This document shows positions 1-64,000 of a DNA stretch of 64,000 nt, piece by piece. This DNA comes from a virus, in the IMG/VR virus record IMGVR_UViG_3300033475_000015. One strand, given 5' to 3'. Position numbers and translations under genes: made by a program. Below the pieces are notes generated by a model. The model did not search any database. It was given only the letters and a program-made list of their open reading frames with translations, and was not told where the DNA came from. Every line of letters starts with the position of its first letter. Positions within the stretch are counted from its first letter, which is position 1.

Positions 1-166
1 CGGCGGCGTGGTTCAGGCCCTTGCAATAGGCGTTGACCACGGCGTCGGCCAGGTCGCTGGCGGCCGACTCCAGCTCGTCGTAGATGTTGTGGTCCTCGGA
101 GTGGCGCGCCGACCGCATCGTCGCGAGGATCTCGCCGAGCCGCTCGGCGCTGATGTTGAGCTCCAT
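1..166 (-). CDS. Hypothetical protein, partial (runs off the left edge)
   Basis: ATG at 166 after RBS ACCGGAGGT and the repeated leftward promoter; MELNISAERLGEILAT...; open to position 1. Confidence 0.7.
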   Translation of the reverse strand, partial: MELNISAERLGEILATMRSARHSEDHNIYDELESAASDLADAVVNAYCKGLNHAA

Positions 167-210
167 TGTCCGACCTCCGGTGTCCGGGGCGGCGGAGCCG
201 CCCTCTGAAA

Positions 211-242
211 ACCAGTCAACCATACACTTGACCCCCTGTCAA
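211..242 (-). promoter_or_regulatory. Leftward promoter TTGACA-N17-TTGACT with TTGAC-N5-GTCAA palindrome (228-242)
   Basis: Same architecture recurs at 856-870, 10389-10403, 11070-11084, 12765-12779, 14091-14105, 16266-16280. Confidence 0.65.
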
Positions 243-277
243 GTTTGACAGGGGGTCGGCGTGACTCGCGGAGCGCG

Positions 278-790
278 TCACGCCAGGTCGGCCCACTGGT
301 TCAGGAACGCGGCGGCGGCGTCGCGGTCGTACTCCTGGACGGCCCGGTCGATCGAGTCGGTGTGCTTGGTGCCGCTGGCCAGCAGCCGACGGCACTCGCG
401 CACGGCCACCTCCAGCATCCGCAGCAGCTGGGTGTCGTCAGCCTCGTCGGCCATCAGCTGGTAGATCTTCAGGTCTGCCTGGGACCGCAGCAGCGAGGCC
501 AACTGGCTGACGGTCAGGCCCAGGCCCTCGGCCAGCTTACCGGCCAGCAGGGTGTTGACCTCCTCGTTGTTGGTGACCACCCGGCGGGCGGTCCGGCGAA
601 CCGAGTGGGCCAGGAACTCGCGGTTGCGGGCGGTCTCCGCTTCCCGGGCGGACTTGCGGTCCATGGCGTCGGTGACCGCGTCGGCCAGGCTCTGCAGCAG
701 GGCGGCCGACTCCTGGTCGTTGGCGTCGCCGCTGGCGGACGACAGGACGCTGGCGAGCTGCTGGGCCAGTTCGGGGGTGAGCTCGATCAT
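278..790 (-). CDS. Hypothetical helical protein
   Basis: ATG at 790 after RBS ACCGGAGGTC; MIELTPELAQQLASVL... Confidence 0.75.
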   Translation of the reverse strand: MIELTPELAQQLASVLSSASGDANDQESAALLQSLADAVTDAMDRKSAREAETARNREFLAHSVRRTARRVVTNNEEVNTLLAGKLAEGLGLTVSQLASLLRSQADLKIYQLMADEADDTQLLRMLEVAVRECRRLLASGTKHTDSIDRAVQEYDRDAAAAFLNQWADLA

Positions 791-841
791 CTTGACCTCC
801 GGTCGCTGGGAGCGACCGGGCTGGTCGCTCTCACAGGGAAA

Positions 842-870
842 GTCAACCACAGGGGTTGTCCATACGTCAA
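842..870 (-). promoter_or_regulatory. Leftward promoter TTGACG-N18-TTGACT with imperfect operator TTGTC-N5-GTCAA
   Basis: Matches the repeated cassette promoter; followed by a 5' hairpin and RBS. Confidence 0.55.
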
Positions 871-877
871 GTTCGAT

Positions 878-1084
878 GTTGGCCGGGGAGTCCCAGTATG
901 GTGCGGCAAAGCCGCCCCGTGCTACGGTGGTATCACCGCCCGGAGCGGCGGCCCCCACCAGGGGCGACAGCCGGGGAAGGTCCGAGCGGAAGTGCCGCCG
1001 GAGTCGAGACGCAGAGTTGGGTTAGCTACCTGCGTCGAGCTTCGACAGGCACGCGCGGCGGCGTCGGGAGACGCCCCGCCCAAC
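878..1084 (+). ncRNA. Candidate structured ncRNA abutting the tRNA-Met gene
   Basis: Closing helix GTTGGCCGGGG/CCCCGCCCAAC; nested helices GTGCC/GGCAC, GTCGA/TCGAC, GACGCAG/CTGCGTC; hairpin GCGTC-GGGA-GACGC; no credible ORF. Confidence 0.4.
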
Positions 1085-1158
1085 GCGCGATAGAGCAGCT
1101 CGGTCAGCTCGCCAGCCTCATAAGCTGGAGGTCGAGGGTTCGAATCCCTCTCGCGCTA
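1084..1158 (+). tRNA. tRNA-Met(CAT), initiator-like body
   Basis: Full cloverleaf: acceptor CGCGCGA/TCGCGCT (C1:U72), D arm GAGC/GCTC, anticodon arm CCAGC-CTCATAA-GCTGG, T loop TTCGAAT; CCA not encoded. Confidence 0.9.
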
Positions 1159-1316
1159 CGACCAACCGTGGGGCGAACACGTATCGCCCGTCGACGTGGA
1201 GCGGGCCGCAGTGTCGGCTGTGGCCCCCAGATCGACGGACCGACGCGTTCCACCCTGTTCGCTGGTCGACGTGTGGGGCCTGGCCGGTTCGGACGGCGGG
1301 CCGGGCCCACACACAC

Positions 1317-1415
1317 GGGTCGATAGCTCAAATGGTAGAGCCGCGTAGTGGCGCGCCTGGTGACCTCCGGAAGCGAGCCTGCACGCGTGTGGTGGTTCGA
1401 TCCCACCTCGACCCC
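1317..1415 (+). ncRNA. tRNA-like RNA with ~36 nt in place of the anticodon loop
   Basis: Acceptor GGGTCGA/TCGACCC, D arm GCTC-AAATGGTA-GAGC, T arm GGTGG-TTCGATC-CCACC; stem CGCGT/ACGCG encloses 1347-1382. Confidence 0.7.
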
Positions 1416-1567
1416 CGGCGCACGTGGACGGATGTCCGCGCGCCCGGCTGCCCCCGAGACTGGGGGCCGGGTCTGTCACAACCCGGCACACCTAAATCGG
1501 CCAGCCGTCGACGGCCCGAGGTTGTGGTCCAACCAGCCTCGGGCCGCCGTGTCGGCACAGCCGACGC

Positions 1568-1640
1568 GGGGGCGTAGCTTAAAGGTGAAAGCAGCTGTCT
1601 TATACACAGCCGAGTATGGGTTCAAGTCCCGTCGCCCCTA
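1568..1640 (+). tRNA. tRNA-Ile(TAT)
   Basis: Acceptor GGGGGCG/CGCCCCT, D arm GCTT/AAGC, anticodon arm GCTGT-CTTATAC-ACAGC, T loop TTCAAGT. Confidence 0.88.
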
Positions 1641-1703
1641 CCCCGTGTATGTCAACGATTTAAAGGTTGACACGAAGACAATAGCCGTGCAAGAATTTGG
1701 GTC

Positions 1704-2285
1704 ATGCAAACCGACATAGAGACGCTGGTGTGCCGCGCACAGGATGGGGACGCGGAGGCGTTCGGACGGGTGTACGCGGCCACAAGAGGACTGGTCCGGG
1801 GCCGGATAGCGATCAAGCTGCGCCGGGCCACGGGAAGGGCCCCGGAAGACCTTGTGGAAGACCTGGCCGCCGACGTGTTCGTCAGCGCGTGGCGGTCCTT
1901 GGGTCGGTACAGCAACCGGGGCGCCAAGTTCGAGGCGTGGCTGACCACGATCGCCAACAACCGGGTGCTGGACCACCTCAAGTCGCACCGCACCCGGTTC
2001 GAGTTCCTGGTGCCCGAGAACGAGGACGGCGAGATCGAGCTCGATCAGCCCGCACCGGAGGTCCACCAGCCGGACAGCCGGGCCGTGGCCAAGGACGAGT
2101 GGGCCCGCGCCCTGGCAGTCCTGGGCCAGCTGACTCCGACCCAGCGCGAGGTGCTGCTGCGCCGGTACTACCTGGACCAGCCGGTCGAGGACGTGGCGAC
2201 CGCCCTGGGCGTCAAGCCCGAGTCTATAAAGTCCATGAGCCTGCGCGGTGTGAAGTCCGCCCGGCGCCTGCTCGACAACGCCTGA
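1704..2285 (+). CDS. ECF-type sigma-70 family RNA polymerase sigma factor
   Basis: Region 2 (DVFVSAWRSL...FEAWLTTIANNRVLDHLK) and region 4 (LTPTQREVLLRRYY...VEDVATALGV...SIKS). Confidence 0.88.
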   Translation: MQTDIETLVCRAQDGDAEAFGRVYAATRGLVRGRIAIKLRRATGRAPEDLVEDLAADVFVSAWRSLGRYSNRGAKFEAWLTTIANNRVLDHLKSHRTRFEFLVPENEDGEIELDQPAPEVHQPDSRAVAKDEWARALAVLGQLTPTQREVLLRRYYLDQPVEDVATALGVKPESIKSMSLRGVKSARRLLDNA

Positions 2286-2335
2286 CCCTGTCCGCCCAGT
2301 AGCCCCGTCCGACCGCCGGGGCTACACTGTTGTCT

Positions 2336-2641
2336 ATGGACACTGCCGAATCCAGCGCGTACACCGACTATCTCGGCTCGATGAACCCGGGTGGCTGGTA
2401 CGAGCGCCAGCCGGGTACGCACCCGGCCGACGGCTCGCAGGGCGTACCGGGTCTGGCCGCCCTTCCTGCGGAAGGAACGGCTGTGCGGCACGCCCGGTCG
2501 GGGGAGGGTGGTGTGGTCACGGGGTACGCGGCCAATGCCCACACGGGCGAGAGGCTGCCGACCGTGCGCTGGCAGGGCCAGCCCGCCGCTGGTTTCACCA
2601 GCGACCAGGGATACTCGCTCGATTCGCTCACCAACCCGTGA
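2336..2641 (+). CDS. Hypothetical protein, likely leaderless
   Basis: ORF; TACACT -10-like box 7 nt before ATG. Confidence 0.6.
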   Translation: MDTAESSAYTDYLGSMNPGGWYERQPGTHPADGSQGVPGLAALPAEGTAVRHARSGEGGVVTGYAANAHTGERLPTVRWQGQPAAGFTSDQGYSLDSLTNP

Positions 2642-2677
2642 CCGTGGCGGGGCCACGGTCGACGTCAGGAGTTCAAC

Positions 2678-2851
2678 ATGGTTGTGTTCTGCTATTGGGT
2701 CGCCGTGGTCAGCTTCTTCGTCGCCCTGGTGCTGTGCCTGGTCGCGCCCGCGCCGCAACCGCCCCGCTGGCACTGGGCGACGTTCGTGTGCTTGGGGCTG
2801 CTTGCCTGGGCCGTGGCGGTGGCGGCCAGCGCAAGCCACCTGGTATCGTAG
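2678..2851 (+). CDS. Small two-TM membrane protein (57 aa, below ORF-track cut-off)
   Basis: AGGAG RBS; MVVFCYWVAVVSFFVALVLCLV...WATFVCLGLLAWAVAVAAS. Confidence 0.65.
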   Translation: MVVFCYWVAVVSFFVALVLCLVAPAPQPPRWHWATFVCLGLLAWAVAVAASASHLVS

Positions 2852-3145
2852 CCACACATGCGGCAGGGACCGCCCTTGATGTGACAGCCAGACCGGGCGG
2901 GTGGGATTTGTCACCCAACCCGCTGCCGCCCTGGGCGGACCGAACCGAACGTACGGCGTAAGTAGGACGTCCAGGTTTTGAGGGCGACAGGCCGTGCGCT
3001 GGCCTAAGGTAGAGCGCCGTCGGATGAGATCCGCCGACGGTTGCCGGGAAGCCGCGCCCGGGGTAGGCCCCGGGTGAAGCCAGCGCGCGGCCTGCCGCAT
3101 ACTTGTCGGCTGCGCCGCCCTCGACCAGCGTGTTAACCTGGCGGC

Positions 3146-3379
3146 ATGACTATTGCCCACCCCTCTCCGCCTGAGCCGGGGCGTGTACCTACCTACCCGT
3201 GGGCCGAGTGGCTCAACGGCAGGGAATGGACGCTGACGCGGGGGCGCGACTACTGGGATGAAAACAAGATCATGGCCCGCCGGATCCGTGGCGCGGCCAA
3301 CAACCTGCGGATCCCGGTCGTCATCGACGACTCGGACTCCCGATTCCTGCGCGTGAAGGCGATGCCGCGTGGCGACTGA
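3146..3379 (+). CDS. Hypothetical protein (leaderless)
   Basis: TGTTAACCT extended -10 six nt before ATG; overlaps next gene. Confidence 0.7.
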   Translation: MTIAHPSPPEPGRVPTYPWAEWLNGREWTLTRGRDYWDENKIMARRIRGAANNLRIPVVIDDSDSRFLRVKAMPRGD

Positions 3380-3884
3380 TGACCCGGAGTTCAACCGGGC
3401 CGCCCTTGCCCGACGCGAGCGGGAGAAGGACGAGAACCGCCGTCTGACGCTGCAGGCCCTGGAGCTGCGCAAGAACGGCATGTCGTTCCGCGAGATCGCC
3501 GAGATCCAGCACTGCAACCCCCAGACCGCCGCCCGCCGGTATCGCAAGGGGTGCAAGCAGTACCTGCCGCAGGAGCTGGTGGAGTCGGCCCGAGCCACCG
3601 AGCTCGACCGGTTCGACGCCCTGACCCAGATCAACATCTCGTTGATCGCCGAGGCGTACAAGGCCCGCGACATCGACACGCTGCTGAAGCTCGAAGACCG
3701 CACGCTGGCGATCCACGACCGACGCAAGAAGTTGATCCCGATGGAGGTCCCGACCACCATCAAGCTGGACCAGACGATCGAGACGGTTACCGACCAGGAC
3801 AGGGAGCTGGCCGCGTTCCTGGACCAGCACGAGGCCGAGGTGGAAGCGGAGATCCGCCGGATCCGAGAGACTGCCGCGCCATGA
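3369..3884 (+). CDS. HTH protein, probable terminase small subunit
   Basis: ALELRKNGMSFREIAEIQHCNPQTAARRY HTH plus helical body; upstream of terL. Confidence 0.55.
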   Translation: MATDDPEFNRAALARREREKDENRRLTLQALELRKNGMSFREIAEIQHCNPQTAARRYRKGCKQYLPQELVESARATELDRFDALTQINISLIAEAYKARDIDTLLKLEDRTLAIHDRRKKLIPMEVPTTIKLDQTIETVTDQDRELAAFLDQHEAEVEAEIRRIRETAAP

Positions 3885-4336
3885 CCGCCTCCCGATTCGA
3901 CCGGTACTACGGTCCGGCCATCTTCGGTGCCTTTGACGGCGTGGTCACCGTGCTGGGCGCCGTGTTCAGTCTGACCCACGACAGACACGCGCTGATCCTG
4001 TCCGGCGTCGGCCTGGCCGCCTCGGGCGCCGTGTCGATGGGCGCGGGTGAGTACCTGTCCGACAGCGACGCCGGGCTGGGCGCCAGCGCCGTCATCGGCC
4101 TGACCACCGGAGCGGGCACGCTGCTGCCCGTCGTGCCGTACATGGCGGACATGCCGCTGGCCACCTTCACCTCGATCACGCTGTGCCTGTTCGTCGCCGT
4201 CGGGATCAGCTGGGTCAAGTCCCGGACCGACCGGGGCACAACGCTGTTGCGCGCCGCTGCCCAGACGCTGGGCATTCTCGGGTTGGCCACCGCGTTCATC
4301 CTGCTATGCGCGTGGGCAACCGGTGCGGTAGGGTGA
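3881..4336 (+). CDS. VIT1/CCC1-family membrane protein (short)
   Basis: AIFGAFDGVVT...GAVSMGAGEYLS signature; several TM helices. Confidence 0.75.
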   Translation: MTASRFDRYYGPAIFGAFDGVVTVLGAVFSLTHDRHALILSGVGLAASGAVSMGAGEYLSDSDAGLGASAVIGLTTGAGTLLPVVPYMADMPLATFTSITLCLFVAVGISWVKSRTDRGTTLLRAAAQTLGILGLATAFILLCAWATGAVG

Positions 4337-4340
4337 CCGG

Positions 4341-4628
4341 GTGTCTGGAGAGATCGATAGCCGAGCAGCCAACGAATTTCTGACCAACGCGGTCGACGCC
4401 TACATCGAGCAGATGGGCTGGAAGGTCGAGGACATGGCGCTGACCGACGTCATGGCCGTGTTCGTCCGGCGCGGCTGGGCGCCGGACGGCGGAAAGACCC
4501 TGATAAACGCCGTGTGCGTGACCGACACCAGCGCCATCATGGCTCTGGGCATGGTCAAGTTCGCCGAGCTCAAATTCGACTCCATCGCCCGCCAGGGGTT
4601 CGAGGCACCCGCCGACGAGGAGGACTGA
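4341..4628 (+). CDS. Hypothetical protein
   Basis: ORF in tightly packed rightward run. Confidence 0.6.
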   Translation: MSGEIDSRAANEFLTNAVDAYIEQMGWKVEDMALTDVMAVFVRRGWAPDGGKTLINAVCVTDTSAIMALGMVKFAELKFDSIARQGFEAPADEED

Positions 4629-4629
4629 A

Positions 4630-5034
4630 GTGCAACAGGCCAACCCGACAACTCCGGCGCATGCGGGGGCGGGGGTGGTGTCCCCGCTGTGGCGACGCGA
4701 CCCGGTACACGGCTGGGAGATGGTCGAGCATTCGCTCGCCAGCCCGTCCCCGACCGGAGAGGTCGCCTACTTCTTCGACGTCCTGTCGCCGCATACGCTG
4801 CCCGTCGATGCCGAGGACGGGCCGCCCATCACGTTCAACAGTCTGATCGGCCGGGCCGCCATGCACTACCTGATGGCCAGCGCCATGGGCCGCAGACTTG
4901 AGATCTCCGACGGCCCGTATCTTCAGGTCCTCGAAGACGATGGGGCCGTACCCCCGGGCTGGGTCGTGCTCAGGGCGGTCTTGTGGGCCGACGAATTTGA
5001 CCTCGTGGTGCCGACCGAGGAGGCGACGCTGTGA
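4630..5034 (+). CDS. Hypothetical protein
   Basis: ORF in tightly packed run. Confidence 0.6.
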   Translation: MQQANPTTPAHAGAGVVSPLWRRDPVHGWEMVEHSLASPSPTGEVAYFFDVLSPHTLPVDAEDGPPITFNSLIGRAAMHYLMASAMGRRLEISDGPYLQVLEDDGAVPPGWVVLRAVLWADEFDLVVPTEEATL

Positions 5035-5267
5035 CCGGCCGAGTGGTTACCGCTCCGGCCGCGCACCTGGTGGGCGTGCGGGCAGCTGACGGCGGTTTGC
5101 TGGTCGGGCACACCGCCTGCTCCGGCCCGTGGGTGTTCGTGCCCAACATGCCGGGACAGGACCACGCGCTGGCCATCGACATCGCTCAGGCGATCATCGC
5201 CCACCAGTGCCCGCCCGGCGAGGGCGACCACGGCCAGGAGGCTGAGCGGGCGGGGGTGGTGTCGTGA
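5031..5267 (+). CDS. Hypothetical protein
   Basis: GTGA-coupled to neighbours. Confidence 0.55.
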   Translation: MTGRVVTAPAAHLVGVRAADGGLLVGHTACSGPWVFVPNMPGQDHALAIDIAQAIIAHQCPPGEGDHGQEAERAGVVS

Positions 5268-5545
5268 AGCAGCGTGCGGGAGACCAGCCGTTGCCCGTCG
5301 TGAACGACGGGCCGTGCATTCAGGACCTGGTGACAGCCGACGTCGAGCAGCGCAAGCAGGTCGGGATCGAGCGGTACGGCACGCCGCTGCAACCGTTCAA
5401 CGGCCGGGACGCGCTGCAGGACGCGTACGAAGAGGCTCTCGATCTGGCGACGTATCTCAAGCAGATGATCGTGGAGCGGGACAAGGTGCGGGCCGTGGTC
5501 AACCACCCGGCGGCCCTGGCGAAACGGCTGCGCGACAGTGCCTGA
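5264..5545 (+). CDS. Conserved phage protein, possible MazG-like nucleotide pyrophosphohydrolase fold
   Basis: GIERYGTPLQPFNGRDALQDAYEEALDLATYL with EExxD. Confidence 0.5.
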   Translation: MKQRAGDQPLPVVNDGPCIQDLVTADVEQRKQVGIERYGTPLQPFNGRDALQDAYEEALDLATYLKQMIVERDKVRAVVNHPAALAKRLRDSA

Positions 5546-5753
5546 ATATGAGTCCCTGGAGGACCAGCACGAGGACGAGGGAGTCTACGCGTGCGAGGGA
5601 CTGAAGGCGGGCGAGGGCTGCATCAGCGGCAGCATTTACGGGTACTGCGGCAACTCGAACTGCGACGGGGTGTGCCTCGACGCGTTCGGGTACTGTCCGT
5701 GCCGCTGTCATGTCGGTAACGGACTTCCTCCTGAGCCGAAGGTAAAGCCATGA
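5538..5753 (+). CDS. Small Cys-rich protein
   Basis: 8 Cys in 71 aa; coupled to neighbours. Confidence 0.55.
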   Translation: MPEYESLEDQHEDEGVYACEGLKAGEGCISGSIYGYCGNSNCDGVCLDAFGYCPCRCHVGNGLPPEPKVKP

Positions 5754-6001
5754 CCGAACCTCCCGCCCTTGACCCCGACCTGCTGACGATGCGCCGGGCC
5801 GTGGCCCAGGTTGTGCAGCTCAACGACCCGCTGATCTGGGAGACTCTCGGGCTGCCGCTGGCGCAGACACTGGCCCAGATGGAGGGCTCGCTTCTGTCCG
5901 GCCAGCCCGTAGAGATCCCCGAGGCGCAGCGGTACGTGGCCGAGAACATCGACGCCGCTATCGTCTCGTTCCGCCTGATCAAGGAGTTGCACAGTGCCTG
6001 A
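5750..6001 (+). CDS. Hypothetical protein
   Basis: ATGA-coupled ORF. Confidence 0.6.
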   Translation: MTEPPALDPDLLTMRRAVAQVVQLNDPLIWETLGLPLAQTLAQMEGSLLSGQPVEIPEAQRYVAENIDAAIVSFRLIKELHSA

Positions 6002-6461
6002 CCAACGTCTTGACGGCACCCGGGTGACCACCCTGGTGCGTCAGAAGTTTGCTGCCATCAACCACGTAACAGCCGACATGCTGGACGGTGCTGGGGTAGA
6101 CATCATCGAGGACATGATGTCCGACCAGTTCGTGGCCCGGCTGTCCACGGACGTCTACGGCGAGAAGCTGGTCCCGCACGAGGCCAGCCGGACCGTCGAG
6201 TTCCCGACGACCTGGTGGCAGATGTTCCGGCGAGAGCACGCGGGGGCGTGGTGGATGCGCTGGCACGTCAAGCGCTGGCCGCTGCGGCTGGAGCAGGTCG
6301 TCTTGACGGCCGTCTGGGACAACTATGTGCTGTACCCGTGGGCCGACCTGCGCGGATTCGTTCCGCCGACTCTCGGCAACCCGGTTCGCCAGATCATGCC
6401 ACCCGTGATCCGGGTCGAGATGCCGACCTCGTTCTACCGACCGGACAGCCAGTGGCAGTGA
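5994..6461 (+). CDS. Hypothetical protein
   Basis: ORF with AGGAG RBS. Confidence 0.65.
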   Translation: MPDQRLDGTRVTTLVRQKFAAINHVTADMLDGAGVDIIEDMMSDQFVARLSTDVYGEKLVPHEASRTVEFPTTWWQMFRREHAGAWWMRWHVKRWPLRLEQVVLTAVWDNYVLYPWADLRGFVPPTLGNPVRQIMPPVIRVEMPTSFYRPDSQWQ

Positions 6462-6814
6462 CCGAACCGCGCGACTGGTACACCGCCGGTAAGCTGCTGT
6501 GGGCCCTCGGACAGGAACGTGAAGTTCCCGACAAGATCCTGATCCACCCGGCCGACCGGCACCGGCTGCTGCAGCGAATCCGCCCTCACGAGACCGGCTG
6601 GGACGGACAGTCCGTGTTCGGCGTGCCGCTGGAGACCCAGCTGGAGCGTCCCGAGCACGTTGCCGAGCTGGTGTTGCCCGGCCACCGCTGGGTGCCCGTG
6701 ATCTTCGACCCGATCGACTTCCCGGAGCCCATTCCCCTCAAGGTGTTTCCGGACGGCAGGGCCCTGGCCGAGTGGCGCAGTCGGCACGTGCTCACCTGGT
6801 CGGGCACCTACTGA
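6458..6814 (+). CDS. Hypothetical protein
   Basis: GTGA-coupled start, VTEPRDWY... Confidence 0.6.
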   Translation: MTEPRDWYTAGKLLWALGQEREVPDKILIHPADRHRLLQRIRPHETGWDGQSVFGVPLETQLERPEHVAELVLPGHRWVPVIFDPIDFPEPIPLKVFPDGRALAEWRSRHVLTWSGTY

Positions 6815-7119
6815 TGTGGCCGTTCCGGCGCCGGGGGCGGGTGGTGCTGGTCGAGCCGGACCCGGCCATGGCCGAATTCAACCGGGACGACTGGCGGGTC
6901 AGCCTGTTCAACTGCGAGGTCTACGTACCGAACGGCGTCGGACTGTGGGATCAGGCGGTATTCAGGCACGCGGGCGGGTTCTGCTCCGAGCCGATGTGGT
7001 ACGACGAGGTGGCCCGTCGCGAGGACCTGGGCACGCTGTGGCCGCACCTGGAGTCGCAGCGTCAGCTGGCCGAGGCACGGTGGCGTCACGCCAAACGCCG
7101 CGCTAAACTGATCCCGTGA
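6814..7119 (+). CDS. Hypothetical protein
   Basis: TGATG-coupled start, MWPFRRRG... Confidence 0.6.
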   Translation: MWPFRRRGRVVLVEPDPAMAEFNRDDWRVSLFNCEVYVPNGVGLWDQAVFRHAGGFCSEPMWYDEVARREDLGTLWPHLESQRQLAEARWRHAKRRAKLIP

Positions 7120-7598
7120 GTGCGCGTCGACCTGTGGGGTCCGCCGACGGTGTGGGTGGGAGCAATTCGAACGCTCCCACCCGCGACCGCATGTCCAAGG
7201 GCTGGCCGATGGACGTAGGCTCGTCCGGCCCGCCGTCCGCGCCCGCCGGTATCAACGCCCGAAGCTCGGGCAACCCGACCACGGTGCGTCCCGCCAGCGC
7301 GCTGGACTACCAGGCGTACGCGCAGACCCCGACTCAGCACGTTGTTGTCCACAACAACACACCCGTGGGCTACGTGCACCAGTACACCGACCCCGGCCAC
7401 GGCCCATTGTGGGCGGCCACGCTGGCCGACCACGTCCACGCGCTGAACACCCACCGGCCCAAGACCCAGCCCGGTTTCGTCGAGCCGACCGACGCCGCCC
7501 AGCACATCGCCGACGCGCACCGGGACGTGGCCCAGATCGAGAACGTCGGCAGCTGGCGCCCGGTCCTGGGCGCCGGGCCGAACATGCCAGGGCACTGA
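7116..7598 (+). CDS. Hypothetical protein (start uncertain)
   Basis: ORF in run. Confidence 0.55.
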   Translation: MSARRPVGSADGVGGSNSNAPTRDRMSKGWPMDVGSSGPPSAPAGINARSSGNPTTVRPASALDYQAYAQTPTQHVVVHNNTPVGYVHQYTDPGHGPLWAATLADHVHALNTHRPKTQPGFVEPTDAAQHIADAHRDVAQIENVGSWRPVLGAGPNMPGH

Positions 7599-7615
7599 GG
7601 GCAGGGGTGGTGTAG

Positions 7616-7804
7616 GTGGCCGAGGACAAGAAGGACCACGGCGGAAAGTCGCCCGGACCGATGCACAGCAAGGCCCAGTGGCGATTCTTGATGGCGACGC
7701 ACAAGACGTTTGCTCACAGGTGGGCCCACCAGGTCGAGGCCGAAAAGGGTAAGGTTACCGGATACCGCAGCCTGCCCGACCGCAAGGGCGTCAGAAAGAG
7801 GTGA
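7616..7804 (+). CDS. Small basic phage protein
   Basis: SKAQWRFLMATHKTFAHRWAH. Confidence 0.6.
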   Translation: MAEDKKDHGGKSPGPMHSKAQWRFLMATHKTFAHRWAHQVEAEKGKVTGYRSLPDRKGVRKR

Positions 7805-7808
7805 GTCT

Positions 7809-8330
7809 GTGACCGCGCTGGTTCCCGCCGCCGGGTGGATCGGACTGGTCAAGATCGATGGGTTCGTAGGAGAGGCCATCCGAATCGCCCAGTGGCTCAA
7901 CGGCGACGGATTCAAGGATTACGAACACGCGTTCGTCATGGTCGACGGCCAGACGCTGGTCGAGGCGGAGCCGGGTGGTGTCCGGACCGCTGTGCTGACC
8001 GAGTACCAGGGACGCGAGGTTCTGTGGATCCCGTGCCCGCCGCAATACGCCGCCGCCATGGTCTCGGCCGCCCTGGCGTACGTTAAGATCCCGTACTCGT
8101 ACACCGACTACGTGGCGATCGCCGCTCATCACCTCGACCTGGACCCGCTGCACCTGGCGCAGTTGGCCGTCAGTAAGTCCGGGCATGTGATCTGCAGCCA
8201 GATGGCTGCCGCGTGTGCGGCCAAGGCAGGCTGGCCGCTGATCCCGGACCACGAGTGGCCCGGCTACATCACCCCTGCGAAGCTCACCCGGTGGGCACCG
8301 AGCCCGCCGGTGCCCCAGCTGGTCGCATGA
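7809..8330 (+). CDS. Permuted papain-like (YiiX/NlpC-P60 superfamily) amidase or peptidase
   Basis: His motif (EHAFV...LVEAEPGGV) precedes PYSY and the catalytic CSQ motif, then ITP. Confidence 0.7.
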   Translation: MTALVPAAGWIGLVKIDGFVGEAIRIAQWLNGDGFKDYEHAFVMVDGQTLVEAEPGGVRTAVLTEYQGREVLWIPCPPQYAAAMVSAALAYVKIPYSYTDYVAIAAHHLDLDPLHLAQLAVSKSGHVICSQMAAACAAKAGWPLIPDHEWPGYITPAKLTRWAPSPPVPQLVA

Positions 8331-10066
8331 CAGCCACGCTGGACCAGCAGGCCACCGGAGATACCTCCGGTGGCCAGAACGGGGTATTCCCGACCCGCAT
8401 CATCTCCGCCTCGGAGTCGATCGGGTTCTTGGACGGCGAGACGTCCGAGACCTTCGACTGGAAGTCCTACGTCCGCAGCAGGGACAGGCGGTGGAAGGGC
8501 GAGAGCCTGTTGCACCCCAGCGGCAAAGCCAGCCGCGAGGTGATCCGCCAGTCGTCCCGCTTTCGTCGGCTGCAGACCCGGCGCGACCCGATGCTGTTTG
8601 CTCTGGTGTATCTGCGCGACCACCTGCGCTCCGAGGCTACCGGAGGCGAGATCACCATGTGCGACGCTCACATCGACTGGTGCAAGCAGGCCCTCGAATG
8701 GATCCGCCGATCCAGCCGACCACGTGAGAAGCGCGATGTCTACGTGGCCCCGCGTGAGCTGGGCAAGTCGACCTGGTTCTTTTTGATCCTGCCGCTGTGG
8801 GCCGCCGCCCACGGGCATCGCAAGTTCATCGCTGCCTTTGCCGACGCCGGTACACAGGCTGAGATGCACCTGCAGACATTCAAGAACGAGCTCGACACGA
8901 ACGCCCTGCTGCGCCGGGACTATCCCGACCTGTGCGAGCCCGCCGTCCGTGACCGTGGCATGACCCTGTCCGACACCAAGGGCCTGACCATCCGCAAGTC
9001 CGGATTCGTCTTCGGTGCCCGTGGCGCGGACTCGAAGACCCTCGGCATGAAGGTCGGGCACCAGCGGCCCGACATGCTCATCCTCGACGACATCGAGCCG
9101 GGCGAGGACCAGTACAGCGAGTACCAGGTCCAGGGCCGTCTGACCACGATCATCGACGTCATCTTTCCGCTGTCCGAGTACGCCCAGGTCGTGATCGCCG
9201 GAACAGTGACGTTGCCCGGCTCCATCATCCACCAGCTGGTCAAGTCTGTGACCGAGCCGGACGAGGAGCCCGCCGAGTGGATCCGCGAGCAGAATATGCG
9301 GGTGCACTACTACCCGCCGGTTATCGCGAACGACGACGGCACCGAGCGTTCGATCTGGCCCTCGAAGTGGCCCATCGAGTTCCTGCAGGCGATCCGCCAT
9401 ACCAGGTCGTTCCTTAAGAACTTCGCCAACAGCCCGCTCGGCCTGGACGGCGACTACTGGACCAAGGACGATTTCCAGTACGGTTCGCTGCCGCTGACCA
9501 CCAAGACCGTGCTGTCGATCGACCCGGCCATGAAGGACAAGAAGGCGACCGACTGGACGGGCCTGGCCGTGGTCGGCTGGATGCCGCCGCCGTCGCGCGA
9601 CCCGCGTGTCAAGGCCACCGACGCCGAGGACATCCAGTCCCGGATCCTCGGCAACTTCGGCATGTGTGAGGTCAAGTACGTCAGGGCCGTGAAGCTGATC
9701 GGCGAGAAGCTGCGGGCCGAGGTGCTGCGCATCCTGGAGATGTTCCCGGAGATCGGGCTGGTCCTGGTCGAGGTCAACCAGGGCGGTGAGCACTGGATCG
9801 ACATCCTGCACCACCTGCCGTGCAAGATCCAGCTGATCGAGCAGTCTGTCGACAAGCGCGTGCGGGCGGCCCAGCTGCTGGCGCACTACCAGCGCCAGCG
9901 GGTGCTGCACACCACCCGCCACGGGTCGGCCGAGGAGCAGATGGTCGGGTTCCCCAAGGCGCCGAACGACGACATGGTGGACGCCATCGGTTCGGCGGCG
10001 GTGCGCATGCTGCGACCGCCCAAGAAGGACTCCATGGGCGGCCGCAACATCGGGTCGTACGTCTAA
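8327..10066 (+). CDS. terL: Terminase large subunit
   Basis: Walker A APRELGKST, Walker B LILDD, nuclease SIDPA and DDMVDA. Confidence 0.92.
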   Translation: MTATLDQQATGDTSGGQNGVFPTRIISASESIGFLDGETSETFDWKSYVRSRDRRWKGESLLHPSGKASREVIRQSSRFRRLQTRRDPMLFALVYLRDHLRSEATGGEITMCDAHIDWCKQALEWIRRSSRPREKRDVYVAPRELGKSTWFFLILPLWAAAHGHRKFIAAFADAGTQAEMHLQTFKNELDTNALLRRDYPDLCEPAVRDRGMTLSDTKGLTIRKSGFVFGARGADSKTLGMKVGHQRPDMLILDDIEPGEDQYSEYQVQGRLTTIIDVIFPLSEYAQVVIAGTVTLPGSIIHQLVKSVTEPDEEPAEWIREQNMRVHYYPPVIANDDGTERSIWPSKWPIEFLQAIRHTRSFLKNFANSPLGLDGDYWTKDDFQYGSLPLTTKTVLSIDPAMKDKKATDWTGLAVVGWMPPPSRDPRVKATDAEDIQSRILGNFGMCEVKYVRAVKLIGEKLRAEVLRILEMFPEIGLVLVEVNQGGEHWIDILHHLPCKIQLIEQSVDKRVRAAQLLAHYQRQRVLHTTRHGSAEEQMVGFPKAPNDDMVDAIGSAAVRMLRPPKKDSMGGRNIGSYV

Positions 10067-10326
10067 GCTCGCTTGCGCCGTCGGTCGCCGGGGGCGGGGG
10101 TGGTGTAGCGGACGGTGTCGATCGTGTCTTTGAGGGCCCGGACCTGGCGCACGGTGTCCAGTTCGGTGTCGCCCCGGCCCAGTGCGCTCTCGATCAACCA
10201 GGTGATCTCGTCGGCGAGGCGGCCCGCGTCCTCCTGGGTCAGACTGATGACCATGCGGTCGTTGATCTTGCTGGCCACCGGGTGGCCCTGCGGGTGAATG
10301 AGCGTAAGGTTCTTGTCGTGGTCCAC
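10063..10326 (-). CDS. Hypothetical protein
   Basis: GTG after ACCGGAGGTC RBS and cassette promoter (10389-10403). Confidence 0.65.
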   Translation of the reverse strand: MDHDKNLTLIHPQGHPVASKINDRMVISLTQEDAGRLADEITWLIESALGRGDTELDTVRQVRALKDTIDTVRYTTPAPGDRRRKRA

Positions 10327-10430
10327 GTTGACCTCCGGTCGGCGGGGGCCGACCGGGTGGGCGGCCCCACAACCAGCCAAGCACACAGTTGACCCCGGGT
10401 CAAGGACCCGGGGTCTGGGGTGTTGCTGGG

Positions 10431-10805
10431 CTACTTGTAGTCGACGTCGGTGATGACCTCGGCGTCCCGCAGGTGGTGCGCCAGATACTCGTTGCCGACG
10501 TAGGACTTCACGTCCTCCCGCACCGCCTTGGCGGAGGTGTCGGTTCCGAACTCGCGCGCCCAGGCGTCGACGTCCACGGTCAGCTTGACGGTGACGGACA
10601 CTGTGATCTCGCGTGTGACGACTTTCACGAGCTTGGCGTTGACCCAGTTGGCGGTCTGCGGCACTCCCGGCCGGGTCGAGGGCTCGACGCGGAACCCCGG
10701 GGTGGTCTCATCGAGATCGGTCTCGGGGGTGCCCTCGCGCACCTCGCCCTTGGTGTAGTAGACCACGCCGTGCATCTCAACATTGTGCAGGAACTGGACC
10801 TTCAT
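10431..10805 (-). CDS. Hypothetical protein
   Basis: ATG after ACCGGAGGTC RBS. Confidence 0.7.
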   Translation of the reverse strand: MKVQFLHNVEMHGVVYYTKGEVREGTPETDLDETTPGFRVEPSTRPGVPQTANWVNAKLVKVVTREITVSVTVKLTVDVDAWAREFGTDTSAKAVREDVKSYVGNEYLAHHLRDAEVITDVDYK

Positions 10806-10834
10806 GACGACCTCCGGTGTTGAATGGGTTGATG

Positions 10835-11008
10835 TTAGCCGTGATTGTGGGCGCAGCAGCGGATGCAACGACCCTCGTAGCGGGCTACCAGGCTCGGGTC
10901 GCGGTCAGCACCGTTGTCGGTGATCGGGGTGCTGTCCGGACGGCTGGTGCACAACAAGCTCTTAGGCAGGTCATCGCGCTGGCACCTGACGCAGTATGCG
11001 CTGTCCAT
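10835..11008 (-). CDS. Small Cys-rich (CxxC...CxxC) protein
   Basis: MDSAYCVRC...CIRCC; RBS and promoter at 11070-11084. Confidence 0.6.
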   Translation of the reverse strand: MDSAYCVRCQRDDLPKSLLCTSRPDSTPITDNGADRDPSLVARYEGRCIRCCAHNHG

Positions 11009-11085
11009 CTCGACCTCCGGTGCTGCGGGCCGGACCTCCCGGCCCCGCAACACCCATTCAACCATCCTCTTGCCAACGTGTCAAG

Positions 11086-11346
11086 CTAGTAGATCTTCAT
11101 CGTCATGTCGAGGGCTGCGCACCACGCCCGTGTGTCGGTCAGTGTCGGGTCATTGATCCGGCGCTCCCACGCCGACAGTGCGGACTGACCCACGCCGATC
11201 CGGCGGGCGACGCGCCCCTGAGTCCAACCTCGCTTCTTGCGCTCTTCGACCAGACGAGTTATCAGCGGATCCTCCGGGAACCTGGCGGTGGTCCGTCCGC
11301 TGGCCAGCTTCCTAGGCACCCTCGGGCCGACCGAACGTCTCGTCAC
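11086..11346 (-). CDS. XRE-family HTH protein
   Basis: ERKKRGWTQGRVARRIGVGQSALSAWERRINDP. Confidence 0.8.
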   Translation of the reverse strand: MTRRSVGPRVPRKLASGRTTARFPEDPLITRLVEERKKRGWTQGRVARRIGVGQSALSAWERRINDPTLTDTRAWCAALDMTMKIY

Positions 11347-11614
11347 GGGTCTTGGTCAGGAACCGGACGAGCTGGCCCAGACGGGCCCTGTCCTGGCTGT
11401 CCAGGTCCACCTGGACCGTGTGCGGCCAGTCGCTGTCCCGGGCCGTGCGATCCAGCAAGAGCAGGTACTCGCTGGTGAACAGAACGAACTCCAGCTGCTC
11501 CTGGCTGAGCCGGAGCAGGGCCGTCGGCTGGATCTCGGTGCGCGGGCCGGGCATCTTTCTCCTAGGGTCGGCCGACGCCCCGTCCGGGGCGTCGGGGTTG
11601 TACAGTCTAGGCAT
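11312..11614 (-). CDS. Hypothetical protein
   Basis: MPRLYNPD... ORF in leftward run. Confidence 0.55.
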   Translation of the reverse strand: MPRLYNPDAPDGASADPRRKMPGPRTEIQPTALLRLSQEQLEFVLFTSEYLLLLDRTARDSDWPHTVQVDLDSQDRARLGQLVRFLTKTRDETFGRPEGA

Positions 11615-11637
11615 GTCGGTATCCTCGGATCTATCGG

Positions 11638-12021
11638 TTACAGCGCCAGCGCCAGTCCGGTCTCGATGCTCTCGTGCAGCCGGGCCACCTGGCTGCCCAG
11701 CGGCTCGCCCTCCGGCCCGGTCGGGCACTGCTCCTGGATCCAGGAGAGCATCTCCAGCAGTTCCTTGGCGTCGCGTCGGCTGATCTTGACCGTCCGGGCG
11801 TCCAGGTGCTGGTCCTGGGTCTTGGCCTCGACAGACCGCCAGATCTTGTCGTCCCCGACCCGGAAGATCTCGATGTCGGCCCCCCGATCCAGCTGCTCCC
11901 GGGCCCGGAGGTCGGCCACCTGCACGGACGAGCAGACGATCACGCCCTGTCCGCGCAGCCCGGACCCCGAGGGGAACTTGAACTTGACGCGGTAGGGTTG
12001 GACCTCGCCTCTCTTGGTCAT
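11638..12021 (-). CDS. Hypothetical protein
   Basis: MTKRGEVQPYRV... Confidence 0.65.
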   Translation of the reverse strand: MTKRGEVQPYRVKFKFPSGSGLRGQGVIVCSSVQVADLRAREQLDRGADIEIFRVGDDKIWRSVEAKTQDQHLDARTVKISRRDAKELLEMLSWIQEQCPTGPEGEPLGSQVARLHESIETGLALAL

Positions 12022-12086
12022 TTCAACATCCTTATCAGACGGCCCCGCCCGGCCGTCGGTGGCCGGGCGGGGGTGGTGTGGGTGGG

Positions 12087-12287
12087 TCAGGCCACCTGCT
12101 GCCAGTCGGTGGCCTGAATCTCTTCCTCGGTCAGCTGGTGCGGGGTGCGGTTCCCAGTATTGGCGTCGTGGTCGACCAGATACCCCTCCATGTTCATGCC
12201 CAGCCACTGCTGCTCCGGCCAGTCGGGCCTACGCACGAAGTTGTAGACGCTCGCGGAGACGTGACGCAGGGTCTCGGTGTAGTTCAC
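12087..12287 (-). CDS. Hypothetical protein
   Basis: GGAGG RBS. Confidence 0.6.
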   Translation of the reverse strand: MNYTETLRHVSASVYNFVRRPDWPEQQWLGMNMEGYLVDHDANTGNRTPHQLTEEEIQATDWQQVA

Positions 12288-12341
12288 TCTACCTCCAACA
12301 GTTGAAGGGCCCAGCCCGCGAGTGCGGGCTGGGCGGTGTCG

Positions 12342-12704
12342 TCACCAGTCGACGTCGGTCTCGAACTGGTACTTGGTGCCCTTGTGCTCGAAGAGGACCT
12401 TCATGAATCCGCTGTTCATCGCCAGCTCCGCCAGCCGGTTGATGGTCAGCGGGATCTCCCACATCGGGGTGCTGTCCTCTGCGGCCTTGTCCTCGGGCTC
12501 ACGAGCGTCGAATACCAGCTTGTCCCAGTCCAGCGGTCCGACTGTGGCGGGGTCGATGTCCAGGAACACCAGTACGAGCTCGCACACCCACTCGAAGTTG
12601 GTGATCTCCTCGGTCCGGTCCCCGTGCGGGCTCTCAAAGACCCGGGAAATCTCGAAGTGCCAGCCGGGGCTGACCTCGCGCTCTCCGATACGGGTAACGT
12701 TCAT
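12342..12704 (-). CDS. Hypothetical protein
   Basis: ACCGGAGGTC RBS and promoter at 12765-12779. Confidence 0.7.
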   Translation of the reverse strand: MNVTRIGEREVSPGWHFEISRVFESPHGDRTEEITNFEWVCELVLVFLDIDPATVGPLDWDKLVFDAREPEDKAAEDSTPMWEIPLTINRLAELAMNSGFMKVLFEHKGTKYQFETDVDW

Positions 12705-12805
12705 GTGTTGACCTCCGGTTCGGTGCGGGGCCGGTCGGCCCCGCACCCCCATCCAACCATACCCTTGACCGGCTGTCAAGTTGACTGACAGCCGGTCGGG
12801 GGCGC

Positions 12806-13012
12806 CTACTGGGTCGGGCTGGTCTGCTGCTTGCGGCACTCCGGGCAGTCCCTGGGTCGGTGCATGTCGTCGTCGCTGAGAGTGTACGTGGCGCCGCTGG
12901 GTGTCTTGAACTGCACCAGCCCGTAGTACCGAGTGATCATGCTCGGTCGCATGCCCCCCTGGATCAGACCGTTGTGGAGCTGGGTCTGACGGTCCTGTCG
13001 GGCAGCGGGCAT
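12806..13012 (-). CDS. Hypothetical protein (CxxC)
   Basis: Coupled to the upstream HTH gene. Confidence 0.5.
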   Translation of the reverse strand: MPAARQDRQTQLHNGLIQGGMRPSMITRYYGLVQFKTPSGATYTLSDDDMHRPRDCPECRKQQTSPTQ

Positions 13013-13434
13013 CAGCTGCCCCCCAGCGCCCGAGCCATCTCGTCGGCGACCGACAACAGGTCCTCACTGACCAGGCTGCTCTTGCCCTCCATCTGCTTGG
13101 CCACCACGATCAGGTACCCCATCGCCAGCGCGATCTGGTACTTGGTCAACGACACCTCGATCTTCTCGTCGTCCGGCTTGCGGCGCGGCGCCCTCTTGGC
13201 CGGGGCGTCGCCCTTGACCAACACCACCTTGTGACCGAACACCCCCGCCCACGCGTGCAGCACGTCCAGCCTGGGCTGCATGTCGCCCCGCTCGTACCCG
13301 CTTACCGACGACCCGGACTCGAACCCGAGTTCGGTCGCGAGCTCCGGCTGGTGCATCTTGGCGGCCAGTCGGAGCTTGCGCAGCTCGGCGACGATCGGGT
13401 CGATGTCGCGGTCCTCGGGAATCGGCTTGCTCAT
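13012..13434 (-). CDS. XRE-family HTH protein
   Basis: LRKLRLAAKMHQPELATELGFESGSSVSGYERGDMQPRLD. Confidence 0.8.
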   Translation of the reverse strand: MSKPIPEDRDIDPIVAELRKLRLAAKMHQPELATELGFESGSSVSGYERGDMQPRLDVLHAWAGVFGHKVVLVKGDAPAKRAPRRKPDDEKIEVSLTKYQIALAMGYLIVVAKQMEGKSSLVSEDLLSVADEMARALGGS

Positions 13435-13509
13435 ATTAACCTCCAGTAATTGATACACCAGTCGTTGGGCGCCCCCGCCCTGACACGGGCGGGGGCGGGT
13501 GTTGCTATC

Positions 13510-14019
13510 TCAGACGCCGCAGTCCTCGAACTGTTCGGCGTTGGAGATCTCGGCGGGCTTCTTGTCCGGGATCGTGTTGGACAGGTACCGCTTGACCGCG
13601 TAGACGATCTGGTCGGCCCAGACGGAGTCGCTCTTCGAGGCCCACAAGGACCTTTCGATCGCGACCGCCTGCTCTCCGTCCGGAGTCCAAACCTCGACAC
13701 CGCCGTGCCCGTCCGTCTCGACGGCGAACATCGGGAACCCGTGGTCCCACGCCCGGTACGCGTTGCCGCCCGGGTAGTTGCCGTCGACGTCGTTCTCGGT
13801 CAGCTGCTCGACCAGGCCCGTGTGCTGCCAGTACACCTTGATCTGGGCGGGCAGGGCCTGGGCGATGCCGAGCTGGGTGGCGGACTCCTCGACCGACAGG
13901 CCCTCGGTGGAGGGCGTCGGCGGATAGACCGCCTCCACGATCACGCCCGTGTTCTCGGTGTTGAACGGGGCGCCCGCGCGCCGGACCTGGTGCCCGACGC
14001 CCAAGTTCTTCATGCTCAT
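13510..14019 (-). CDS. Hypothetical protein
   Basis: RBS and cassette promoter at 14091-14105. Confidence 0.7.
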   Translation of the reverse strand: MSMKNLGVGHQVRRAGAPFNTENTGVIVEAVYPPTPSTEGLSVEESATQLGIAQALPAQIKVYWQHTGLVEQLTENDVDGNYPGGNAYRAWDHGFPMFAVETDGHGGVEVWTPDGEQAVAIERSLWASKSDSVWADQIVYAVKRYLSNTIPDKKPAEISNAEQFEDCGV

Positions 14020-14101
14020 GTGCGGTGACCTCCGTACTCGGGGCGGGGCCCCGACCGGGCCCCGCGCTAAGGAAAAGCCAATCAGCCGGGTTGACCGCCT
14101 G

Positions 14102-14296
14102 TCAATCCCCGGTCAACCACGCCCCGACCAAAACCAGGACGATCGGGAACCACAAGAACATGAGCATAAAGAACCAGACCGTCTTGGTGACCCACCCGAA
14201 CTTGCTGAACTGTCGGCTGTTGATGGTCGTGAACGCGAACCCGACACCGACCAGCAGGTACCCGGCTGCCAGCAGCGTCAACACCAACCGGGTCAT
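14102..14296 (-). CDS. Small two-TM membrane protein
   Basis: MTRLVLTLLAAGYLLVGVGF...FLWFPIVLVLVG. Confidence 0.6.
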   Translation of the reverse strand: MTRLVLTLLAAGYLLVGVGFAFTTINSRQFSKFGWVTKTVWFFMLMFLWFPIVLVLVGAWLTGD

Positions 14297-14730
14297 CGGG
14301 CCGCCGCCTGGGCGATGTCGTCGGCCACCTGCTCCAGGGCCGCCGCGTGGCTCTCGTCGTCCTTGTGGACCCGGGCCGCTGCTGTGAGCAGGTGGCCCGC
14401 CGCGAGGACCGCACAGGCCCTGTTCGTGACCACGACGAGGCTGTGGAGCGGCACGTCCTCGTCTCGGCTCGGGGCCGGAGTGTCGTCGGACGGCAGCGAG
14501 TTGTCCGCGACTGCCCGCTGGATCAGCGCCCGCAACCACGAATCGGGGCACAGCCCCTTGCCGTCGGCCAGGTCAGCGACCACGAGCCCCGGGTGGGTGG
14601 TCGCTTCCAGCGCCCACTCTCCGCCGTTCAGCTGCACGACCTTGGGGTTGTCGGAGCTGGGCACCCCCGCGTCCTGCAGGATCGCCACCGCTCGGTACGC
14701 CGTTGCCTTATCCATTGATTTACTCTCCAT
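14293..14730 (-). CDS. Hypothetical protein
   Basis: Coupled ORF. Confidence 0.6.
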   Translation of the reverse strand: MESKSMDKATAYRAVAILQDAGVPSSDNPKVVQLNGGEWALEATTHPGLVVADLADGKGLCPDSWLRALIQRAVADNSLPSDDTPAPSRDEDVPLHSLVVVTNRACAVLAAGHLLTAAARVHKDDESHAAALEQVADDIAQAAAR

Positions 14731-14995
14731 CCTTGATCGGCAGCCACCTCGGGCCTCGGTCGGTCGACAGCAGGTCGCACCGGACCCACTTCGAGCCCTC
14801 GTACAACTGGACGACACTGGAGCGCCAGCTGTCGCCCGGGTGGGCGGGCGTCCCGAACCCGAACGCGAACGGCGCCATACTCGCGTCGGTCGGGTGGTCG
14901 GCCACGGCCACGCACTTGAACACCATCACGGTTTCGGGCGCGCGGAACGGCTGGTCCTCCATGTACGTCTTGCCGGGTTCCATCAGGTACTTCAT
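14720..14995 (-). CDS. Hypothetical protein
   Basis: GAGGAG RBS; MKYLMEPG... Confidence 0.65.
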   Translation of the reverse strand: MKYLMEPGKTYMEDQPFRAPETVMVFKCVAVADHPTDASMAPFAFGFGTPAHPGDSWRSSVVQLYEGSKWVRCDLLSTDRGPRWLPIKDGE

Positions 14996-15084
14996 GTCAA
15001 TCTCCTCTGCAACGGGCCGCCCCCGCACCGAATGGGCAGTGCGGGGGCGGGTGGTGTGGCGACGTCTGTCCTGCTGTCAAGTAC

Positions 15085-15399
15085 CTACCTGGTCGGGTGA
15101 AGCTGCTCCGTCAGCTTCTTGACCCAGTCCGGCCAGTCGTCGCGAACGGTGGTGAACCTCTCCATGCGCTCCTCGCGACCGAGCCCGCCGTTGGCCAGCC
15201 GACGGAATCCCCAGACCACGGCCTGAGCGGCCTTGAACGGGAGGTCGTTGGCCGAGTGGTAGTTGATCGACAGCCTGTGCGGGACGATGGACTCGCGCGC
15301 GTAGTGCCGTTCGACGTCGGGAGCCGGGCCGCCGAGCTCCCTGACCAGGTCCTCCGCGTTAAGCTCGACCAGGTGGTCGTGCGTCACTCTGGTGTACAT
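15085..15399 (-). CDS. Hypothetical protein
   Basis: ORF in run. Confidence 0.6.
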   Translation of the reverse strand: MYTRVTHDHLVELNAEDLVRELGGPAPDVERHYARESIVPHRLSINYHSANDLPFKAAQAVVWGFRRLANGGLGREERMERFTTVRDDWPDWVKKLTEQLHPTR

Positions 15400-15591
15400 C
15401 TATCTGCCTTCTCTCTTCTCCTTGCGGAAGCGGCGACGGTCGCACGCCTGCAGCAACTCGACGCTCAGGTGGTCCCGGTGGCACCCCTCGTGGTGGTAGT
15501 ACGTCTTCGGCTCGACCCGGCGCCGAGGCTTTCGCGGCACGCGAAACGGGCCGCCGATCCGTACCCGGCCGATCCCGATCGACCACCACAC
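15400..15591 (-). CDS. Small basic hypothetical protein
   Basis: AGGAGG RBS. Confidence 0.55.
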   Translation of the reverse strand: MWWSIGIGRVRIGGPFRVPRKPRRRVEPKTYYHHEGCHRDHLSVELLQACDRRRFRKEKREGR

Positions 15592-15648
15592 GGTGACCTC
15601 CTGACCTGACGGCCCCCGCCCCGAGTGGGGCGGGGGTGGTGTGTGGTA

Positions 15649-16203
15649 TCAGTTCTTGAAGGTGTTCTTGGTGACGACGATCGCGCCCAGGTTCGCGGCG
15701 TTGCTGACCTCGATCATTTCCGAAATCGCCGCGCCCACCATCCGGGCCAGCTGGTTCTCGTCGACGTCCTGAGCGCACGATCCGAGGTACTGGCGGGCTG
15801 CGTCGGCGTTGATCTGGAACTGCAGCACGACCGTGTGGGTCTTGGACTGGCGGGGGGCCTTGGCCGCCTTGGCGGTGTTGCGTCCGGTGACCTGGATGGT
15901 GCAGATCGTGTCACCGTCGATCCAGGTGGTCTCGTAGGTGTACCCACGCTTGTCCAGAGCCGCAGAGATGTTGTACCGACGGTACTCGATCACCCGGCTG
16001 ATCTCGGCCTGATCGTGGATCACGTCGTTCGGGTCGGTGATCAGGATGCGGGGCCAGTCGTCGTTAAGCAGCCGGTCGCCACTGCGTACCGTGACCCCGG
16101 TGTCGCGCTTGTCGCCCGTCGGCCGAACGTGGAATCCCGCGTCCCTCTTAATCAGGGCGCTGATTGCCGCCGCCCGAGACTTCGCGCTGGCCGAGACCGC
16201 CAT
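15649..16203 (-). CDS. Hypothetical protein
   Basis: ACCGGAGGT RBS and promoter at 16266-16280. Confidence 0.7.
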   Translation of the reverse strand: MAVSASAKSRAAAISALIKRDAGFHVRPTGDKRDTGVTVRSGDRLLNDDWPRILITDPNDVIHDQAEISRVIEYRRYNISAALDKRGYTYETTWIDGDTICTIQVTGRNTAKAAKAPRQSKTHTVVLQFQINADAARQYLGSCAQDVDENQLARMVGAAISEMIEVSNAANLGAIVVTKNTFKN

Positions 16204-16276
16204 TTGGCACCTCCGGTGTCTGGGGGCCGGTCCGTCCGGCCCCACAGGACAAGTCAACCACCTCCTTGACTACGTG

Positions 16277-16546
16277 TCAAGCTTTCCCGACGGCACGCCG
16301 GTCAAGACGGCCCCGGCGGGCGCAACGGCGGTGCACCACCCGCCAGCACTCATTCCAGGTGCCGTCGGGCGGAATCCTCGCCTCGACCCCGTCCTGCCAC
16401 ATCGTCCGCTCGCAGATCCAGCACTCGGGCAGGTTGTCCCGAGCCGTCGCCAGCCGCAACCGCGCCAGCCGAGCGGTCTTCCCGAGCACGATCAGCCAGG
16501 CCAGGCAGACCAAAGACATCAGACCCCAGTACAGCGGCCCGCTCAC
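16277..16546 (-). CDS. Small membrane-anchored protein with CxxC...HxxC
   Basis: N-terminal TM then ECWICE...VHRRC; GTGA-coupled. Confidence 0.55.
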   Translation of the reverse strand: MSGPLYWGLMSLVCLAWLIVLGKTARLARLRLATARDNLPECWICERTMWQDGVEARIPPDGTWNECWRVVHRRCARRGRLDRRAVGKA

Positions 16547-17157
16547 GAGGGGCTGTCGCCCGGGTCGGGCGTCGTCGGGTCGGTCGAGGGCGCGGCCGAC
16601 CCGGTGTCCGGCGAGGTGTCGGTGCTGGTCGGGGCGGACGAGTCCGGGGCCGGGTCCGGCAGACCCCCGCCGGGGCCGCCGGGGGCGCCCCCGATGCTGG
16701 GCAGCGGGTCGGCCGACCGACGGGGGCCGGACGGGGCCGACTGAGTATCGGTGGGGACGGGGGTGGTGTCGGTGGGGTCCGTGGTCACGGGGTCTCCGGT
16801 GGGGGCGGTGGTGTCGGCCGCAACAGCGGCCCGGCGGACCAGCGTCGCTCCGTCGGTGGGCACCACTATGGTTCCCCCGTCCGACGCCGGGGAGTATGTC
16901 TGGGTCAGTCCCGTGCTGGCCGGGGCGGGCTGGTTCGTCGAGTCGGCGGTGGCCGAAAACCAGACACCACCCCCCAGCGCGCTTCCGGACAGCACGGCCA
17001 GCAGCGTCCAGCCGTACACAGACGACAGGGCCTTGCGCGATCCGGTCCGGGTCGTCGCCGGAACCACCCGTTCGACCCTCTCGGTCGGCCAGTCCGGCAG
17101 TTCCAGCTCTGCGGTGTCGAGAGCCTCCATGGGCTCGGTGTCCTGTGTGATGGTCAT
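16543..17157 (-). CDS. Membrane-anchored Pro/Thr/Ser-rich low-complexity protein
   Basis: One TM (VYGWTLLAVLSGSALGGGVWF) then P/T/S/D-rich tail. Confidence 0.65.
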   Translation of the reverse strand: MTITQDTEPMEALDTAELELPDWPTERVERVVPATTRTGSRKALSSVYGWTLLAVLSGSALGGGVWFSATADSTNQPAPASTGLTQTYSPASDGGTIVVPTDGATLVRRAAVAADTTAPTGDPVTTDPTDTTPVPTDTQSAPSGPRRSADPLPSIGGAPGGPGGGLPDPAPDSSAPTSTDTSPDTGSAAPSTDPTTPDPGDSPS

Positions 17158-17287
17158 GTAACCATGGGAGCACTCACCTTGCGTGGGTGTCAAGTACTGC
17201 GTGGTCGGGTCGCCCCGTGGCCTCGCCATGATTTCAAATGGTTCAATTGACCTAACTCTCACGAGCTCCCACAACCCCGGAGGACCA

Positions 17288-18919
17288 GTGGCCGACCCGA
17301 CCAAGGTGGTGTTGGCCACCAACCCGGACCTGATGGAGGGTCTGCAGGTGCTGGCCAACAGCCTGCCGGACTACCACCGGGCCGAGATGTATTACGAGGC
17401 GACGAACCCTGAGTTCTTCGCGTCGATCCGTCTCCGGCGGGCGCTGGAGCGTACGGGCATCACGTTCCGGTTCAACCTGGCCAAGACCCCGGTCGACGTG
17501 ATGGCCGACCGCCTGGAGATCAATGCCATTACGGTTCCGGACGACGAGGAGGCGGACCAGATCCTGCAGGAGATCTGGGACCGCAACATGCTGTCGCTGG
17601 AGTCGACCAACATCCACCGCCGGGCCGGAGAGTTCGGCGACGCCTACCTGATCGTGTGGCCGTCGGCCGACCAGGGGCAGGACGAAGACCCGGACGACCC
17701 GGAGTCCGACGATGAGGCGATGGCCGCCCTGGATTTCCAGAACGTCGACATCTTCTACAACAGTGCCAAGACTACGCGTGTCGTCTACGACCTGGAGAAT
17801 CCGCTGCGCAAGCGGTTTGCCGTCAAGAAGTGGACGATGCCCGCCCAGCTCGGCATGAAGGCCAAGCCCCCGACCCGGGTCAACCTGTACTACCCGGACC
17901 GGATCGAGAAGTACGTCAGCTCCCCGAACAGCAAGGGCAACCAGCGCCGGGACTGGATCCGGTTCCAGGACGACGAAGACGAGGGCTGGCCGGTGGCCAA
18001 CCCGTTCGGCGAGATCCCGGTGTTCCACTTTCGGACCGGGACCCCGTACGGCGACCCAGAGCACCGAGCGGGCTACGGCCCGCAGGACGCCATCAACAAG
18101 CTGATCATCACGCACGCCGCGACGATCGACTACTACGGCTTTCCCCAGCGGTACCTGCTGGCAAACCCCGACCACGGGTCGGACGAGCTGGCCGACTTCG
18201 ACACCTCGGACGACATCAACCGGTTCGAGGACACGGGACACGACTCCACGCTGCGATCCGGTCCCGGCGAGGTGTGGTGGCTCAACGGCGTGCGACAGGC
18301 GGGCCAGTTCGAGCCGCCGGACCCGGCGGTGTTCCTCAACCCGCTGGACACCTACATCCGCATGATGGCCCAGGTGACCAGTACGCCGCTGCACTACTTC
18401 GACCCTCAGACCTACACCCGTCTGCCCCCGTCGGGCGAGTCCATCCGCGCGGCCGAGGTGCCGCTGCTCAAGCGGGTGCGCCGTCGGCAGATCACCTACG
18501 GGCGCGGATGGACCGATACCATGTCGTTCGCCTTGAAGGTGGCGACCTGGGACGACGACTCTGGCACCGGCCGGATCCGGCGTCCCAACCTGACGATCCG
18601 CTGGACTCCGGCGGCCACCATCGACGACACCGCCGGGTGGCAGATGCTGCAGGCCAAGCAGACGCTCGGGGTGCCTCCGCGCCAGACCCTGCTGGAGGCG
18701 GGCTACGAGGACGAGCAGGTCGATTCGTGGCTGCCCTACGGCGGAGACGACCTGAACCAGCGGGTGGACATGTTGGTGAAGGTAGGTACCGCCGCACAGG
18801 CCCTGGCCACCGCCGCCAATCTCGGGGCGCTGGACGGCGGCACTGTCGAGTCCATCATCATGGGCATGCTCAACCTTCCGGCAGAGAAGAACACCCAATT
18901 CGACGAGGGGACATCGTGA
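17288..18919 (+). CDS. Portal protein (SPP1 gp6-like)
   Basis: NLAKTPVDVMADRLEI, NPFGEIPVFHF, QDAINK, YYGFPQRY motifs; position after terL. Confidence 0.88.
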   Translation: MADPTKVVLATNPDLMEGLQVLANSLPDYHRAEMYYEATNPEFFASIRLRRALERTGITFRFNLAKTPVDVMADRLEINAITVPDDEEADQILQEIWDRNMLSLESTNIHRRAGEFGDAYLIVWPSADQGQDEDPDDPESDDEAMAALDFQNVDIFYNSAKTTRVVYDLENPLRKRFAVKKWTMPAQLGMKAKPPTRVNLYYPDRIEKYVSSPNSKGNQRRDWIRFQDDEDEGWPVANPFGEIPVFHFRTGTPYGDPEHRAGYGPQDAINKLIITHAATIDYYGFPQRYLLANPDHGSDELADFDTSDDINRFEDTGHDSTLRSGPGEVWWLNGVRQAGQFEPPDPAVFLNPLDTYIRMMAQVTSTPLHYFDPQTYTRLPPSGESIRAAEVPLLKRVRRRQITYGRGWTDTMSFALKVATWDDDSGTGRIRRPNLTIRWTPAATIDDTAGWQMLQAKQTLGVPPRQTLLEAGYEDEQVDSWLPYGGDDLNQRVDMLVKVGTAAQALATAANLGALDGGTVESIIMGMLNLPAEKNTQFDEGTS

Positions 18920-19200
18920 ACGGCGACAGGTACACCAAGGGCGCGGCGTCGGACGCCGAGCTGCTGCACGGCTGTGGTCAGACCGGTAAAGTCATGGCGC
19001 CGGGCAACCGACACTCCGACATCACCAGCTCCACCACCAAGGGCATGGACCCCGGCATGTCGGCCACGCTGGGTCGGCCCAAGGCCAGTTCCGACTACAA
19101 GGGCTCGACCCCCGAGGACGTGAGCACAGCGCCGGGACAGCGCACGACCCAGGTCTTCGGCGCGGGCCGGGTCGCCCGTCCGAACCCCAACAACCCCTGA
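18916..19200 (+). CDS. Small head-region protein
   Basis: GTGA-coupled to portal. Confidence 0.6.
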   Translation: MNGDRYTKGAASDAELLHGCGQTGKVMAPGNRHSDITSSTTKGMDPGMSATLGRPKASSDYKGSTPEDVSTAPGQRTTQVFGAGRVARPNPNNP

Positions 19201-19239
19201 CATTGTCTTCGAGTCACTCAGTAGGATAGGCTGGTCGGC

Positions 19240-21342
19240 ATGGGCGACAACTGGGCCAAGTGGGACGCTGAGCATCCCTACATCCACCACCCCCGCGTGC
19301 GCAAAGAGGGCGAGAAGCCCAAGAGCTCGGCCGACAAGCTGGCCGAGATGATCAAGTCCACCGTGGGCAACCACGAGGGGTCCCGTGCCACCGTCCACGA
19401 GCACGGGTCCGGCGGGTCCGTCGTGCACAAGTCGGCCAAGGGCGACTTCAAGCGGCCGGTCCAGCCCAAGGGACACAAGGACCGGGCCGATAGTGCCCGT
19501 ACCACCATCCGCATGGCCGCCTACAACCGGGGCAAGAAGGGCGAGTCCCCCGAGGTCGGCAAGATCGCGCCCGAGTCTGGCAACACGGGCAAAATCCGCT
19601 CCGCCGACAGGCTGGCCGCCCAGGTTACCGGGGCCAAGACGGTTAAGGGAACCGACGGCAGCTACACTGTGTCGCACCCCGACTGGGAGGTCCGATCGGC
19701 TCAGAACCGGACCATCCGCAACAAGGCCGGGGCCGACGCGATCGGCAAGTACCAGGATGACATCTCCCGGGTGGTCAAGCAGTCCGGCGCCAAGGGTCGT
19801 CCCGGCCTGAACATCCACCAGAACGGCGACGTCTTCGACGACGACAGTGGCAAGAAGCTGGGCCACATCGAGACCCCAGGCGAGCGCAAGGCCCGTGAGG
19901 CGGGCGGGGGTGGTGTGGATGCGGGGGCCGAGTACCGGGCGCAGCGGGCCCAAAAGTACGAGGACGCCAAGTCCAAGGCCATGTCCGCCGGAGACGCCGC
20001 CAGCACGGCGCAGGAGCACCGGGCGGCAGCGGCGCTGCACGAGGTGGCCATGGAGCACGCCGCCAGTCCCAACCACCGGTCGCTGCACTACAAGCAGGCC
20101 GAGAATCACAAGAAGCAGGCCGACCTGGCGGACAAGCAGGCGGCGCGAGAGGCGGCCAAGGCGGAGCGCGCGACCCAGTCCAAGGGCAAGCCGGTGAAGC
20201 TGGTTGCCGAGTTCAACGGTCAGACCCACACCCGTACCAGCGCCCGGCCGTACACCCACGCTGCGATCTACCGCAACAGCGAGGGCAAGCACTACGCCTC
20301 GTTCCACGAGTCGCGTGCGAGCGCTCTGCGCGGCAGTGACGGCGCCCGTCCCATCGGCGTGGTTGCGGTACGTCCGGCCGACGAGGCTACCGCCGCCGAT
20401 GACGCGGCGCGCAAGCACTACGACATGGTAGCCGGGCGGGCCAAGCAGGCCAGCGACACCGCCAGGTCGGCCCGGGACCATGACGACGCGACCAAGCTCA
20501 ACCGCCGGGCCGCCGAGTTGGCTCCGACCGAGAACCACCGCAACGTGCACACCAAGCTGGCCGAGACCCACGAGAAGCTGGCCGACAACGCCCGACGGCA
20601 GGACGCTCTCAACGCCCAGAAAGAAGCCGACCGAAAGAAGGCCAGCGACGAGGCGGCCCGCAAGGTCGAGGAGGCCAAGGCCCGGGTCAACGATCGCCAG
20701 ACCAAGTACAACGACGCCCGCCAGAAGGCGTTCGAGGCCGGACGCAAGGCCGAGACCGAGAACACCCCCGAAGCGTACGAGGCGGCGTCGGCCGCCCACA
20801 CAGGTGCGGGCAACCTGGCGATCTCCGACCAGCAGCAGCGATCCCACGACACCCAAGCCAGGGCGTACCGCGAGAACGCCAAGAACCTGCGCGGCCAGAG
20901 CTCCGCCAGCAAGCTGGTAGCCGCCCGTGACAGCCGGGCCGCCAAGCCCGCCGCCCTGACTGGCCAGAATGTGCACAAGGCCCTCGAAGGTTCGGGCTTG
21001 CGGCGCAAGGTCAGCCAGGGAACCTCCACCGACTACCGGGGCCGGGTTCTGCAGCGCGGCGGCGGCATCGGTGAGGGCAAGTACGACTCCAAGAAGAACT
21101 ACGATGGTTCCTACCGGGTGGACGTCCATGGTGATCGCACCACCCCGCAGGGCGCAGCCCGTCACGACACCAACATCGCCAAGGCCCGCCAGGCCCTGGA
21201 GGCCAAGGGGTGGCAGGTCGACGAGGGTCACACCGGGATGGCTGGTCACCTGGAGGTGTCCGAGCGTAAGGCCGACGCCCAGATCGCCAAGGACCGCGCC
21301 GCGACTATCGCGAGCGTCTCGGGAAAAGCGGCAGCCCGGTAG
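19240..21342 (+). CDS. 700-aa Lys/Ala/Arg-rich head-region protein (short form of frameshift product)
   Basis: Leaderless TAGGCT -10; basic, low complexity; ends G-GGA-AAA-GCG-GCA-GCC-CGG-TAG. Confidence 0.8.
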   Translation: MGDNWAKWDAEHPYIHHPRVRKEGEKPKSSADKLAEMIKSTVGNHEGSRATVHEHGSGGSVVHKSAKGDFKRPVQPKGHKDRADSARTTIRMAAYNRGKKGESPEVGKIAPESGNTGKIRSADRLAAQVTGAKTVKGTDGSYTVSHPDWEVRSAQNRTIRNKAGADAIGKYQDDISRVVKQSGAKGRPGLNIHQNGDVFDDDSGKKLGHIETPGERKAREAGGGGVDAGAEYRAQRAQKYEDAKSKAMSAGDAASTAQEHRAAAALHEVAMEHAASPNHRSLHYKQAENHKKQADLADKQAAREAAKAERATQSKGKPVKLVAEFNGQTHTRTSARPYTHAAIYRNSEGKHYASFHESRASALRGSDGARPIGVVAVRPADEATAADDAARKHYDMVAGRAKQASDTARSARDHDDATKLNRRAAELAPTENHRNVHTKLAETHEKLADNARRQDALNAQKEADRKKASDEAARKVEEAKARVNDRQTKYNDARQKAFEAGRKAETENTPEAYEAASAAHTGAGNLAISDQQQRSHDTQARAYRENAKNLRGQSSASKLVAARDSRAAKPAALTGQNVHKALEGSGLRRKVSQGTSTDYRGRVLQRGGGIGEGKYDSKKNYDGSYRVDVHGDRTTPQGAARHDTNIAKARQALEAKGWQVDEGHTGMAGHLEVSERKADAQIAKDRAATIASVSGKAAAR

Positions 21343-21351
21343 AGTCCGGGC
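21321..21351 (+). other. Predicted -1 programmed ribosomal frameshift (GGGAAAA plus downstream hairpin)
   Basis: In-frame G GGA AAA at 21321-21327; hairpin GCCCGG-TAGAGT-CCGGGC at 21334-21351; -1 frame open to 22586. Confidence 0.75.
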
Positions 21352-22586
21352 GATCCGCCGACAAGCTGGCCGCGCAGACACGCACCACCGAGCAGGAGGT
21401 TGAGGCGGTCAAGCGTGACCACCCCAACGTGTCGTTGTCGGTGCACCGCTCCAGCGGCGGGCACATGGTGGTGTCCAAGATCGTTGTTCCCAAGGAGGAG
21501 CGCGGTAAGGGCACAGGCGGTCAAATCATGAAGCGGCTGACCGACGCTGCCGACCGCAACGGAGACACCATGGCGCTCACCCCGTCCAAGGACTTCGGGG
21601 CGTCCAGCGTCAGCCGCTTGAACACCTTCTATAAGGGCCACGGGTTCGTCGACAACAAGGGCAAGAACAAGGACTTCGGCACCAAAGAGTCCATGATCCG
21701 TGAGCCCAAGAAGGGCCCAGCGGGCGGGGGTGGTGTAAACGCTCTGCAGTCGTCGACCAAGGCACCAAGCACGGGGTCTGGACCGGCTGACATGCGCACC
21801 ACCGACGCCCAGGTAGTCCGGGACCGCAAGGCCACGGCGGCGGCGGCCAAGCCCGACGACAACACCTTTACCCAAGCGGGTAAGGATTACAAGCAGGCCT
21901 TGAAGGACCGCAACGACTCCCGGTATCGGCTGTCCACTGGGAGCAGTGCGGACGCTGACGCCGACCGGAAGACACTGACAAGCAGCGAGGCGGCCATGAA
22001 AAAGCTGTGGCCACAGCTAACCAGTCGGGACGTTGCCGAGCAGGCGGTCCGGATGGATCCGTCGGTCAACCCGGAGATCCGGCAGTCGATGGTGGACGAG
22101 GTCACCAAGCACGTCCAGTTCACGGGCAAGCACGACCTGTGGAAGAGGGCGACCATCAACCTGGGCAAGACCCCGCCCAAGGTCAACGGAACCACGATGC
22201 ACGGGGAACACATCGTGGTCGGCGATCATCTGGTCGGCAGGGACTCGTTCGGCAAGGCCAACGTCAAAAAGAACGACTTCAAAACCGGTCACCACGCCGT
22301 CGGCACCCTGGGCTCGGACGATGTCGGCGGGCACAAGGCCACCTTGGCCCATGAGATCGGCCACGTCGTGCACCACCAGGTGTACGGCGGCTCCGGCAGG
22401 ACCACTCCGGCGGTGCCCGGCACCCGGGGCACGCACAACTCCAGCTATGGCAACACCAACCACCACGAGGGTGCGGCCGAGGCGTACGCCGCCGCGTTTG
22501 CCCGTGCCCAGGGGCATCAGTACCGGAACGACCAGCTCGCCGACGTCGGCGACCAGATGGCCAAGAAGGCCCGGGAGGACAAGTGA
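21327..22586 (+). CDS. GNAT acetyltransferase plus HExxH zincin domains; probably the -1 frame extension of 19240 (fusion about 1115 aa)
   Basis: GNAT: VVPKEERGKGTGG...FYKGHGF; zincin: TLAHEIGH...EGAAEAY; first GTG at 21429 lies inside the domain context. Confidence 0.75.
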   Translation, partial: SGSPVESGRSADKLAAQTRTTEQEVEAVKRDHPNVSLSVHRSSGGHMVVSKIVVPKEERGKGTGGQIMKRLTDAADRNGDTMALTPSKDFGASSVSRLNTFYKGHGFVDNKGKNKDFGTKESMIREPKKGPAGGGGVNALQSSTKAPSTGSGPADMRTTDAQVVRDRKATAAAAKPDDNTFTQAGKDYKQALKDRNDSRYRLSTGSSADADADRKTLTSSEAAMKKLWPQLTSRDVAEQAVRMDPSVNPEIRQSMVDEVTKHVQFTGKHDLWKRATINLGKTPPKVNGTTMHGEHIVVGDHLVGRDSFGKANVKKNDFKTGHHAVGTLGSDDVGGHKATLAHEIGHVVHHQVYGGSGRTTPAVPGTRGTHNSSYGNTNHHEGAAEAYAAAFARAQGHQYRNDQLADVGDQMAKKAREDK

Positions 22587-22747
22587 CCGCCGCCCCCACC
22601 CTGGAGCAGATCGCAGCCGGGTACGGAGTAAAGCCGACCGACGTCAGTTGTTCGGGTTACGGGTCAGCGCCGGACAAGCCCCGGACCTCCGCGCAGAAGC
22701 TGGCAGACAGGATCAAGAGCAGTGGCGCAGGTCAACAGCGCCGGTAA
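22583..22747 (+). CDS. 54-aa ORF not on the track, carries KPRTSAQKLADRIKS
   Basis: GTGA-coupled; motif resembles KPKSSADKLAEMIKS in the 700-aa protein. Confidence 0.5.
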   Translation: MTAAPTLEQIAAGYGVKPTDVSCSGYGSAPDKPRTSAQKLADRIKSSGAGQQRR

Positions 22748-23843
22748 CACCCCCGCTGAGCAGCAGGCCGTCAGCGCGGTCACGACGGAGAACGCCGCCG
22801 CCGTGGCTGCGCTGCTGGTGCTGGAGAAGCAGGCTCTCGACCGGGTGACCAGCGGGCTGCGCCAGATCCTCAACGAGTTGTTCCGGCGCCTGTCGGCCAA
22901 ATACGTGCTGCTGACCGGGGCCCTGGCCAACACCACCTCCCCCCAGCAGGCCGACCAGCTCAGGCAGATCCTGATCGACGGCATCCAGGACCTGGCGACC
23001 CAGGCCCAGCAGGCTGCACAGGCTCTCGCACAGGCCGCGCAGCAGGCCCTGGCCCGGGGCCGGGAGTACGCGAACCGGTACCTGTCGGACCCGGTCGACG
23101 ACGTGTCTTTGCCTGCTGAAGTCCAGCAGCTGATCGACGGTCTGCCCGCCCAGATCGAGGCCAAGATCGACGACGCCACCCGCGCCATCGAGCAACTGGC
23201 CCTGCCCGACTGGGACAGCCTGGTCAAGGCCGTCGGCCGGGCGAACCAGGTCCCCAACTCGGTGACCCGCACCGTGACCACGGCCGTGAACCGAGCGAAC
23301 AGCAGCGCCGTCCGACAGGTCGCTGTCGAGCGGGGTGCCTCTGTCCTGTGGGTGGCCGAGCCAGACGCATGCGTTATCTGCCTGGCCTTGTCCGGCCACA
23401 TCATCGACCCGATGTCGGGCGACGGGTTCGACGAGGAGGCCACCTTCGGCCGCCCCGGGTCGGCACCTGATGTGTGGCCGCCCGGCCAGCCGCTGATGGA
23501 GCCGCCCCGGCACCCGAACTGCCGGTGTCACCCGGAACTGTGGTTTGGCCCGCACGTCGCACCGGGCGGCCCCGAGGAGACCAGCCTGTACAACCGCCCC
23601 GGAATCGGCGAGCGCGTCGATCTTGCCGCCGCACTGCGCCGGGAGGCCAAGCGCTCGGTTCTGTACGGCTGGTCCCTCGAATCCGAGTCCAACAACACCC
23701 GGCTGTATGCGGCCCGGCGCCTGCTATCCCTTGGCGCCGGACTGCCCAAGTCTGTCGAGGAGCGCGCGCACCTGGCTGTGGCACGCGGCCAGTTCGAGGG
23801 CCGTGTCCACCCGTCAAAGCGGCGTACTGCACACCGGCAATAG
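22722..23843 (+). CDS. MuF-like (phage Mu gpF) minor head protein
   Basis: ACVICLALSG...PPRHPNCRC signature. Confidence 0.8.
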   Translation: MAQVNSAGNTPAEQQAVSAVTTENAAAVAALLVLEKQALDRVTSGLRQILNELFRRLSAKYVLLTGALANTTSPQQADQLRQILIDGIQDLATQAQQAAQALAQAAQQALARGREYANRYLSDPVDDVSLPAEVQQLIDGLPAQIEAKIDDATRAIEQLALPDWDSLVKAVGRANQVPNSVTRTVTTAVNRANSSAVRQVAVERGASVLWVAEPDACVICLALSGHIIDPMSGDGFDEEATFGRPGSAPDVWPPGQPLMEPPRHPNCRCHPELWFGPHVAPGGPEETSLYNRPGIGERVDLAAALRREAKRSVLYGWSLESESNNTRLYAARRLLSLGAGLPKSVEERAHLAVARGQFEGRVHPSKRRTAHRQ

Positions 23844-23909
23844 TCGATGTTAAACTGACCGTAGCCGACGGATGTCGGCGGTCAGCATCGTCCCGGTTGG
23901 GAGCCACTC

Positions 23910-24755
23910 TTGAAGGTCAACCGCCTGATCCCCCCGCTGCTCGGCGTGCCCATCGGGTACCTGCCCAGCGGCAAGCCCGTCTACCCCGTCTTCGGCGGGG
24001 CCGAGGACCTCGACATCGAGCCGGACGGCGAGGGGGGTGAAGAGGAGGACCCCGAGGGCGAGGACGACCCGGACGAGCCCGAGCAGGAGCCCGCCGGGAA
24101 GAAGGGCAAGTACACCCCGCCCGAGCAGTCCGAGTGGCTTAAGGTCCAGAATTCCCTGATGCGGGCCAGCGGCCAGGCCAAGCAGCGCCGTGAGGCCCTG
24201 GCCGAGGCCACCAAGAAGATTGCGGAGCTGGAGGCCGAGAAGGCCGAGCGCGAGGCGGCCGACGAGCGTGCGGCCCTGCGTGAGCAGCGCAAGCCCGCTG
24301 GCGGCAAGGCCAAGGCGGGCGGGGGTGGTGTACCCGACCTGCCGGAGGGCGTGATGACCAAGGCTCAGGTTCGCCAGGCGACCCTGGCCGCAGCCAAGGA
24401 GGCGGAGGACCGGGCGGCCGACAAGTATCGGGGCATGCTGGTTGGGACCGCCGCCCGCGCGGCCCTGGTCTCCGAGGGTGTCGGCAAGGAGGCGGCCAAC
24501 CGCCTGGTGAAGCTGCTGGACCTGGGTGAGATCGAGCTCGACCCGGACAACGGCGAGATCACCGGCGGCCTGGACGAGCAGCTGGAATCTCTGAAGACCG
24601 AACTGCCGCAGTTGTTCGCCAAGCCCGAGCCCGAGGCCCCCCGGCCCCGGCGCCGTCCGGCACCTCGGGTCACCGCCGCGCCCCAGCCGGAGGCACCAGA
24701 GCGTCCCCGCTCCTCGGCCGAGCTGATGGCCCAGTCCATCCTTGGAGGGCGTTAA
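23910..24755 (+). CDS. Capsid scaffolding protein
   Basis: Acidic/coiled-coil protein directly before the capsid gene; LKTELPQLF motif. Confidence 0.75.
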   Translation: MKVNRLIPPLLGVPIGYLPSGKPVYPVFGGAEDLDIEPDGEGGEEEDPEGEDDPDEPEQEPAGKKGKYTPPEQSEWLKVQNSLMRASGQAKQRREALAEATKKIAELEAEKAEREAADERAALREQRKPAGGKAKAGGGGVPDLPEGVMTKAQVRQATLAAAKEAEDRAADKYRGMLVGTAARAALVSEGVGKEAANRLVKLLDLGEIELDPDNGEITGGLDEQLESLKTELPQLFAKPEPEAPRPRRRPAPRVTAAPQPEAPERPRSSAELMAQSILGGR

Positions 24756-24881
24756 GCAGTTCGACGTGGTTGACACGGCCGCGACGTGGTAACATGGTAA
24801 CAGCCTGCGGATGCGGGTGGGTAGACCGGTTGGTCGACGTGATACTCACAACTCACCCCCAGCCCCAGGAGGTTCGCGGCC

Positions 24882-25928
24882 GTGCTCCGCATCAACCTGC
24901 TGAGTGGCCCCGGCGTCGCCCCCCAGACGCTCCTGGGTCACACCAGCTCCGGCAAGCCCATCTTTGCGATCGCCGGTGGCGCCCGCGACACGATGGAAGC
25001 GTGGATCCCCGAGGAGTTCGACTCCCAGGTGATCATGCGGGTCAACCAGATCTCGGGCGTCGAGGCGCTCGGGTCCCCGGTCCCCATGAACTCGGAGACG
25101 CGCTCCGTTCCCCGTTCCGCCGGTATCGGCGTGAGCGTCGTCGCCAAGGGCGGCACCTACAACGAGGACCAGTCGGTCAACGACTCGGTCATCCTGTCCG
25201 CCTCCAAGTTCGGCCAGGCCGTCCGCATCGCGGAAGAGGACATCGACGACTCGATCGCCGACGTCATCGCCACGAAGCAGAAGGACTGGGCGACCTCGTA
25301 CGGCAAGATGTTCGACAACGCCTGTCTGGCCACCTCGGCCGCCCCGGGCGCTGGCGTGCCGTTCGCGTCGGTGTACTACTCGCTCACTCAGAACGACTCG
25401 AACACCGGCTACACCGCCAACAGCAACCTGACCCAAACCGGGTCCGGCGGCACCACGTACACCACCCTGTCCAACTCCCTGGGCAACGTCGAGCGCGGCA
25501 ACTACTTCGACATCTCGGAGATGGTCTGTCTCGCCCACCCGGCGTACCGCAACCTCCTGCGGAACATCAAGGACACGAACCAGCGTCCGATCTTCCAGGA
25601 GTCGACCGGTGGCTTCCCCGGCGGCGGTATGGCCGCCTCGCCAGACACCATCTTCGGCATCCCGATCCACTGGTCGCTCGGCGCGATGACCTCCGCCACG
25701 GCGACCGCCACCCCGACCGGCAACCCGCTGCTGATCTGGGCGAACCGCAACTACATGATCGTCGGCCGCCGCTCCGGCCCGGAGTCGGTGTTCATCGACG
25801 GTCGCAACGGCCTGGCCGCCCTGACCGACGAGTCGATCCTGAAGATGCGCGCCCGGCGTGCGTTCGCGGTCGGCCACGAGGCTGCCTTCGCGGTCCACGA
25901 GGACAACAGCGGCTCGCTGCTGATCTGA
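24882..25928 (+). CDS. Major capsid protein (HK97 fold)
   Basis: AWIPEEFDSQVI, KFGQAVRIAEEDIDDS, TIFGIPIHW, LKMRARRAFAV. Confidence 0.88.
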   Translation: MLRINLLSGPGVAPQTLLGHTSSGKPIFAIAGGARDTMEAWIPEEFDSQVIMRVNQISGVEALGSPVPMNSETRSVPRSAGIGVSVVAKGGTYNEDQSVNDSVILSASKFGQAVRIAEEDIDDSIADVIATKQKDWATSYGKMFDNACLATSAAPGAGVPFASVYYSLTQNDSNTGYTANSNLTQTGSGGTTYTTLSNSLGNVERGNYFDISEMVCLAHPAYRNLLRNIKDTNQRPIFQESTGGFPGGGMAASPDTIFGIPIHWSLGAMTSATATATPTGNPLLIWANRNYMIVGRRSGPESVFIDGRNGLAALTDESILKMRARRAFAVGHEAAFAVHEDNSGSLLI

Positions 25929-26015
25929 CCTCCAGCCGAGGGCCCATGACGGGGGCGGGTGGTGTCTCAGGCGGAACACCGCCCGCCCCTTCTCGGATCG
26001 GAACAGGAGATTGAC

Positions 26016-26558
26016 ATGCCGGACTTCACCGGGGGCCAGTTCCCGTCTCTCGACGGACGCCCCGAGGACGAGGTCACCCAGCGAACCGAGGCCCCGACCG
26101 AGGGCAACTGGTTCACGCGGGTGTTCACCGTCCACAACCGCAACCACACTCGCGACCTTCCGGCCGACCACGAGTCGCACCTGGCGAACTTCGCGTCGAC
26201 CCTGCAGGACGCGCTTCAGCGGGGTCTGCACCCCAAGGCCGCGCCGGAGCTGGTCTCCGAGACCGACCACCCGGTCGACCCGAACAGCACCGACCTGACC
26301 TATCGGGTCCCGGTGGTGCCCGCCGTGGCCGATGAGGAGCCGGAGACCACGGTCACCCCGGGTGTCCTTGGTCAGGCCCTGGCCCAGTCGGCGTCCCCCG
26401 CACCCGCCACGGCGCAGGAACTGACCGAAACTGTCCAGGCTCCCGCCCCCAAGAAGGGCACGAAGACCGCCTCCGCGCCCTCGGCGGACCCGGCCCCGGC
26501 CGAGACCACCGCCGCTCCGTCCGAGGCCCCCGAGACCCCCTCCGAGCCCACGGAGTAA
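26016..26558 (+). CDS. Head-associated hypothetical protein with P/A/T-rich tail
   Basis: AGGAG RBS; follows capsid gene. Confidence 0.65.
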   Translation: MPDFTGGQFPSLDGRPEDEVTQRTEAPTEGNWFTRVFTVHNRNHTRDLPADHESHLANFASTLQDALQRGLHPKAAPELVSETDHPVDPNSTDLTYRVPVVPAVADEEPETTVTPGVLGQALAQSASPAPATAQELTETVQAPAPKKGTKTASAPSADPAPAETTAAPSEAPETPSEPTE

Positions 26559-26561
26559 CCA

Positions 26562-27413
26562 GTGACGCTCGCGACCAACCAGGGCGCGACGGCCGTTGTC
26601 CCCGCGTCCTGGTCGGTCAACGGGGCGCCGACCGATCCGTCGGCCCTGAGCATCCGCATTACGGCCAACATCGACGGCAGCACGGTGGTGCCCACCACGA
26701 CGGATGGGATCTACCACGCCTCGACGGGTGAGTACCAGTTCAGCTGGGCCGTGTCGACCTCCCAGACCGTCGGCGACTACACCGCTACGTGGAACGCCAC
26801 TCTGGCCAGCTCCGCCGCCACCCAAGCCGTCACCGTCACGGTCCAGGACGCGAATTTCGGCATGCCCGGGTTCAAGACCTGGTGCGACATCTCGCTGACC
26901 GAGGACCTGATCAACGGCCAGGGCAACGTGAACCCGGTGGACCCGGTGGTGTGGGTCAAGGCCGTGACCGGGTCGACCCTGACTCTGGACCAGATCCAGC
27001 AGGCTCAGCAGGTGCTGAACATGTTCAGCAACTACACTCCTGAGAGCTCAGGGTTTAACATGCAGCCGTTCGACCTGATGTGGCTGCGCTACGGCCTGGC
27101 CTATCAGGGCTCCTGGATGCTGGGCCAGCCGGGCCTGCTGCAGCGCGGGACCATCAAGCAGCTGTCGCAGGACGGTCTGTCGACCACCTGGGACACCGAC
27201 CAGGGCACAGAACGCGCCCTGATGCTCGGCCCGCTGGCGCTGCGCTCTCTCAAGCAGCTGAGCTGGCAGAAGTCCCGTTCGCTGCGTGTCCGCACGCCGT
27301 TCATCGACGACCAGACCCCGATCTCGTCCGACCCCGACGCCGAGGCCAACGACCTGTACGAGCGCTGGGTGGACATGTACAACTTCGGCTATCGAGGGAG
27401 CTCAGTTCCCTGA
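26562..27413 (+). CDS. Head-to-tail adaptor with N-terminal Ig-like domain
   Basis: Beta-rich N-terminus (GEYQFSW...GDYTATW) plus adaptor-like C-terminus; synteny. Confidence 0.6.
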   Translation: MTLATNQGATAVVPASWSVNGAPTDPSALSIRITANIDGSTVVPTTTDGIYHASTGEYQFSWAVSTSQTVGDYTATWNATLASSAATQAVTVTVQDANFGMPGFKTWCDISLTEDLINGQGNVNPVDPVVWVKAVTGSTLTLDQIQQAQQVLNMFSNYTPESSGFNMQPFDLMWLRYGLAYQGSWMLGQPGLLQRGTIKQLSQDGLSTTWDTDQGTERALMLGPLALRSLKQLSWQKSRSLRVRTPFIDDQTPISSDPDAEANDLYERWVDMYNFGYRGSSVP

Positions 27414-27820
27414 TGTCCAAGTCCGCCGACTCGATCGCCGCACGTGAGCAGGTCTACAACCAGCTCAGCGGGAAGTTCCCGAAGGACGCCATCACCTGGG
27501 TCAAGACCGTGCGCTGGGACCCCCCGGCAAAGTACGACCTGGACGAGTTCGACACCGACGACGCGTCGGACTGGTCCGCCAGCAAGGACCCGAAGCGCGT
27601 CGACCACGAGATCGAACGCTGGCAGTCCGGCAGGGCTCACCCGATCGTCACCGTTCAGGTGGGTGATGGCCCGCTGATCATCGTCGACGGCCACCATCGG
27701 TTCTTGGCCCGGGAGCGGATGCATAAGGGCCGGGCGCTGGCGTTCGTCGGTCACGTGCCCAACACCACCGGCCCCTGGATGGACACACACCTGTCCCAGA
27801 AGGGGGGCGACTCCGCATGA
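27413..27820 (+). CDS. ParB/Srx-like nuclease-fold protein
   Basis: PIVTV...IIVDGHHRFLA motif; TGATG-coupled. Confidence 0.7.
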   Translation: MSKSADSIAAREQVYNQLSGKFPKDAITWVKTVRWDPPAKYDLDEFDTDDASDWSASKDPKRVDHEIERWQSGRAHPIVTVQVGDGPLIIVDGHHRFLARERMHKGRALAFVGHVPNTTGPWMDTHLSQKGGDSA

Positions 27821-28149
27821 CGATGTTCTGGCCCACCACCACCGTCAGCATCCTGCGCGGGACGGCCACCAACGACGCCGGGGACGTGATCGACGCCGAC
27901 ACGGCCGTCTACACGGGCGTGCTCGCGTCGGTCATGGAGCGTAACCGCACCACCATCGACACCCAGACCCAGGACCCCCGCGTCGTGCGCACCACCACTA
28001 TGCGCGTCGCGGCCGGAACCGACATCCTGGATACCGACCGGGTTCGGGACGAAGTCACCGGCAAGGTGTACGCCGTGGCCGGTGTCTCTGTCCTGTCCAG
28101 CCCCGTCCACACGCCCGACCTGCGTGTGGACCTGAAGTACGTCAACTGA
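27817..28149 (+). CDS. Head-closure/stopper protein
   Basis: DILDTDRVRDEVTGKVYAV; synteny. Confidence 0.65.
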   Translation: MTMFWPTTTVSILRGTATNDAGDVIDADTAVYTGVLASVMERNRTTIDTQTQDPRVVRTTTMRVAAGTDILDTDRVRDEVTGKVYAVAGVSVLSSPVHTPDLRVDLKYVN

Positions 28150-28311
28150 AGGGAATAAGCCTAACGAATAGCCGAACTGACCAGATCCATACAATTTAAC
28201 GGGTGTCTGCAGCCATGTGCCGGTCCGGTTAAACCTATGTCTACTGCAGGTTGAGCACCGGTCCGGTAAAATTGATGTCCAGAAACAGACAAACTCAGGG
28301 ACGGAGTTACC

Positions 28312-28536
28312 ATGGCCAACATCCCCGACCTGGGGACCAAGGACCCGGTCAGCGCGAAGATGCCCGCCAGCCACGCCTCCAACGGTGTCGCGCCGGGTCA
28401 GACCGCCCAGCTGCTCAAGGGCCAGGGCGCCATCGGCGGTGCGCAGGAGGCGAACCACCAGCCGACCAAGGTGCCGCACCCGCACGGCAAGTTCGTGGAC
28501 CGCGACGGCAGCCGATTCGACGTCAAGTCTCAGTGA
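28312..28536 (+). CDS. Small hypothetical protein
   Basis: GGAG RBS. Confidence 0.6.
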   Translation: MANIPDLGTKDPVSAKMPASHASNGVAPGQTAQLLKGQGAIGGAQEANHQPTKVPHPHGKFVDRDGSRFDVKSQ

Positions 28537-28646
28537 CCGACGCAGGACCCGCCCGCAACAACTGAACCCCAACACCACTACACCACCCCCTGCCGAAGGG
28601 GTAGACCCGAGGGCGGGTGGTGTAGCCGCCCAACGTAGAGAAGGGT

Positions 28647-29018
28647 GTGGCGGTGGTAGCCGAACTTGTGATGGAATCCGGCTGGCCTGAAGAGCTGGCC
28701 CCTTACATCAACCGCATGGTCATGCGCATGACCGAGGCGGTTCGCGACGACGCCCAGAAGATCTGCCCTGTCGACACGGGCGCTCTCAAGGCGTCGCTGA
28801 CGGCTATCAACGCCGCACCCGGTGTCGGTCGGGTCATCTCGGACCTGCCCTACGCCGCCGCCGTCGAGTTCGGATTCGATGGCGAGGAGATCGTCAGCGC
28901 CCACATGCGGCTGGGCCGCCCGGTACGCGAGCACACCCGCCACGGCAGGTCCCCGGAGCAGCCGTACCTCCGTCCGGCCCTGTACCGCGAGCGCGACGAG
29001 TCGGGCGGGACGATCTGA
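28647..29018 (+). CDS. HK97 gp10-like tail-completion protein
   Basis: PVDTGALKAS, YAAAVEFG, QPYLRPAL. Confidence 0.8.
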   Translation: MAVVAELVMESGWPEELAPYINRMVMRMTEAVRDDAQKICPVDTGALKASLTAINAAPGVGRVISDLPYAAAVEFGFDGEEIVSAHMRLGRPVREHTRHGRSPEQPYLRPALYRERDESGGTI

Positions 29019-29482
29019 TGACCGTCCCGAACCGGGCCAACACCGAGCTGGTCGCCCAGGCGTGGCTGGCCAGCCTCCCGTTCCTGAACACGGGCATGGT
29101 CAACCCCCGGCTGCCCGAGGGTATCGAGAAGGACACGACCGCCCAGGCCAACGGGTTCGTGACTCTCATGGGCACGGGCGGCACACCCAACATGTACGTG
29201 CCCGAGCGTCAGCCCGTTGTGGGCCTGAAGGCCTACGGGTTCCCGGCTCCGGGCAGCCGCAAGGCCCCGTTCAACGTGGCCAACCGCCTGCTCGAAAACA
29301 TCATCGCGGCTACCTACGACACAGCAAGCTTCAACGCCACGCTGTCTCTCGGCAACGGGTACCCGACCGCCCGGGTCCACTCGGCTCACGCGATCTCCGA
29401 GATCCGACCCTCGTACGGTGACTCGGCCTACTGGGCGGTCTACACGCTCGATCTACAGATGTACTGGGTGGAGTTGCCATGA
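29018..29482 (+). CDS. Tail terminator
   Basis: Synteny, size, C-terminal YTLDLQMY. Confidence 0.65.
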   Translation: MTVPNRANTELVAQAWLASLPFLNTGMVNPRLPEGIEKDTTAQANGFVTLMGTGGTPNMYVPERQPVVGLKAYGFPAPGSRKAPFNVANRLLENIIAATYDTASFNATLSLGNGYPTARVHSAHAISEIRPSYGDSAYWAVYTLDLQMYWVELP

Positions 29483-29709
29483 GCCGACGTTACGCCCTCA
29501 AGGGGTCGGTGTCCGGCGAGCTGCTGACGTTTGGCGGGCTGGTCCTGGTCCACGGCGATCGAGCCGAGATGGAATACCTGTTCGCCGGGACCCAGGTGGT
29601 CGAGATCGGGCCGCAAATTCCCGAGTGTGACACGATGTTGCTGGCCCAGCACCCAGACATCGCGGGCAAGATCCGTTTCCCGCTGAGGCGAGAGGACTTC
29701 GTGCAATGA
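29479..29709 (+). CDS. Hypothetical protein
   Basis: Coupled ORF. Confidence 0.6.
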   Translation: MSRRYALKGSVSGELLTFGGLVLVHGDRAEMEYLFAGTQVVEIGPQIPECDTMLLAQHPDIAGKIRFPLRREDFVQ

Positions 29710-29948
29710 CCCACCGCATCACGACCACGATGCAGCCGGGCAGGGTGGTGGAGGTCAGCGACACCGAGTTGGTCGACCTGACCCGGATGGGTGTGGTCGC
29801 CAGCGAGGTGCTGTACACCCTGGACGACCAGCCCGCACCGACCCCCCTGGTCAGCTCCATGCAGGCCGGGGTGGATTCACAGGAGGTGGAAGATGGCAAA
29901 GAGCAAGAAGCTGACGGCGGCGGATCGCCGCAAGCTGCCGTCCAGTAG
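29706..29948 (+). CDS. Hypothetical protein
   Basis: Coupled ORF. Confidence 0.5.
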   Translation: MTHRITTTMQPGRVVEVSDTELVDLTRMGVVASEVLYTLDDQPAPTPLVSSMQAGVDSQEVEDGKEQEADGGGSPQAAVQ

Positions 29949-30138
29949 CTTCGCTCTGCCGGGTAAGGACCCCGACGTCAAGGGCGCCAAGGGCACCTAC
30001 CCGATCGACACGCCGGGGCGGGCACGCGCCGCCCTGGGCAAGGCCAAGGTCAACGCGACCCCGGCCGAGCAGGCCAAGGTCAAGAAGGCCGTGGCCAAGA
30101 AGTACCCGGGCATCAAGGTGTCCAAGAAGTCCAAGTAA
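29896..30138 (+). CDS. Small Lys-rich phage protein (DUF6582-like)
   Basis: LTAADRRKLPSSSFALPG...YPIDTPGRARAAL; AGGAGG RBS. Confidence 0.65.
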   Translation, partial: AKSKKLTAADRRKLPSSSFALPGKDPDVKGAKGTYPIDTPGRARAALGKAKVNATPAEQAKVKKAVAKKYPGIKVSKKSK

Positions 30139-30187
30139 CCCGCCACCCCGGACCGCCTGCCGGGAAGCTACCAACTGAGGAGGCACG

Positions 30188-30763
30188 GTGTCCGTCACCG
30201 TCACCAACCTGATCCTCGGTCCCGGCACCCTTTACACGGGCCTGTTCGGGGCCGTCGAGCCCACCGATGCCACGGTGAACGTGTCGCCCCCGTCCTCCTC
30301 CTGGGCGGACGTCGGCGGCACCCTGAACGGCGTGGTCCTGTCGGTCGACCAGACCTACACCGAGCTCCAGGTCGACCAGCTGGTCGACTCGATCGGACGC
30401 CGTCTGACCAAGCGCGAGTTCACGGTCACCACTCAGCTGGCCGAGCCCACGCTGACCAACATGTCGCTGTCCCTGAACGGGTCGACCCAGTCCTCGGGGT
30501 CGATCACCTCCGGCGGCAGCTACCAGACGCTGGAACCGCTGTTCGCCACCTCGGCCACCCAGCCGACCTACATCGCGCTGATGCTGGACGGGTTCGCGCC
30601 GAACTCGTTCCGCCGCCGCGTGATCGTCCGCCGGGCGCTGTCGACCGCCAAGGTCGACACCTCGATGGACAAGTCCAAGCAGACCGTGTTCACAGTGACT
30701 TTCAACGGCCACTACGTGAGCTCGGTCATCGCCCCGCTCCACATCGTCGACCAGGTCTCCTGA
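30188..30763 (+). CDS. Major tail (tube) protein
   Basis: ILGPGTLY...WADVGGTLNGV...VDQLVD; precedes chaperones. Confidence 0.8.
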   Translation: MSVTVTNLILGPGTLYTGLFGAVEPTDATVNVSPPSSSWADVGGTLNGVVLSVDQTYTELQVDQLVDSIGRRLTKREFTVTTQLAEPTLTNMSLSLNGSTQSSGSITSGGSYQTLEPLFATSATQPTYIALMLDGFAPNSFRRRVIVRRALSTAKVDTSMDKSKQTVFTVTFNGHYVSSVIAPLHIVDQVS

Positions 30764-30811
30764 CCCGACGTTCGAACCCTCGTCTCCGCCTGACCCGATA
30801 GGACCAGCTCA

Positions 30812-31165
30812 ATGACCGCCAAGACGCGCAAGCACACCACCCCGCCCCCACCTGAATTTGTGTTCGAGGCGGCCGACGGCGCCGAGGATCAGCCGGTCGA
30901 CACCGTGCCGCTGTTCCAGGTGGGCGACAAGGTGTACACGATGCCTGCCGTCCCGGGCCAGGCGGACGCCGTCCGCATGCTGCGCGAGATCCGGCTGCGC
31001 GGCGTCGCGTTCGCTTCGGAACTGATGCTGTCGATGTACGTCGGAGACGAGGGTGTCGACGCCCTGATCAACTCCAAGGGGTTCGATGTGGACCGCTGGA
31101 ACGATATCACCTCCAAGGTCACCGCCCGGATCTTCGGGGCCAGCGACCAGGGAAAAGAGGACTAG
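30812..31165 (+). CDS. Tail assembly chaperone (gpG-like)
   Basis: Between tail tube and TMP; slippery GGGAAAA at 31150-31156. Confidence 0.85.
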   Translation: MTAKTRKHTTPPPPEFVFEAADGAEDQPVDTVPLFQVGDKVYTMPAVPGQADAVRMLREIRLRGVAFASELMLSMYVGDEGVDALINSKGFDVDRWNDITSKVTARIFGASDQGKED

Positions 31166-31470
31166 ACCGGATCGCCGAGCTGTTCTGGGTCCTGAGATAC
31201 CTCAAGGACCTGGAGTCCGATCTCAGCGTGTATCACCGCATTGACGACGTAGAGTCGATGCCGTCGGCCAGGTACTTCGAACTGGCCGAACGGGTCGGGG
31301 CGTACGGCGGGGTGATAGCGCTGCGGATGCGGACCCAGGACCGGCGAGAGACTCAATCGGCCCCGACCCCGGCGGTTCCGGTCGAGGCTCCACCCGGGGC
31401 GCGCCAGGTCGAGTCAAGCCGGGCGGCCCTGACCAATTCAGACATCGGCGACATGTTCAGCTGGGGGTAG
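31150..31470 (+). CDS. Tail assembly chaperone -1 frameshift extension (gpGT-like, about 219 aa total)
   Basis: -1 frame from G GGA AAA open to TAG at 31468. Confidence 0.8.
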   Translation, partial: GKRGLDRIAELFWVLRYLKDLESDLSVYHRIDDVESMPSARYFELAERVGAYGGVIALRMRTQDRRETQSAPTPAVPVEAPPGARQVESSRAALTNSDIGDMFSWG

Positions 31471-31485
31471 GGGCAGGTGGTGTAG

Positions 31486-34275
31486 GTGTCCGACGAGGGG
31501 TTCCGGATCGCGTCGGCTTATGTCGAGATCCATTCGAATACGGGTGGTCTGGCCGAGGAGATCCGCACCAAGTTGCGGGCGGCGGTGGACGAGGGTACCG
31601 CCGACATCGGCAATGTTGTAGGTGCCAACCTGGGCGCCGGGGTGCAGCAGTCCCTGGACGGATTCGTCCAGGAGACCCTGCCGGGCCTCGGGGACGACAT
31701 CGGGCAGACTCTCGGGGACGAGATGGGCCGGGGCGTCCGTGAGGGCCTGGAAGCGGCCACGGAGGACGCTGTCCCGGCCGTGGGCGACGAGATCGGCCGG
31801 TCGCTCGGGGATGGGATCGACAAGGGCATCGAGGACGCCAAGCCCAAGATCCAGGACTCCGGCCGTAAGGCGGGGCAGGCGGCCGGTGAGGGCGCGTCCG
31901 AGGGACTGTCTCCGCTGATCGTGACGGCGATCGCCGGGGCCGCCGCCCTGGGCGCGCCGCTGCTTCTGGCCGGACTCGGTACGGCGTTCGTCGGCATCAC
32001 CGCCTTGGCCCTGAAGAACAACAAGGTCATCGCCGACGACTACTCCGAGTTGGGCAAGACCGCCAAGGCGGCCATCCAGGAGGCGACGGCGCCTCTGGCC
32101 GGGGACATGCACCAGGCATTGCAGACCGTCGACGGAGACGTCAAGGCCCTGCAGCCCGACCTCAACAGCCTGTTCGCCCAGGTCGGGCCCGACATCGACT
32201 CGGTGGCCGCCGGGATCGACAACTTCGTGTCCGGCGTGCTGCCGGGCCTGGCCACCGCCCTCGGTGGGTCGCACCAGATTGTGTCCGACTTCGCGTCGGG
32301 ACTGGGGTCGCTTGGGTCCGGTGTCGGGTCGTTCTTCGCCAACCTGACCCGGGACAGCTCGACCACGGGCGCGGCCCTGCAGTCTGTCATGGGGCTGCTC
32401 GGCAACACCCTGTCCACCGTCGGCTCGATCGTGGGATCGGCGAGCGCGGCCATTGGTACCGACCTGCTGGCGCTGGACCCGATCCTGTCGGGCCTGATGA
32501 CCACCATCCGGAACCTGGCCAACCCCGCCACGGTGGGCGCGCTGGCGGGCCTGTTCGGCGCCATGAAGTTCGGCGACTCGATCGGCTCGGGCCTGGACTC
32601 GGTCGCGGGCAAACTCAAGAACTTCGCCGGGGCCCAGAAGGACGCCGAGGGGCTGATGGGCGGGCTCGGCTCCGCCGCCGAGGGTGCGTCCGGCATGCTT
32701 GGCAAGATGGCGGGGGTGGTGTCCGGGCCGTGGGGTCTGGCCATCGGCGCAGGTGTGGGCCTGGCCTCGGGCCTGATCGGGTCTCTGATCAACATGTCGC
32801 ACGCCACCGACGCCGTCACCCTCTCGACCCAGGGGCTTCAGCAGGCGGTCCAGGCGGACAGCGGCGCGTTCGGCGAGAACACCGCCGCGTTCATCGCCCA
32901 GCAGGACGCGGCGAACGGACTGGCCGACACGGCCAAGTCCGCCGGGGTCAGCATCGAGACGCTGACCGCCGCCATCGGAGGCAACGGTCAGGCTCAGGCC
33001 GCACTGACCGCCGCCATCTCCAAGGCCAACCAGGCCCAGGTAAACAACAAGCTGGCCACCGACAGTGCGGCCAAGGCCAACAGCCACGCCGGGCAGGATC
33101 TGCAGGGTGCCACGGTGGCAGCCGACGGCGCCCGCGCGGCCAACAACACCTTGACCGACGCGAACCTGAAGCTGGAGAACTCGGTAAAGGCCCAGATCCA
33201 GCAGGTGTCCCAAGCGATCACCAAGCAGCAGCAGATGACAGCGGCCACCACCGCCCTGAACAACACCACCCAGGTGTTCAACGCCACGCTGAAGGCCGAC
33301 TATACTCAGATGGTGGCCAATGCCACCCAATCCTCGACCAACACCGTCGCCGCCCTGAACCTGGGCACCCAGTACACCGACTTGAACCAGACTCTGCAGG
33401 AGCAGGTTAGCCGGTACCAGCAGACTCAGCAGCAGGGTAACGCCTACGCTGCTGTGGTCCAGTCCCTGAACAACACGACGCAGAACAGCCTGTCGACCCA
33501 GGCCAACTTTACGCTGTCCCTGGGGAACATCTCCAGCCAGGCTCAGTCCGCCGGTACCAGCCTGGACATCGCCAACCAGAAGGGTGCCCAGAACATTCTG
33601 GTGTTCACCCAGGCCGCTCAGGCGGCCGATGCCTCGGCCGAGGCCCTGTACAACAGCGAGTCCAGCACCAAGGGAGCCTCGACTGCGTACAACGACGCCA
33701 ACAACAAGTTGGCCACCCAGAAGCAGGCCTTTATCGACGCGGCCGACAAGGCGGGCTACAACAAGGGCCAGGTCCAGCAGCTGGCCAACCAGCTGTTCCA
33801 GCTGCCCAAGACCGCCTCGACCGCCATCGACGCGAACACCAACCCAGCCAAAAATAAGCTCAACTCCCTGATTAACGAGATCGACAATTCCAGCGGCACC
33901 GTGACGATCTACACCAAGACATCGCCTACCAACCTGAAGGGCTACGCCCGGGGCGGTCAGCCTCCCCTGAACGAGCCTGTGATCGTCGGTGAGGAGGGGC
34001 CCGAGGTGGTCATGTTCGGGTCTCAGGCGACGGTTGTGCCCAACGACCAGCTGCCCAGGTTGGAGCCGTCTGGGGAGATGCTGGCGGGGCAGGGTGGTGT
34101 GGCCGGAGCGGCGTCTGGGCCGACCTACGCTGTCAATTTCGGCGATATCAACATCCAGGGTATCGTTGATCTGACCAACCCGCGCGGCATGACCACGGCG
34201 GCCAAGCAGATGGTCTGGCAGCTTCGCAACGCCATCAAGGTCGTCGAGCAACAGTATGGGGTGAGTGTCGGATGA
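31486..34275 (+). CDS. Tape measure protein
   Basis: 929 aa A/G-rich; starts FRIASAYVEI; C-terminal GYARGG...IVGEEGPEVV. Confidence 0.88.
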   Translation: MSDEGFRIASAYVEIHSNTGGLAEEIRTKLRAAVDEGTADIGNVVGANLGAGVQQSLDGFVQETLPGLGDDIGQTLGDEMGRGVREGLEAATEDAVPAVGDEIGRSLGDGIDKGIEDAKPKIQDSGRKAGQAAGEGASEGLSPLIVTAIAGAAALGAPLLLAGLGTAFVGITALALKNNKVIADDYSELGKTAKAAIQEATAPLAGDMHQALQTVDGDVKALQPDLNSLFAQVGPDIDSVAAGIDNFVSGVLPGLATALGGSHQIVSDFASGLGSLGSGVGSFFANLTRDSSTTGAALQSVMGLLGNTLSTVGSIVGSASAAIGTDLLALDPILSGLMTTIRNLANPATVGALAGLFGAMKFGDSIGSGLDSVAGKLKNFAGAQKDAEGLMGGLGSAAEGASGMLGKMAGVVSGPWGLAIGAGVGLASGLIGSLINMSHATDAVTLSTQGLQQAVQADSGAFGENTAAFIAQQDAANGLADTAKSAGVSIETLTAAIGGNGQAQAALTAAISKANQAQVNNKLATDSAAKANSHAGQDLQGATVAADGARAANNTLTDANLKLENSVKAQIQQVSQAITKQQQMTAATTALNNTTQVFNATLKADYTQMVANATQSSTNTVAALNLGTQYTDLNQTLQEQVSRYQQTQQQGNAYAAVVQSLNNTTQNSLSTQANFTLSLGNISSQAQSAGTSLDIANQKGAQNILVFTQAAQAADASAEALYNSESSTKGASTAYNDANNKLATQKQAFIDAADKAGYNKGQVQQLANQLFQLPKTASTAIDANTNPAKNKLNSLINEIDNSSGTVTIYTKTSPTNLKGYARGGQPPLNEPVIVGEEGPEVVMFGSQATVVPNDQLPRLEPSGEMLAGQGGVAGAASGPTYAVNFGDINIQGIVDLTNPRGMTTAAKQMVWQLRNAIKVVEQQYGVSVG

Positions 34276-35513
34276 CCCAGTACGGGACGATCCAGGTTGG
34301 CCGGTTGACTCTGGTCGAGCTGCCCAAGTCTGCGGCCGTTGACCAGTTCTCGGACCGCGACACGTACGGACGGACGCTGGCGATCCAGGGCCAGGAGTCC
34401 GTACCCGGGTTCTTCAACACCACCCTGCCCCAGCTCAAGGCCAAGATCGACGACCTCGTAGGCAATGTCAACAGCTTTGTCCCGGTGTCCTTCACCGACA
34501 AGTCCGACCGGAATGGGTACTACACCATCTCCCTGGCCCAGGTCAATGAGGTCAACTGGGAGGGCGAGATGGCGTCGGCCACCTGGTCAATCACGCTGAA
34601 TCGGATCGGAGCCGACAGTGAGATCGACCTGCAGTCCCGCCTGACCGGGGCACAAACCCGCAACACCAGCGGGGCGGCGTCCGGGTCCACGGGCGTGCGC
34701 ACCCACACCCCGCCGATCGGGGCGTACGGCTACTGGTCCGGACCGACGATCCCGTCCCAGATCAACAGGCCGAGCGCCGACGGCACGGTGATCACGTACT
34801 CCGGCCTGGCCATCACAAGCACCGTCCGTTGGGGATGCGCGGTGGGGAACTACCCCGGGGGCCGGGTGAGGTTCCTGGACGACAACGGCGTCGAGCGCTC
34901 CGGCACCCAGTTCCCAGCGCCCGCGCCGTCCGCCGCCTGGTCCTTCAGCAACGCGCTGGTGAACGTCGCCCCACTCACGTCCGGCGGGGTGCTGAACGTG
35001 TCGGCGTACACCTCCGGCGCCTACCAGGCCAAGAGCTGGGACCTGCAGGTCAACGGGTCCACCCTCGGCGTACCGCTGAGCATCAAAATGCTGCACAACG
35101 AGTACGAGATGGGCGTGCTCCGGATGACCTGGAATTCGACCAACGTTGGACGGGTGACCGCCGACCTGACTCTGCGGCGCGGGTCCAGGCTGCTGGAGCT
35201 GTATTTGCAGACCGAGTCGTCCACCACCATCAAGGTGGTGCGGTCCTCGGCCGAGATCGGCACCAGCACATTGACCTACGTCTCGGCGTCCTCCAACGAC
35301 GCGGCGGGCAACCGGTACATCGTCGGATCTGCCCACGCAGACACCGCCGACGTGGCCAACGGGGGCGTCTCCGTGTCGGCGTCAGTAGCCATGGACGCGT
35401 TCATCGGGGTGGTCGCGGGCGGGTCCGGCGCGATCGTCGGCGACCGGGCCTCGGACCTGTTCGGGCAGTACCTCGGTTTTCCGGCCGAGCAGGTTACTGG
35501 CGTGATCCGATGA
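34272..35513 (+). CDS. Minor tail protein (distal-tail region)
   Basis: Directly after TMP; beta-rich. Confidence 0.7.
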   Translation: MTQYGTIQVGRLTLVELPKSAAVDQFSDRDTYGRTLAIQGQESVPGFFNTTLPQLKAKIDDLVGNVNSFVPVSFTDKSDRNGYYTISLAQVNEVNWEGEMASATWSITLNRIGADSEIDLQSRLTGAQTRNTSGAASGSTGVRTHTPPIGAYGYWSGPTIPSQINRPSADGTVITYSGLAITSTVRWGCAVGNYPGGRVRFLDDNGVERSGTQFPAPAPSAAWSFSNALVNVAPLTSGGVLNVSAYTSGAYQAKSWDLQVNGSTLGVPLSIKMLHNEYEMGVLRMTWNSTNVGRVTADLTLRRGSRLLELYLQTESSTTIKVVRSSAEIGTSTLTYVSASSNDAAGNRYIVGSAHADTADVANGGVSVSASVAMDAFIGVVAGGSGAIVGDRASDLFGQYLGFPAEQVTGVIR

Positions 35514-35532
35514 GGGCGGGGGTGGTGTAGCG

Positions 35533-38448
35533 ATGCCGGTGACAGAGGTCATCCAGGGTCCCGGGCAGTGGTCGGTGACCCTGTCCGAGAACACCCCGCG
35601 CGATCTGCTCGACAAAATCCAGGCGGCGTACTTCGGGCACATCGCGATCAGCGCAGGGTGGAACGACCCCCGCGTCGCCGGAGACAGCCTGTTGACGTCG
35701 GCCCGGTACGTGGGCCCGATGACCGGCGTGTCCCTGGTTGACGGTACCGGATTCCAGCTGTCCGGGTCGGGCATGTGGACCTGGCTGACCGGTCCAAACG
35801 GCGTGGGCTCGACGGCGTACGAGACTGCGCTGAACATCACGTCGAAGAACTTCAGTCAGGCGATCTCTGCCGCCCTGGCCCCGGTCTCCTCGGTCAGGGT
35901 CGGCAACCTGACCAACCCGTCCAGCGGCCTGCTAACCCAGTCCTACCAGTTTACCGACCCGGCCACTGTGCTGACCAGCATCGGGTCCCTGATGGGCGGT
36001 CTGATCCGGGTCAATGGCAACGGGACTGTGGACGCCGGACCGCCGTCGGCCATCTTCAACACCATCCCGACCGCCCTGATCGTAGCCAACGACTCCGGCG
36101 GAGATATGGGTCTGACCGCCATCCAGGGGTTCAACTCCCTGAATGAGGACGTGACCGACTGGACCAGTCGCGTGGTCCTGCTGGGGGACAACAACGGAAC
36201 CACTGTCAGTTCTGGAACGGCCAACCTGGCGGACATCGGGTCGTCCAACCCGTACAAGGACCTGTTTGGCAACCCCGTGGCGCGCGTGCGCACGGCGTCC
36301 GACTCGTCCACCGACAGTACCAACGTCACCGCCCAGGCCCAGGCCCTGCTGCAGCAGTACGACACCCCGGTCGATCAGATCCTGCTCAACAGCATGGAGT
36401 ACGACATCCGGGGCACGTTCGCCGTCGGTGACTACATATTTGTGTACGACCCGGAAGCCGACCTGGTGGACCTCACCAACGAGATCACCTTCCACGGTCA
36501 GCGGATCAACCCCCTGAAGATCCAGTCGACCGAGGTGGACTGGCCGATCACACCGGGGATGGGGGTGGCGTTCCGCGACGGCGCGGGGGTCTGGTACGAC
36601 CTGACCCCGTACGTGATCTTCGAAGACGACACCACCAACATCGTGGTGGGTGGCCTGAACCGACCGTTGGTCAGCGGGGGCGAGTCGGTCACGCTGCGCA
36701 CCTCGACTGGTACGGTAACCCCGTCCGTACCCGGCGTGCCCGTGTTCGGGGCCTTCACCACCGCCGCCTACCAGTCCGCCAGCGATGGGTCCACCAAGGC
36801 CCAGATTCAGGCCACCTGGTCCACGCCCCTTAACGTCGACGGGTCCACGATCACCGACGGCGACCACTACGAGATCCAGTACCGCCCGGACTTCGGTGTG
36901 TTCACCACCAACCCGAGTCACAACCAGCTCAACTCCGCCGGATACACCCACGCCCAACTGGCTGCCCTTGGTGGTACTCTCAATCAGCTGATCCCGCTGC
37001 CGATCACCCAGTGGAAGGTTACTTATGTGGCCTGGGGGATCAACACCCTGCTGATTCAGGAGTTGACCCCGGGAGTCAACTACGACTTCCAGATCAGAGC
37101 CGTGAACTCCGCTCTTCCGCCGGTCCCGGGCGCGTGGTCTGCCACCACCACGGTACAGGCACAGACGGACATCATCGCCCCGCAGACGCCCGACGCACCG
37201 ACGGTGGCGGCCAACATGGCGTCCGTACAGGTGACCTGGGACTGTGGGTCGGCATCGGGTGGGTCATTCAACCAGGCTGTGGACCTGAACCACATCGAGG
37301 TGCACGGGTCGTACGAGCCCCTGTTCACCCCGACCAACGATACAAAGCTAGGCAACGTCGGGGCCACGATCGCCAATATCGCCGGACAGATCCCGGTGGT
37401 AGCCAGCTTCACCATCCCGCCTGGTCAGCCCCCTGCACAACAGATGTACATCAAGATCGTCGCTGTCGACACGTCGGGCAACAAGTCCAGCCCATCGGCC
37501 GCTGCCGGAGCCACCGCCCAGTTGTGGTCGGACGCTTATATCACCGACTTGAACGTCAGCAAGATCACGGCCGGTACGCTGACCGCCTCGGTGATCATGG
37601 GCGGCACGATCGCTACGGCCCTGTCCGGAGTCCGCGCGGGCATGGACTCGTCCGGGTTCTGGGCGTACGACGCCGACGGAGACCAGACGTTCTTTGTGAA
37701 TGCAGCCACCGGACAGGTAACTCTGTCCAGCAGCGGACAGGGCCAGCGTATCTCTCTGAAGACCGGGGTCGACCTGACCCCGTACGCGGGTCCCGGGTCG
37801 GCCGACGCCCTGGAGTTCTGGCCGGACAGCTCGGTCACCAACCCGCCGCTGATCGCCGGGTACGACCTGCACGCGGGCGGATCGGCCATCACCGCATTCA
37901 GCGGTATCGTCCCCGACACCGTGTTCGGGGTCTCCAGCAACTACGTATGGGCGATGTCCCTGCAGGGGTCTACCGCCGGTAACGGCAACGCCCTGATCTC
38001 TTATCTGGACACCGCCACCAACGCCTTCAACGGCGGGGCGGTTCAGGTGGCCAGCTCGTTCGCGTTCGTGGGTGTGGCCAACGAGGGCGGGATCGCCGGA
38101 GGGTTCCTGTCCGCCCTGTCCCCGCCCTCGTCCTCGACCGATATCAAACTGGAGCAGGTCGGCTATTACGGCGACAATGGCCAGGTCGGTCCCAACCTGT
38201 CCGACGCCGTTATCCACGGCAACATCACACCGATCTCGTCCTCCCTGACCACCCAGCCGTGGTCGTACGGGCCGACGATGCTGTCTACTCCGATGGTGCT
38301 CTGCAACGCCAGTTGTGGCACCAGTGGCGCCCCCGCCGTCGGTGGTGTCAACACGAGTCTGTCAACCACCGGATTCATCTACAAGATTTCGGCCGCGATG
38401 CCCAGCAACTGGTCCCTGTTCTTCTTTGGTGTGAGGACGCGAGCATGA
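35533..38448 (+). CDS. Large minor tail/baseplate-hub protein with FnIII-like segment
   Basis: 971 aa; LTPGVNYDFQIRAVN; ITAGTLTA-type repeats. Confidence 0.75.
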   Translation: MPVTEVIQGPGQWSVTLSENTPRDLLDKIQAAYFGHIAISAGWNDPRVAGDSLLTSARYVGPMTGVSLVDGTGFQLSGSGMWTWLTGPNGVGSTAYETALNITSKNFSQAISAALAPVSSVRVGNLTNPSSGLLTQSYQFTDPATVLTSIGSLMGGLIRVNGNGTVDAGPPSAIFNTIPTALIVANDSGGDMGLTAIQGFNSLNEDVTDWTSRVVLLGDNNGTTVSSGTANLADIGSSNPYKDLFGNPVARVRTASDSSTDSTNVTAQAQALLQQYDTPVDQILLNSMEYDIRGTFAVGDYIFVYDPEADLVDLTNEITFHGQRINPLKIQSTEVDWPITPGMGVAFRDGAGVWYDLTPYVIFEDDTTNIVVGGLNRPLVSGGESVTLRTSTGTVTPSVPGVPVFGAFTTAAYQSASDGSTKAQIQATWSTPLNVDGSTITDGDHYEIQYRPDFGVFTTNPSHNQLNSAGYTHAQLAALGGTLNQLIPLPITQWKVTYVAWGINTLLIQELTPGVNYDFQIRAVNSALPPVPGAWSATTTVQAQTDIIAPQTPDAPTVAANMASVQVTWDCGSASGGSFNQAVDLNHIEVHGSYEPLFTPTNDTKLGNVGATIANIAGQIPVVASFTIPPGQPPAQQMYIKIVAVDTSGNKSSPSAAAGATAQLWSDAYITDLNVSKITAGTLTASVIMGGTIATALSGVRAGMDSSGFWAYDADGDQTFFVNAATGQVTLSSSGQGQRISLKTGVDLTPYAGPGSADALEFWPDSSVTNPPLIAGYDLHAGGSAITAFSGIVPDTVFGVSSNYVWAMSLQGSTAGNGNALISYLDTATNAFNGGAVQVASSFAFVGVANEGGIAGGFLSALSPPSSSTDIKLEQVGYYGDNGQVGPNLSDAVIHGNITPISSSLTTQPWSYGPTMLSTPMVLCNASCGTSGAPAVGGVNTSLSTTGFIYKISAAMPSNWSLFFFGVRTRA

Positions 38449-38900
38449 CGGACATTATCGTCAAAAATGTGACCCGGGTGTCGATGCTGCCTAACGGGGC
38501 CTGGATGGTCGAGTACGACGACGCGAGCGGTCACGGGTTTCCGCCAGAGACCCTGGCCTGGCGGGCGGCCGAGTACGGGATCGACCCGACAGACACGGCG
38601 ACCCTGTTGGAGATCGTGCTGCACGAACCGCACGTCAACCTCCAGCACACCGACCCGACATTCTTGTACAACATCGACCAAGACACGGCCCGCAAAGCCC
38701 ACCTGGAGCGGGTGGGAGCGTCGCCGACCCGGGTGTCCGACCCGCACGGACACCTGGACCGAGTCCACAAGCACCACCTGGCCGCGCACACACCCGAGGC
38801 TCACGCCGAAAAGGTGTGGATGGTGGCCCAGGTCCGGAAGGGCAACCACGCCCCGCACCACCGCCACCAGATGTCTGTGAAGCCGAAGGAGCGCCGGTAA
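38445..38900 (+). CDS. Tail-region hypothetical protein
   Basis: Coupled ORF. Confidence 0.6.
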   Translation: MTDIIVKNVTRVSMLPNGAWMVEYDDASGHGFPPETLAWRAAEYGIDPTDTATLLEIVLHEPHVNLQHTDPTFLYNIDQDTARKAHLERVGASPTRVSDPHGHLDRVHKHHLAAHTPEAHAEKVWMVAQVRKGNHAPHHRHQMSVKPKERR

Positions 38901-39998
38901 ATGGCTGACTCGAACACCGCGAATCTCGGCCTGTTCCTGCCGGACCTGAACGACACGTACAACTTCTCCACCCAGGTGGAGACCAACTTCACCACCCTCG
39001 ACACCTTCATGGGTGCAGTGGACTGCACGAGCACCTCGCGGCCGTCCAACACCTACAAGGGCCAGATCGTCTACGAGCATGACACCGGCCGGTATGCGCA
39101 GAACACGGGCACAAAGGCGTCGCCCGTGTGGACCTACACATCCCACGCGGCGGCGGCCACCCTGTCGACCACGCTGCCGACCTCCGGTCTCAGCAACGGA
39201 TTCATGGTCTACGCCACCGACACCAACGCCCTGCTAGTCAGCGACGGCGGCGTCCTGCGGTACAAGACCATCGTCTCCTGCACCAGCACAACCAGGCCCG
39301 CGTCGGGCACGGTCGAGACCGGCGCCGTGATCTACGAGACCGACACGGGCCAGCTGCTGGTCTGGTCCGGCAGCGGCTGGGCTCACAAGACCAACAACAA
39401 CTTTGTGTGCACCAGCACCACGCACCCATCTTTCGCGTTCCAGGGACTCGACATCTACGAGACCGACACGGGAATGAGTGCGATCTACTCGGGCTCTAAC
39501 TACCAGTACCAGCTGCAGCAGATCGCCCCCACCCAGACCGTGTCCGGCGCGTCCAGCGTCACGTTCAGCAGCATCCCGGCGGTCAAGCGACTGCTGGTGC
39601 TTTGGCGCGCCCGCTACGGGACCACCGGGTCCACCGACCTACTGATCCAGATGGACGGCGACACCACCGCACACTACGCCTGGTCCAAGCTGACCGGACG
39701 CGGTGCGGCAGCGAGTGCGTCCGACAGCGCCGGGGCCGTGAACAACGGTCGAGTCGGAGTTATCGGAGGAACCACGGCCAGCTACCCCGCCAACGGTGCG
39801 GTCTGGATCGACGGGTGGAACCAGTCCAACACGTTTGCCACTTACACCGGCAATAACGCGACCTGGGACACGGCCACCTCGTATTGGAACGAGATCTACA
39901 GCGGGATCTATGGCGTAGCCGGGCCCCACAACTCGATAAAGCTGTTTTTGTCTTCCGGAACGATGACCGGCGAATTCTCGATCTACGGAGCGATGTGA
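38901..39998 (+). CDS. Tail fibre/minor tail protein with four internal repeats
   Basis: Repeats of CTSTxxP...G..(I/V)YETDTG. Confidence 0.65.
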   Translation: MADSNTANLGLFLPDLNDTYNFSTQVETNFTTLDTFMGAVDCTSTSRPSNTYKGQIVYEHDTGRYAQNTGTKASPVWTYTSHAAAATLSTTLPTSGLSNGFMVYATDTNALLVSDGGVLRYKTIVSCTSTTRPASGTVETGAVIYETDTGQLLVWSGSGWAHKTNNNFVCTSTTHPSFAFQGLDIYETDTGMSAIYSGSNYQYQLQQIAPTQTVSGASSVTFSSIPAVKRLLVLWRARYGTTGSTDLLIQMDGDTTAHYAWSKLTGRGAAASASDSAGAVNNGRVGVIGGTTASYPANGAVWIDGWNQSNTFATYTGNNATWDTATSYWNEIYSGIYGVAGPHNSIKLFLSSGTMTGEFSIYGAM

Positions 39999-40225
39999 TG
40001 AACGCACCCGACCAGCCGCACCACATGCTCCACGACGTTGCCACGGGAGCCACCACCTATGTGCTACTGACGGAGCGGGAGCTGGCGGAAGACGCCGCCC
40101 GGTCCGCTGCGGCAGCGAGGACGGCCGAGGAGGCCCAGAAGGAGCGCGAGGACCTCCGTGCGGCCGTAGAGGCCCACGACGACCCTGTGGTGAAGGCCCT
40201 GGCCAAGCTGGCAGGCCTGGCATGA
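39998..40225 (+). CDS. Small tail-region protein
   Basis: TGATG-coupled. Confidence 0.6.
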   Translation: MNAPDQPHHMLHDVATGATTYVLLTERELAEDAARSAAAARTAEEAQKEREDLRAAVEAHDDPVVKALAKLAGLA

Positions 40226-40431
40226 CCGAGCAGCCGGACACGGTGCCCTTCCAGTTCGTCATCGCCGAGCTGGAGGAGCGGTTGCGCCAGAGAGAGGCCG
40301 AGGTGGTTCTGGCCAGGGCCCAGGGCCGCCAACAGGCCGAGGAGATCAAATTTCTGAAGGAACGCAACACCGAGCTGCTGGCCCACCTGAACAGGCGGCC
40401 CGCAGACACAGACCCGCCCGCACCGGAATAA
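40222..40431 (+). CDS. Small coiled-coil protein
   Basis: ATGA-coupled. Confidence 0.6.
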   Translation: MTEQPDTVPFQFVIAELEERLRQREAEVVLARAQGRQQAEEIKFLKERNTELLAHLNRRPADTDPPAPE

Positions 40432-40526
40432 CCGGGCGGGCGGGGGTGGTGTAGTCGCCGACCCTACCCGGAGAGGGGGCGCGGTCGGCCAGACAGCCGG
40501 TTTGACAGGGTGGAGCCGGACCCATC

Positions 40527-40757
40527 CTAGGCGGATACCAGCTCGAACTTCTTGATCACGTCCTCCGGAGTGATCGCGCTCTCCGGCTGGTCGGCGTCGG
40601 TGCGTACGTGCAGCCCGTCCCAGGTGCTCTGCACCCAGCTCCCGTCCAGCCAGATCAGGTACTGCGTCCCGTCGGGGCACTGGATCTGGCGCACCGGGTA
40701 GCGCAAGTCGTGGTCGCGCAGCGGGGCGGGGGTGGTGTCGGTGTCGATCGACGGCAT
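40527..40757 (-). CDS. Hypothetical protein
   Basis: MPSIDTDTTPAPL...; GAAGGG RBS-like. Confidence 0.55.
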   Translation of the reverse strand: MPSIDTDTTPAPLRDHDLRYPVRQIQCPDGTQYLIWLDGSWVQSTWDGLHVRTDADQPESAITPEDVIKKFELVSA

Positions 40758-40851
40758 CGGGGGTGTTTCCCTTCGCGGTGTGGGGGCTCTGTGGGGCCGG
40801 TTAGGCCCCACTAACTCCAGCAAACCATGGGGATGTCACCGGGACAAGACC

Positions 40852-41196
40852 CTACTCGGGTGTGTCTGGTAGCGCGTCCGGGCCCTCGTGCGCCTCCCCC
40901 ATCAGGACAGCCTCCAGGGCCGCCACCCGGGCCTCTGCGGCCAGCCGTCCGGCGCGCTCCTGCTCGAATGCCACCTCCAACATGGCGCTCTCGTGCACCA
41001 TTGCGGCGATCAGTCGAGCGTTCTTGACCTGGGTCGCCCGCTGAACCGCCGCCGGGTCCACATTGACCTGAACTCCGTCCGCCTCGATCCTGACCGGCTC
41101 GGGGTTGACCGAGTCCACGGCGATCGCCTCGGTAGCCACCGCCTCGACCGCGTTGGTCGGGGTCGGCTTGGGCACCGCCCTCTTCTTGGTGCTCAC
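40852..41196 (-). CDS. Hypothetical coiled-coil protein
   Basis: GTG after AAGGAG, coupled to GT gene. Confidence 0.55.
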   Translation of the reverse strand: MSTKKRAVPKPTPTNAVEAVATEAIAVDSVNPEPVRIEADGVQVNVDPAAVQRATQVKNARLIAAMVHESAMLEVAFEQERAGRLAAEARVAALEAVLMGEAHEGPDALPDTPE

Positions 41197-42056
41197 TGGG
41201 TCTCCTTCTCGGCGATGCGCCGGTACCGGTCGAGGATGTCCGTCTTGCGGACGACCTGTCCTTGCGGGTAGAACGTGTAGTGGCTGACCAGCGCGTCCCC
41301 GATGATGTCGTTGGTCTTGCCGACCAGCGGCGGCCGGTGCACCGTGATCCAGTGCTCCTCTTCCGGGTAGTCCAGTACACCCGGGGTCGGCAGTTCGCAG
41401 AAGTCCGCGCCGTCGATCACGTGGCAGCTGACGCTGAACTGCTGGCGCGGGGCCAGCGGGTAATTCTGGTAGAAGTACGCCCGCTCCGGCGTGCCCTGCT
41501 CGATCCAGTCCAGCAGCAGCCGGTGAATCTTCACGGCGAACTGTCCGTCGCCCCAGCCGACCGGGTCCATGCAGAACGGGGACTGCACGACCCCGTACGA
41601 GGTCGGGATGATGTCCAGCTTCTGGGCGTACCAGCTGATGATCGCGTTGTTCCACATCAGCGCGAACGCGGCCAGCGTCCCGGGCAGCGCCACCTTGGCC
41701 TTGCACATCCGCTCGACCGCGTCCCGGTGCACATACACGATGTCGTCGTCGAACCGGACGAACAGGGTGTCGGGGTCGGCCATGTACCGGTAGGCGTACC
41801 CGGTGTTGCGCTGCTTGGGCGCCAGCTGGGGACACTCGGCCGGGCGACTGATCAGCCGGATGAACCCCTTGTACTGCTTGGCCAGCCGGTAGGCGTAGGC
41901 CAGGTCCCCGACCTGGCTGGGGTCGGTGTTCAGGTAGAGCCAGTATTCGTCGACGATCCCGCGCTCGTGTTCGCGCAGCAGATATTGCAGCAGGATGCTG
42001 ACAGTCGCCTCCCGACCGTACGGAGTCCAGGCGACAACCTTCTTGCCGTCGATCAC
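41193..42056 (-). CDS. Glycosyltransferase (GT-A-like, DDD motif)
   Basis: VVAWTPYGRE...LFVRFDDDIVYV. Confidence 0.7.
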   Translation of the reverse strand: MIDGKKVVAWTPYGREATVSILLQYLLREHERGIVDEYWLYLNTDPSQVGDLAYAYRLAKQYKGFIRLISRPAECPQLAPKQRNTGYAYRYMADPDTLFVRFDDDIVYVHRDAVERMCKAKVALPGTLAAFALMWNNAIISWYAQKLDIIPTSYGVVQSPFCMDPVGWGDGQFAVKIHRLLLDWIEQGTPERAYFYQNYPLAPRQQFSVSCHVIDGADFCELPTPGVLDYPEEEHWITVHRPPLVGKTNDIIGDALVSHYTFYPQGQVVRKTDILDRYRRIAEKETQ

Positions 42057-43075
42057 GGGCGGTCTCCGAACAGCAGGGGCGCCCACAGCCGGGCGGCCAG
42101 TCTCTCGATGGTGTATTCCTGGGCGACCTCGCGGGCCGCCGCGCCCATCTGCGCGCGCAGTTCGGGCTCGTTGATCAGAGTTCTGATCGGGGTCTCCCAA
42201 TCTCCGCCGGGCGGGACGAGGAACCCGGTCACCCCATCGCGGACAAAGGCCCGGTAGGGGATGGTGTCGCTGGCCACGATCGGGATTCCTAGGAACGCCG
42301 CTTCGAGAGCCTTGGTCGGGGCCTTGGCCTCGTTGTACCGGGTCCGGCGGTACGGCGCCACCCAGATGTCGAAGTCGACCACGTCCAGATACGCGTAGCT
42401 GTCGGGCACCCATCCGGTGATCGAGACCCCGGGCCGCGCCAGCCCGATCTCGCGCATCTCGTGGAACGGTACCCCCACAGTGTGCAGTTTCCCGCCCATA
42501 TCGCCGACCTTGGACAGGACTTCCTTGACGTCGTTGGTCAGCTCCCATTTGGTGAACGCGGTCCCAGCCCAGCCGACCGTCGGCCCGTCCTTGAGGGAAA
42601 GCGGGTCCAGCTCGTAGCGGGCGGGCTGGTCCAGGTACGCCTTGGGCAGGCCGTTCGGCACAACTACCGTGTTGGTGCAGTAGTCCGCGAACATCTCGGC
42701 AATGACGGGGGATACGCAGGTGGTGAACGTGCTCATGCCCGCGTTGGCCAGGATCCTGGTCTGCAGGCGGGTGTTGCCGTACTCAACCGCCGATCGGCCA
42801 AACTCCGGGTGCTCTGACAGATGGAAGTAGTCATCGTCGGCGTCGAACAGCGTCCTTTTGGCCTGCTGGAAGTTGAACCTCGACCACAGGATCGAGGGTC
42901 CGGGGGAGCTGACCCGCTGGCCCAGGACCGCGTCGCAGTCGCCGTAACCCTCGTGGTCGAACTCCAGGCCGGACCCGACGTCGTGACCCAGGGCGCGCAG
43001 GGCCTCCGCGACGATGACGGTGCGGTACCAGCCGCACCCGCCCTCGTCGGCCGACCACAGCCACGCCTTACCCAC
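42053..43075 (-). CDS. Glycosyltransferase (GT-B, family 4-like)
   Basis: DIWVAPY...KALEAAFLGIPIVASD...VRDGVTGFLV. Confidence 0.82.
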   Translation of the reverse strand: MGKAWLWSADEGGCGWYRTVIVAEALRALGHDVGSGLEFDHEGYGDCDAVLGQRVSSPGPSILWSRFNFQQAKRTLFDADDDYFHLSEHPEFGRSAVEYGNTRLQTRILANAGMSTFTTCVSPVIAEMFADYCTNTVVVPNGLPKAYLDQPARYELDPLSLKDGPTVGWAGTAFTKWELTNDVKEVLSKVGDMGGKLHTVGVPFHEMREIGLARPGVSITGWVPDSYAYLDVVDFDIWVAPYRRTRYNEAKAPTKALEAAFLGIPIVASDTIPYRAFVRDGVTGFLVPPGGDWETPIRTLINEPELRAQMGAAAREVAQEYTIERLAARLWAPLLFGDRP

Positions 43076-44066
43076 GAGACGGCTCGGTCACGTAGGCGCC
43101 CCCGCCGTGCAGCTGCTGCCCAGCCCGCCAGGTCGGCAGCCACCGGTCCAGGTACCAGTCGACCGTGACCTGGATGCCCGCCTCCAGGTCGGTCAGGTAG
43201 TCCGGGTCCATCCCGATGCTGTGCATCGTGTCGTTCAGCGCCACCACCCGCGCGCCCGGGGTCTCGCCGGGGCGCATCGGAGCGTGCACCAGGCCCGCCC
43301 CCTTGTGTCCCCGACGCTCGGCCGCCTTGATCACCAGCTCGGCCACCTCGTTCACGGTACGGTGCTCGGTCGGCCCGACCTCGATCACGTGCTTGAACAC
43401 GTCGCCTGCAGCTGCGAACTCCAGGGCGTTGACCAGAGCCGTGGCCACGTCGGTCACGAACACACAGTCGCTGACCTGCTCGCCGTCGCCGTAGATCTCG
43501 ATCGGCTGACCGGTCAGGGCCCGAGCCACGAACGCGGGCATGATCTTGCGGACCTTGCCGACACCGTATGGAGCGGCCATCAGCTGGCGCGGGCCGTAGG
43601 CGTTCACCACCCGCACCTGGTTGATCTTCGCCCCCCGATCCCGCACATACATGTGCCCGAGCGATTCGACGCAGGTCTTGGACGCCGAGTAGGGGTTGGA
43701 CATCCCGTGGTTGCCGACGCAGATGTTGACGGCCGGGATGCCGTACTGGACCGCCGCCTCCATCACGTTCATCCCGGCGATGACATTGGTCATCACGGCC
43801 GGACGCGGGTTGTGGACGGTCTCCTGTGTGCCCAGCACCGAGGCGAGGTGGATGATCCCGTCGCAGTGGGCGGCCAGTTCCGTGACCGCCACGTCGTCCC
43901 GTACGTCCCCGAGCGTCACCGGGACGAAGGACCGCTCGTCCATCGGGTGAGTGTGCGGGCGGTCCTTGCGGTTGTCGAAGATCACCGGAATGTGCCCCCG
44001 ATTGATCAGTTCGTCGACGACGTGGCCGCCGATGAACCCGGCGCCCCCCGTAACCGCGATCTTCAT
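43068..44066 (-). CDS. NAD-dependent sugar epimerase/dehydratase (extended SDR)
   Basis: VTGGAGFIG, HLAS, YSASK, NAYGPRQ, IYGDGEQ..DCVFVTDVA. Confidence 0.92.
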   Translation of the reverse strand: MKIAVTGGAGFIGGHVVDELINRGHIPVIFDNRKDRPHTHPMDERSFVPVTLGDVRDDVAVTELAAHCDGIIHLASVLGTQETVHNPRPAVMTNVIAGMNVMEAAVQYGIPAVNICVGNHGMSNPYSASKTCVESLGHMYVRDRGAKINQVRVVNAYGPRQLMAAPYGVGKVRKIMPAFVARALTGQPIEIYGDGEQVSDCVFVTDVATALVNALEFAAAGDVFKHVIEVGPTEHRTVNEVAELVIKAAERRGHKGAGLVHAPMRPGETPGARVVALNDTMHSIGMDPDYLTDLEAGIQVTVDWYLDRWLPTWRAGQQLHGGGAYVTEPSRG

Positions 44067-44193
44067 GCGCGCTCTCCTAAACAGACTGTCAAGCCATTCG
44101 GCCGAGCGTACCACGTCGGTTCAACCCAGCCAACCGGGCAAGGGGGAGGGGTGGTGTATGGCTGGCGCGGCGCGTCGATGTTAACCTGGGGGC

Positions 44194-45090
44194 ATGACAG
44201 ACACTGTGCTGATCGGTGACAGTGCCTACCCGCCTGCCACCTACCCCACGTCGTTCAACGGTAAGCCGTTGTCCGGCTGGATGGTCTATATCGGGGGGAA
44301 CACCCCGCACCCGTGGACGGATGCGGAGATCGAGCACCTGAAGTCGCAGCCGTGGTGCCGTTACATCGTCCCGGTGTTCACCCGGTCCAACCCCACAGCG
44401 TCCGGCGTGTCAGCCACGGCCGACGCCGACGAGGCGATCGCCTGGTCCCGCGCGCACGGACAGACCCCCGGCACCAAGATCCTGTGGGACGGCGAGACCG
44501 CCGTCGCCAGTGCGTACTACACCGCCGTCGATCAGCGGCTGCAGTCTCAGGCCGGTCTGCACGAGATCCTTTACGGATCTAAGGCCACCGTCGTCAAGAA
44601 CGCCCGCCCGTCCGGCGGGTACGACGAGGCCGCGTGGACCCAGACGGACTACGCCCCGGCCGACGAGGCCAACCAGTTCGGCAGCTGGACCGCCTACGAC
44701 CTGGGCGAATTCAAGGTCGACGAACTGTGGGACCTGCGCCCGACCGCCACACCACCCGCCCCCGCCAGTCCGGAGGATGACGACATGGCACCAGCAGTAG
44801 ACGGAATCGCGACCCTGTCCTGGTCCGAGGGGACCCGCCATATCGTCCAGGTGGCGTGTAACCTGTACTCCGGCTCGAACCAGCCCGTGCTGAACGTGGT
44901 GCTGCTGCTGGAGGGCGGCCCCGTCGAACTCGCGGGTGGCGGCAGCGGCAACCCGCCGTGGAAGCCGGACTACACCGCCGAGGGCAAGGTGTTCAGGTTC
45001 CCGGACAACTTCAAGGACAAGGCGTACGGCATCGAGCTCAGCCCGTCCGAGGGGTCCAAGCCCGCTCGCTACGCGGCCAGCGTGTCCTGA
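44194..45090 (+). CDS. Endolysin, glycoside hydrolase (DUF1906/GH25-like) plus C-terminal domain
   Basis: WMVYIGG, ILWDGET, Q-containing TIM-barrel end; precedes membrane genes; leaderless TAACCT. Confidence 0.55.
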   Translation: MTDTVLIGDSAYPPATYPTSFNGKPLSGWMVYIGGNTPHPWTDAEIEHLKSQPWCRYIVPVFTRSNPTASGVSATADADEAIAWSRAHGQTPGTKILWDGETAVASAYYTAVDQRLQSQAGLHEILYGSKATVVKNARPSGGYDEAAWTQTDYAPADEANQFGSWTAYDLGEFKVDELWDLRPTATPPAPASPEDDDMAPAVDGIATLSWSEGTRHIVQVACNLYSGSNQPVLNVVLLLEGGPVELAGGGSGNPPWKPDYTAEGKVFRFPDNFKDKAYGIELSPSEGSKPARYAASVS

Positions 45091-45093
45091 GCC

Positions 45094-45414
45094 GTGACTG
45101 TTAACCTGGCTGCTGGCAGCAGCCCGTGGGTGCTGCTCGGCATCCTGGTTGGAGTCCTGGTAGGACTCGGATGGGCCCGCATGTGGTTGGGGGAGATGCG
45201 GGGACTGGTTGACCTGGTCCGCCTGGCGCGGGACGAGGAAAGGGAGGGCCGAATCAAGGCGGAGAGGCAGCGAGATGAGCTCCTGGCAAAGTACGGAAGC
45301 ACTACAGTCCAGGTTCTCTCCGCGCTCCCCGTCGCCACCAACCCCGACCCCGGCGGGCCACAGCTCCAGGCCCTCCAACCTGGAGGTGGCCCCGATGCGC
45401 CTTTGGCCGCGTAG
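45094..45414 (+). CDS. Membrane protein, holin or lysis accessory
   Basis: N-terminal TM plus coiled coil; follows lysin. Confidence 0.55.
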   Translation: MTVNLAAGSSPWVLLGILVGVLVGLGWARMWLGEMRGLVDLVRLARDEEREGRIKAERQRDELLAKYGSTTVQVLSALPVATNPDPGGPQLQALQPGGGPDAPLAA

Positions 45415-45628
45415 GGGAATCCGTAAGCAGTTGAAGGCGGAGCAGGCCGAGGCTCGCGAGATGATCGCCGAGTCTCAGGCCTCCCGCCGCCGAGTAGAGG
45501 CCAAGGACCCTCATGTCCGCCACATGGTCGGCCGACTGGAGTTCCTGAGCGAGCGCAACGGGTTCGCCGACGCGTTTGAACGAATGCTGAACGAGGGGAG
45601 GGGTGGAAACCATGCGGGTGGAGGCTGA
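45395..45628 (+). CDS. Small lysis-region protein
   Basis: GGAGG RBS; ...NGFADAFERML. Confidence 0.55.
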   Translation: MRLWPRRGIRKQLKAEQAEAREMIAESQASRRRVEAKDPHVRHMVGRLEFLSERNGFADAFERMLNEGRGGNHAGGG

Positions 45629-45926
45629 CTTTCTGGCTGCCGCGTTCTGGTACGCTTGGGGCTGCGGCTGGCTGTTCCTGGTCGGGTACTCCCGTATGAC
45701 GCCCTGGTGGGAGCGGCGGGCGGGTTGGGTCGCCGCGTCTCACGGCGTCGCCGACCTGTGTTTCACCACCCCTTTTCTGCTGCACTACCTGTGGCACTGG
45801 GTGGGCACCGAGTCGTGGTTCCTGTGGTACTTCGTGGGCTCGGAACTGATGGCCGGATCCATCGAGTTGGCCCGCCTGTACCTGGTCTGGTCACTGCAAC
45901 CGGGTCGACGAAAGAGCAATCCATAG
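45612..45926 (+). CDS. Putative holin (three hydrophobic segments)
   Basis: FLVGYSRMTPWWE motif; hydrophobic segments. Confidence 0.55.
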   Translation: MRVEADFLAAAFWYAWGCGWLFLVGYSRMTPWWERRAGWVAASHGVADLCFTTPFLLHYLWHWVGTESWFLWYFVGSELMAGSIELARLYLVWSLQPGRRKSNP

Positions 45927-45959
45927 CCCGTCGGGCAAGACCCGTGCTAGTATAAGGGT

Positions 45960-46265
45960 ATGGACAGCTCCACCAAATCTCCCCAGTCACAGCCGCCCCC
46001 GAGCGGCTGGGCCACAAACACCACGTTCGCCCGGACGGTGGGTGTACACTTCACCACGGCCAGCCGCTACCGTAACGGGGAGCGGGTGCCGTCCACAGGC
46101 GTGGCCCAGCGCATCGCCGCCGCCTACTCCCTCGACCCGGGCGATCTGCTTCAGGCGATTGTCGACGGTCGCGAGGCGTTCGGCCACTTCATGCGCATGA
46201 ACGTATTCGGCCCCGAGCCGAAAGTCGACCTCAACGAAGACGGAACCGAAAGGCTGGCTGCCTGA
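45960..46265 (+). CDS. XRE/Cro-like HTH protein
   Basis: FARTVGVHFTTASRYRNGERVPS; leaderless TAGTAT. Confidence 0.75.
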   Translation: MDSSTKSPQSQPPPSGWATNTTFARTVGVHFTTASRYRNGERVPSTGVAQRIAAAYSLDPGDLLQAIVDGREAFGHFMRMNVFGPEPKVDLNEDGTERLAA

Positions 46266-46559
46266 ATGACTACCAAAACGTACGAGTCCCGGAACCTGAC
46301 CCCCAGCCAGCGGGCCGACCTGGCGCAGCACACGCTCTCGGCCGTTCGCCTGGCTCTGCTCCAGAACGGCTGGGCCCAGGTCCGGCCGGACCGGTTCGAG
46401 CGGGGCCCCGAGGGAGCAGAGACGAGATACGTGTACGGACAGTCCCGGGTGGCCGTGTGGGCCACCCGACGATCCGTCAGCCCGGTGGCCGAGTTCAGCT
46501 TCGTCGGCCAGCCTCGGGACTCGGCCGAGATGGACCGGTTCAAGACCCTGATCAAGTAG
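46266..46559 (+). CDS. Hypothetical protein
   Basis: ORF in run. Confidence 0.6.
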   Translation: MTTKTYESRNLTPSQRADLAQHTLSAVRLALLQNGWAQVRPDRFERGPEGAETRYVYGQSRVAVWATRRSVSPVAEFSFVGQPRDSAEMDRFKTLIK

Positions 46560-46623
46560 TTCAGCAGGCTGATGCGGGCGGGGGTGGTGTAAGCACCACC
46601 TCCGCTTTGGTGTCTTCGTCCCC

Positions 46624-46652
46624 TTGACAACAGGGCAACCCCGTGATTGGAT
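46624..46652 (+). promoter_or_regulatory. Rightward member of the cassette promoter class (TTGACA-N17-TTGGAT; TTGAC-N5-GGCAA)
   Basis: Followed by RBS CCGGAGGTC and ATG at 46694. Confidence 0.6.
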
Positions 46653-46693
46653 GGGTGTTGCAAGGGCAGGCAACCAACCCGGAGGTCAGGCTC

Positions 46694-47470
46694 ATGGACA
46701 CCACGCTGGAGTACGAGATGGCGACGGACGCGCTGGCCGTTCTGACCGCCGCTGGCAAGGGGGACACCCCCCTGGCCGCTCGGGCCCGCGAGCTCCAGGC
46801 CAAGTACCAGACCACGGCAACGAGCACGGGATTCGGGGTGGCGGATTTGGTCCGGCTGAGCAACGGCGAGAAGCCTGCCAAGAAGACCGACGGCGGTCAG
46901 AAGGCCACCGGGTCCTCCAAGCGCGGGGGCGCGACCGACAAGCAGCGCGACTTCGCCAAGAGCCTGATGAACGACCGCGACTTCGGCAGCCTGTTCTACA
47001 CCCACCCGCTGCTGCACGAGGCGGGCACCCGGCTGCAGGGCGACGGGCCGATCGACTGGCAGACCTGCTCTGAGCTCATCAGCGTCCTGAAGGAGACCGC
47101 CTACCGCGCGGACTACGTGCCCAAGGCCCAGCGCTCCACCACCACCACCTCCCCCCGCGCCCCGCGCGAAGTCCGCGTGGAGGAGGGAATCTACCTGCTG
47201 GGCGACGATTACGTGAAGGTCGTCCACAACCAGGACCACACCCGCCTGTACTCCAAGGTCTGGGACGGCGAGTGCTGGGACTACGAGCAGGGGCGCAACC
47301 TGATCTACAAGCTGACCCCGGAGATGGCGCTGACCGCCGAGGACGCGCATGAGTTCGGGGACCTCTACGGCGAGTGCTGCTTCTGCGGCCTGGCACTGAC
47401 CGACGAGCGGTCCATCTCCGCCGGGTACGGCCCGACGTGCGCCAGCAAGCACGGCCTGCCCTGGGGCTGA
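46694..47470 (+). CDS. DUF6011-like Zn-finger protein
   Basis: C-terminal GECCFCGLALTDERSISAGYGPTCA. Confidence 0.75.
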   Translation: MDTTLEYEMATDALAVLTAAGKGDTPLAARARELQAKYQTTATSTGFGVADLVRLSNGEKPAKKTDGGQKATGSSKRGGATDKQRDFAKSLMNDRDFGSLFYTHPLLHEAGTRLQGDGPIDWQTCSELISVLKETAYRADYVPKAQRSTTTTSPRAPREVRVEEGIYLLGDDYVKVVHNQDHTRLYSKVWDGECWDYEQGRNLIYKLTPEMALTAEDAHEFGDLYGECCFCGLALTDERSISAGYGPTCASKHGLPWG

Positions 47471-47539
47471 CCGCCCCCCTGATTTCTCGGACCCGCCCTC
47501 GACCGAGGGGCGGGCCCTACGACCCCGAGAGGTAAACCT

Positions 47540-48349
47540 GTGAACGAGCAGCAGCGTACGCCCGAGTGGACCGTGACCCCGCTGTCACGGCACGTGGCCG
47601 TCTGGCCGCACACCCTGGGCGAGTTCGAGAAGTTCCCCGACGCGGTGGCCACGGTCGCCGACAACGGCGCCCTCCACATCTGGCGCCAGAACCCGACCGG
47701 CGCCCCCGACCGCAACCTGCCCCCGCTCAAGGTCTACGCCCCGGGGTACTGGGCGACCGTGGAGCACGTCGGTGACTGGTCCGAGCTGCAGCCGCCGCTC
47801 CGCACTCCGGCCGAGCGGATCAAGAACTTCGTGAACAACTACAGCGTGTCGGGGGAGAAGCTGGCCAGCCTGGACCCTCGCCCGGATTCCACGCAGGAGC
47901 TGCCCCCGGTCCCGGCCGACCCTTTCGAGGAGCTGGACCCGGACAAGCTCGCGGAGACCAACGGGGACGTCTCGCGCAACTCCGGGGTGGGACACATCCC
48001 GCCCTACCCCACAAGGGCCGGGGAGGGCCCGGAGGAGCCCGGGGAGGGGGTGGTGTCGCAGCCCCCAAAAGCCGGGATGTCGGACGACACCGAAGAGTCG
48101 CCCGACACGGACATGAGCGTCGCCCTGTTCGTGCTCGGCGACTGGTGGGGCAGGCTGCTGCGCTGGCGGCCGGAGCGGCTGTCGGGCTGGTTCCGTGGCG
48201 CGGCGCGCTCCCGTCGCGGGACCGAGTCGCCGACCCCGGCGCCCACGCACTCGCTCTCCCCGGACCAGCGCAAGTCGTACTTGCCCGTGCTGGTGAGTTC
48301 GGCCGCATTCTGTTTGGGACTGCTGACCCTGACGCAGATGCACCTCTGA
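47540..48349 (+). CDS. Hypothetical protein with C-terminal TM
   Basis: GAGG RBS; acidic linker. Confidence 0.55.
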   Translation: MNEQQRTPEWTVTPLSRHVAVWPHTLGEFEKFPDAVATVADNGALHIWRQNPTGAPDRNLPPLKVYAPGYWATVEHVGDWSELQPPLRTPAERIKNFVNNYSVSGEKLASLDPRPDSTQELPPVPADPFEELDPDKLAETNGDVSRNSGVGHIPPYPTRAGEGPEEPGEGVVSQPPKAGMSDDTEESPDTDMSVALFVLGDWWGRLLRWRPERLSGWFRGAARSRRGTESPTPAPTHSLSPDQRKSYLPVLVSSAAFCLGLLTLTQMHL

Positions 48350-48418
48350 TCCACTCGGTCACGCTGCCGCTGTGACCGCCCTGACTTACCTACAGAAAGT
48401 AACCGGAGGTTGCCTGAG

Positions 48419-49150
48419 ATGACTGTTGTGACCACAACTGCCGCCGACACCGACACCGACCACCGGGCCGGGACCAGCTTCGAGGACGACGGCAGGTGGT
48501 GCACCCCCTGCGGCTGTGGCAAGAGGTTTACCAGCGACAGCCCCAGCAAGGCCCAGGCGCGCCAGCGCAAGCACGCCGAGGAGGAGCGCGAGAAAACTGG
48601 CAAGGTCGCGCCCAGGCCGCACACTCCGGTCGCCCGTGCCAAGGAGTGCGGGTGCGGGTGCGGACAGGCCCTGGCCCCCAAGGCGGGCGGTCTGTTCCGG
48701 TCCGGCCACGACGCCCGTTTCAAATCCATGCTGACTGTGGCCCACGCCAGCGGGGAGCAGCTGCCGCACCCACTGAGCAAGGAGCCGATGTCGGCGATGG
48801 CCATTGCGGTGTGGCTGGACGAGCGTCGCGGGGGAGGTTCGTTCTGGCAGGACAAGGTGGCGGCCGGGCACAAGCCCGCGCCGGAGCGCAAGCCTCGGGT
48901 GCCTCGGCAGGCCACCCTGTCGGCCGAGGAGCGGGGGGAGGCTCGTGCCGCCCGGCTCATGGACGCGCTGGCGTCCCGGCGTCCGGCAGCCGGTGAGGTC
49001 GGCATGGTCACCCTGCGGTCCGGCAGTCAGCACGGGGCCCGGGTGGTCAGCCGCAAGGACCACCAGAGTCTGGTGGTCAGGTTCCTGGACGGACCTAGCT
49101 GCAACCAGGAGGTTGTGGTCCTGGACCACAGGTTCACCAAGAAGAAGTAG
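48419..49150 (+). CDS. Hypothetical Zn-binding protein (CGCG motifs)
   Basis: CTPCGCGKRF; CGCGCGQ...FRSGHDAR; ACCGGAGGT RBS. Confidence 0.65.
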   Translation: MTVVTTTAADTDTDHRAGTSFEDDGRWCTPCGCGKRFTSDSPSKAQARQRKHAEEEREKTGKVAPRPHTPVARAKECGCGCGQALAPKAGGLFRSGHDARFKSMLTVAHASGEQLPHPLSKEPMSAMAIAVWLDERRGGGSFWQDKVAAGHKPAPERKPRVPRQATLSAEERGEARAARLMDALASRRPAAGEVGMVTLRSGSQHGARVVSRKDHQSLVVRFLDGPSCNQEVVVLDHRFTKKK

Positions 49151-49236
49151 CCGCACCGGCAAGCCGCCGGGTAGCGTGGGGCGCGGTTCCGTATCTCGGG
49201 ACCGCGCCCTAACCACGCTCCCGAGGAGGTACCCGC

Positions 49237-50124
49237 GTGACCAGTGCGGGCCGAACTCTCAAACCGGTCACTATCTCGTGGTCGGAGGTCGATACCTATC
49301 GCCAGTGCCCTCACAAGCACCAACTGACGTACAAGGAGCGCTGGGTCGGCAAGACCACCAGCCCCAGCCTGCAGAGGGGCTCGCTGTACCACAAGGTCAT
49401 GGAGGGGCACTACCGTTCACTCATGGAACGGCCCGGGGATCTGGTGGCCGCCCGCCGACAGGCGGAAACCTGGTGGGCCGAGTGGCGCCAGGAGTGGGGC
49501 GACGAGGAGACCGCCGAGCTGGTCTGGTGGATGTATGAGGGGTACATCGACCTGTACGGCGCCGACGATGACTGGGACATTCGGGGCGTTGAGCAGAAGC
49601 TCGAAGTGCCGCTGCTGACAGCGGGGGGCAACCGGTCCCGGTTCACGCTGAAGATGCAGATCGACCTGATCGTCCGAGACCGGTCGATGGGCAACAAGCT
49701 GCTGATCATCGACCATAAGACCGGCGCCGACCTTCCGTCGCGCAAGCAGCTAGACATGGCCGATCAGTTCGGCTTCTACCTGTGGGGGATGCGCCAGCTC
49801 GGGCACGACGTATTCGGCGGAGTCTGGAACGGCGCCCGCACACGCCGCTTGAAGACAAAGGAGCAGCCGCTTCGCGAGCGGTTTTCCCGGCCCATGCTGG
49901 CCCGGACCGACCACGAGCTGACCACGATCGCCCAGGAGGCGTACCAGACCGCCCGCAAGGCATACGCGGCGGGTGCCGTGGCCGAACGGCACCCGGACGC
50001 CGACACCTGCCAGTGGAAGTGCGGGTTCCTGGAGGCGTGTCTGCTCGGGCGCAAGACCAGCGACGCCAAGGAACGCGAGTTCCTGGAGGATTCCGGCTAC
50101 GTGGTCGACCACACCCGCCACTGA
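49237..50124 (+). CDS. PD-(D/E)xK (RecB/Cas4-like) exonuclease
   Basis: YRQCP, EQKL, IDLIV, IIDHKTG, CQWKCGFLEAC. Confidence 0.85.
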   Translation: MTSAGRTLKPVTISWSEVDTYRQCPHKHQLTYKERWVGKTTSPSLQRGSLYHKVMEGHYRSLMERPGDLVAARRQAETWWAEWRQEWGDEETAELVWWMYEGYIDLYGADDDWDIRGVEQKLEVPLLTAGGNRSRFTLKMQIDLIVRDRSMGNKLLIIDHKTGADLPSRKQLDMADQFGFYLWGMRQLGHDVFGGVWNGARTRRLKTKEQPLRERFSRPMLARTDHELTTIAQEAYQTARKAYAAGAVAERHPDADTCQWKCGFLEACLLGRKTSDAKEREFLEDSGYVVDHTRH

Positions 50125-50160
50125 CCGAAGACTTGGGTCTCCACCTATAGACACGGTGTC

Positions 50161-50460
50161 TAATCGTGTGGCAGGATTTCCCTTGTCGCCATCACGGGCG
50201 TCGAGACGCGGTGCCTGGCCTGTCGGGCGCGGTCGTTCATGGGTGGCTGAGAGGTGGCTGGGTCATGCGGGAGCTTGAGAACTCCGCCCGCACGGTCGGT
50301 ACAGGCGGATTCAGAACTTGGGAATCGGCAGCAACACCCTGTGGCAGCAGGGGCCCCGCGCCAACGGGGCAGGCCGGACTCGGGGGACCTTTCCCGTCGC
50401 TAAGCCCGTTGAATTCGGGCTGCCTCTCAGCCGTTAAATGACAGGCAGAGACTAGACAGA
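50161..50460 (+). ncRNA. Candidate structured intergenic RNA
   Basis: Long-range helices GCCTGTC/GACAGGC and GGCTGAGAGGT/GCCTCTCAGCC plus several hairpins; no protein-like ORF. Confidence 0.4.
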
Positions 50461-50470
50461 GAGACTGAAA

Positions 50471-51397
50471 TTGACCAGTACCAAACTCCGGACCTACAGC
50501 GGGTCGCTCGACGACGCGCCTGAGTTCCTGAACGTGCTGTACTACGGCGAGCCCGGGTCGGGCAAGACCTCGAACGCCGCATTCATGGCCCTGCTGGGCA
50601 AGGTCTACCTGGTGGACGTCGAGTCCGGCGCCAAGGCCAAGGCCCTTCGCGGCCTGGGCATCCCCACCAAGAACATCGTTCTGGTCCCCGTCAACAGCTA
50701 CCAGGATCTGGACGACTTCTACTGGTCGGTCAAGAACGAGTTGGCCACCGACCCGGACAGCGTGGCCGGGATCATCTTCGACTCATACTCGGAGATCCAC
50801 GACCAGCTGATCCGCGAGCAGGTCGACAAGCGCCACGCCAAGGCCGTCCGCAAGGCTACCAACGCCCAGGGTACGCTGGTCATGGACGTCGACGACAACG
50901 AGTTCTTGGTCGAGCTGTCGGAACGCGGCATCGTGACCGAGCAGCTGCGGACCCTGACCCGTCGATTCCGGGACCTGCCGTGCCACTGCGCGTTCGTGGC
51001 GCTGGCCAAGCGCGATGTCGATCCGGATGGGGGCGGGGTGGTGTACCTGCCCCAGCTGCCGCCGAAGTTCGGTGCCCAGCTGCGCGGGTTCGTCGACATC
51101 GTGTGCTACACCTCTCAGGCCGAGGGCATCGACGAACCCTCGGGATACCTGGGTGTGTGCCGCGAGCTCGGCAAGTACCGGGGTAAGGATCGACTGGGCG
51201 GGACCCTTCCGGTCACCGCGTTCCCCTCGTTCGACCGGCTGGTGTCCGTCGTGTTCGACGATATGGACCTGACCAAGGACCCGATCCAGCTGCGGTACAT
51301 GAACCGGGTGAGGTCGGCCATGGCCAGTACGGCTGATCAGGACCAGGACGAGCCGGACACGGACCAGACCCCGGTCTACGCGCCGGTCGACCAGTAG
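50471..51397 (+). CDS. AAA ATPase (AAA_24/Sak4-like recombination protein)
   Basis: YGEPGSGKT, LVDVESG, IFDSYSE; between nuclease and SSB-like gene. Confidence 0.8.
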   Translation: MTSTKLRTYSGSLDDAPEFLNVLYYGEPGSGKTSNAAFMALLGKVYLVDVESGAKAKALRGLGIPTKNIVLVPVNSYQDLDDFYWSVKNELATDPDSVAGIIFDSYSEIHDQLIREQVDKRHAKAVRKATNAQGTLVMDVDDNEFLVELSERGIVTEQLRTLTRRFRDLPCHCAFVALAKRDVDPDGGGVVYLPQLPPKFGAQLRGFVDIVCYTSQAEGIDEPSGYLGVCRELGKYRGKDRLGGTLPVTAFPSFDRLVSVVFDDMDLTKDPIQLRYMNRVRSAMASTADQDQDEPDTDQTPVYAPVDQ

Positions 51398-51462
51398 CGC
51401 CCGGCTACCGCACAACACCGGGCAGAAGAAACCAAACAAGCAGACCAGAGAGCAGGAACACC

Positions 51463-51921
51463 ATGCCCAAGCTGACCAGCAACGTCGCCCAGAAGACGGC
51501 CGAGGCCGAGGGCGGCAACTTCGAGCCGCTGCCGGAGAACACCTACCTGGCGGTGCCCGAGGAGGTCACCATGGAGCCGGGCGGCGCCAACGGCCCGTAC
51601 TGGAAGTGGACCTTCAAGATCGCCGAGGGCCAGGAGTACGCGGGCCGCAAGCTGTTCATGAACACCTCGCTGTCCGAGAAGGCCCTCTGGAAGCTCAAGG
51701 AGACCTTCGAGGCGTTCGGGGTCTCGACCGACACCGACACCGACGACCTGATCGGCAAGCCGGTCAAGCTCTACGTGGTCCAGCGGCCGATCGAGCAGGG
51801 CAAGCGCAAGGGCGAGATCGGCAACGAGATCCGCAACCTGCTGCCTGCTGACGGCACCAAGGCCGCCAGCGCGTCCGGCGCCAAGGGCGCCGCCAAGGCG
51901 GACGACGTCCCGCTCTTCTAG
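51463..51921 (+). CDS. DUF669-like ssDNA-binding protein
   Basis: FEPLPENTY, YAGRKLF, LIGKPV; C-terminal DDVPLF. Confidence 0.75.
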   Translation: MPKLTSNVAQKTAEAEGGNFEPLPENTYLAVPEEVTMEPGGANGPYWKWTFKIAEGQEYAGRKLFMNTSLSEKALWKLKETFEAFGVSTDTDTDDLIGKPVKLYVVQRPIEQGKRKGEIGNEIRNLLPADGTKAASASGAKGAAKADDVPLF

Positions 51922-52039
51922 GCCCGCGCAGGGCGCGACCCTGCTTGCTGAACCTGGCCCCGTTGTCCTATACGCAGGACAGCGGGGCCAGCTGTCTTAT
52001 ATGCTTGGTGCGAATCTCTATCAATAAGGCGGTGGCTAC

Positions 52040-54499
52040 GTGCTCAACGCGGCGGTCGAGGCCCAGTGGCGCGAGCTGGCAGGCCAGGGGGCGTATGTTT
52101 TCCCCCTGCCCGAGGGTGGCAAGAACCCGGGGGAGCTGGGCATCAAGTGGAAGGAAGGCTGGATCAGCCGAGGGCGCAACCCCTGGCCCCAGCTGGTGTC
52201 CGTCCACTTCGAGGCGACGGGGTTGTGGCTGGCCACCGGCCAGGTGTCCAAGCGGGTTGTGCTGGACATCGACAAGCCCGAGGCGGGAGACTACTGGCGC
52301 GACAAGATCGGCGCTGACATCTTCGACAGGGCCCTGCGAGTGACCACTGGCAAGGGATACCACCTGCACTTCCGCATCCTGGCCGACGACGACCGGGTGT
52401 GGGACAGCCATTCGGACAACGAACTGGGGTACGACCTGAGAGGGGACGGGGGTGGTGTAGTAGTCCCGCCGTCCGTCCACCTGTCTGGGCGCCGGTACGA
52501 GTGGGCCGGGGGTGAGCTGCTGGACGTGCCCGAGGTGCTCCGCCACCCGACCAAGACCAACGTGTCGTCCCTGGAGCGCGCCCGAGAGAAGCGCAAGCCC
52601 GGGTCGACACTGGCGGGCCTGCTGTCCGACCCGCCGGAAGAGGGCGGTCGCAACAACTGGCTGACCCGGGTCGGCGGGCACCTGGCCAAGTTCTGGCCCG
52701 GCCCGATGGAGGACGGATACGCCGAGCTGATGCAGTACATTGGCGGGCGCCTCGACTCTCCGATGGACGAGGAGGAGATCGCCAAGACGGCCAAGTCGGT
52801 GTGGGCCAAGGAGAAGGACCACGCCGGGGCCGATCACTGGTCGGACGAATCAGGCCAGCTGGTCGGCCGGGATGGGAAGCTGTACACCCGGCGCAAGGGC
52901 GAGGATGGGAACTATTACGTCACCGAGTGGGCCGACTTCGATATCAAGGCCCGCCGCGTGATCCAGGAGGGCGAGGAGCGCGTCTTTTACGTCGACATCG
53001 AGACCTCGCACACCACCTACGCCAACGAGCCGCTGAGGGCCGAGGTGCTCGGCAGCATCAATAGGCTGAACGTCTGGACCGCCGCACACCACTGCTCCGT
53101 CATCGGCCACCCGGCGGACCTGTGCAAAATGGCCTACGGCACCCGGCTGATGCGCTACCTGTTGTCCCAGGAGCCGGACGCCAGCCAGACCGCATTCTTC
53201 TACGGCCAGCAGGAGGACGGCACCTTCCTGACCCCGGACGGGCTGCTGGAGGGGGGTGGTGTCACGCCGTACCGGGGCACCATCCCCGCTGCTCACCTGC
53301 CTGGATGGGTCAACTACAGGTACGGCACCTGCCCGACCGACGAGGCGGTCGGCGTGTTGCGTGAGGTGATGACCTTCCAGGAGGAGACTGCCGCCTCGGT
53401 ATTCGGAGCCTGGTGGGCGATGGCCCTTCTCAAGGGACGCTACCAGTCCTCGCTGTTCCCGTTCATGCTGCTGGAGGCGGGCTCCGAGTCTGGCAAGACC
53501 ACCGGGTTTTTCGCGATGATGGTGGCGCTGGCCGGGTCCCTGGACGGCGCGGGGCAGAACACGCTGGCCGGGTTCCGTGACTCGGTGGCCGCCCACCGCA
53601 ACGGCGTTGCCTGGCTGGACGACATGACCGAGATGTCGGCGGGTCAGGTGATCGACATCATCCGTCAGGCGACATCCGAGGGATCGCGGGGAAAGAAGGG
53701 CGGGGACAACAAGACCACCGAGCGGGTCACCCTGCTGTCCCCGATCTTGGTGTCCGGCGAGGGCTCTGGGTCGATGATGTCCGAGAAGGCCATGTCGGAC
53801 CGATCGGTCCAACTGAGGTTCGGCAGTCCCAAGGGCCGCCGGTCCCTGCACGACCCCGACCGCCCACAGTGGGACGACATCCTGGCGCTGGAGGCCCGCT
53901 ACGGTGGCCGCACGGCGGGCCTCACGGCGGTCTCCGGGACGCTCGTGGCACAGATCCTGGCCAGGGCCCCCCTGCTGGACCAGATGGCCTCTCTGCGGCC
54001 GGACGCGGGCCGTGTGGCGGACAAGTGGGCGATTCTGCGGATGGGTGCCCGGGTACTGGATGACCTGCTGGGCGGACAAGATCACGCTATTCGGGTCGAC
54101 AAGTGGGTCTCCGAGCAGGTAGACAACGGGGCGGCCAACCTCGCCATCAACGAGATCATTCCATGGGCGCTGCGCAACACGGGGGGCGGTGTGGCCGAGT
54201 CCCCTCTTGGCTGGCAGCCCGCCTACTTCAACCCCCGCACCAAGACGGTCTGGATCTCGATTCCCCGCCTGGCCGACCGCTGGCTGGATCGTAACCACAT
54301 CACGGCCCGTGAGCGTCAGCTGGGGTCCGAGGACGCGATCCGAACCGAGCTCAAGGCTATCGGGGCCGAGACTTCCGGAAAGGTCCGAGAGGTGGACCAC
54401 AAGGACGGCAAGGCGGTGGGCCGCCGATACGTAGAGGTCCCGGCCGAATGGACCGCCCGGCTGCTGGCGGCGGCCGGGGCGGAGGTCCCCGAGGACTAA
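52040..54499 (+). CDS. Bifunctional primase-polymerase with PriCT and helicase-like domain
   Basis: VVLDID, GYHLHF, DLRGDGGGVVVPPS, GGRNNWLT, Walker A GSESGKTT. Confidence 0.85.
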   Translation: MLNAAVEAQWRELAGQGAYVFPLPEGGKNPGELGIKWKEGWISRGRNPWPQLVSVHFEATGLWLATGQVSKRVVLDIDKPEAGDYWRDKIGADIFDRALRVTTGKGYHLHFRILADDDRVWDSHSDNELGYDLRGDGGGVVVPPSVHLSGRRYEWAGGELLDVPEVLRHPTKTNVSSLERAREKRKPGSTLAGLLSDPPEEGGRNNWLTRVGGHLAKFWPGPMEDGYAELMQYIGGRLDSPMDEEEIAKTAKSVWAKEKDHAGADHWSDESGQLVGRDGKLYTRRKGEDGNYYVTEWADFDIKARRVIQEGEERVFYVDIETSHTTYANEPLRAEVLGSINRLNVWTAAHHCSVIGHPADLCKMAYGTRLMRYLLSQEPDASQTAFFYGQQEDGTFLTPDGLLEGGGVTPYRGTIPAAHLPGWVNYRYGTCPTDEAVGVLREVMTFQEETAASVFGAWWAMALLKGRYQSSLFPFMLLEAGSESGKTTGFFAMMVALAGSLDGAGQNTLAGFRDSVAAHRNGVAWLDDMTEMSAGQVIDIIRQATSEGSRGKKGGDNKTTERVTLLSPILVSGEGSGSMMSEKAMSDRSVQLRFGSPKGRRSLHDPDRPQWDDILALEARYGGRTAGLTAVSGTLVAQILARAPLLDQMASLRPDAGRVADKWAILRMGARVLDDLLGGQDHAIRVDKWVSEQVDNGAANLAINEIIPWALRNTGGGVAESPLGWQPAYFNPRTKTVWISIPRLADRWLDRNHITARERQLGSEDAIRTELKAIGAETSGKVREVDHKDGKAVGRRYVEVPAEWTARLLAAAGAEVPED

Positions 54500-54551
54500 C
54501 CGCCGCCCCAACGGCCCCGCGCCGTTGGGGCGGTCCCCCCGCCTGTTATGA

Positions 54552-54760
54552 TAACTCCCCGTGACTGTTGTAGTCACGGGGAGTTACTGTGCACCCCCAT
54601 CCTACACACTCATAACACGTTATACTCTATCTACTAACAAGAAGATATGTTATGTCTTGCACCCCTTCTGACCGGCCTGTTGTGTCCTGGATAACGCACT
54701 AACGCCTTTCCGGGGAGCGTGTTCACGTGTGCGCGCTGGCGTGTGCACACGCACGCGCAA
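54552..54760. other. Putative replication origin
   Basis: 15-bp perfect inverted repeat (54552-54586), AT-rich tract (about 54598-54660), alternating purine-pyrimidine tract; directly after primase. Confidence 0.5.
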
Positions 54761-54820
54761 CCCCCATTCTCTCGCCGGGGGCCGTTATCTCCGCCCCAAG
54801 ACGGGGGGTAGACTGCCCCC

Positions 54821-55330
54821 ATGACAAGATCCGACATGTTCGAAGACGCAGTGCAGCATGAGACAGAGATCCGCTGGCACGACGACCCCGCCCGGTACCC
54901 GTACCTGCGCCAGCAGATCATGGGGCACACCTCCCGGTCCCGGGTGATCGGAGCGGGTGACCGCTGGTCGCTGGGCAAGCGCATCGTGGGCTACGCCGTA
55001 CTGGGTCCCAAGTCCCCTCCGGGACGGTTCGATCGTCGAATATTCTGGTGCAAGATGGTCGATCGGGACGGCAGTCGGGAGGACCCACCCTACAACGAGG
55101 CGGTGGATCCCCGGCTGATCCGGGCGGGGGTGGTGTGCCCATGGCTGTTCGGCTACTCCGTGCCTCTGGAGGACTGCGCCAGTTGGCTGGCTGCTCGCCG
55201 CAAGGAGATGGGGCTGGCCGAGGGGGAGCGGGCCGCTGCCGCCCCACCGAAGCGGGTACCCCCCATGACCAGGCAATCTTCGGTTTCACCCGGCGTTGCT
55301 CGATTGACAAGCCAACGCGGGGCACGGTAG
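54821..55330 (+). CDS. DUF6009-like protein
   Basis: EIRWHDDPARYPYLRQ...VGYAVL...FDRRIFW; leaderless TAGACT. Confidence 0.6.
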   Translation: MTRSDMFEDAVQHETEIRWHDDPARYPYLRQQIMGHTSRSRVIGAGDRWSLGKRIVGYAVLGPKSPPGRFDRRIFWCKMVDRDGSREDPPYNEAVDPRLIRAGVVCPWLFGYSVPLEDCASWLAARRKEMGLAEGERAAAAPPKRVPPMTRQSSVSPGVARLTSQRGAR

Positions 55331-55333
55331 TCT
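55304..55333 (+). promoter_or_regulatory. Sigma-A-type promoter for the Y RNA cluster
   Basis: TTGACA-N18-TAGTCT, 7 nt before the first Y RNA stem. Confidence 0.7.
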
Positions 55334-55339
55334 GGTACA

Positions 55340-55414
55340 CAGATCGAGCCGAACGGCAGCGGGTTACCCTTTCGCTAAGAGACAACCCCGCCGCCAACCA
55401 ACTCGCCCGATCTG
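55340..55414 (+). ncRNA. Y RNA-like 1 (short)
   Basis: Stem CAGATCG/CGATCTG; GCCGAACG Ro-binding motif; 3' ACCAACTCGCCC. Confidence 0.7.
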
Positions 55415-55428
55415 CGCACAATCGTCCT

Positions 55429-55512
55429 GGCGCCCGAGCTGAACGACCGTGGGTTACCTTTCACTCTGGATGAAACAAGTCACCCCACAGTCACCCCACT
55501 TGCCCGGGTTCC
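55429..55512 (+). ncRNA. Y RNA-like 2 with anticodon-like hairpin (CTG, Gln)
   Basis: CGAGCTGAACG; TTTCA-CTCTGGA-TGAAA; 3' ACCCCACTTGCCC. Confidence 0.7.
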
Positions 55513-55539
55513 TGGACGCGGCACCACTTGCTGGGCCTC

Positions 55540-55742
55540 GGCCGAGCGAGCTGAACGACCGTCGGTTATCGCCTCTTAAGCGGGTGGTTGCGGGTTCAAG
55601 TCCCGCCGAAGGCAGTACGACCGTGAGCCGGTGAACGGACGTTACGACGATCCGACCCGGGCAACCTCACGGCTCCACCTCCCTCGTAGCTCAATTGGCA
55701 GAGCACCTAAACACCGGCAGTCACCAACTCGCTCGCTCGGCC
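55540..55742 (+). ncRNA. Y RNA-like 3 (YrlA-type) with permuted tRNA module and 66-nt insert
   Basis: 12-bp terminal stem; anticodon loop CTCTTAA, T arm GCGGG-TTCAAGT-CCCGC, then D arm GCTC-AATTGGCA-GAGC. Confidence 0.8.
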
Positions 55743-55761
55743 GGGACCCAGTTGGTGGACC

Positions 55762-55894
55762 GCGCGAGCTGAATGAGAGTCGGTTATCTCTTTAGAAAAG
55801 GGCCGGTCCGGGTTCGAACCCCGGCGTCTCCACGTGGGGACGTAGTGTAATTGGCAGCACGGTAAACACCGACGATCAACCACCTTGCCCGCGC
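55762..55894 (+). ncRNA. Y RNA-like 4 (YrlA-type) with permuted tRNA module
   Basis: CGAGCTGAATG; T arm CCGGG-TTCGAAC-CCCGG; acceptor CGTCTCC-ACGT-GGGGACG; D arm GTGT-AATTGGCA-GCAC. Confidence 0.82.
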
Positions 55895-55996
55895 ACCCCA
55901 GTCCGGCCCCGATCCGTTTGGCCCCCCCGGCGGATCGGGGCCGGGCCCATCCTCGCCCGATGACTGCGTCATCGAGCCGAATGCTAGGAGATCGAC

Positions 55997-57691
55997 ATGA
56001 GCAACGCTTTGTCTCGCCACGGCCAGACACACTCGACCCCCCAGACGTCCCCGATCCCGGGCCGCGAGCCCGACATGGTCCAGAACGCGGCGGGCGGCTA
56101 CGCCTTCGCCAAGGACCTGTTCGAGCGACTCCAGGACTTCCTGATCCTGGGCACCGAGGGCAACACCTACTACGCCGACGAGAAGTCCCGCACCCTGCAG
56201 AACGTGCAGGTGGTGCACGACGCGATCCGGGCCGACGGTCTGCGGGCTGTCAAGCTGGCCGTCGAGATCTCCACGGCCCGTCCGGCCCGTGCCGTCAAGA
56301 ACTTCCCGGCCCTGTACACGATCGCCGCTGCGCTGTGCTCGGACGACCTGGCCACCCGCCAGGCGGCGGCGGGCTCGACCCACCTGGTCGCCCGAACCAC
56401 CGACCATCAGGCCCACCTGTTCGGCTACGTCAAGTCGATGAAGGGCAAGCCCGGCGGGCGCAACGGCCGGTCCCCGTCTGTCGGCGGTCCCGTGTTCAAG
56501 CGTGCCTGGACCAACCTGTTCGTCCAGGACCGGGCCGACGCCGTGGCGTACCGGTACCTCAAGGCCCGGTCCCGCAAGACCGGTGACGGCGAGCCCTTCT
56601 CTCCGCGCGACCTGCTGCGCATCGCCAAGCCCGTCCCGAACAGCGAGGTCCAGAGCACCCTGTTCGGCCTGATCTCTGGCAAGGTCAGCCCCATGGAGGC
56701 GAGTGGTGCGCTGGCCTCGTGCAAGTCGTTCTATGAGGCTCAGCTGGCCGACACCCCGGCCAAGGCGGTCCGGGCGATCAACGCCTACCACGTCCCGTGG
56801 GAGTTCCTGCCCACCGAGGTCCTGAAGCACCCGGAGGTCTGGGAGGCCCTGGTCCCGCACCTGGGCATGACGGCCCTGATCCGCAACCTGTCGCGGATGA
56901 CCCAGATCGGAACCCTCGGCCCCTTCAAGCGGGCCAACCGCCGGGTGGCCCAGCGGCTGACCGACCAGGCCGAGCTGCACGCGGCCCGGATCCACCCGTT
57001 CGACCTGCTGCTGGCCCTGAAGGTCTACGAGTCCGGCGCGGCCCAGCCGAATCTTAAGGCACCGGTCCGCACCTGGGACCCGGTGCCCGAGATCGTCACC
57101 GCCTTGAACGAGGCCTACGTCAAGTCCTTTGCGGTCTGCGACAAGATCCCCGGCAACCTGCTGGTGGCCGTCGACAGCTCGGGCTCGATGCAGGGCACGA
57201 ACGTCCAGCACGGCGGGTCAAATCTGGGGTCGGCCTATCGCATGGCCCTGGCGTTCGGCCAGATCCTGATGCGCACCTGGGGCGGCCAGGTCCACATGGT
57301 CGACTTCGACCAGGAGCTGCGCCGCAGCCCGCTGCGGGCCGACATGACCCTGTCCGAGATCAACCGTCTGCACAACGGCCGGGGCTGGGGTACCGACGCC
57401 TCGGTCGTGATGCGCTGGGCCACCCAGCACCGCCACTTCGTCGACGGGTTCGTCCTGATCACGGACAACGAGTCGTGGGCCGGGGACCGCCACGCCAGCC
57501 AGGCCCTGACCGAGTACCGCCGTACGGTCAACCCCAACGCCCGCGTGATCTGGGCGGCCACAGTCCCGAATGGCTACAGCCTCGGCGACCCGACCGACCC
57601 CGGCATGCTGAACGTCCAGGGGTTCGACAGCAACCTGGCCACCCTGGTCTCCTCGTTCATCGGGCCCGCCGTGCGGGCGCCGATGGGGTAG
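55997..57691 (+). CDS. rsr: Ro60-related TROVE-domain RNA-binding protein with vWA domain
   Basis: QNAAGGYAF, FLILGTEGNTYY, MTALIRNLSRM, RIHPF, VAVDSSGSM, GTD, ITDNE, DPGMLNVQGFD. Confidence 0.93.
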   Translation: MSNALSRHGQTHSTPQTSPIPGREPDMVQNAAGGYAFAKDLFERLQDFLILGTEGNTYYADEKSRTLQNVQVVHDAIRADGLRAVKLAVEISTARPARAVKNFPALYTIAAALCSDDLATRQAAAGSTHLVARTTDHQAHLFGYVKSMKGKPGGRNGRSPSVGGPVFKRAWTNLFVQDRADAVAYRYLKARSRKTGDGEPFSPRDLLRIAKPVPNSEVQSTLFGLISGKVSPMEASGALASCKSFYEAQLADTPAKAVRAINAYHVPWEFLPTEVLKHPEVWEALVPHLGMTALIRNLSRMTQIGTLGPFKRANRRVAQRLTDQAELHAARIHPFDLLLALKVYESGAAQPNLKAPVRTWDPVPEIVTALNEAYVKSFAVCDKIPGNLLVAVDSSGSMQGTNVQHGGSNLGSAYRMALAFGQILMRTWGGQVHMVDFDQELRRSPLRADMTLSEINRLHNGRGWGTDASVVMRWATQHRHFVDGFVLITDNESWAGDRHASQALTEYRRTVNPNARVIWAATVPNGYSLGDPTDPGMLNVQGFDSNLATLVSSFIGPAVRAPMG

Positions 57692-57814
57692 CGCTCACCG
57701 CCCCGACTCTCGGCCCCTCCGGTTCCGCCTCCCGGAGGGGCCGAGGCGTACCCGGGGCGGGGGGTGGTGTGGGGCTGGCCGGGGGCAACATCGGCCTTGG
57801 GTTGACTCAGTCCC

Positions 57815-57844
57815 TTGACACACAGGCAACGGTCGCCGTAAGAT
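57815..57844 (+). promoter_or_regulatory. Sigma-A-type leaderless promoter of the helicase gene, overlapping TTGAC-N5-GGCAA
   Basis: TTGACA-N18-TAAGAT; ATG 6 nt later. Confidence 0.7.
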
Positions 57845-57850
57845 GGTTGC

Positions 57851-59839
57851 ATGACGACGATCAAGACATGGCACCAGGCCGAGGCCCGGCTGGCCGAGGT
57901 GATGCCCGGATTCCGGTCCCGGCCCCAGCAGCAGGAGCTGGGTCAGCGGGTGGCACAGGCGGTCTCCGGCAACTCCGCCCACCCGGTCCTGATGTCTCAG
58001 GCCGGGTGCGGCGTGGGCAAGTCCCTGGGCTACCTCATCCCGGCGATCGCTGGCGGCGGGCGCACCATCGTTGCTGTCAGCACCAAGGCCCTGCAGGACC
58101 AGCTGATGGGCAAGGACCTGCCGATGCTGCACGACACCCTGTTCCCCGCGCTGACCTTCGCGTCCCTGAAGGGACGATCCAACTACGTGTGCCAGCGGGC
58201 GGCCGACAAGAACAACCTGACCGCCGCAGTCACCCCCGGCTCGGCCGGTGAGCGACAGGACCTGCTGCGCCCGGTCGACGACAAGACCTGGTCCGAGATC
58301 AGCGTCGACGCCGAGGGCTGCGTGGGCAAGGGCTGCCCGTTCCGCTCGGAGTGCCACTCCGAGCGCGCCCGACAGAAGGCCCTGAATGCCCGAGTGGTCG
58401 TGGTCAACACCAGCCTGCTGACCCAGGACCTGCGTCTTCGGGGCATGACCAAGGGCAACGCGTCCCTGCTTGGCGACTTCGACTTCCTCGTGGTCGACGA
58501 GGCCCATGAGATGCCCGACATCGTCTCGGGCGGCCTGTCCACCCGGGTCAGTCTGCGCCGGATCGTGGACTGCGCCAGCAAGCTGACCTACCACCTGTCG
58601 GCGGACAAGTCCGCTGCCTGGGTGAGCGAACTGGTGGACGAGGCGACCGCCTACTTCGACGGCTGCTCGGCCTGGTTCAAGTCCCAGGACGAGCGCACCC
58701 GCACCGCTGAGCTGGCCGAGGAGGACTTCGCCACCCTGGCCCGGCTGTGCACCCTGCTGGACCCGCTGCACAAGGCCACTCAGGACGCCGACTGCTCGTG
58801 CGAGCCGGGCGAGTCCCCCGACGGCGAGATCGTCGAGGGCTGCGAGTTCGCCCGCCGTATCGCCTCTCTGGCCACCGACCTCGAACTGTTCGCCCGGTCC
58901 GAGGGCTCGATCAACGTGGTCTGGATGGAGCGCACCCGCGCGGGCCAGGTTGCCCTGATGTCCAGCCCGGCCGAGGTCGGCGGATTCCTGGACTCGACCC
59001 TGTGGCACCCGAACTGGCGCAAGCCGGAGCGGGGGGAGGGTGGTGTGCCAGTCACCCGGGCGGCTCTGACCAGCGCCACTCTCGCCGTCGGCGGGGACTT
59101 CACCTACCTCGCCCGGCGCCTGGGCCTGAAGAACTACGACTCGATGGACGTCGGCACCCCCTTCGACTTCGAGCGGCAGGCCCGGACGTACCTGGCCTCG
59201 GCCGACGCCCCGAACCCCTCGAAGGAGTACGGGCGCTGGAAGATGTGGGCCCAGCGCGAGACCACCGCCCTGGTCAACTCGGCTGGCGGGGGCGCCCTGC
59301 TGCTGTTCACCTCGACCGCCGCCATGCGCGAGTCCTATGACGCCCTGCGCCAGCGGTTCGCCAACAGGGGCTGGCACTCCAAGATGCAGGGTGACGGCCT
59401 GACCAACCGGGAACTGTCCGACTGGTTCCAGCGCGACACCCATGGAGTGCTGTTCGCGACCCGCTCGTTCATGACCGGTGTCGACTTCGCTGGGGACACC
59501 TGCCGCCTGGTGGTCTTGGACAAGATGCCGTTCCCCGTGCCCGACGAGCCCGTATTCAAGGCCCGGTGTGCCGCCGTCGACGCCAGGTTCGGCGAGCGCA
59601 GCAGCTTCGGCCGGGTCTCGGTCCCCGAGATGTCGCTCGTGCTGATCCAGGCCTACGGCCGTCTGATCCGCACCGTGGACGACACGGGCGTGGTCGCCAT
59701 CCTCGACCCGCGCATGCGCGCCGGATGGGCCGCCCCGATCCGCAGGAGCCTGCCCCCGGCGCCCGTCGTGGGCTCTTCCGACGACGTGGCGGCCTTCTAC
59801 GGGACGCTGGCGCTCCGAACGTCCGGGAGGGCCGCGTGA
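57851..59839 (+). CDS. dinG: DinG/YoaA-family Fe-S helicase
   Basis: Q motif RPQQ, QAGCGVGKSLGY, four Cys, VVDEAH, TSATL, LLLFTS, GVDF, DKMPF, LIQAYGRLIR. Confidence 0.92.
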   Translation: MTTIKTWHQAEARLAEVMPGFRSRPQQQELGQRVAQAVSGNSAHPVLMSQAGCGVGKSLGYLIPAIAGGGRTIVAVSTKALQDQLMGKDLPMLHDTLFPALTFASLKGRSNYVCQRAADKNNLTAAVTPGSAGERQDLLRPVDDKTWSEISVDAEGCVGKGCPFRSECHSERARQKALNARVVVVNTSLLTQDLRLRGMTKGNASLLGDFDFLVVDEAHEMPDIVSGGLSTRVSLRRIVDCASKLTYHLSADKSAAWVSELVDEATAYFDGCSAWFKSQDERTRTAELAEEDFATLARLCTLLDPLHKATQDADCSCEPGESPDGEIVEGCEFARRIASLATDLELFARSEGSINVVWMERTRAGQVALMSSPAEVGGFLDSTLWHPNWRKPERGEGGVPVTRAALTSATLAVGGDFTYLARRLGLKNYDSMDVGTPFDFERQARTYLASADAPNPSKEYGRWKMWAQRETTALVNSAGGGALLLFTSTAAMRESYDALRQRFANRGWHSKMQGDGLTNRELSDWFQRDTHGVLFATRSFMTGVDFAGDTCRLVVLDKMPFPVPDEPVFKARCAAVDARFGERSSFGRVSVPEMSLVLIQAYGRLIRTVDDTGVVAILDPRMRAGWAAPIRRSLPPAPVVGSSDDVAAFYGTLALRTSGRAA

Positions 59840-59967
59840 GGGCCCGCGTGGCCGTCCTGGTGGCCGCCCTGGTCTGTGGGCTGCTGCTGTCCGCCGGGGC
59901 CTGTGACCCAAGCTGCACCGACAAGGTCCACCCCGTATCCAGCGGTCCCGAGGTCCGCTGCAACTGA
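59836..59967 (+). CDS. Small putative lipoprotein
   Basis: Hydrophobic leader ending LSAGA-C; GTGA-coupled. Confidence 0.4.
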   Translation: MRARVAVLVAALVCGLLLSAGACDPSCTDKVHPVSSGPEVRCN

Positions 59968-59999
59968 AAGTCGGCCGACCGGCCGGGAAGGAGCACCGA

Positions 60000-60482
60000 A
60001 TGACCACCGCACGGGAGCTGGCCAGGCTCGAACCCCCGCCCCCCATCGACTACGCGTACGCCACCCGGCGCCGGACCCTGGCCAACCTGATCGCCGACGA
60101 CCTGGGGTACCGCATCGTCTCGGGTCAGTACGGCGAGGGCGAGGTCCTGGACCTGCCCGGTCTCGAACGCCAGTTCGCCGTCTCGCGCAACTCCATGCGC
60201 GAGTGTCTGATCGCGTTGACCAGCAAGGGTCTGATCCTGAGCACCCCCAACACGGGCACGGTGGTCCGGCCCCCGTCCCACTGGCACCTGCTCGACGCCG
60301 ACGTGGTCCGCTGGATGCAGCTGTCCAACACCCTGACCGAGTCCGGCCGCGACTTCCTGCAATTCCTTGACACCGACCCGTGGGTGACCGAGTCCCTGGC
60401 CGGTGGCAACATGTTGGTGGTTCACCTGGTCCGGCTGCTCAAGGGCCTGACGGGACAGGGGGTGGTGTCGGGTGTCGAGTGA
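60000..60482 (+). CDS. GntR/FadR-family regulator (wHTH, truncated effector domain)
   Basis: RIVSGQY...LERQFAVSRNSMRECL...KGLI...GTVVRPPSHWHLLD. Confidence 0.85.
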   Translation: MTTARELARLEPPPPIDYAYATRRRTLANLIADDLGYRIVSGQYGEGEVLDLPGLERQFAVSRNSMRECLIALTSKGLILSTPNTGTVVRPPSHWHLLDADVVRWMQLSNTLTESGRDFLQFLDTDPWVTESLAGGNMLVVHLVRLLKGLTGQGVVSGVE

Positions 60483-60765
60483 GCTTCCGACCGTCTGCAC
60501 GTCCGGCCTGCTGGTGCTGTGGGCCCGGCACGGACAGGACCGCCCCGTGCTGGCCGAGTCGGTCGAGGTCTTCGGCCGCCCGATGGTGATCGTCCACCGC
60601 ATGATGAGCGATCAGGCCAAGGTGATCGAGTCCTGTGTCGACGGCTGGCTCGACATGGAGTACGACGCCGACCGCCGCCGACTGACCCTGAATCCGACCG
60701 ACAAGGGCCGAGACTGGCTGGTCGGCTGGCACGCCCGCCGGGGGGTGCACTCTCCGTGGTCCTGA
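60472..60765 (+). CDS. Hypothetical protein
   Basis: Overlapping ORF in run. Confidence 0.55.
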   Translation: MSSELPTVCTSGLLVLWARHGQDRPVLAESVEVFGRPMVIVHRMMSDQAKVIESCVDGWLDMEYDADRRRLTLNPTDKGRDWLVGWHARRGVHSPWS

Positions 60766-60929
60766 CCGTCGGTGCCCTGGGCGTGGTCATGATGGGCTGC
60801 GGCCTGCTGATGGTGCTTCGCGGCACCGACGACAAACTGATCGAACACCCCGTCCTGTTGCTGGCTGGCGAGCTGGTCGGGTTCCTCGCCGTGATTGCGG
60901 GCGGCGTGGTGGCCGTCCGCTCTGCCTGA
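60759..60929 (+). CDS. Small two-TM membrane protein
   Basis: VVLTVGALGVVMMGCGLLMVL...LLLAGELVGFLAVIAGGVVAV. Confidence 0.5.
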   Translation, partial: VLTVGALGVVMMGCGLLMVLRGTDDKLIEHPVLLLAGELVGFLAVIAGGVVAVRSA

Positions 60930-60940
60930 AAGGAATTGGT

Positions 60941-61594
60941 ATGCCCGTTACCGCAAGGGACGTCCTGGGTCCAAAGGACCTGAATTCCAGGTACTTCGAC
61001 TGCCTGCTGCACCTGCCGCGCGAGCCGTACACCGTGCTGACCCTGCGTGACGCCAACTGGTCTCACCGGGGCCGCTGGCACCTGTCTGGCTCGATGCACG
61101 GCCTGGCCGAGGACAGATTCGATCTGGCCATGTCGGACGGCTGCCAGATTCTGTACCAGGACGGATCGCGCGAGTCGGTCGACTTCTACCTGGTCAAGGG
61201 CAACCCGATCTATCAGGTCACCGAGGTGCACGGCCGGTTCGGCGTATTCATCAAGGGCGTGCCCCGGTACCCCAGGGGCAAGTCGGAGGAGCGGCAGGCC
61301 GGGGTGGAGGTCACCACCCGCCTGGTGCCCGAACTCCACCAGCTGCTGACCAAGTACCTTGGCGAGATCGACATGCAGCGCCGTACCTGGCTGGTCGAGC
61401 AGCTGCAGGCCCTGCGCGACCGGGAGGTGGCCGCCAGCTCCGCCCGCCTGGCTCGCCAGTGCGCCGACACCCTCGACCGCCTGAACGACCTGAAGATCCG
61501 GGTCGGCGAGGCCGTCCAGGACTGGCACGAGGGCGACGCCCACGACGAGGTGTTCGACCGCATCCAGAAGCTGCTCCACGCCGACGGATCCTGA
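60941..61594 (+). CDS. Hypothetical protein
   Basis: AAAGGA RBS. Confidence 0.7.
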   Translation: MPVTARDVLGPKDLNSRYFDCLLHLPREPYTVLTLRDANWSHRGRWHLSGSMHGLAEDRFDLAMSDGCQILYQDGSRESVDFYLVKGNPIYQVTEVHGRFGVFIKGVPRYPRGKSEERQAGVEVTTRLVPELHQLLTKYLGEIDMQRRTWLVEQLQALRDREVAASSARLARQCADTLDRLNDLKIRVGEAVQDWHEGDAHDEVFDRIQKLLHADGS

Positions 61595-61683
61595 CTCATC
61601 AGGACCCTGACGCCAAGGCTATCACCCGGCCCAACCCGGGTGATAGCCTGTCCTTTACACCCCCATTACCGAAAGGCAACCTC

Positions 61684-61899
61684 ATGCGCGAGTTCTGCGC
61701 CTTTGTCAGTATGCTGTTCGCGGCCGTCTGCGGGGCGGCCCTCGTCGTCGGCTGGAAGCTGCAGGACTGGCACGCCGCTGTCGTTCTGGTCGAGTGCGCG
61801 GCCGTGATGGTCGGAGGGGCGGGGGTGGTGTGGGGCGCCCTGTGGGGAGCTTGCGCTTTGGGCCGACGGGCCATTCTTGCCCGTCGCGCAAGCCGTTAG
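61684..61899 (+). CDS. Small membrane protein
   Basis: MREFCAFVSMLFAAV...; GAAAGG RBS. Confidence 0.55.
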   Translation: MREFCAFVSMLFAAVCGAALVVGWKLQDWHAAVVLVECAAVMVGGAGVVWGALWGACALGRRAILARRASR

Positions 61900-61912
61900 G
61901 TAGTCTGCCCCC

Positions 61913-62314
61913 ATGACCACCCCAGGGCGTCTGTATCAGCCCCTCGGCGACCGAGAACTGCAGATGGTCCGCCTGATGTGTGAATTCGGTTCCGACCTGA
62001 AGACCATCGCCGCCGTCATGGGCATCAAGATGACCACGGCCAGATCGATGCGGTACCGGATCGCCACCAAGCTCGGAGCGGTGAAGTCTGGACAGATGGG
62101 CGCGGGCTCGTCCAGCTGCCTGATGGTGGCCAATGCGTTCCGGTCCGGGCTGCTGAACGACGTGCCCCCGTTCGCGGCACCCTCTCCCGAGTACGCCCGG
62201 GAGAGGGCTGCCAACCCGTACGTGATCCGGTATGGGCGAGCCGGGACCGACATCGAGACCGTCAGCTACTGGCTGACCAGAAGGCCGATGCACGAGGAGA
62301 CAGACAGTGAGTAG
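61913..62314 (+). CDS. LuxR-type HTH protein
   Basis: LGDRELQMVRLM...KTIAAVMGIKMTTARSMRYRIATKLG; leaderless TAGTCT. Confidence 0.75.
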   Translation: MTTPGRLYQPLGDRELQMVRLMCEFGSDLKTIAAVMGIKMTTARSMRYRIATKLGAVKSGQMGAGSSSCLMVANAFRSGLLNDVPPFAAPSPEYARERAANPYVIRYGRAGTDIETVSYWLTRRPMHEETDSE

Positions 62315-64000
62315 CACACTGGTCGGGGGCGTCGAGCTGCCCGACCTGCCGCCGGGCACCCCGGTGGCGTTCGACACCGAGACGTGCGGGCTGTACGTCG
62401 ACGGAGACCCCAGCGGGGAGACCGGGGACTCGGGAGCTCCGCCCGCCCGCGTCAGTGCGGCGTCCATCGCTTACCGCGACCCCGAAACCGGTGTCCTGGT
62501 CAAGCATGCTTGGGGATTCGACCAGGGCCCGCACCCGGACAAGCAGGGCCGGGCGCTGCGGCCCAGCGAGGGCGGCGGGTTCGAGACCCTCGACGTCGAC
62601 AAGATGCTGTTGAACCTGGCCAAGGCCAAATTCAACAGGGGCACCAAACCCAGGATCTCGCCCAAGACCGGTCGAGAGCTCAAGACCCGGGACCCGATCC
62701 CGTACACCTGGCAGGAGTGCTACGAGGCCATCGGCCTGCAGCACTGGGTCAACCTGCTGAAATGGCTGCGTGACCGGGACCTGATCGTCAACCAGAATTT
62801 GAAGTTCGACATGCTGACCACTCACGCCGGAATGCGCGAGGAGCTGGTCCGTCGGGAGATCGACAGCAACCCATCCGTGTGGGACGCGTTCCGGCCGGGT
62901 GCGGCCAGCCTGGTCCTGAGCCACCTTCGCCACGGTAAGACCGCCGCGCAGTTCTTCGCCTGCGACCTGGACTACCTGTCCGACGGCGCCACACTGCGCC
63001 CGGTCCGGGGATTCTGGGACACCATGTTGGTCCAGGCGATGTTCGAGCCCCTGAAATCGGTGGCCCTGAAACCGACGGCCAAGCGGCTGTTCGGAGTCGA
63101 CGCCGACCAGGCCCAGCAGGACCTTAAGGCCGCGATGTCCAAGCAGGGCAAGGGCCTGACCAAGCGGTACGACCTGGTCCCCTGGTTCATCATGGAGCCC
63201 TACGCCGCCGACGACGCCGAACTTGCGCTGCTGGTCTACGAGTACCAGCAGCAGTGCATCGCCGAGGGAGACCACCCCGAGAACCTCGACTACCACCTGG
63301 ACCTTGAGTTCGAGCTGATGCGGACCCTGTACCGCATGGAGCGCCGGGGCGTGCCGTACGACGTGACGGGGTCACGCCGTGGGGCGGACAGACTCCGGGC
63401 CCGGATGGCCGAGGTCCGCAAGACCCTGCCCTTCGACCCGTCCAAGACCGACGAGGCCAAGGCCTACTACTTCGGCCCGAAGCCCGACGGGCTGGCCCTG
63501 GCCCCCCTGAAGGTCACCGAGGTACGCAAGGACCCGTGCCTGGACGAGTCCCAGCTCCGGGTCTGGATGGAGCAGTCCGTTCCGCCGCCGCACGTCGAGG
63601 CATATGACGAGTGGTCCCACTGCAACTCGGCCCTGGGCAAGTGGTACCGGGGCTGGGCCGAGCGCACCGGACCGGACGGCAAGCTCCGGTGCGTATTCCG
63701 CCAGTGCGCCCAGGACGAGGGCAAGGCGGGGGGGAGGGGTGGTGGAACGATCAGCGGACGGCTGGCCGTGTCCCGTGTCCAGCTGCAGGCGATTCCGCAC
63801 AACAACCAGCTGCCCAAGCAGGTCGAGGATCTTCCCATCCGTGCCCTGATCGGCGATGAGGACGACTTCGAGCTGTGGGAGATGGACCTGCCGCAGGGCG
63901 AGGTCCGGATCGCCACAGCCATCGCCAACTGCTCCGGCATGTGGGACGCGATCGAGCGGGGCGACGACCTGCACGGTGCCAACGCCAAGCGCGTCTGGGA
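62307..64000 (+). CDS. polA: Family A DNA polymerase, partial (runs off right edge, so absent from ORF track)
   Basis: Exo I AFDTET, Exo II NLKFDM, Exo III YAADDA, GRLAVSRVQLQAIP, motif A DLPQGEVR. Confidence 0.9.
   Translation, partial: MSSTLVGGVELPDLPPGTPVAFDTETCGLYVDGDPSGETGDSGAPPARVSAASIAYRDPETGVLVKHAWGFDQGPHPDKQGRALRPSEGGGFETLDVDKMLLNLAKAKFNRGTKPRISPKTGRELKTRDPIPYTWQECYEAIGLQHWVNLLKWLRDRDLIVNQNLKFDMLTTHAGMREELVRREIDSNPSVWDAFRPGAASLVLSHLRHGKTAAQFFACDLDYLSDGATLRPVRGFWDTMLVQAMFEPLKSVALKPTAKRLFGVDADQAQQDLKAAMSKQGKGLTKRYDLVPWFIMEPYAADDAELALLVYEYQQQCIAEGDHPENLDYHLDLEFELMRTLYRMERRGVPYDVTGSRRGADRLRARMAEVRKTLPFDPSKTDEAKAYYFGPKPDGLALAPLKVTEVRKDPCLDESQLRVWMEQSVPPPHVEAYDEWSHCNSALGKWYRGWAERTGPDGKLRCVFRQCAQDEGKAGGRGGGTISGRLAVSRVQLQAIPHNNQLPKQVEDLPIRALIGDEDDFELWEMDLPQGEVRIATAIANCSGMWDAIERGDDLHGANAKRVW

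Follow-up and report, generated by a model that had tools for sequence, protein, structure and literature searches.

A phage tRNA gene with a UAU anticodon was found directly ahead of an ECF sigma factor gene that carries an in-frame ATA codon at its very start. In six distinct phages the two genes lie side by side and are inherited together, and ATA is scarce in the other genes of these phages. The tRNA and the sigma gene are read here as a two-part cassette that acts as a feed-forward translational gate, an interpretation given about an even chance. The window, the whole stretch of DNA analysed, covers 64 kb of a 75,199-bp contig (67% G+C; about 11 kb lie outside the view) from a soil phage, probably of filamentous Actinobacteria, and its terminase shares about 50% identity with the terminases of Streptomyces phages, e.g. 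Yara and Zuko. TTA is absent from every called gene of the window; TTA avoidance is usual among phages infecting bldA-type hosts (PMC10732093).

The tRNA gene occupies positions 1568–1640 (+ strand), with the anticodon at 1601–1603. The TAT anticodon reported there by the first-pass annotation was borne out by ARAGORN (called as 1568–1642, trailing bases included), by a full-length match to Rfam RF00005 (68.7 bits) and by the fold, a cloverleaf with the anticodon loop CU UAU AC, A37, discriminator A73 and no encoded CCA. By score and by A37 this copy is canonical, and it is presumed to be an elongator-type tRNA-Ile reading AUA without lysidine. UAU, C32, U33 and A73 were invariant in seven copies of tRNA(UAU). 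Some of the bodies are odd for an efficient decoder, with U37 in L192, C37 in G428 and anticodon-stem mismatches in L002, L068 and L072. The L192 gene, which carries U37, was missed by ARAGORN. More generally, UAU tRNAs of high-GC phages with a pyrimidine at position 37 (L278, L295/G428 with C37 and L192 with U37) can escape this program.

Three further RNA features were recorded nearby. A tRNA-like element at 1317–1414 (+) of the window, with counterparts at about 260–356 in L072 and 793–891 in L192, has normal acceptor, D and T arms and a long irregular hairpin, with apex GGTGACCTCCGG, in place of the anticodon arm; it is kept in these three phages, always flanked by tRNA-fMet and tRNA(UAU), and is missed by Rfam. 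An initiator-type tRNA(CAU) at 1084–1158 (+) has an unpaired 1:72 position, A11-U24 and an anticodon stem reading A-G-C instead of three G-C pairs. The same stem region carries different changes in L069, L073, L074 and G004, and the altered stem of the window copy is possibly a means of nuclease evasion. A conserved non-coding stretch at about 2980–3100 (+), 73% identical over 123 nt to positions 4225–4340 (approximately) of L002 and lacking an Rfam match, is probably a structured RNA.

The sigma gene (1704–2285, + strand) encodes 193 residues with Sigma70_r2 and r4 domains, and NCBIfam models place the product near BldN, below the family cut-off. Its start at 1704 is backed by a database gene call (P0001, 193 aa) and by a promoter match that ends 7 nt upstream. 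The simple gene caller used here cut this gene short twice; the counts were repeated under a codon-neutral model and, at seven loci, on database calls. The Ile codons of the gene are ATA at codon 5 (1716–1718), codon 35 (1806–1808) and codon 175 (2226–2228), and ATC at 1812, 1950 and 2034, so that the proportion first noted, three ATA among six Ile codons with one at codon 5, stands exactly as claimed. Codon 5 is the conserved, putative lock codon, found at codon 3 in five relatives; the positions of the other two are not conserved, the second lying opposite Val or Ile and the third mostly opposite Val. That ATA was otherwise isolated had been a matter of spot checks, and the full count agrees with it: the rest of the window holds 4 ATA among 620 Ile codons, spread over four different genes. 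The enrichment test that had been proposed gave a binomial P(≥3 of 6) of 5e-6 and a Fisher P of 1.7e-5, significant after correction for about 86 genes; ATA is thus not similarly frequent elsewhere. Other rare codons also occur within the first 50 codons of the sigma gene, and GC3 is 0.73 over the first 30; because the early codons hold these other rare codons, a general 5′ effect could not be set aside from the window alone, and it is the relatives that exclude it.

Relatives were gathered through the terminase and a small neighbouring gene, a selection blind to both sigma and tRNA. In six distinct phages (the window, L002, L068, L069, L072 and L192; L070 is nearly identical to L068 and the two were counted as one), tRNA(UAU) lies 39–63 nt ahead of the sigma start. 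The six paired sigma factors share 31–59% identity and fall into three sub-lineages, between which four-fold sites are 17–58% identical. All six genes nevertheless contain the early ATA, at codon 3 in five and at codon 5 in the window, with variable flanking bases, vs 6 of 761 genes of low-ATA phages with ATA in codons 2–6 and 1 of 21 leaderless-like genes. Counted over the three lineages only, the chance of the early ATA is about 1e-6 to 1e-4. The six cases share ancestry and represent conservation, not six independent origins; the terminase tree did not resolve whether the tRNA carriers are monophyletic.

Pooled sigma genes use ATA for 12 of 48 Ile codons, compared with 12 of 2044 elsewhere, so a codon near-absent from ordinary genes is retained in a regulator, as with bldA. 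The early ATA is the sole one in the sigma genes of L069 (1 of 15 Ile codons) and L002 (1 of 8). The conserved trait is therefore a single early ATA and not gene-wide enrichment, the zero to two extra ATAs shifting position. The expectation that related phages co-inherit the tRNA with an ATA-rich sigma gene therefore held for the pairing and failed for gene-wide richness in L002 and L069, and the proposed link between sigma gene and tRNA is supported by co-inheritance of the pair with ATA at codon 3 or 5 throughout. A further relative (P0111) has a sigma protein that starts MTI and an 888-nt gap before its gene. Separately, the terminases of L069 (15562–18318) and G006:C324 (819–3572) are about 918 aa long and contain an in-frame insertion relative to the 579-aa protein of the window; the insertion is probably an intein.

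Between tRNA(UAU) and the sigma gene a promoter match, TTGACA-18-TG-AAGAAT, was found. The −35 hexamer TTGACA lies inside a palindromic box, TTG(A/C/T)C-N5-G(A/G/T)CAA (1667–1681, +), which is a family-wide promoter/operator motif, and the −10 hexamer AAGAAT with its upstream TG (1691–1696, +) ends 7 nt before the ATG. A host-type promoter stands 6–7 nt ahead of the ATG in all six paired sigma genes, with the −35 within a similar palindromic box. With so short a distance, the sigma mRNA is probably leaderless. Copies of the box number 10 in the window (20 strand hits vs 0.6 expected) and 16–17 in sigma-less relatives, and the sigma gene would therefore be transcribed like other phage genes, the codon being an extra layer. 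A second motif, GGGTGGTGT, is present in about 40 copies across the window (3.6 expected; for example at 2506, 4671, 25957 and 44149), with a strong + strand bias irrespective of gene direction; it is common to G003, G004 and L073, hardly occurs in C324 and G001, and is a candidate packaging, recombination or translocation signal. Neither GGGTGGTGT nor TTGAC-N5-GNCAA qualified as a sigma-specific late promoter, as both repeated motifs occur in sigma-less relatives too.

These 5′ ends allow another account, which we consider quite unlikely: that the early ATA holds a potentially toxic sigma factor low, or mirrors A-rich leaderless starts, while the tRNA is adjacent only through a shared early-gene block. 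The 5′ ends of the sigma genes are indeed rich in A and in rare codons, hosts read AUA, and in one relative (L010, see below) the early ATA is present and no such tRNA was found. However, an early ATA occurs in just one of the 21 leaderless-like controls, the first ten positions show no conservation of other rare codons, and an AUA-reading tRNA would cancel any dampening. The shared block also fits poorly, since the genes separating tRNA-fMet from tRNA(UAU) vary between relatives, yet tRNA(UAU) remains beside sigma.

Outside the sigma gene, ATA accounts for 0.56% of Ile codons in tRNA carriers vs 5.9% in non-carriers (10/1788 vs 145/2439), and no other codon is depleted more than 1.4-fold. At paired orthologous Ile sites ATA was counted 0/226 times in carriers vs 13/226 in non-carriers. 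Per genome, seven carriers and seven non-carriers did not overlap, with a P value that is optimistic since the genomes are related, and the difference lies mainly in frame. The cassette was found only where background ATA is 0–2.6%, and relatives without the tRNA have 4–20%; a gate that depends on a limiting codon would be expected to show this, and codon compensation cannot explain tRNA(UAU).

The ten-fold difference, confined to a single codon, could also mean that a poorly charged or mischarged tRNA disturbs AUA decoding and ends sigma synthesis after an early pulse, perhaps handicapping ATA-rich host or rival-phage genes as well while the phage's own genes avoid ATA. Pyrimidine 37 and the stem mismatches of some copies would suit such a brake, as would the poor charging of UAU tRNA by E. 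coli IleRS (PMC3575796). We nevertheless regard it as very unlikely. Unrelated actinophages in whose examined DNA no UAU tRNA was found are just as poor in ATA (Yara 1.1%, Zuko 0.6%, G437 0.3%, G436 0.9%; Sycamore has 4.5%), so low ATA is the actinophage baseline, the non-carriers are the unusual group and no poison is needed; moreover, the window tRNA is canonical and the candidate hosts have a type-2 IleRS. The idea that carriers purged ATA because the tRNA poisons AUA was weakened by the same phages and kept as a minor rival. In the high-ATA relatives (G003, G004, L045, L073, L074, G001 and L190) ATA makes up 4–20% of Ile codons, mostly exceeding ATT and above both the candidate hosts and most other actinophages examined, which may point to hosts with freer AUA decoding. 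A tRNA-Ile2(CAU) of their own was considered and rejected, their CAU tRNAs being fMet-like or of a degenerate short form, not Ile2-like.

The sole clue to the host is the relative L068, whose contig was binned with an Actinocrinis genome. TilS was found in 26 of 26 Actinocrinis-related genomes, taken as candidate hosts (25 of 25 without the unpublished genome G009), and tRNA-Ile2(CAU) in four of the five candidate hosts checked; ATA makes up 1.7–2.7% of their Ile codons. An exact pattern for a UAU-type tRNA matched in 1 of 401 genomes of the class, and that match was on the phage contig itself. The host group thus reads AUA solely by the TilS/lysidine route, and a host without TilS is ruled out for this group. 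It had been suggested that the phage tRNA bypasses TilS; this is sound as chemistry, but the candidate hosts possess TilS and tRNA-Ile2, and the phage gene does not replace a missing tilS or tRNA-Ile2 as in M. mobile. Because hosts read AUA already, the tRNA is a second AUA reader; a gate could only be quantitative or conditional, and the lock is not absolute.

The type-2 IleRS marker DUF5915 was present in five of five candidate hosts, and such an enzyme may charge UAU tRNA, as in the tilS-less Bifidobacterium (PMC3575796). An unmodified U34 tRNA in B. subtilis reads AUA well and AUG weakly (PMC3919564). ATA sites align mostly with Ile, Val or Leu, and initiator features are absent from tRNA(UAU), in which 1-72 is paired and the three G-C pairs are missing; Ile is therefore the default identity, and the tRNA is predicted to be charged with it. 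That it inserts another amino acid at AUA, or initiates at ATA, is extremely improbable. Several ATA sites of the window do lie opposite Val or Thr, not Ile, but others lie opposite Ile, and the tRNA has neither a G3-U70 pair nor a long arm to confer another identity. ATA as the start codon was excluded by the elongator-type tRNA together with an in-frame ATG ahead of the early ATA in all six sigma genes.

Absence of the two genes is also linked. The UAU tRNA was not found in five relatives without sigma at the locus (two of them, G003 and G004, complete), which keep the CAU tRNA, and the complete genomes G003 and G004 gave no match to three phage sigma queries. Exceptions were nevertheless found. 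A fourth sigma sub-lineage (L190 and L010) has no tRNA(UAU) beside the gene. The L190 sigma, seen in 9 kb, lacks an early ATA; that of L010/G001 uses ATA for four of nine Ile codons, codon 5 among them (P 5e-4 relative to its own background), and no UAU tRNA was found in the roughly 57 of 76 kb searched. L010 is the main counter-example to the gate. In the integrase-carrying family member G428, a UAU tRNA of another kind (C37) sits in a separate transcription unit, 35 kb from an independently acquired sigma gene that has no ATA. Unrelated high-GC phages (G432 and G433, both complete) carry a UAU tRNA, and sigma was not found in them; the tRNA therefore has other uses.

One such use would be rescue: a general AUA reader, independent of TilS and insensitive to nucleases, could sustain host translation when defence or starvation removes tRNA-Ile2, and the early ATA would make the sigma factor report the overall capacity for decoding AUA and not the phage tRNA specifically. 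UAU tRNAs in other high-GC, ATA-poor phages without sigma, and the ATA-rich sigma of L010 with no tRNA in the part searched, are compatible with it, and the variable loop and stem positions fit the idea of nuclease evasion (PMC10264068). We think it unlikely: it leaves unexplained that, within the family, the two genes are strictly adjacent or missing together, and no defence against tRNA-Ile2 was identified in this analysis.

Two wider searches were discarded. A tRNA followed by ATG-NNN-ATA, sought as the same layout in other phage groups, gave 60 matches, all AT-rich and mostly chance short ORFs. Of the candidates for a partner effector travelling with the cassette (a nuclease or TilS inhibitor), the one tested (60941–61594) had no match in PHROGs or the ESM Atlas. 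Unusual tRNA-like genes were seen elsewhere in the family. L010 has one at 1881–1965 (+), with an anticodon arm of a 7-bp stem and a 13-nt loop, at the position where other members have tRNAs. The window encodes a Ro60/TROVE-type RNA-binding protein (55997–57691, +; phrog_850), with homologues in G003, G004 and G428, preceded at about 55450–55900 by tRNA-like non-coding stretches that resemble Y RNAs. Degenerate tRNA-like genes, some without a D or anticodon arm, occur around the Ro60 gene in G428 (18401–20859, −), G004 (13073–13141) and G003 (47350–47410).

The best NCBIfam family of the window sigma is BldN (TIGR02952; 84 bits against a cut-off of 206). For six sigma factors tested, TIGR02952 ranked best or second-best at 65–85 bits, below the same curated cut-off. 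The best PDB match of the sigma profile was 6dxo, which we take to be BldN, and the phage proteins group together as sister to the host BldN-like proteins in a tree with midpoint rooting that included no other ECF groups. By these profile and tree comparisons the phage sigma is related to BldN and not a member of the family. The pattern GTAAC-spacer-CGT, a BldN-type promoter consensus, gave only scattered matches in the phage genomes, and a sigma-specific repeated motif was not found there. Sigma factors closely similar to host BldN-like proteins were also seen in other phage or prophage records: L001 9932–10558 (+), with one TTA and one ATA codon, G437 near 3100 and G428 23427–23939 (−).

A role in opening a later transcription phase, as first proposed, is not supported. 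A late sigma factor would be found in every member and be needed by late promoters; the complete genomes of G003 and G004 lack any match to the sigma queries, the palindromic box is shared with genes of sigma-less relatives, and the protein is related to BldN. Because complete relatives do without it, the sigma is accessory, and its target is more likely to lie in host development or in an optional phage regulon than among late genes. In S. venezuelae, aerial growth that depends on BldN restrains the spread of phage (PMC10117723); this offers a motive for a phage sigma factor and no evidence of its target.

In the gate that we favour, the sigma gene would be transcribed early from its host-type promoter as a leaderless mRNA, and ribosomes would meet AUA just after initiation (codons 3–5), where a scarce tRNA would favour peptidyl-tRNA drop-off; in E. 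coli, hungry codons early in an ORF promote such drop-off (PMC10192219). With host tRNA-Ile2 alone, little sigma would be made. After transcription, maturation and charging with Ile by the host eukaryote-type IleRS, the phage tRNA would read AUA without TilS, and sigma output would rise after a delay, or only upon tRNA expression; we infer both this dependence on the tRNA and the sign of the effect. The product would be an accessory, BldN-derived regulator. By a more ambitious proposal, possible but doubtful, a private AUA-reading tRNA licenses this BldN-derived sigma through one codon near the 5′ end of a leaderless mRNA and so reprograms the developmental state of a filamentous actinobacterial host. 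If true, this would be a bldA-like switch with lock, key and developmental effector all phage-encoded.

The purpose of phage tRNAs has long been open, and codon compensation or nuclease evasion is what is usually proposed. The codon read by the present tRNA is one that the phage hardly ever uses, and the neighbouring regulator is the one gene that always keeps it; neither proposal therefore fits simply. The regulatory role of a phage tRNA is reduced to a two-gene question: one synonymous change, and one tRNA present or absent. The findings also point to BldN-like sigma factors as phage tools, and, if the gate is real, a cassette of about 720 bp would serve as a natural model for codon-gated expression in actinomycetes.

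A phage tRNA(UAU) tied to a regulator was not found in literature searches, whose coverage of subscription journals was poor. Shiga-toxin phages carry ileZ-argN-argO tRNA genes upstream of stx2; these are seen as a supply for a highly expressed gene and not as a gate, the codon is not known to be scarce genome-wide, and ileZ has a CAU anticodon that needs TilS. The likeness lies in phage tRNA genes for rare codons, AUA included, beside a gene that uses them, and the differences in the UAU anticodon of the window tRNA, its candidate role as a gate and the genome-wide scarcity of its codon. Firmicutes phages have sporulation-like sigma factors that were non-essential in one study (10.1101/2021.11.12.468384). 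Like those, the sigma described here is a host-like developmental factor that complete relatives lack; unlike them it is of an actinobacterial ECF type related to BldN, and the abstract of that study describes no codon gate.

TilS-independent tRNA-Ile(UAU) is known from Mycoplasma mobile, Bifidobacterium and a B. subtilis tilS suppressor (PMC3575796, PMC3919564). As in these, a U34 anticodon would read AUA without lysidine, but there the tRNA replaces the TilS route cell-wide, whereas the candidate hosts here have TilS and the tRNA is tied to one gene. The Streptomyces phage Hau3, with UUA codons in its terminase gene as a proposed regulatory sensor (PMC10732093), is likewise an actinophage using a rare codon in this proposed way; in Hau3 the tRNA sensed is the host's and translational bypassing is used, whereas the window phage supplies its own tRNA and no bypass was seen.

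The closest comparison is with bldA (tRNA-Leu UAA) and its TTA control of adpA and other regulators in Streptomyces (PMC10732093, PMC2000904). In both, a rare codon nearly absent from ordinary genes is kept in a regulator, a dedicated tRNA reads it, and the regulator is tied to a developmental network, here through BldN. The phage pair differs in its codon, AUA in place of UUA, in the adjacency of tRNA and target, both of them carried by the phage, and in the fixed position of the codon right at the beginning of a probably leaderless mRNA. The tRNA(UAU)-sigma pair is real and conserved and would work like bldA/TTA control, but it stands outside the bldA class proper, in which the tRNA is the only reader of its codon: the candidate hosts of the phage have their own AUA reader in TilS and tRNA-Ile2.

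Follow-up and report, generated by a model that had tools for sequence, protein, structure and literature searches.

A polar G-rich word recurring about every 2 kb in an actinobacterial phage genome is most likely a replication signal

Why does an actinobacterial phage genome carry a 15-base G-rich word, GGGnGGGGGTGGTGT, at intervals of about 2 kb on one strand, irrespective of gene direction? The window analysed here is the whole 64,000-nucleotide stretch of viral DNA. A first-pass annotation, made from its letters, had read the word as a DNA-level signal and offered as explanations priming sites for the phage prim-pol, Chi-like or KOPS-like sites, protein-coating sites, and G-quadruplex-prone sites handled by the phage DinG. 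Its interpretation is partly supported by the analysis described below. The word is most likely an undescribed replication signal, because related words mark cultured relatives with the same PurZ/prim-pol replication genes.

Results

The core of the motif, GGGTGGTGT, has 39 matches in the window, compared with 1.42 ± 1.18 (largest 4) in dinucleotide shuffles. Specifically, 31 matches are on the + strand and eight on the − strand, with about one expected per strand. The first-pass annotation had given about 31 + and 5 − copies against about 0.4 expected per strand; its + count and its view of the motif as polar and far above chance hold. The 12-mer CGGGGGTGGTGT occurs 17:0 (+:−; expected 0.03), and the extended 15-mer GGGNGGGGGTGGTGT occurs 15:0 exactly, 27:4 with up to one mismatch and 35:8 with up to two. 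Enrichment is about 30-fold for the 8–15-base word and hundreds-fold for longer words, with a polarity of about 4–7:1. Most + copies of the core have a G-rich 5' extension, as do about four of the eight − copies (Table 1). The motif is a linear word, around which no conserved flanks were found; the base 3' of it is A, G or C. Fork direction receives no independent support from GC skew.

Table 1. Motif copies and replication/recombination genes of the window
Feature	Position	Strand	Remarks
Motif copy	2500–2514	+	core GGGTGGTGT at 2506; + gene, frame 2
Motif copy	4667–4681	+	exact 15-mer; gene junction
Motif copy	5248–5262	+	exact 15-mer; final codons of gene 5031–5267, just upstream of start 5264
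Motif copy	7599–7613	+	intergenic; start 7616 lies 2 nt downstream
Motif copy	7967–7981	+	weak 5' extension; + gene; non-motif sequence here in relatives
Motif copy	10092–10106	+	exact 15-mer; within minus-strand gene 10063–10326 (TTPAP)
Motif copy	12065–12079	+	exact 15-mer; intergenic, minus-strand gene block
Motif copy	15043–15057	+	intergenic, minus-strand gene block
Motif copy	15628–15642	+	exact 15-mer; intergenic, minus-strand gene block
Motif copy	16755–16769	+	within minus-strand ORF 16543–17157 (TTPVP)
Motif copy	19902–19916	+	exact 15-mer; + gene, frame 2
Motif copy	21722–21736	+	exact 15-mer; + gene, frame 2
Motif copy	24317–24331	+	exact 15-mer; + gene; copy at matching place in G1 and G2
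Motif copy	25951–25965	+	intergenic, after capsid gene; no copy there in G1, G2, G6
Motif copy	28609–28623	+	intergenic; kept in G1 and G2; inverted pair with − copy 28580–28588
Motif copy	32708–32722	+	tape-measure gene, frame 1
Motif copy	34086–34100	+	tape-measure gene, frame 2
Motif copy	35514–35528	+	exact 15-mer; intergenic, 4 nt upstream of ATG 35533; core also in motif-poor G6
Motif copy	40438–40452	+	exact 15-mer; intergenic, convergent junction
Motif copy	40724–40738	+	exact 15-mer; within minus-strand gene 40527–40757 (TTPAP)
Motif copy	44143–44157	+	intergenic, divergent junction
Motif copy	46576–46590	+	exact 15-mer; intergenic
Motif copy	48042–48056	+	exact 15-mer; + gene, frame 1
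Motif copy	51030–51044	+	Sak4-like gene; common to G2; 6 nt missing here in G1
Motif copy	52444–52458	+	prim-pol gene, conserved GDGGGVV block; common to G2; shifted G-rich near-copy in G1
Motif copy	53248–53262	+	prim-pol gene; common to G1 and G2
Motif copy	55122–55136	+	exact 15-mer; 1.5-kb non-coding stretch preceding Ro60 gene
Motif copy	57756–57770	+	intergenic
Motif copy	59032–59046	+	DinG-like gene; insertion compared with G1 (core 59038)
Motif copy	60454–60468	+	close to 3' end of GntR-like gene
Motif copy	61817–61831	+	exact 15-mer; intergenic
Motif copy	16964–16978	−	G-rich extension present
Motif copy	28580–28594	−	partial extension; intergenic; inverted partner of 28609–28623
Motif copy	30834–30848	−	G-rich extension present
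Motif copy	44749–44763	−	G-rich extension present
PD-(D/E)XK (RecB-like) exonuclease	49237–50124	+	also in G1, G2, Hiyaa, Araceli; absent in G4, G6
Sak4-like (RecA-fold) annealing protein	50471–51397	+	
SSB-like protein (DUF669)	51463–51921	+	
Prim-pol, PriCT-1 helix bundle and C-terminal helicase-like region	52040–54499	+	proposed motif reader
DinG-like helicase	57851–59839	+	
Family A DNA polymerase (DpoZ-like)	62307–64000	+	extends beyond window

The enrichment persists under a codon-aware null, a check that the annotation had proposed. Synonymous-codon shuffles that keep all protein sequences and the codon usage of each gene predict 2.2 ± 1.2 in-gene + copies (maximum 7 in 300 shuffles), and 17 are observed. 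For in-gene − copies, 7 are observed against 3.0 ± 1.4; those lacking the extension fit codon-level chance (ACC-ACC, Thr-Thr). Non-coding DNA makes up 13.7% of the window and, together with gene junctions, holds 14 of the 31 + sites (45%). As the annotation had noted, the motif stays on the + strand in minus-strand genes (cores at 10098, 16761 and 40730, read as TTPAP or TTPVP), the ratio in minus-strand gene blocks being 6:1, and its frame differs among plus-strand genes (frames 1 and 2, read GGVV and GVV, never frame 0). Because the motif survives the codon-aware null, is enriched in non-coding DNA and keeps its strand in minus-strand gene blocks, the data support a signal at the level of the DNA itself rather than an artefact of codons or transcription.

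The copies are also evenly spaced. The coefficient of variation (CV) of spacing in the window is 0.52–0.59, compared with 0.95 for random placement (P = 0.0004 at CV 0.54). The window and G1 together span 0.52–0.60 and G2 spans 0.56–0.71, where randomly placed copies would give about 0.95 (P values from <0.0001 to 0.03).

Two complete relatives carry the motif with the same polarity round the whole genome (24:6 and 32:11), and the flip in polarity that the annotation had suggested looking for occurs nowhere in them. Synonymous shuffling again leaves an excess of in-gene + copies (17 against 2.5 expected in G1, 21 against 2.9 in G2), and certain in-gene copies are insertions, for example core 59038 compared with G1. 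The structural relatives G6 (capsid 89% and portal 81% identical) and G4 have 0–1 copies, and both lack the genes for the RecB-like nuclease, Sak4, SSB-like protein, prim-pol(-helicase), DinG, PolA and PurZ. The prim-pol of the window matches PF09250 (E 1.4e-16) and PF08708 (E 6e-10), namely Prim-Pol plus PriCT_1, and also phrog_5177.

Polar GTGG-based words also occur in cultured phages that share the 2-aminoadenine (PurZ)/prim-pol module and come from four further host genera. Specifically, Wayne has GGGTGGCG at 22:3 (in-gene 21 against 2.7 after synonymous shuffling), Olihed GTGGCGGG at 17:0 (16 against 3.9) and Goodman GGTGGCG at 34:10 (32 against 13). In Hiyaa, GGGGTGGCG is enriched on both strands (17:10; 11 against 1.7), and the signal is weak in Ghobes and Araceli. 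In Olihed minus-strand gene blocks, GGGTGGCG keeps its strand (4:1). The extension varies by lineage, being a 5' G run in the window clade and a 3' GGG in Olihed. Similar words span hosts from three orders, whereas module-free phages of the same hosts are flat (Kumotta 1:2, Bowser 4:6, among only four such controls). The link is not one-to-one, because the motif is missing from some phages that have PurZ and a related prim-pol: no such word was found on the contigs of L216 and L217 (prim-pol 56–58% identical), L242, L243, L247 or L248, and PurZ is found on four of the contigs behind these six loci. The comparison with related phages, also foreseen in the annotation, thus supports a motif whose presence goes with the prim-pol/PurZ replication module and not with the structural genes or the host.

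In an Actinocrinis MAG and three Streptomyces genomes, GGGTGGTGT occurs once per 45–90 kb. By strand, GGGTGGCG is found 83:82 in 400 kb of G060 and GGGTGG[CT]G 22:23 in 200 kb of G039. Across the actinobacterial chromosomes sampled, polarity is absent and enrichment is slight or nil (O/E 1.0–1.55; counts 83:82 and 15:13), and long forms are 15–45 times rarer per base in them than in the phages.

Discussion

The main rival to a priming site is a Chi-like signal, which we consider unlikely. It would be read by a DNA-end-processing machine, either the phage RecB-like nuclease with a helicase and Sak4 or the host AdnAB/RecBCD, and would halt degradation of linear or rolling-circle DNA entered at the right-hand end and switch the machine to recombinase loading. 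Escherichia coli Chi is GCTGGTGG, which has the letters TGGTG/GGTGG in common with the motif. Chi words are polar, over-represented 5–8-mers on the strand matching the main replication direction, a pattern like that of the motif, and the Wayne 8-mer, polar, frequent and free of conserved flanks, behaves much as Chi does. The module always comes with a PD-(D/E)XK nuclease, a Sak4 recombinase and an SSB-like protein, and with the terminase at the left the motif would be oriented as active Chi is in lambda. Orientation cannot separate the rivals, because the motif-bearing strand of every lineage is the one that carries most of the genes and on which a Chi-like site would be expected. Chi, however, is host-chromosomal and read by RecBCD/AddAB, whereas the motif follows a phage module, is missing from same-host phages without that module, recurs in similar form across three host orders and is unskewed in sampled chromosomes. 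Against a phage-encoded version, the helicases are not the same across lineages (DinG-like in the window and Hiyaa, others in Wayne, Ghobes and Olihed), and recognition of a Chi-like site by an enzyme of phage origin is not known; nor, to our knowledge, is even spacing a property of Chi. The FtsK and SpoIIIE guides KOPS and SRS are likewise G-rich polar 8-mers, but no FtsK-like gene was found in the window, G1 or G2. Thus, the sampled chromosomes lend no support to the host Chi or KOPS site of the first-pass annotation.

Improbable, in our view, are stoperator-like or coating sites on double-stranded DNA, at which a phage protein with a regulatory or architectural role would act in one orientation and might block rightward read-through or organise DNA for packaging. 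The stoperators of cluster A mycobacteriophages are asymmetric 13–14-bp sites in about 25–35 copies in coding and non-coding DNA, and the motif (15 bp, about 30 copies, asymmetric) is similarly distributed, with 45% of sites intergenic in a window that encodes GntR-like and LuxR-like HTH proteins. Stoperators, however, are transcription-oriented and paired with a repressor in temperate phages, whereas the motif is independent of gene direction and the window yielded neither an integrase nor a repressor. Moreover, relatives of both HTH proteins occur in G4 and G6, which are motif-free, but not in G1 and G2, which bear the motif; no single candidate binder outside the replication module is common to all motif-bearing lineages, and 21 of the 22 Wayne copies lie within genes.

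Two further explanations are very improbable. In T5 and phiKMV-like phages, single-strand interruptions occur in just one strand, at a consensus sequence, and strand-specific sites for a phage nickase would likewise give a polar, dispersed motif. No nickase common to the motif-bearing lineages was identified, and the known features of such nicks give no account of the link to the PurZ/prim-pol module. Slightly less probable still is a structure-forming element, namely a G-quadruplex or a non-template-strand R-loop seed, handled by the DinG-like helicase of the window and perhaps serving transcription-primed replication. By inspection, the window-clade 15-mer could form a two-tetrad quadruplex (GG-gc-GG-g-GG-t-GG). 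However, G tracts are too few in the variants of Wayne, Goodman and Olihed, these phages have other helicases with no match to the DinG-like helicase of Hiyaa and the window, and copies in minus-strand gene blocks would not be in the sense transcript. Since quadruplex formation is not possible for the variants of Wayne and Olihed, where other helicases are present, the DinG explanation is unlikely as a general function.

Prim-pol priming sites are the best supported of the explanations first offered, because every variant contains GTGG, a published recognition word of helix-bundle (PriCT-1) prim-pols (PMC8718748, PMC5862659). The helix bundle of pRN1 ORF904, identified as PriCT-1, recognises 5'-GTG-3', and RepB' of RSF1010 also carries a PriCT-1 domain (PMC5862659). 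For the prim-pol of phage NrS-1, the best sites are 5'-GTGG-3' and 5'-GTGA-3', and primer synthesis begins one base 5' of them (PMC8718748). Both enzymes have the architecture of the window prim-pol (Prim-Pol domain, PriCT-1, helicase-like C-terminus) and similarly read one strand. Their sites (for NrS-1 also 5'-TTTGGTTA-3') are defined in vitro and comprise 3–4 bases, in one case 8, whereas the motif has 8–15 bases and is enriched, polar and regularly spaced. We found no description in the literature searched of sites of this type as enriched, polar or evenly spaced genome-wide.

Other priming systems offer partial parallels. The T7 gene 4 primase uses 5'-GGGTC-3', 5'-TGGTC-3' and 5'-GTGTC-3' and makes the primers ACCC, ACCA and ACAC. 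These are also short G/T-rich words of the lagging-strand template, and the motif contains GGGT, TGGT and GTGT; however, the T7 enzyme belongs to the DnaG/TOPRIM family, not to the AEPs, and needs a cryptic C that is not conserved after the motif. ssiA and ssiB of RSF1010 (RepB') and the G4-type and phiX-type ssi are likewise strand-specific single-stranded priming signals, but they are one or two origin hairpins, in contrast to a linear word repeated about every 2 kb.

Given that PriCT-1 prim-pols recognise GTG/GTGG, we tentatively favour, at a probability of about 0.42, the motif copies as strong prim-pol recognition and initiation sites on the lagging-strand template. Reading of 8–15 bases by a prim-pol would be an extrapolation from published sites of 3–4 bases, and the patchy association and the two-stranded enrichment in Hiyaa also count against this reading. 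In a prim-pol mechanism, each copy would be recognised on single-stranded DNA by the phage prim-pol-helicase, with the PriCT-1 helix bundle binding the GTGG(T/C)G part and primer synthesis starting at the base immediately 5' of it. In the window lineage, the G run GGGnGGGG would be copied into a short C-rich primer, which may pair tightly without needing A or 2-aminoadenine; this idea fits the window clade only, because the extension differs by lineage. Since nearly all copies are on the + strand, that strand would be the lagging-strand template over the whole genome. Replication forks would accordingly move the way the structural genes point, as in rolling-circle replication, and Okazaki fragments would start at the evenly spaced copies, about 2 kb apart.

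A strand-locked G-rich motif selected at the DNA level

The core word GGGTGGTGT occurs 39 times in the window, against 1.4 copies expected from dinucleotide shuffles. The copies are distributed 31:8 between the + and - strands (ratios hereinafter are + copies : - copies), in agreement with the strand-locked G-rich word described in the first-pass annotation. The real motif unit is longer than this core. In a logo of 97 + copies from the window phage and three relatives, information extends from position -6 to +9, with the consensus GGG-n-GGGGGTGGTGT-(A/G). Specifically, the 12-mer CGGGGGTGGTGT is found 17:0 in the window (0.03 expected), while the 15-mer GGGNGGGGGTGGTGT is found 15:0 as an exact match and 27:4 when one mismatch is allowed. 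None of the 31 + copies of the window is directly followed by T.

The enrichment persists under the codon-aware null proposed in the same annotation. Synonymous codons were shuffled inside each gene, with protein sequences and per-gene codon usage kept; 17 in-gene + copies are present versus 2.2 ± 1.2 expected, and 7 in-gene - copies versus 3.0 ± 1.4. Thus, selection acts on the + copies at the DNA level; the - copies are for the most part close to chance. Intergenic or gene-junction positions account for 14 of the 31 + copies, with non-coding DNA making up 13.7% of the window. Spacing is more even than chance, with a coefficient of variation of 0.54 versus 0.95 for random placement (P = 0.0004) and a largest gap of 4.9 kb, where ~8 kb is expected.

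The genes of the window are mostly on the + strand, with two - blocks at 10063-17157 and 40527-44066. The motif occupies frames 1 and 2 in + genes. As the annotation had noted, it reads TTPAP/TTPVP in - genes, and its polarity is independent of transcription; the ratio inside the - blocks is 6:1. Stoperators orient with transcription, whereas the motif stays on the + strand in these blocks. Some copies lie 2-12 nt ahead of start codons (5254, 7605, 35520). A Shine-Dalgarno function was rejected as a general role, since GGTGG pairs poorly with the anti-Shine-Dalgarno sequence and copies are found in the - blocks. Another polar pair of words, AGGCCAAG / AAGGCCAA (17:3), was rejected as a signal because it looks like Lys-Ala-Lys coding bias.

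At 28580-28623, in the intergenic region after gene 28312-28536, a - and a + core copy form an inverted repeat with 9-bp arms and a 26-nt loop. This pair, the + copy of which is kept in the two relatives G1 and G2 described below, could represent a hairpin of the terminator type or a special site.

Relatives with and without the motif

IMG/VR contains many relatives of the window phage. Two complete genomes, G1 (77,296 bp) and G2 (77,480 bp), carry the motif at 24:6 and 32:11, respectively, and the polarity flip that the first-pass annotation had proposed looking for is not seen around either genome. In-gene + copies again exceed the codon-aware null (17 versus 2.5 in G1; 21 versus 2.9 in G2), and spacing is even, as in the window. 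The DNA identity of G1 and G2 to the window is only 65-80%. Sites 24323, 28615, and 53254 are shared by all three genomes, and sites 35520, 51036, and 52450 by the window and G2; the others are lineage-specific. Insertions into genes account for some sites, for example 59038 (DinG-like gene) and 51036 (6 nt). Site number and spacing are thus maintained while single sites turn over.

Two structural relatives have 0-1 copies of the motif. G6, binned in an Actinocrinis metagenome-assembled genome (MAG), is a 65-kb contig with a capsid 89% and a portal 81% identical to those of the window. G4 (IMGVR_UViG_3300025913_000030) is a complete 74.7-kb genome with a capsid 82% identical. Both are without the nuclease, Sak4, SSB-like protein, prim-pol, DinG-like helicase, and PolA, all six of which are present in G1 and G2. 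The top polar word of G4, GACGCTCGC, was rejected as a dispersed motif; it belongs to a 24-bp tandem repeat (GGCGGTGACGCTCGCGCTGCCCGA-like) that fills both contig ends (1-270 and 74500-74704).

G1 and G2 also encode PurZ, 47% and 44% identical to gp49 of Arthrobacter phage Wayne, respectively, together with a dUTPase-like gene and a polymerase. PurZ and the dUTPase-like gene adjoin the DpoZ-like polymerase in G1 (28823-29755) and G2 (63687-64859), and both genes are absent from G4 and G6. This distribution suggests that the window phage and its clade, which come from soil metagenomes, probably have Z-genomes, that is, 2-aminoadenine DNA. The window phage's own PurZ would lie beyond the window end.

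Gene content of the window

The phage is siphovirus-like, with 67% G+C, and the 64-kb window spans most of its ~77-kb genome. Stoperators go with a cognate repressor in temperate phages; the window proteins scanned, a set outside which many small ORFs fall, include neither an integrase nor a repressor. A PDB sequence search with the prim-pol gave no direct match.

Annotated features of the window
Feature	Coordinates	Strand	Remarks
tRNA-Met (CAT)	1084-1159		In a 1-kb non-coding stretch
tRNA-Ile (TAT)	1568-1642		In the same 1-kb stretch
Large terminase	8327-10066
SPP1-type portal	17288-18919
HK97-fold capsid	24882-25928
Tape measure	31486-34275
Conserved unknown protein	41193-42056	-	Common to G1, G2, G6
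Group 1 glycosyltransferase	42053-43075	-	Common to G1, G2, G6
NAD-dependent epimerase/dehydratase	43068-44066	-	Common to G1, G2, G6
PD-(D/E)XK nuclease	49237-50124		Replication/recombination block
Sak4-like protein	50471-51397		Replication/recombination block
SSB-like protein	51463-51921		Replication/recombination block
Prim-pol with PriCT-1 domain	52040-54499		Replication/recombination block; Pfam PF09250 Prim-Pol, E 1.4e-16; PF08708 PriCT_1, E 6e-10
Ro60/TROVE protein	55997-57691		Replication/recombination block; TROVE and Ro60 vWA domains, E 1.7e-17 and 4.8e-34
DinG-like helicase	57851-59839		Replication/recombination block
Family A polymerase	62307-64000		Replication/recombination block; window stops inside gene

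The first - block, between terminase and portal, holds ~15 small genes almost without relatives in G1, G2, G4, and G6, an unusual location for a variable gene block. In the 1.5-kb non-coding stretch upstream of the Ro60 gene there is a weak match to the Y RNA-like YrlA (55582-55710; 29.6 bits, E 6.5e-4, under the gathering score). The two could form a phage-borne Ro60 / Y-RNA pair. The Ro60 gene is present too in G1, G2, and motif-free G4.

Related words in cultured phages

The replication module of the window is shared with Streptomyces phage Hiyaa (24-50% protein identity) and, by annotation, with Arthrobacter phage Wayne, Gordonia phage Ghobes, Microbacterium phage Goodman, and Micrococcus phage Olihed. 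These phages carry PurZ, the marker of 2-aminoadenine genomes, and words related to the motif are found in their genomes, mostly skewed to one strand.

Polar words in cultured phages carrying the module
Phage	Word	+ : - copies	In-gene + copies	Shuffle expectation
Wayne	GGGTGGCG	22:3	21	2.7 ± 1.4
Olihed	GTGGCGGG	17:0	16	3.9
Olihed	GGGTGGCG	14:5	13	5.1
Goodman	GGTGGCG	34:10	32	13.0
Hiyaa	GGGGTGGCG	17:10	11	1.7
Ghobes	GGGTGGCG	9:2	9	4.4 (weak)

Polarity is retained in the - blocks of Olihed (4:1), and the Hiyaa word is enriched on both strands. The flanks of the Wayne word are not conserved. A G-quadruplex or R-loop element is a less likely reading of the motif; with too few G tracts in the Wayne-type 8-mer, the G-quadruplex cannot serve as the general explanation. 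Same-host phages without the module, one per host, are at expectation: Kumotta (Arthrobacter sp. ATCC 21022) has 1:2 and Bowser (Gordonia terrae 3612) 4:6. In the Acinetobacter PurZ phage JeffCo, the module proteins of the window are all missing, and no clear G-rich polar word is seen.

In Ghobes, GACGCGG (33:2) was rejected as a motif variant, since 26 of its 33 + copies encode Asp-Ala in frame 0, a partly codon-level effect. Of this word, ~10 copies are expected per strand; it is found 5:0 inside the - replication block, and the - strand has 2 copies versus 8.7 expected. Streptomyces phage Araceli, which has a prim-pol and no annotated PurZ, shows the motif only weakly; it also carries the near-palindromic CGTGTAAACG / CGTTTACACG (14 + 10 copies versus 0.16 expected), probably an operator or promoter element.

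An alignment query of IMG/VR gave 38 prim-pol loci for examination (a single-protein query found only 2). Loci with a prim-pol 69-72% identical to that of the window have a T variant of the word. A C variant is found at many loci with a prim-pol 33-49% identical, including Hiyaa itself, the Arthrobacter AK-type genomes, and L220, L232, L234, and L244. No comparable word was found at L216/L217 (56% identity), L242, L243, L247, or L248, which join Ghobes and Araceli as cases where the motif is weak or absent despite a prim-pol. PurZ is present in four of the five motif-lacking prim-pol contigs tested, the fifth being a 29%-complete fragment, and in all five carriers tested. In total, 4 module-free genomes lack the motif and 7 module-bearing lineages carry it. 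The association of motif and module is not one-to-one: in this sample the module appears necessary, a word that four module-free controls ground only weakly, and appears not to be sufficient.

Host chromosomes

Chi-like or KOPS-like sites were among the functions suggested in the first-pass annotation. In the Actinocrinis MAG and three Streptomyces genomes with related prophages, the density of GGGTGGTGT is one copy per 45-90 kb, similar to that of its reversed-word control, and GGGGGTGGCG behaves similarly in candidate-host chromosomes. Counts of GGGTGGCG in 81 genomes of the class mostly reach 1.2-1.6 times, and at most 2.4 times, those of its reversed control; this set includes five genomes flagged as unpublished (G015, G038, G040, G044, and G051), on which no claim rests individually. 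Strand counts of GGGTGGCG are even, 83:82 in 400 kb of G060, where the word is densest (O/E 1.55), and 15:13 in 200 kb of G039 (O/E 1.0). An apparent complete skew of GGGTGG[CT]G to one strand of two chromosomes proved to be a listing-order artefact, direct counts being 22:23 (200 kb of G039) and 83:82. Because densities are near control and strand counts even in these candidate, rather than true-host, chromosomes, the host Chi or KOPS reading is unsupported. KOPS/SRS was rejected on a further ground, namely that nothing in the window, G1, or G2 matches the FtsK-like gp102 of Hiyaa.

A Chi-like signal, read by a host or phage machine, would follow the same strand logic as the prim-pol sites considered below. 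We regard it as less likely than these, though as their main rival; for the host version, the sampled chromosomes are unskewed and the word is not shared by the same-host, module-free Kumotta and Bowser.

Possible recognition of the motif by the prim-pol

Every motif variant contains GTGG, namely GGGTGGTGT in the window, GGGTGGCG in Wayne, GTGGCGGG in Olihed, GGTGGCG in Goodman, and GGGGGTGGCG in Hiyaa (GTG/GTGG), although GTG is common and this is a weak test. In the pRN1 prim-pol, template 5'-GTG-3' is recognised by a helical subdomain (cited in PMC8718748) that has been identified as PriCT-1 (PMC5862659). The prim-pol of phage NrS-1, which has the same domain layout as that of the window (Prim-Pol + PriCT_1), works best on 5'-GTGG-3' and 5'-GTGA-3' and begins primer synthesis on the base immediately 5' of the site (PMC8718748). 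By analogy with these enzymes, the motif copies may act as strong sites for the prim-pol on the lagging-strand template, a reading to which we assign a probability of roughly 0.4. Forks would then run in the + direction throughout the genome. In this clade, priming on the G run 5' of GTGG would give a C-rich primer free of A and Z; the idea does not transfer to Olihed because its extension is 3'.

A double-strand binding site for a protein and strand-specific nicks at the motif are both less likely than recognition by the prim-pol.

No published description emerged from full-text searches on the motif strings or on PurZ/DpoZ combined with motif terms; the only phage hit, in P. acnes phages, matches a promoter or ribosome-site string by coincidence. 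As an observation, the motif appears to be new, while its best reading makes it, as a mechanism, a known type of signal in an unusual form that spans the genome. More broadly, though we hold this as doubtful, a group of actinophages with 2-aminoadenine (PurZ/DpoZ) might have written a one-strand, genome-wide punctuation into their DNA. It would be read by a phage-encoded machine for replication or recombination, as Okazaki starts or as a phage-owned Chi-like signal, its word evolving by lineage (GGGNGGGGGTGGTGT, GGGTGGCG, GTGGCGGG) and its even spacing kept by synonymous codons and small insertions.

Related words in easily handled cultured phages (Wayne, Olihed, Goodman, and Hiyaa) make these readings testable. 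As an annotation marker, the motif would flag the replication module and the strand polarity of metagenomic contigs. If Chi-like, it would be the first such signal known to us that is owned by a phage module and not by a host chromosome. Should the copies prove to be priming sites, lagging-strand initiation would be visibly programmed genome-wide, to our knowledge for the first time, and replication direction, perhaps also Okazaki fragment size, could be read from sequence alone. If true, it would help to explain how replication is organised in phages in which 2-aminoadenine replaces adenine.

Follow-up and report, generated by a model that had tools for sequence, protein, structure and literature searches.

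A conserved slippery site and hairpin in the head module of a soil actinophage probably attach GNAT- and zincin-like domains to a carrier protein by −1 frameshifting

In a stretch of 64 kb of DNA from an uncultured soil actinophage (hereafter the window), we found that a conserved slippery site followed by a hairpin very probably causes a share of ribosomes to move back by one base near the end of a head-module gene, adding enzyme-like domains to the gene product. An initial annotation had proposed this site as a second programmed −1 frameshift, fusing a basic 700-aa protein to GNAT and zincin domains, and its reading is supported by the conservation of the signal, the rare codons within it, coding signatures in the −1 frame and domain homology that extends upstream of any start codon. 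We regard the full explanation, in which the frameshift joins a carrier protein to a GNAT and zincin cargo and the product would also have a role in the virion, as likely to be correct.

All features described here lie on the + strand of the window. The gene for the 700-aa carrier (ORF-A, 0 frame, 19240-21342, stop TAG at 21340-21342) is located in the head module, between a portal gene (17183-18919; match to the phrog_104 portal family, E 1.4e-62) and a separate, MuF-like head morphogenesis gene (22722-23843; matches to phrog_2662, positions 457-704, phrog_24918 and phrog_241, and a weak one to PF06152). As first described, the −1 frame is open from 21270 to 22586. Read after the shift, it comprises 419 codons and a stop (21327-22586), and the predicted products are indeed 700 aa (75.5 kDa, pI 9.8) and 1115 aa (119.9 kDa), the latter with the predicted junction ...SVSGKSGSPVESGR....

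ORF-A ends in the codons TCG GGA AAA GCG GCA GCC CGG TAG, and this codon register confirms that the heptamer G_GGA_AAA (21321-21327) stands in the X_XXY_YYZ register of the ORF. Both of its codons are rare, with GGA making up 9.6% of glycine codons and AAA 5% of lysine codons. Because the GCCCGG arm begins at 21334, the heptamer is followed by a spacer of 6 nt (21328-21333) and then by the putative stimulatory hairpin GCCCGG-TAGAGT-CCGGGC (21334-21351), as had been claimed. Its arms (21334-39 and 21346-51) would form a perfect 6-bp all-GC stem, which the RNAfold centroid also predicts, and the 0-frame stop lies in the loop. Since the fold energy over 80-nt windows does not improve on shuffled GC-rich controls (z −0.3 to −1.8), the hairpin rests on its positional conservation. 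The two strands together contain 38 XXXYYYZ heptamers with A or T as Y, and a perfect 6-bp hairpin is found downstream of the one at 21321 only. On the + strand of the window, GGGAAAA occurs only here and in the tail assembly chaperone gene (31150-31156), where it is likewise in register, so the identity of the two sites noted at the outset holds. The −1 extension at the chaperone site spans 103 codons and ends just upstream of the tape-measure gene, and the same arrangement of heptamer, spacer and hairpin also marks tail-chaperone-like sites of other viral contigs. Transcriptional slippage as the main route was rejected, because the run of A nucleotides is just four long.

Relatives of the locus were identified through protein homology, independently of the motif. 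The carrier family is small, with about six independent lineages, and in six lineages a slippery heptamer is followed by a spacer of exactly 6 nt and a hairpin. Conservation of the heptamer in homologues had been suggested as a check on frameshifting, and we found G_GGA_AAA either kept or replaced by C_CCA_AAA. The junction consists of tcG_GGA_AAA, 6 nt and GCCCGGC/GCCGGGC in L007, whereas the heptamer is ccC_CCA_AAA in L008 and gtC_CCA_AAA in L009, each followed by 6 nt and GCCCGG/CCGGGC. The encoded residues thus vary (Gly-Lys or Pro-Lys) while slipperiness is retained, with codons that account for 5-10% of their families. In each ORF, the heptamer is the sole in-register XXXYYYZ and lies 12-21 nt upstream of the stop. 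The hairpin loops vary as well (TAGAGT, CCCGA, CCGAGA, CTGATA), while the stems are retained in L007, L008 and L009. L011 and L012 have GCCGCC/GGCGGC stems at an equal distance, in which both arms have changed, corresponding to three pair flips.

L011 and L012 differ in another respect: their cargo is encoded in the 0 frame, and the −1 frame closes after 7-10 codons, so a shift there would yield a short form and the element is not needed to reach the cargo. The same signal is also seen at portal-MuF junctions of high-GC viral contigs, and several portal-MuF fusions keep the element with the cargo in frame; the phage collection contained no close cultured relatives of these IMG/VR portal-MuF loci. 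Such retention would be expected if the element mainly marks a conserved module boundary with some other role (pausing for co-translational folding or assembly, mRNA processing, or a recombination hotspot), with negligible frameshifting and a downstream frame that is poorly or not expressed. The DNA similarity between the window and L008, which starts exactly at the heptamer as for a cassette junction, points the same way. However, the −1 cargo is under purifying selection and its catalytic motifs are intact, and the strict X_XXY_YYZ register, the rare codons and the constant spacer of 6 nt are peculiar to −1 slippage, in a layout that tail-chaperone frameshifts also use. We therefore judge the boundary role to be improbable as the main one, although it fares better than the other alternatives. 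A recombination role and a frameshift role of the junction are mutually compatible.

The −1 frame bears the marks of coding sequence upstream of any possible start. Over 21328-21428, the three codon positions have GC contents of 0.73/0.52/0.85 in the −1 frame versus 0.55/0.85/0.73 in the 0 frame, and the GC3 periodicity changes frame at the heptamer. The linker motif RSADKLAAQ (21351-21377), which belongs to the −1 frame and precedes any possible start codon there, is kept in L008 with third-position changes (21353, 21356 and 21359) that are synonymous in this frame. The initial annotation had drawn attention to SADKLAAQ in the bridging peptide as a motif repeated in ORF-A, and besides the copy at 21354 we located three similar ones, at 19327, 19600 and 20902. 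It had also been correct that no ATG, GTG or TTG precedes 21429; the GTG there is codon 35, the first after the slip site. At the level of sequence, these patterns establish that the −1 frame is coding right up to the heptamer.

The first of the two cargo modules is a minimal GNAT-like module (21387-21713), with a helix at 21387-21419, RGKGTG at 21501-21518 and FYKGHGF at 21627-21647. It corresponds to a short form of about 110 aa without the N-terminal arm. The R and both G residues of RGKGTG that make up the acetyl-CoA motif R/Q-x-x-G-x-G/A are present and invariant. The AlphaFold model of the module (pLDDT 78) contains a confident helix at 21387-21419, and the PDB matches listed by Foldseek for this model are all GNAT acetyltransferases (E from 1.4e-3, probability mostly 0.9-1.0). 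A PDB sequence search with the cargo gave only two GNAT entries, with E ~0.7, and the GNAT matches in Pfam stay under the gathering score (PF13508, 22.4 bits against a cut-off of 27). The proposed GNAT domain is thus supported as a fold, by the model, Foldseek and RGKGTG, with Pfam under its gathering score. The module has 2789 matches, many of them within proteins of 1000-6000 aa. Downstream of it, an inter-module linker (GPADMR..DAQ..RDRKAT, 21780-21836) resembles the end of ORF-A (21271-21306).

These features of the GNAT module bear on the possibility that carrier and cargo are two independent genes, the second with its own start at GTG 21429 or ATG 21465, perhaps through termination-reinitiation, and that the heptamer and hairpin are incidental. 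Gene callers did choose ATG 21465, yielding a 373-aa gene (P0010), and the database calls separate downstream genes in L008 and L009. However, P0010 begins within the GNAT domain, the helix precedes the first possible start codon, and the alignments of some homologues with the module begin at cargo residues 3-30, before the GTG at residue 35. Both starts would therefore remove the conserved helix as well as the linker. Furthermore, neither start is preceded by a Shine-Dalgarno-like motif, and for none of the −1 ORFs was one found ahead of the earliest candidate starts. The coding signature and synonymous-only changes upstream of these starts, and a heptamer of rare codons that is either conserved or exchanged for another slippery one, also speak against two genes. 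We consider this alternative very unlikely, and initiation at 21429, which the initial annotation had set against its own proposal, fails in particular because it would cut a conserved structural element. Least probable of all is that a true single 1115-aa ORF was broken by an indel introduced in sequencing or assembly, or by a frameshift mutation that inactivated it recently: one-ORF fusions are known among relatives (P0004, P0006, P0007 and P0008), and a second frame break in the L007 zincin, which lacks a slippery site and looks accidental, means that indels or assembly errors do occur in the carrier family, but four independent assemblies from different samples have the same 0-to-−1 break at the heptamer with a stop within 1-5 codons, the A4 run is not error-prone, and random indels would not fall on a slippery site plus hairpin.

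The second cargo module is zincin-like (21972-22583). Its HEIGH (22350-22364) and the Glu of the downstream EGAAEAY (22467-22487) are invariant across five homologues. The fold is less clear, since M34 gluzincins and Pro-Pro endopeptidases are matched only weakly (E 0.4-3). There are also weak matches to Peptidase_M78 and CapP, and PADLOC gives a weak CapP match alone.

By homology, the carrier of 700 aa is a member of a polymorphic family with a conserved leader and variable C-terminal ADP-ribosyltransferase, GNAT or zincin modules. Its homologues P0003-P0009 are encoded in syntenic head modules. The N-terminal leader (19249-19623; NWAKWD..., SADKLA..IK, GSGGSVVH, RT.IRMAAY and RSADRLAA) has 35 invariant columns in alignment A1. 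Relatives with this leader carry the same zincin, an ADP-ribosyltransferase or other modules within one ORF (P0004, P0006, P0007, P0008, P0012, P0013 and P0159), with a cargo different from ours in P0159, P0007, P0012 and P0013. The C-terminal domain of the carrier, directly upstream of the slip site (20953-21318), also occurs in P0004 and P0006. A ParB-like label for the middle of P0004, taken from a DGHHR motif, was dropped, as Pfam gave no match. ORF-A itself had no matches in Pfam or PHROG, nor in a tblastn search of phages, and a scan of IMG/VR with ORF-A as a single protein found no relatives; a search of the ESM Atlas returned only rows of low TM-score, and the model is of low confidence. 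At the DNA level, the region had no matches among 50,697 phage records. Scanning genome contigs with the leader alignment found no relatives, and so gave no prophage copy and no host assignment. Among sequencing runs, one soil-metagenome DNA run contains a tenth of the sampled words, and no RNA run is listed as containing them.

Under the frameshift model, most ribosomes would terminate at TAG 21340 and produce the 75-kDa protein, while a fraction would pause at the GC hairpin with tRNA-Gly and tRNA-Lys on G_GGA_AAA, slip by −1 and read on. In the shifted product of 1115 aa (120 kDa), the carrier would be extended by the RSADKLAA linker, then by a minimal acetyltransferase module of the GNAT type and finally, at the C-terminus, by a zincin module with the role of a metallopeptidase. 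If the system resembles MuF toxins, polyvalent proteins and the internal proteins of T4, both forms may be taken into the procapsid, close to the portal, by way of the leader, the frameshift efficiency would fix how many copies bear the cargo relative to those that do not, and the cargo could enter the host alongside the DNA. The zincin might then be an effector, or a protease that frees the modules at the repeated linkers. The shift may also keep the copy number of the cargo low, and the carrier may be an internal head protein that is abundant and is injected along with the DNA.

The closest known parallel in mechanism is the −1 frameshift of the tail assembly chaperones G and GT in lambda and most tailed phages (Xu, Hendrix and Duda 2004, as cited in PMC6316719). 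Both systems have a −1 shift on X_XXY_YYZ near the end of a short ORF and would yield, in a fixed ratio, two proteins that share their N-terminus; however, the site described here is in the head module, has an enzymatic extension of 419 aa, and its carrier family is unrelated to tail chaperones. Frameshift-extended structural proteins are also known, namely SPP1 gp17.1* (PMC6316719) and the major head protein of phage A2 (Garcia et al. 2004, as cited in PMC10885494). These likewise recode near the stop to extend the C-terminus of some copies of a virion protein, which our carrier would be by inferred location, but the extensions are structural or decoration domains and sit on major capsid or tail proteins, whereas here they are enzymes on a non-capsid carrier. 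The PRFect predictions for actinobacteriophages (PMC10885494) are prediction only, without comparative analysis, and their carrier is MuF.

In architecture, the locus resembles the MuF polymorphic toxins of temperate phages (Jamet et al. 2017, PMC5576092), which are also portal-adjacent head proteins with a conserved N-terminal part and variable toxin-like C-termini, and our relatives include the ADP-ribosyltransferase PF03496. However, the carrier has no MuF domain (PF04233), the MuF-like gene is separate, and the cargo would be joined through a frameshift rather than in frame; the words 'frameshift' and 'slippery' are absent from Jamet et al. 2017 (PMC5576092). A second parallel is provided by the polyvalent proteins of phages and conjugative elements, including DarB-like ones (Iyer et al. 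2017, PMC5512222). The GNAT module is homologous, with 42-48% identity, to modules in very large phage proteins that bear DarB-like or PLxRFG annotations, and it is combined with a predicted metallopeptidase, although here there are two enzymatic modules only, a dedicated leader or carrier and a recoding link, and no Pfam polyvalent-metallopeptidase family is among the matches. The analogy with MuF toxins and polyvalent proteins, drawn in the initial annotation, therefore holds for the architecture (ADP-ribosyltransferase or zincin on the same leader, and GNAT in giant polyvalent proteins) and not for the carrier, which is not a MuF protein. In a literature search limited mostly to non-subscription journals, we found no description of frameshifting that links MuF or effector domains to the portal or to a head carrier, and what appears to be new here is frameshifting as a means to attach a swappable enzyme cargo to a head protein.

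We also put forward, more tentatively and with somewhat more doubt than belief, that high-GC phages use the heptamer, the spacer of 6 nt and the GC hairpin together as a portable recoding junction, placed at carrier-cargo and portal-MuF boundaries. One-base indels in the loop would flip its polarity, such that the shift adds a module or removes it, both forms would always be made at a ratio set by translation, and the downstream cargo would be an exchangeable cassette. The dnaX gene of E. coli encodes a replication protein in two forms, tau and gamma. L011 and L012 are like dnaX in that the long form, there with the cargo, is read in the 0 frame and a slip by −1 would produce the shorter protein, whereas the polarity in the window is opposite, of the gag-pol type.

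If the frameshift reading is right, there is a class of recoded head proteins that phage annotation has missed, as illustrated by the N-terminally truncated GNAT gene that the gene caller gave, and phages would have a simple translational way of loading a fixed minority of enzyme-bearing copies into the capsid. This would bear on the delivery of anti-defence or takeover enzymes with phage DNA, and would define a new polymorphic carrier family in soil actinophages, with a leader and swappable ADP-ribosyltransferase, GNAT or zincin modules. The two junction polarities among close relatives would then amount to a natural experiment on protein ratios tuned by recoding.

Downstream of the cargo, where a cognate immunity gene would be expected by analogy with the MuF polymorphic toxins, the window contains an ORF of 54 codons (22583-22747), and ORFs of 49-56 codons follow at this place in the relatives.

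The carrier gene, ORF-A (19240-21342, + strand), encodes a basic protein of 700 aa (pI 9.8, 75.5 kDa) and ends in the codons TCG GGA AAA GCG GCA GCC CGG TAG, so G_GGA_AAA (21321-21327) lies in the X_XXY_YYZ register. The initial annotation proposed here a second programmed -1 frameshift, fusing this protein to GNAT and zincin domains, and its factual statements about the site were all borne out. The + strand of the window contains GGGAAAA at two places only: here and, as had been noticed, at the tail-chaperone site at 31150, where it is also in register and the 103-codon -1 extension terminates just short of the tape-measure gene. A spacer of 6 nt separates the heptamer from the noted hairpin (GCCCGG, 21334-21339; CCGGGC, 21346-21351), whose loop, TAGAGT, contains the stop codon and whose stem is present in the RNAfold centroid structure. 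Of the window's 38 XXXYYYZ heptamers (Y being A or T), the one at 21321 alone precedes a perfect 6-bp hairpin. A codon scan confirmed an uninterrupted -1 frame between 21270 and 22586, in which the first ATG, GTG or TTG past the slip site is GTG 21429, at codon 35. The predicted trans-frame product has 1115 aa (119.9 kDa), in agreement with the earlier estimate. The frameshift signal is observed, as is the coding character of the -1 frame, whereas we infer the slip itself and its efficiency; that a functional programmed -1 frameshift yields both the carrier (75 kDa) and a carrier-GNAT-zincin fusion of 120 kDa is, in our judgement, probable.

Conservation of the heptamer in homologues, which had been suggested as a check, was found in soil metagenome contigs with syntenic head modules, identified by protein similarity to ORF-A. 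L007 has tcG_GGA_AAA, spacer gcctga and hairpin GCCCGGC-cccga-GCCGGGC, with a zincin in the -1 frame; L008 has ccC_CCA_AAA, gcgtag and GCCCGG-ccgaga-CCGGGC, with the RSADKLA linker and GNAT in the -1 frame; and L009 has gtC_CCA_AAA, gtgtaa and GCCCGG-ctgata-CCGGGC, with an unassigned ORF of 193 codons in the -1 frame. The heptamer is the sole in-register XXXYYYZ of each ORF, 12-21 nt ahead of the stop. Since the encoded dipeptide varies between Gly-Lys and Pro-Lys while a slippery sequence built from rare codons is kept (AAA, 5% of Lys; GGA, 9.6% of Gly; CCA, 5.2% of Pro), the sequences point to selection on the heptamer nucleotides. The hairpin stems are kept and the loops vary; in L011 and L012, a GCCGCC/GGCGGC stem with three flipped pairs lies at the same 6-nt distance. 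A sequencing artefact is ruled out, because the identical break occurs at the heptamer in each of four independent assemblies. Transcriptional slippage is unlikely to be the main route, as the A run is only A4. L007 also breaks frame a second time, at 8055-8080, within the zincin and immediately past the HEVGH helix. This break lacks a slippery site and reflects either misassembly of the Logan contig or cargo decay.

The alternative is an independent start of the downstream ORF at 21429; four lines of evidence indicate that the -1 frame is translated ahead of that codon. Firstly, GC content by codon position over 21328-21428 is 0.73/0.52/0.85 in the -1 frame, the signature of real genes in the window, versus 0.55/0.85/0.73 in the 0 frame. 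Secondly, the alignment to L008, the closest relative with the same cargo, is poor before the heptamer and very good from there on; the differences at 21353, 21356 and 21359 fall on third codon positions in the -1 frame and leave the amino acid unchanged. Thirdly, with the cargo as query against 1.84 billion representative proteins, the GNAT-like module had 2789 matches, some of which start at cargo residues 3-30, upstream of the GTG at residue 35; PHROG and tblastn matches also start upstream of it. Finally, the first fold element of the AlphaFold model (mean pLDDT 78) is a confident helix at 21387-21419. The automatic gene call, P0010 (373 aa), starts inside the GNAT module at ATG 21465 and runs to 22586, and thereby drops this helix and the first strand (model residues 41-46). 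Neither GTG 21429 nor ATG 21465 has a Shine-Dalgarno-like motif ahead of it, and the same holds for the first candidate starts of the relatives' -1 ORFs. The upstream coding signature, the upstream helix and the lack of such a motif make an independent start at 21429 very unlikely.

All of the Foldseek matches listed for the GNAT model are GNAT acetyltransferases, and the acetyl-CoA motif RGKGTG is kept; the module recurs within giant phage proteins that carry DarB-like, PLxRFG or methylase annotations. The putative zincin keeps HEIGH and a downstream Glu in 5/5 homologues, its fold weakly resembles M34-type gluzincins and Pro-Pro endopeptidases (E 0.4-3), and it has weak matches to M78 and CapP. 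Both modules are presumably enzymatically active.

ORF-A itself has no family in Pfam or PHROG and a low-confidence predicted structure, and its residues ~1-130 are conserved (35 invariant columns in leader alignment A1). In relatives, this leader is joined to the ADP-ribosyltransferase PF03496 (P0006, P0008, P0159), to the same zincin as in the window (P0007, P0012), or to an unassigned region and a zincin (P0004), and its start is joined to GNAT alone in a protein of 134 aa (P0013). L010 has two adjacent leader-bearing genes (1515-2594 and 2786-4534), one with an ADP-ribosyltransferase and one with a zincin, sharing the leader motif NWAKWD..RSADKLA..GSGGSVVH. From these arrangements, the family is predicted to be a polymorphic effector architecture with an N-terminal trafficking part, and the leader looks like a putative packaging or trafficking signal; the fusion would enter the virion and be injected. 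The SADKLAAQ-type motif that had been seen in the bridging -1 peptide exists in RSADKLAA-like copies, three of them within ORF-A and one directly following the slip site. A second motif, ADAQ..KDRAAT, lies at the end of ORF-A (21271-21306) and, preceded by GPADMR, between GNAT and zincin (21780-21836), and is also found in P0007 and P0008. Both look like module linkers; one might speculate that they are protease sites, and ADAQ..KDRAAT may be a candidate processing site.

In L011 (P0004) and L012-L014 (P0006), the junction has gaG_GGA_AAA, 6 nt and a hairpin, and the cargo is reached in the 0 frame, while the -1 frame stops after 7-10 codons. A slip there would yield a short carrier, similar to dnaX, where frameshifting gives the short form. 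This arrangement may mean that every lineage needs both forms; alternatively, the heptamer-hairpin element could serve an additional function where modules meet. The latter reading fits the persistence of heptamer and hairpin even though the cargo is in frame, but we consider it improbable.

Scanning IMG/VR for (GGG or CCC)AAAAG-N5-GCCCGG-N4-7-CCGGGC returned 29 loci, most of which have an ORF of 600-750 aa with the heptamer, in slippery register, at its end. In PHROG scans, the sequence upstream was identified as portal (first 480 positions of phrog_2662) and that downstream as MuF/head morphogenesis (positions 490-717 of phrog_2662, phrog_115, PF04233); the heptamer, 6-nt spacer and GCCCGG hairpin thus also mark the portal-to-MuF junction of many high-GC contigs. 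MuF lies in the -1 frame in L050:2073, L057:6890 and L037:2096 (the upstream 700-aa ORF of L037 has no PHROG match) and in the 0 frame in L041, L046, L051:5484, L060:2107, L061 and L062:1880, the classes differing by one base in the hairpin loop. L043 (5076-5082 region) and L047:1249 are close relatives whose portals have a NUDIX-like part. Both carry the same tail of 54 aa downstream of G_GGA_AAA, which L043 encodes in the 0 frame (hairpin loop of 7 nt) and L047 in the -1 frame (6 nt). In L050, the MuF frame's first start codon is 95 codons in, and in L051 and L057, the portal-MuF loci whose sequence was read, the 3′ arm encodes P-G of a WPG motif. Because a GCCGCC-stem variant of the pattern retrieves typical tail-chaperone sites, the layout is shown to be this lineage's ordinary -1 frameshift signal.

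C_CCA_AAA with a hairpin also ends a membrane-like protein of 195-310 aa in L053, L055/L063 and L064, with the stop 1-4 codons on and a -1 ORF whose length ranges from at least 60 codons, where the locus end truncates it, up to 322. No PHROG or Pfam family matches either part. In L071-L074 and L084, G_GGA_AAA with a GCCGCC hairpin is internal to proteins: 537-840 codons precede it, ~98-106 more follow in the 0 frame, and the -1 frame closes after 5-12.

The present case joins two known kinds of system, phage recoding and polymorphic phage head effectors. Frameshifting is absent from the text of the MuF-toxin paper (PMC5576092), and a review of SPP1 records frameshifts for the tail only (PMC6316719). 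PRFect predicted frameshifts for pairs of MuF-like and VIP2 ADP-ribosyltransferase genes that were scored as false positives, with the remark that fusion elsewhere makes recoding possible (PMC10885494). In literature mostly outside subscription journals, we found no description of a frameshift appending effector domains to a head carrier, or of a portal-MuF frameshift.

The window (67% GC) has a phage structural module with terminase (8177-10066), portal (17183-18919; phrog_104, E 1.4e-62), MuF-like head morphogenesis gene (22722-23843), scaffold (23910-24755), major capsid protein (24882-25928), major tail protein, tail chaperone and tape-measure gene. The nearest cultured relatives of its portal are in Streptomyces phages (31-39% identity). 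In one of these phages, KimJongPhill (L065), MuF directly follows the portal, and 19240-22586 is therefore an insertion relative to that phage; a DNA search of the phage collection with this region found nothing. Considered from 18919-19240 onward, the carrier-cargo gene, with the small ORFs preceding it in relatives, is an insertion specific to the uncultured lineage. A 54-codon ORF (22583-22747) overlaps the cargo stop, and in L010, L011 and L012 the cargo is likewise followed by ORFs 49-56 codons long; the window's ORF could be a candidate immunity or assembly factor.
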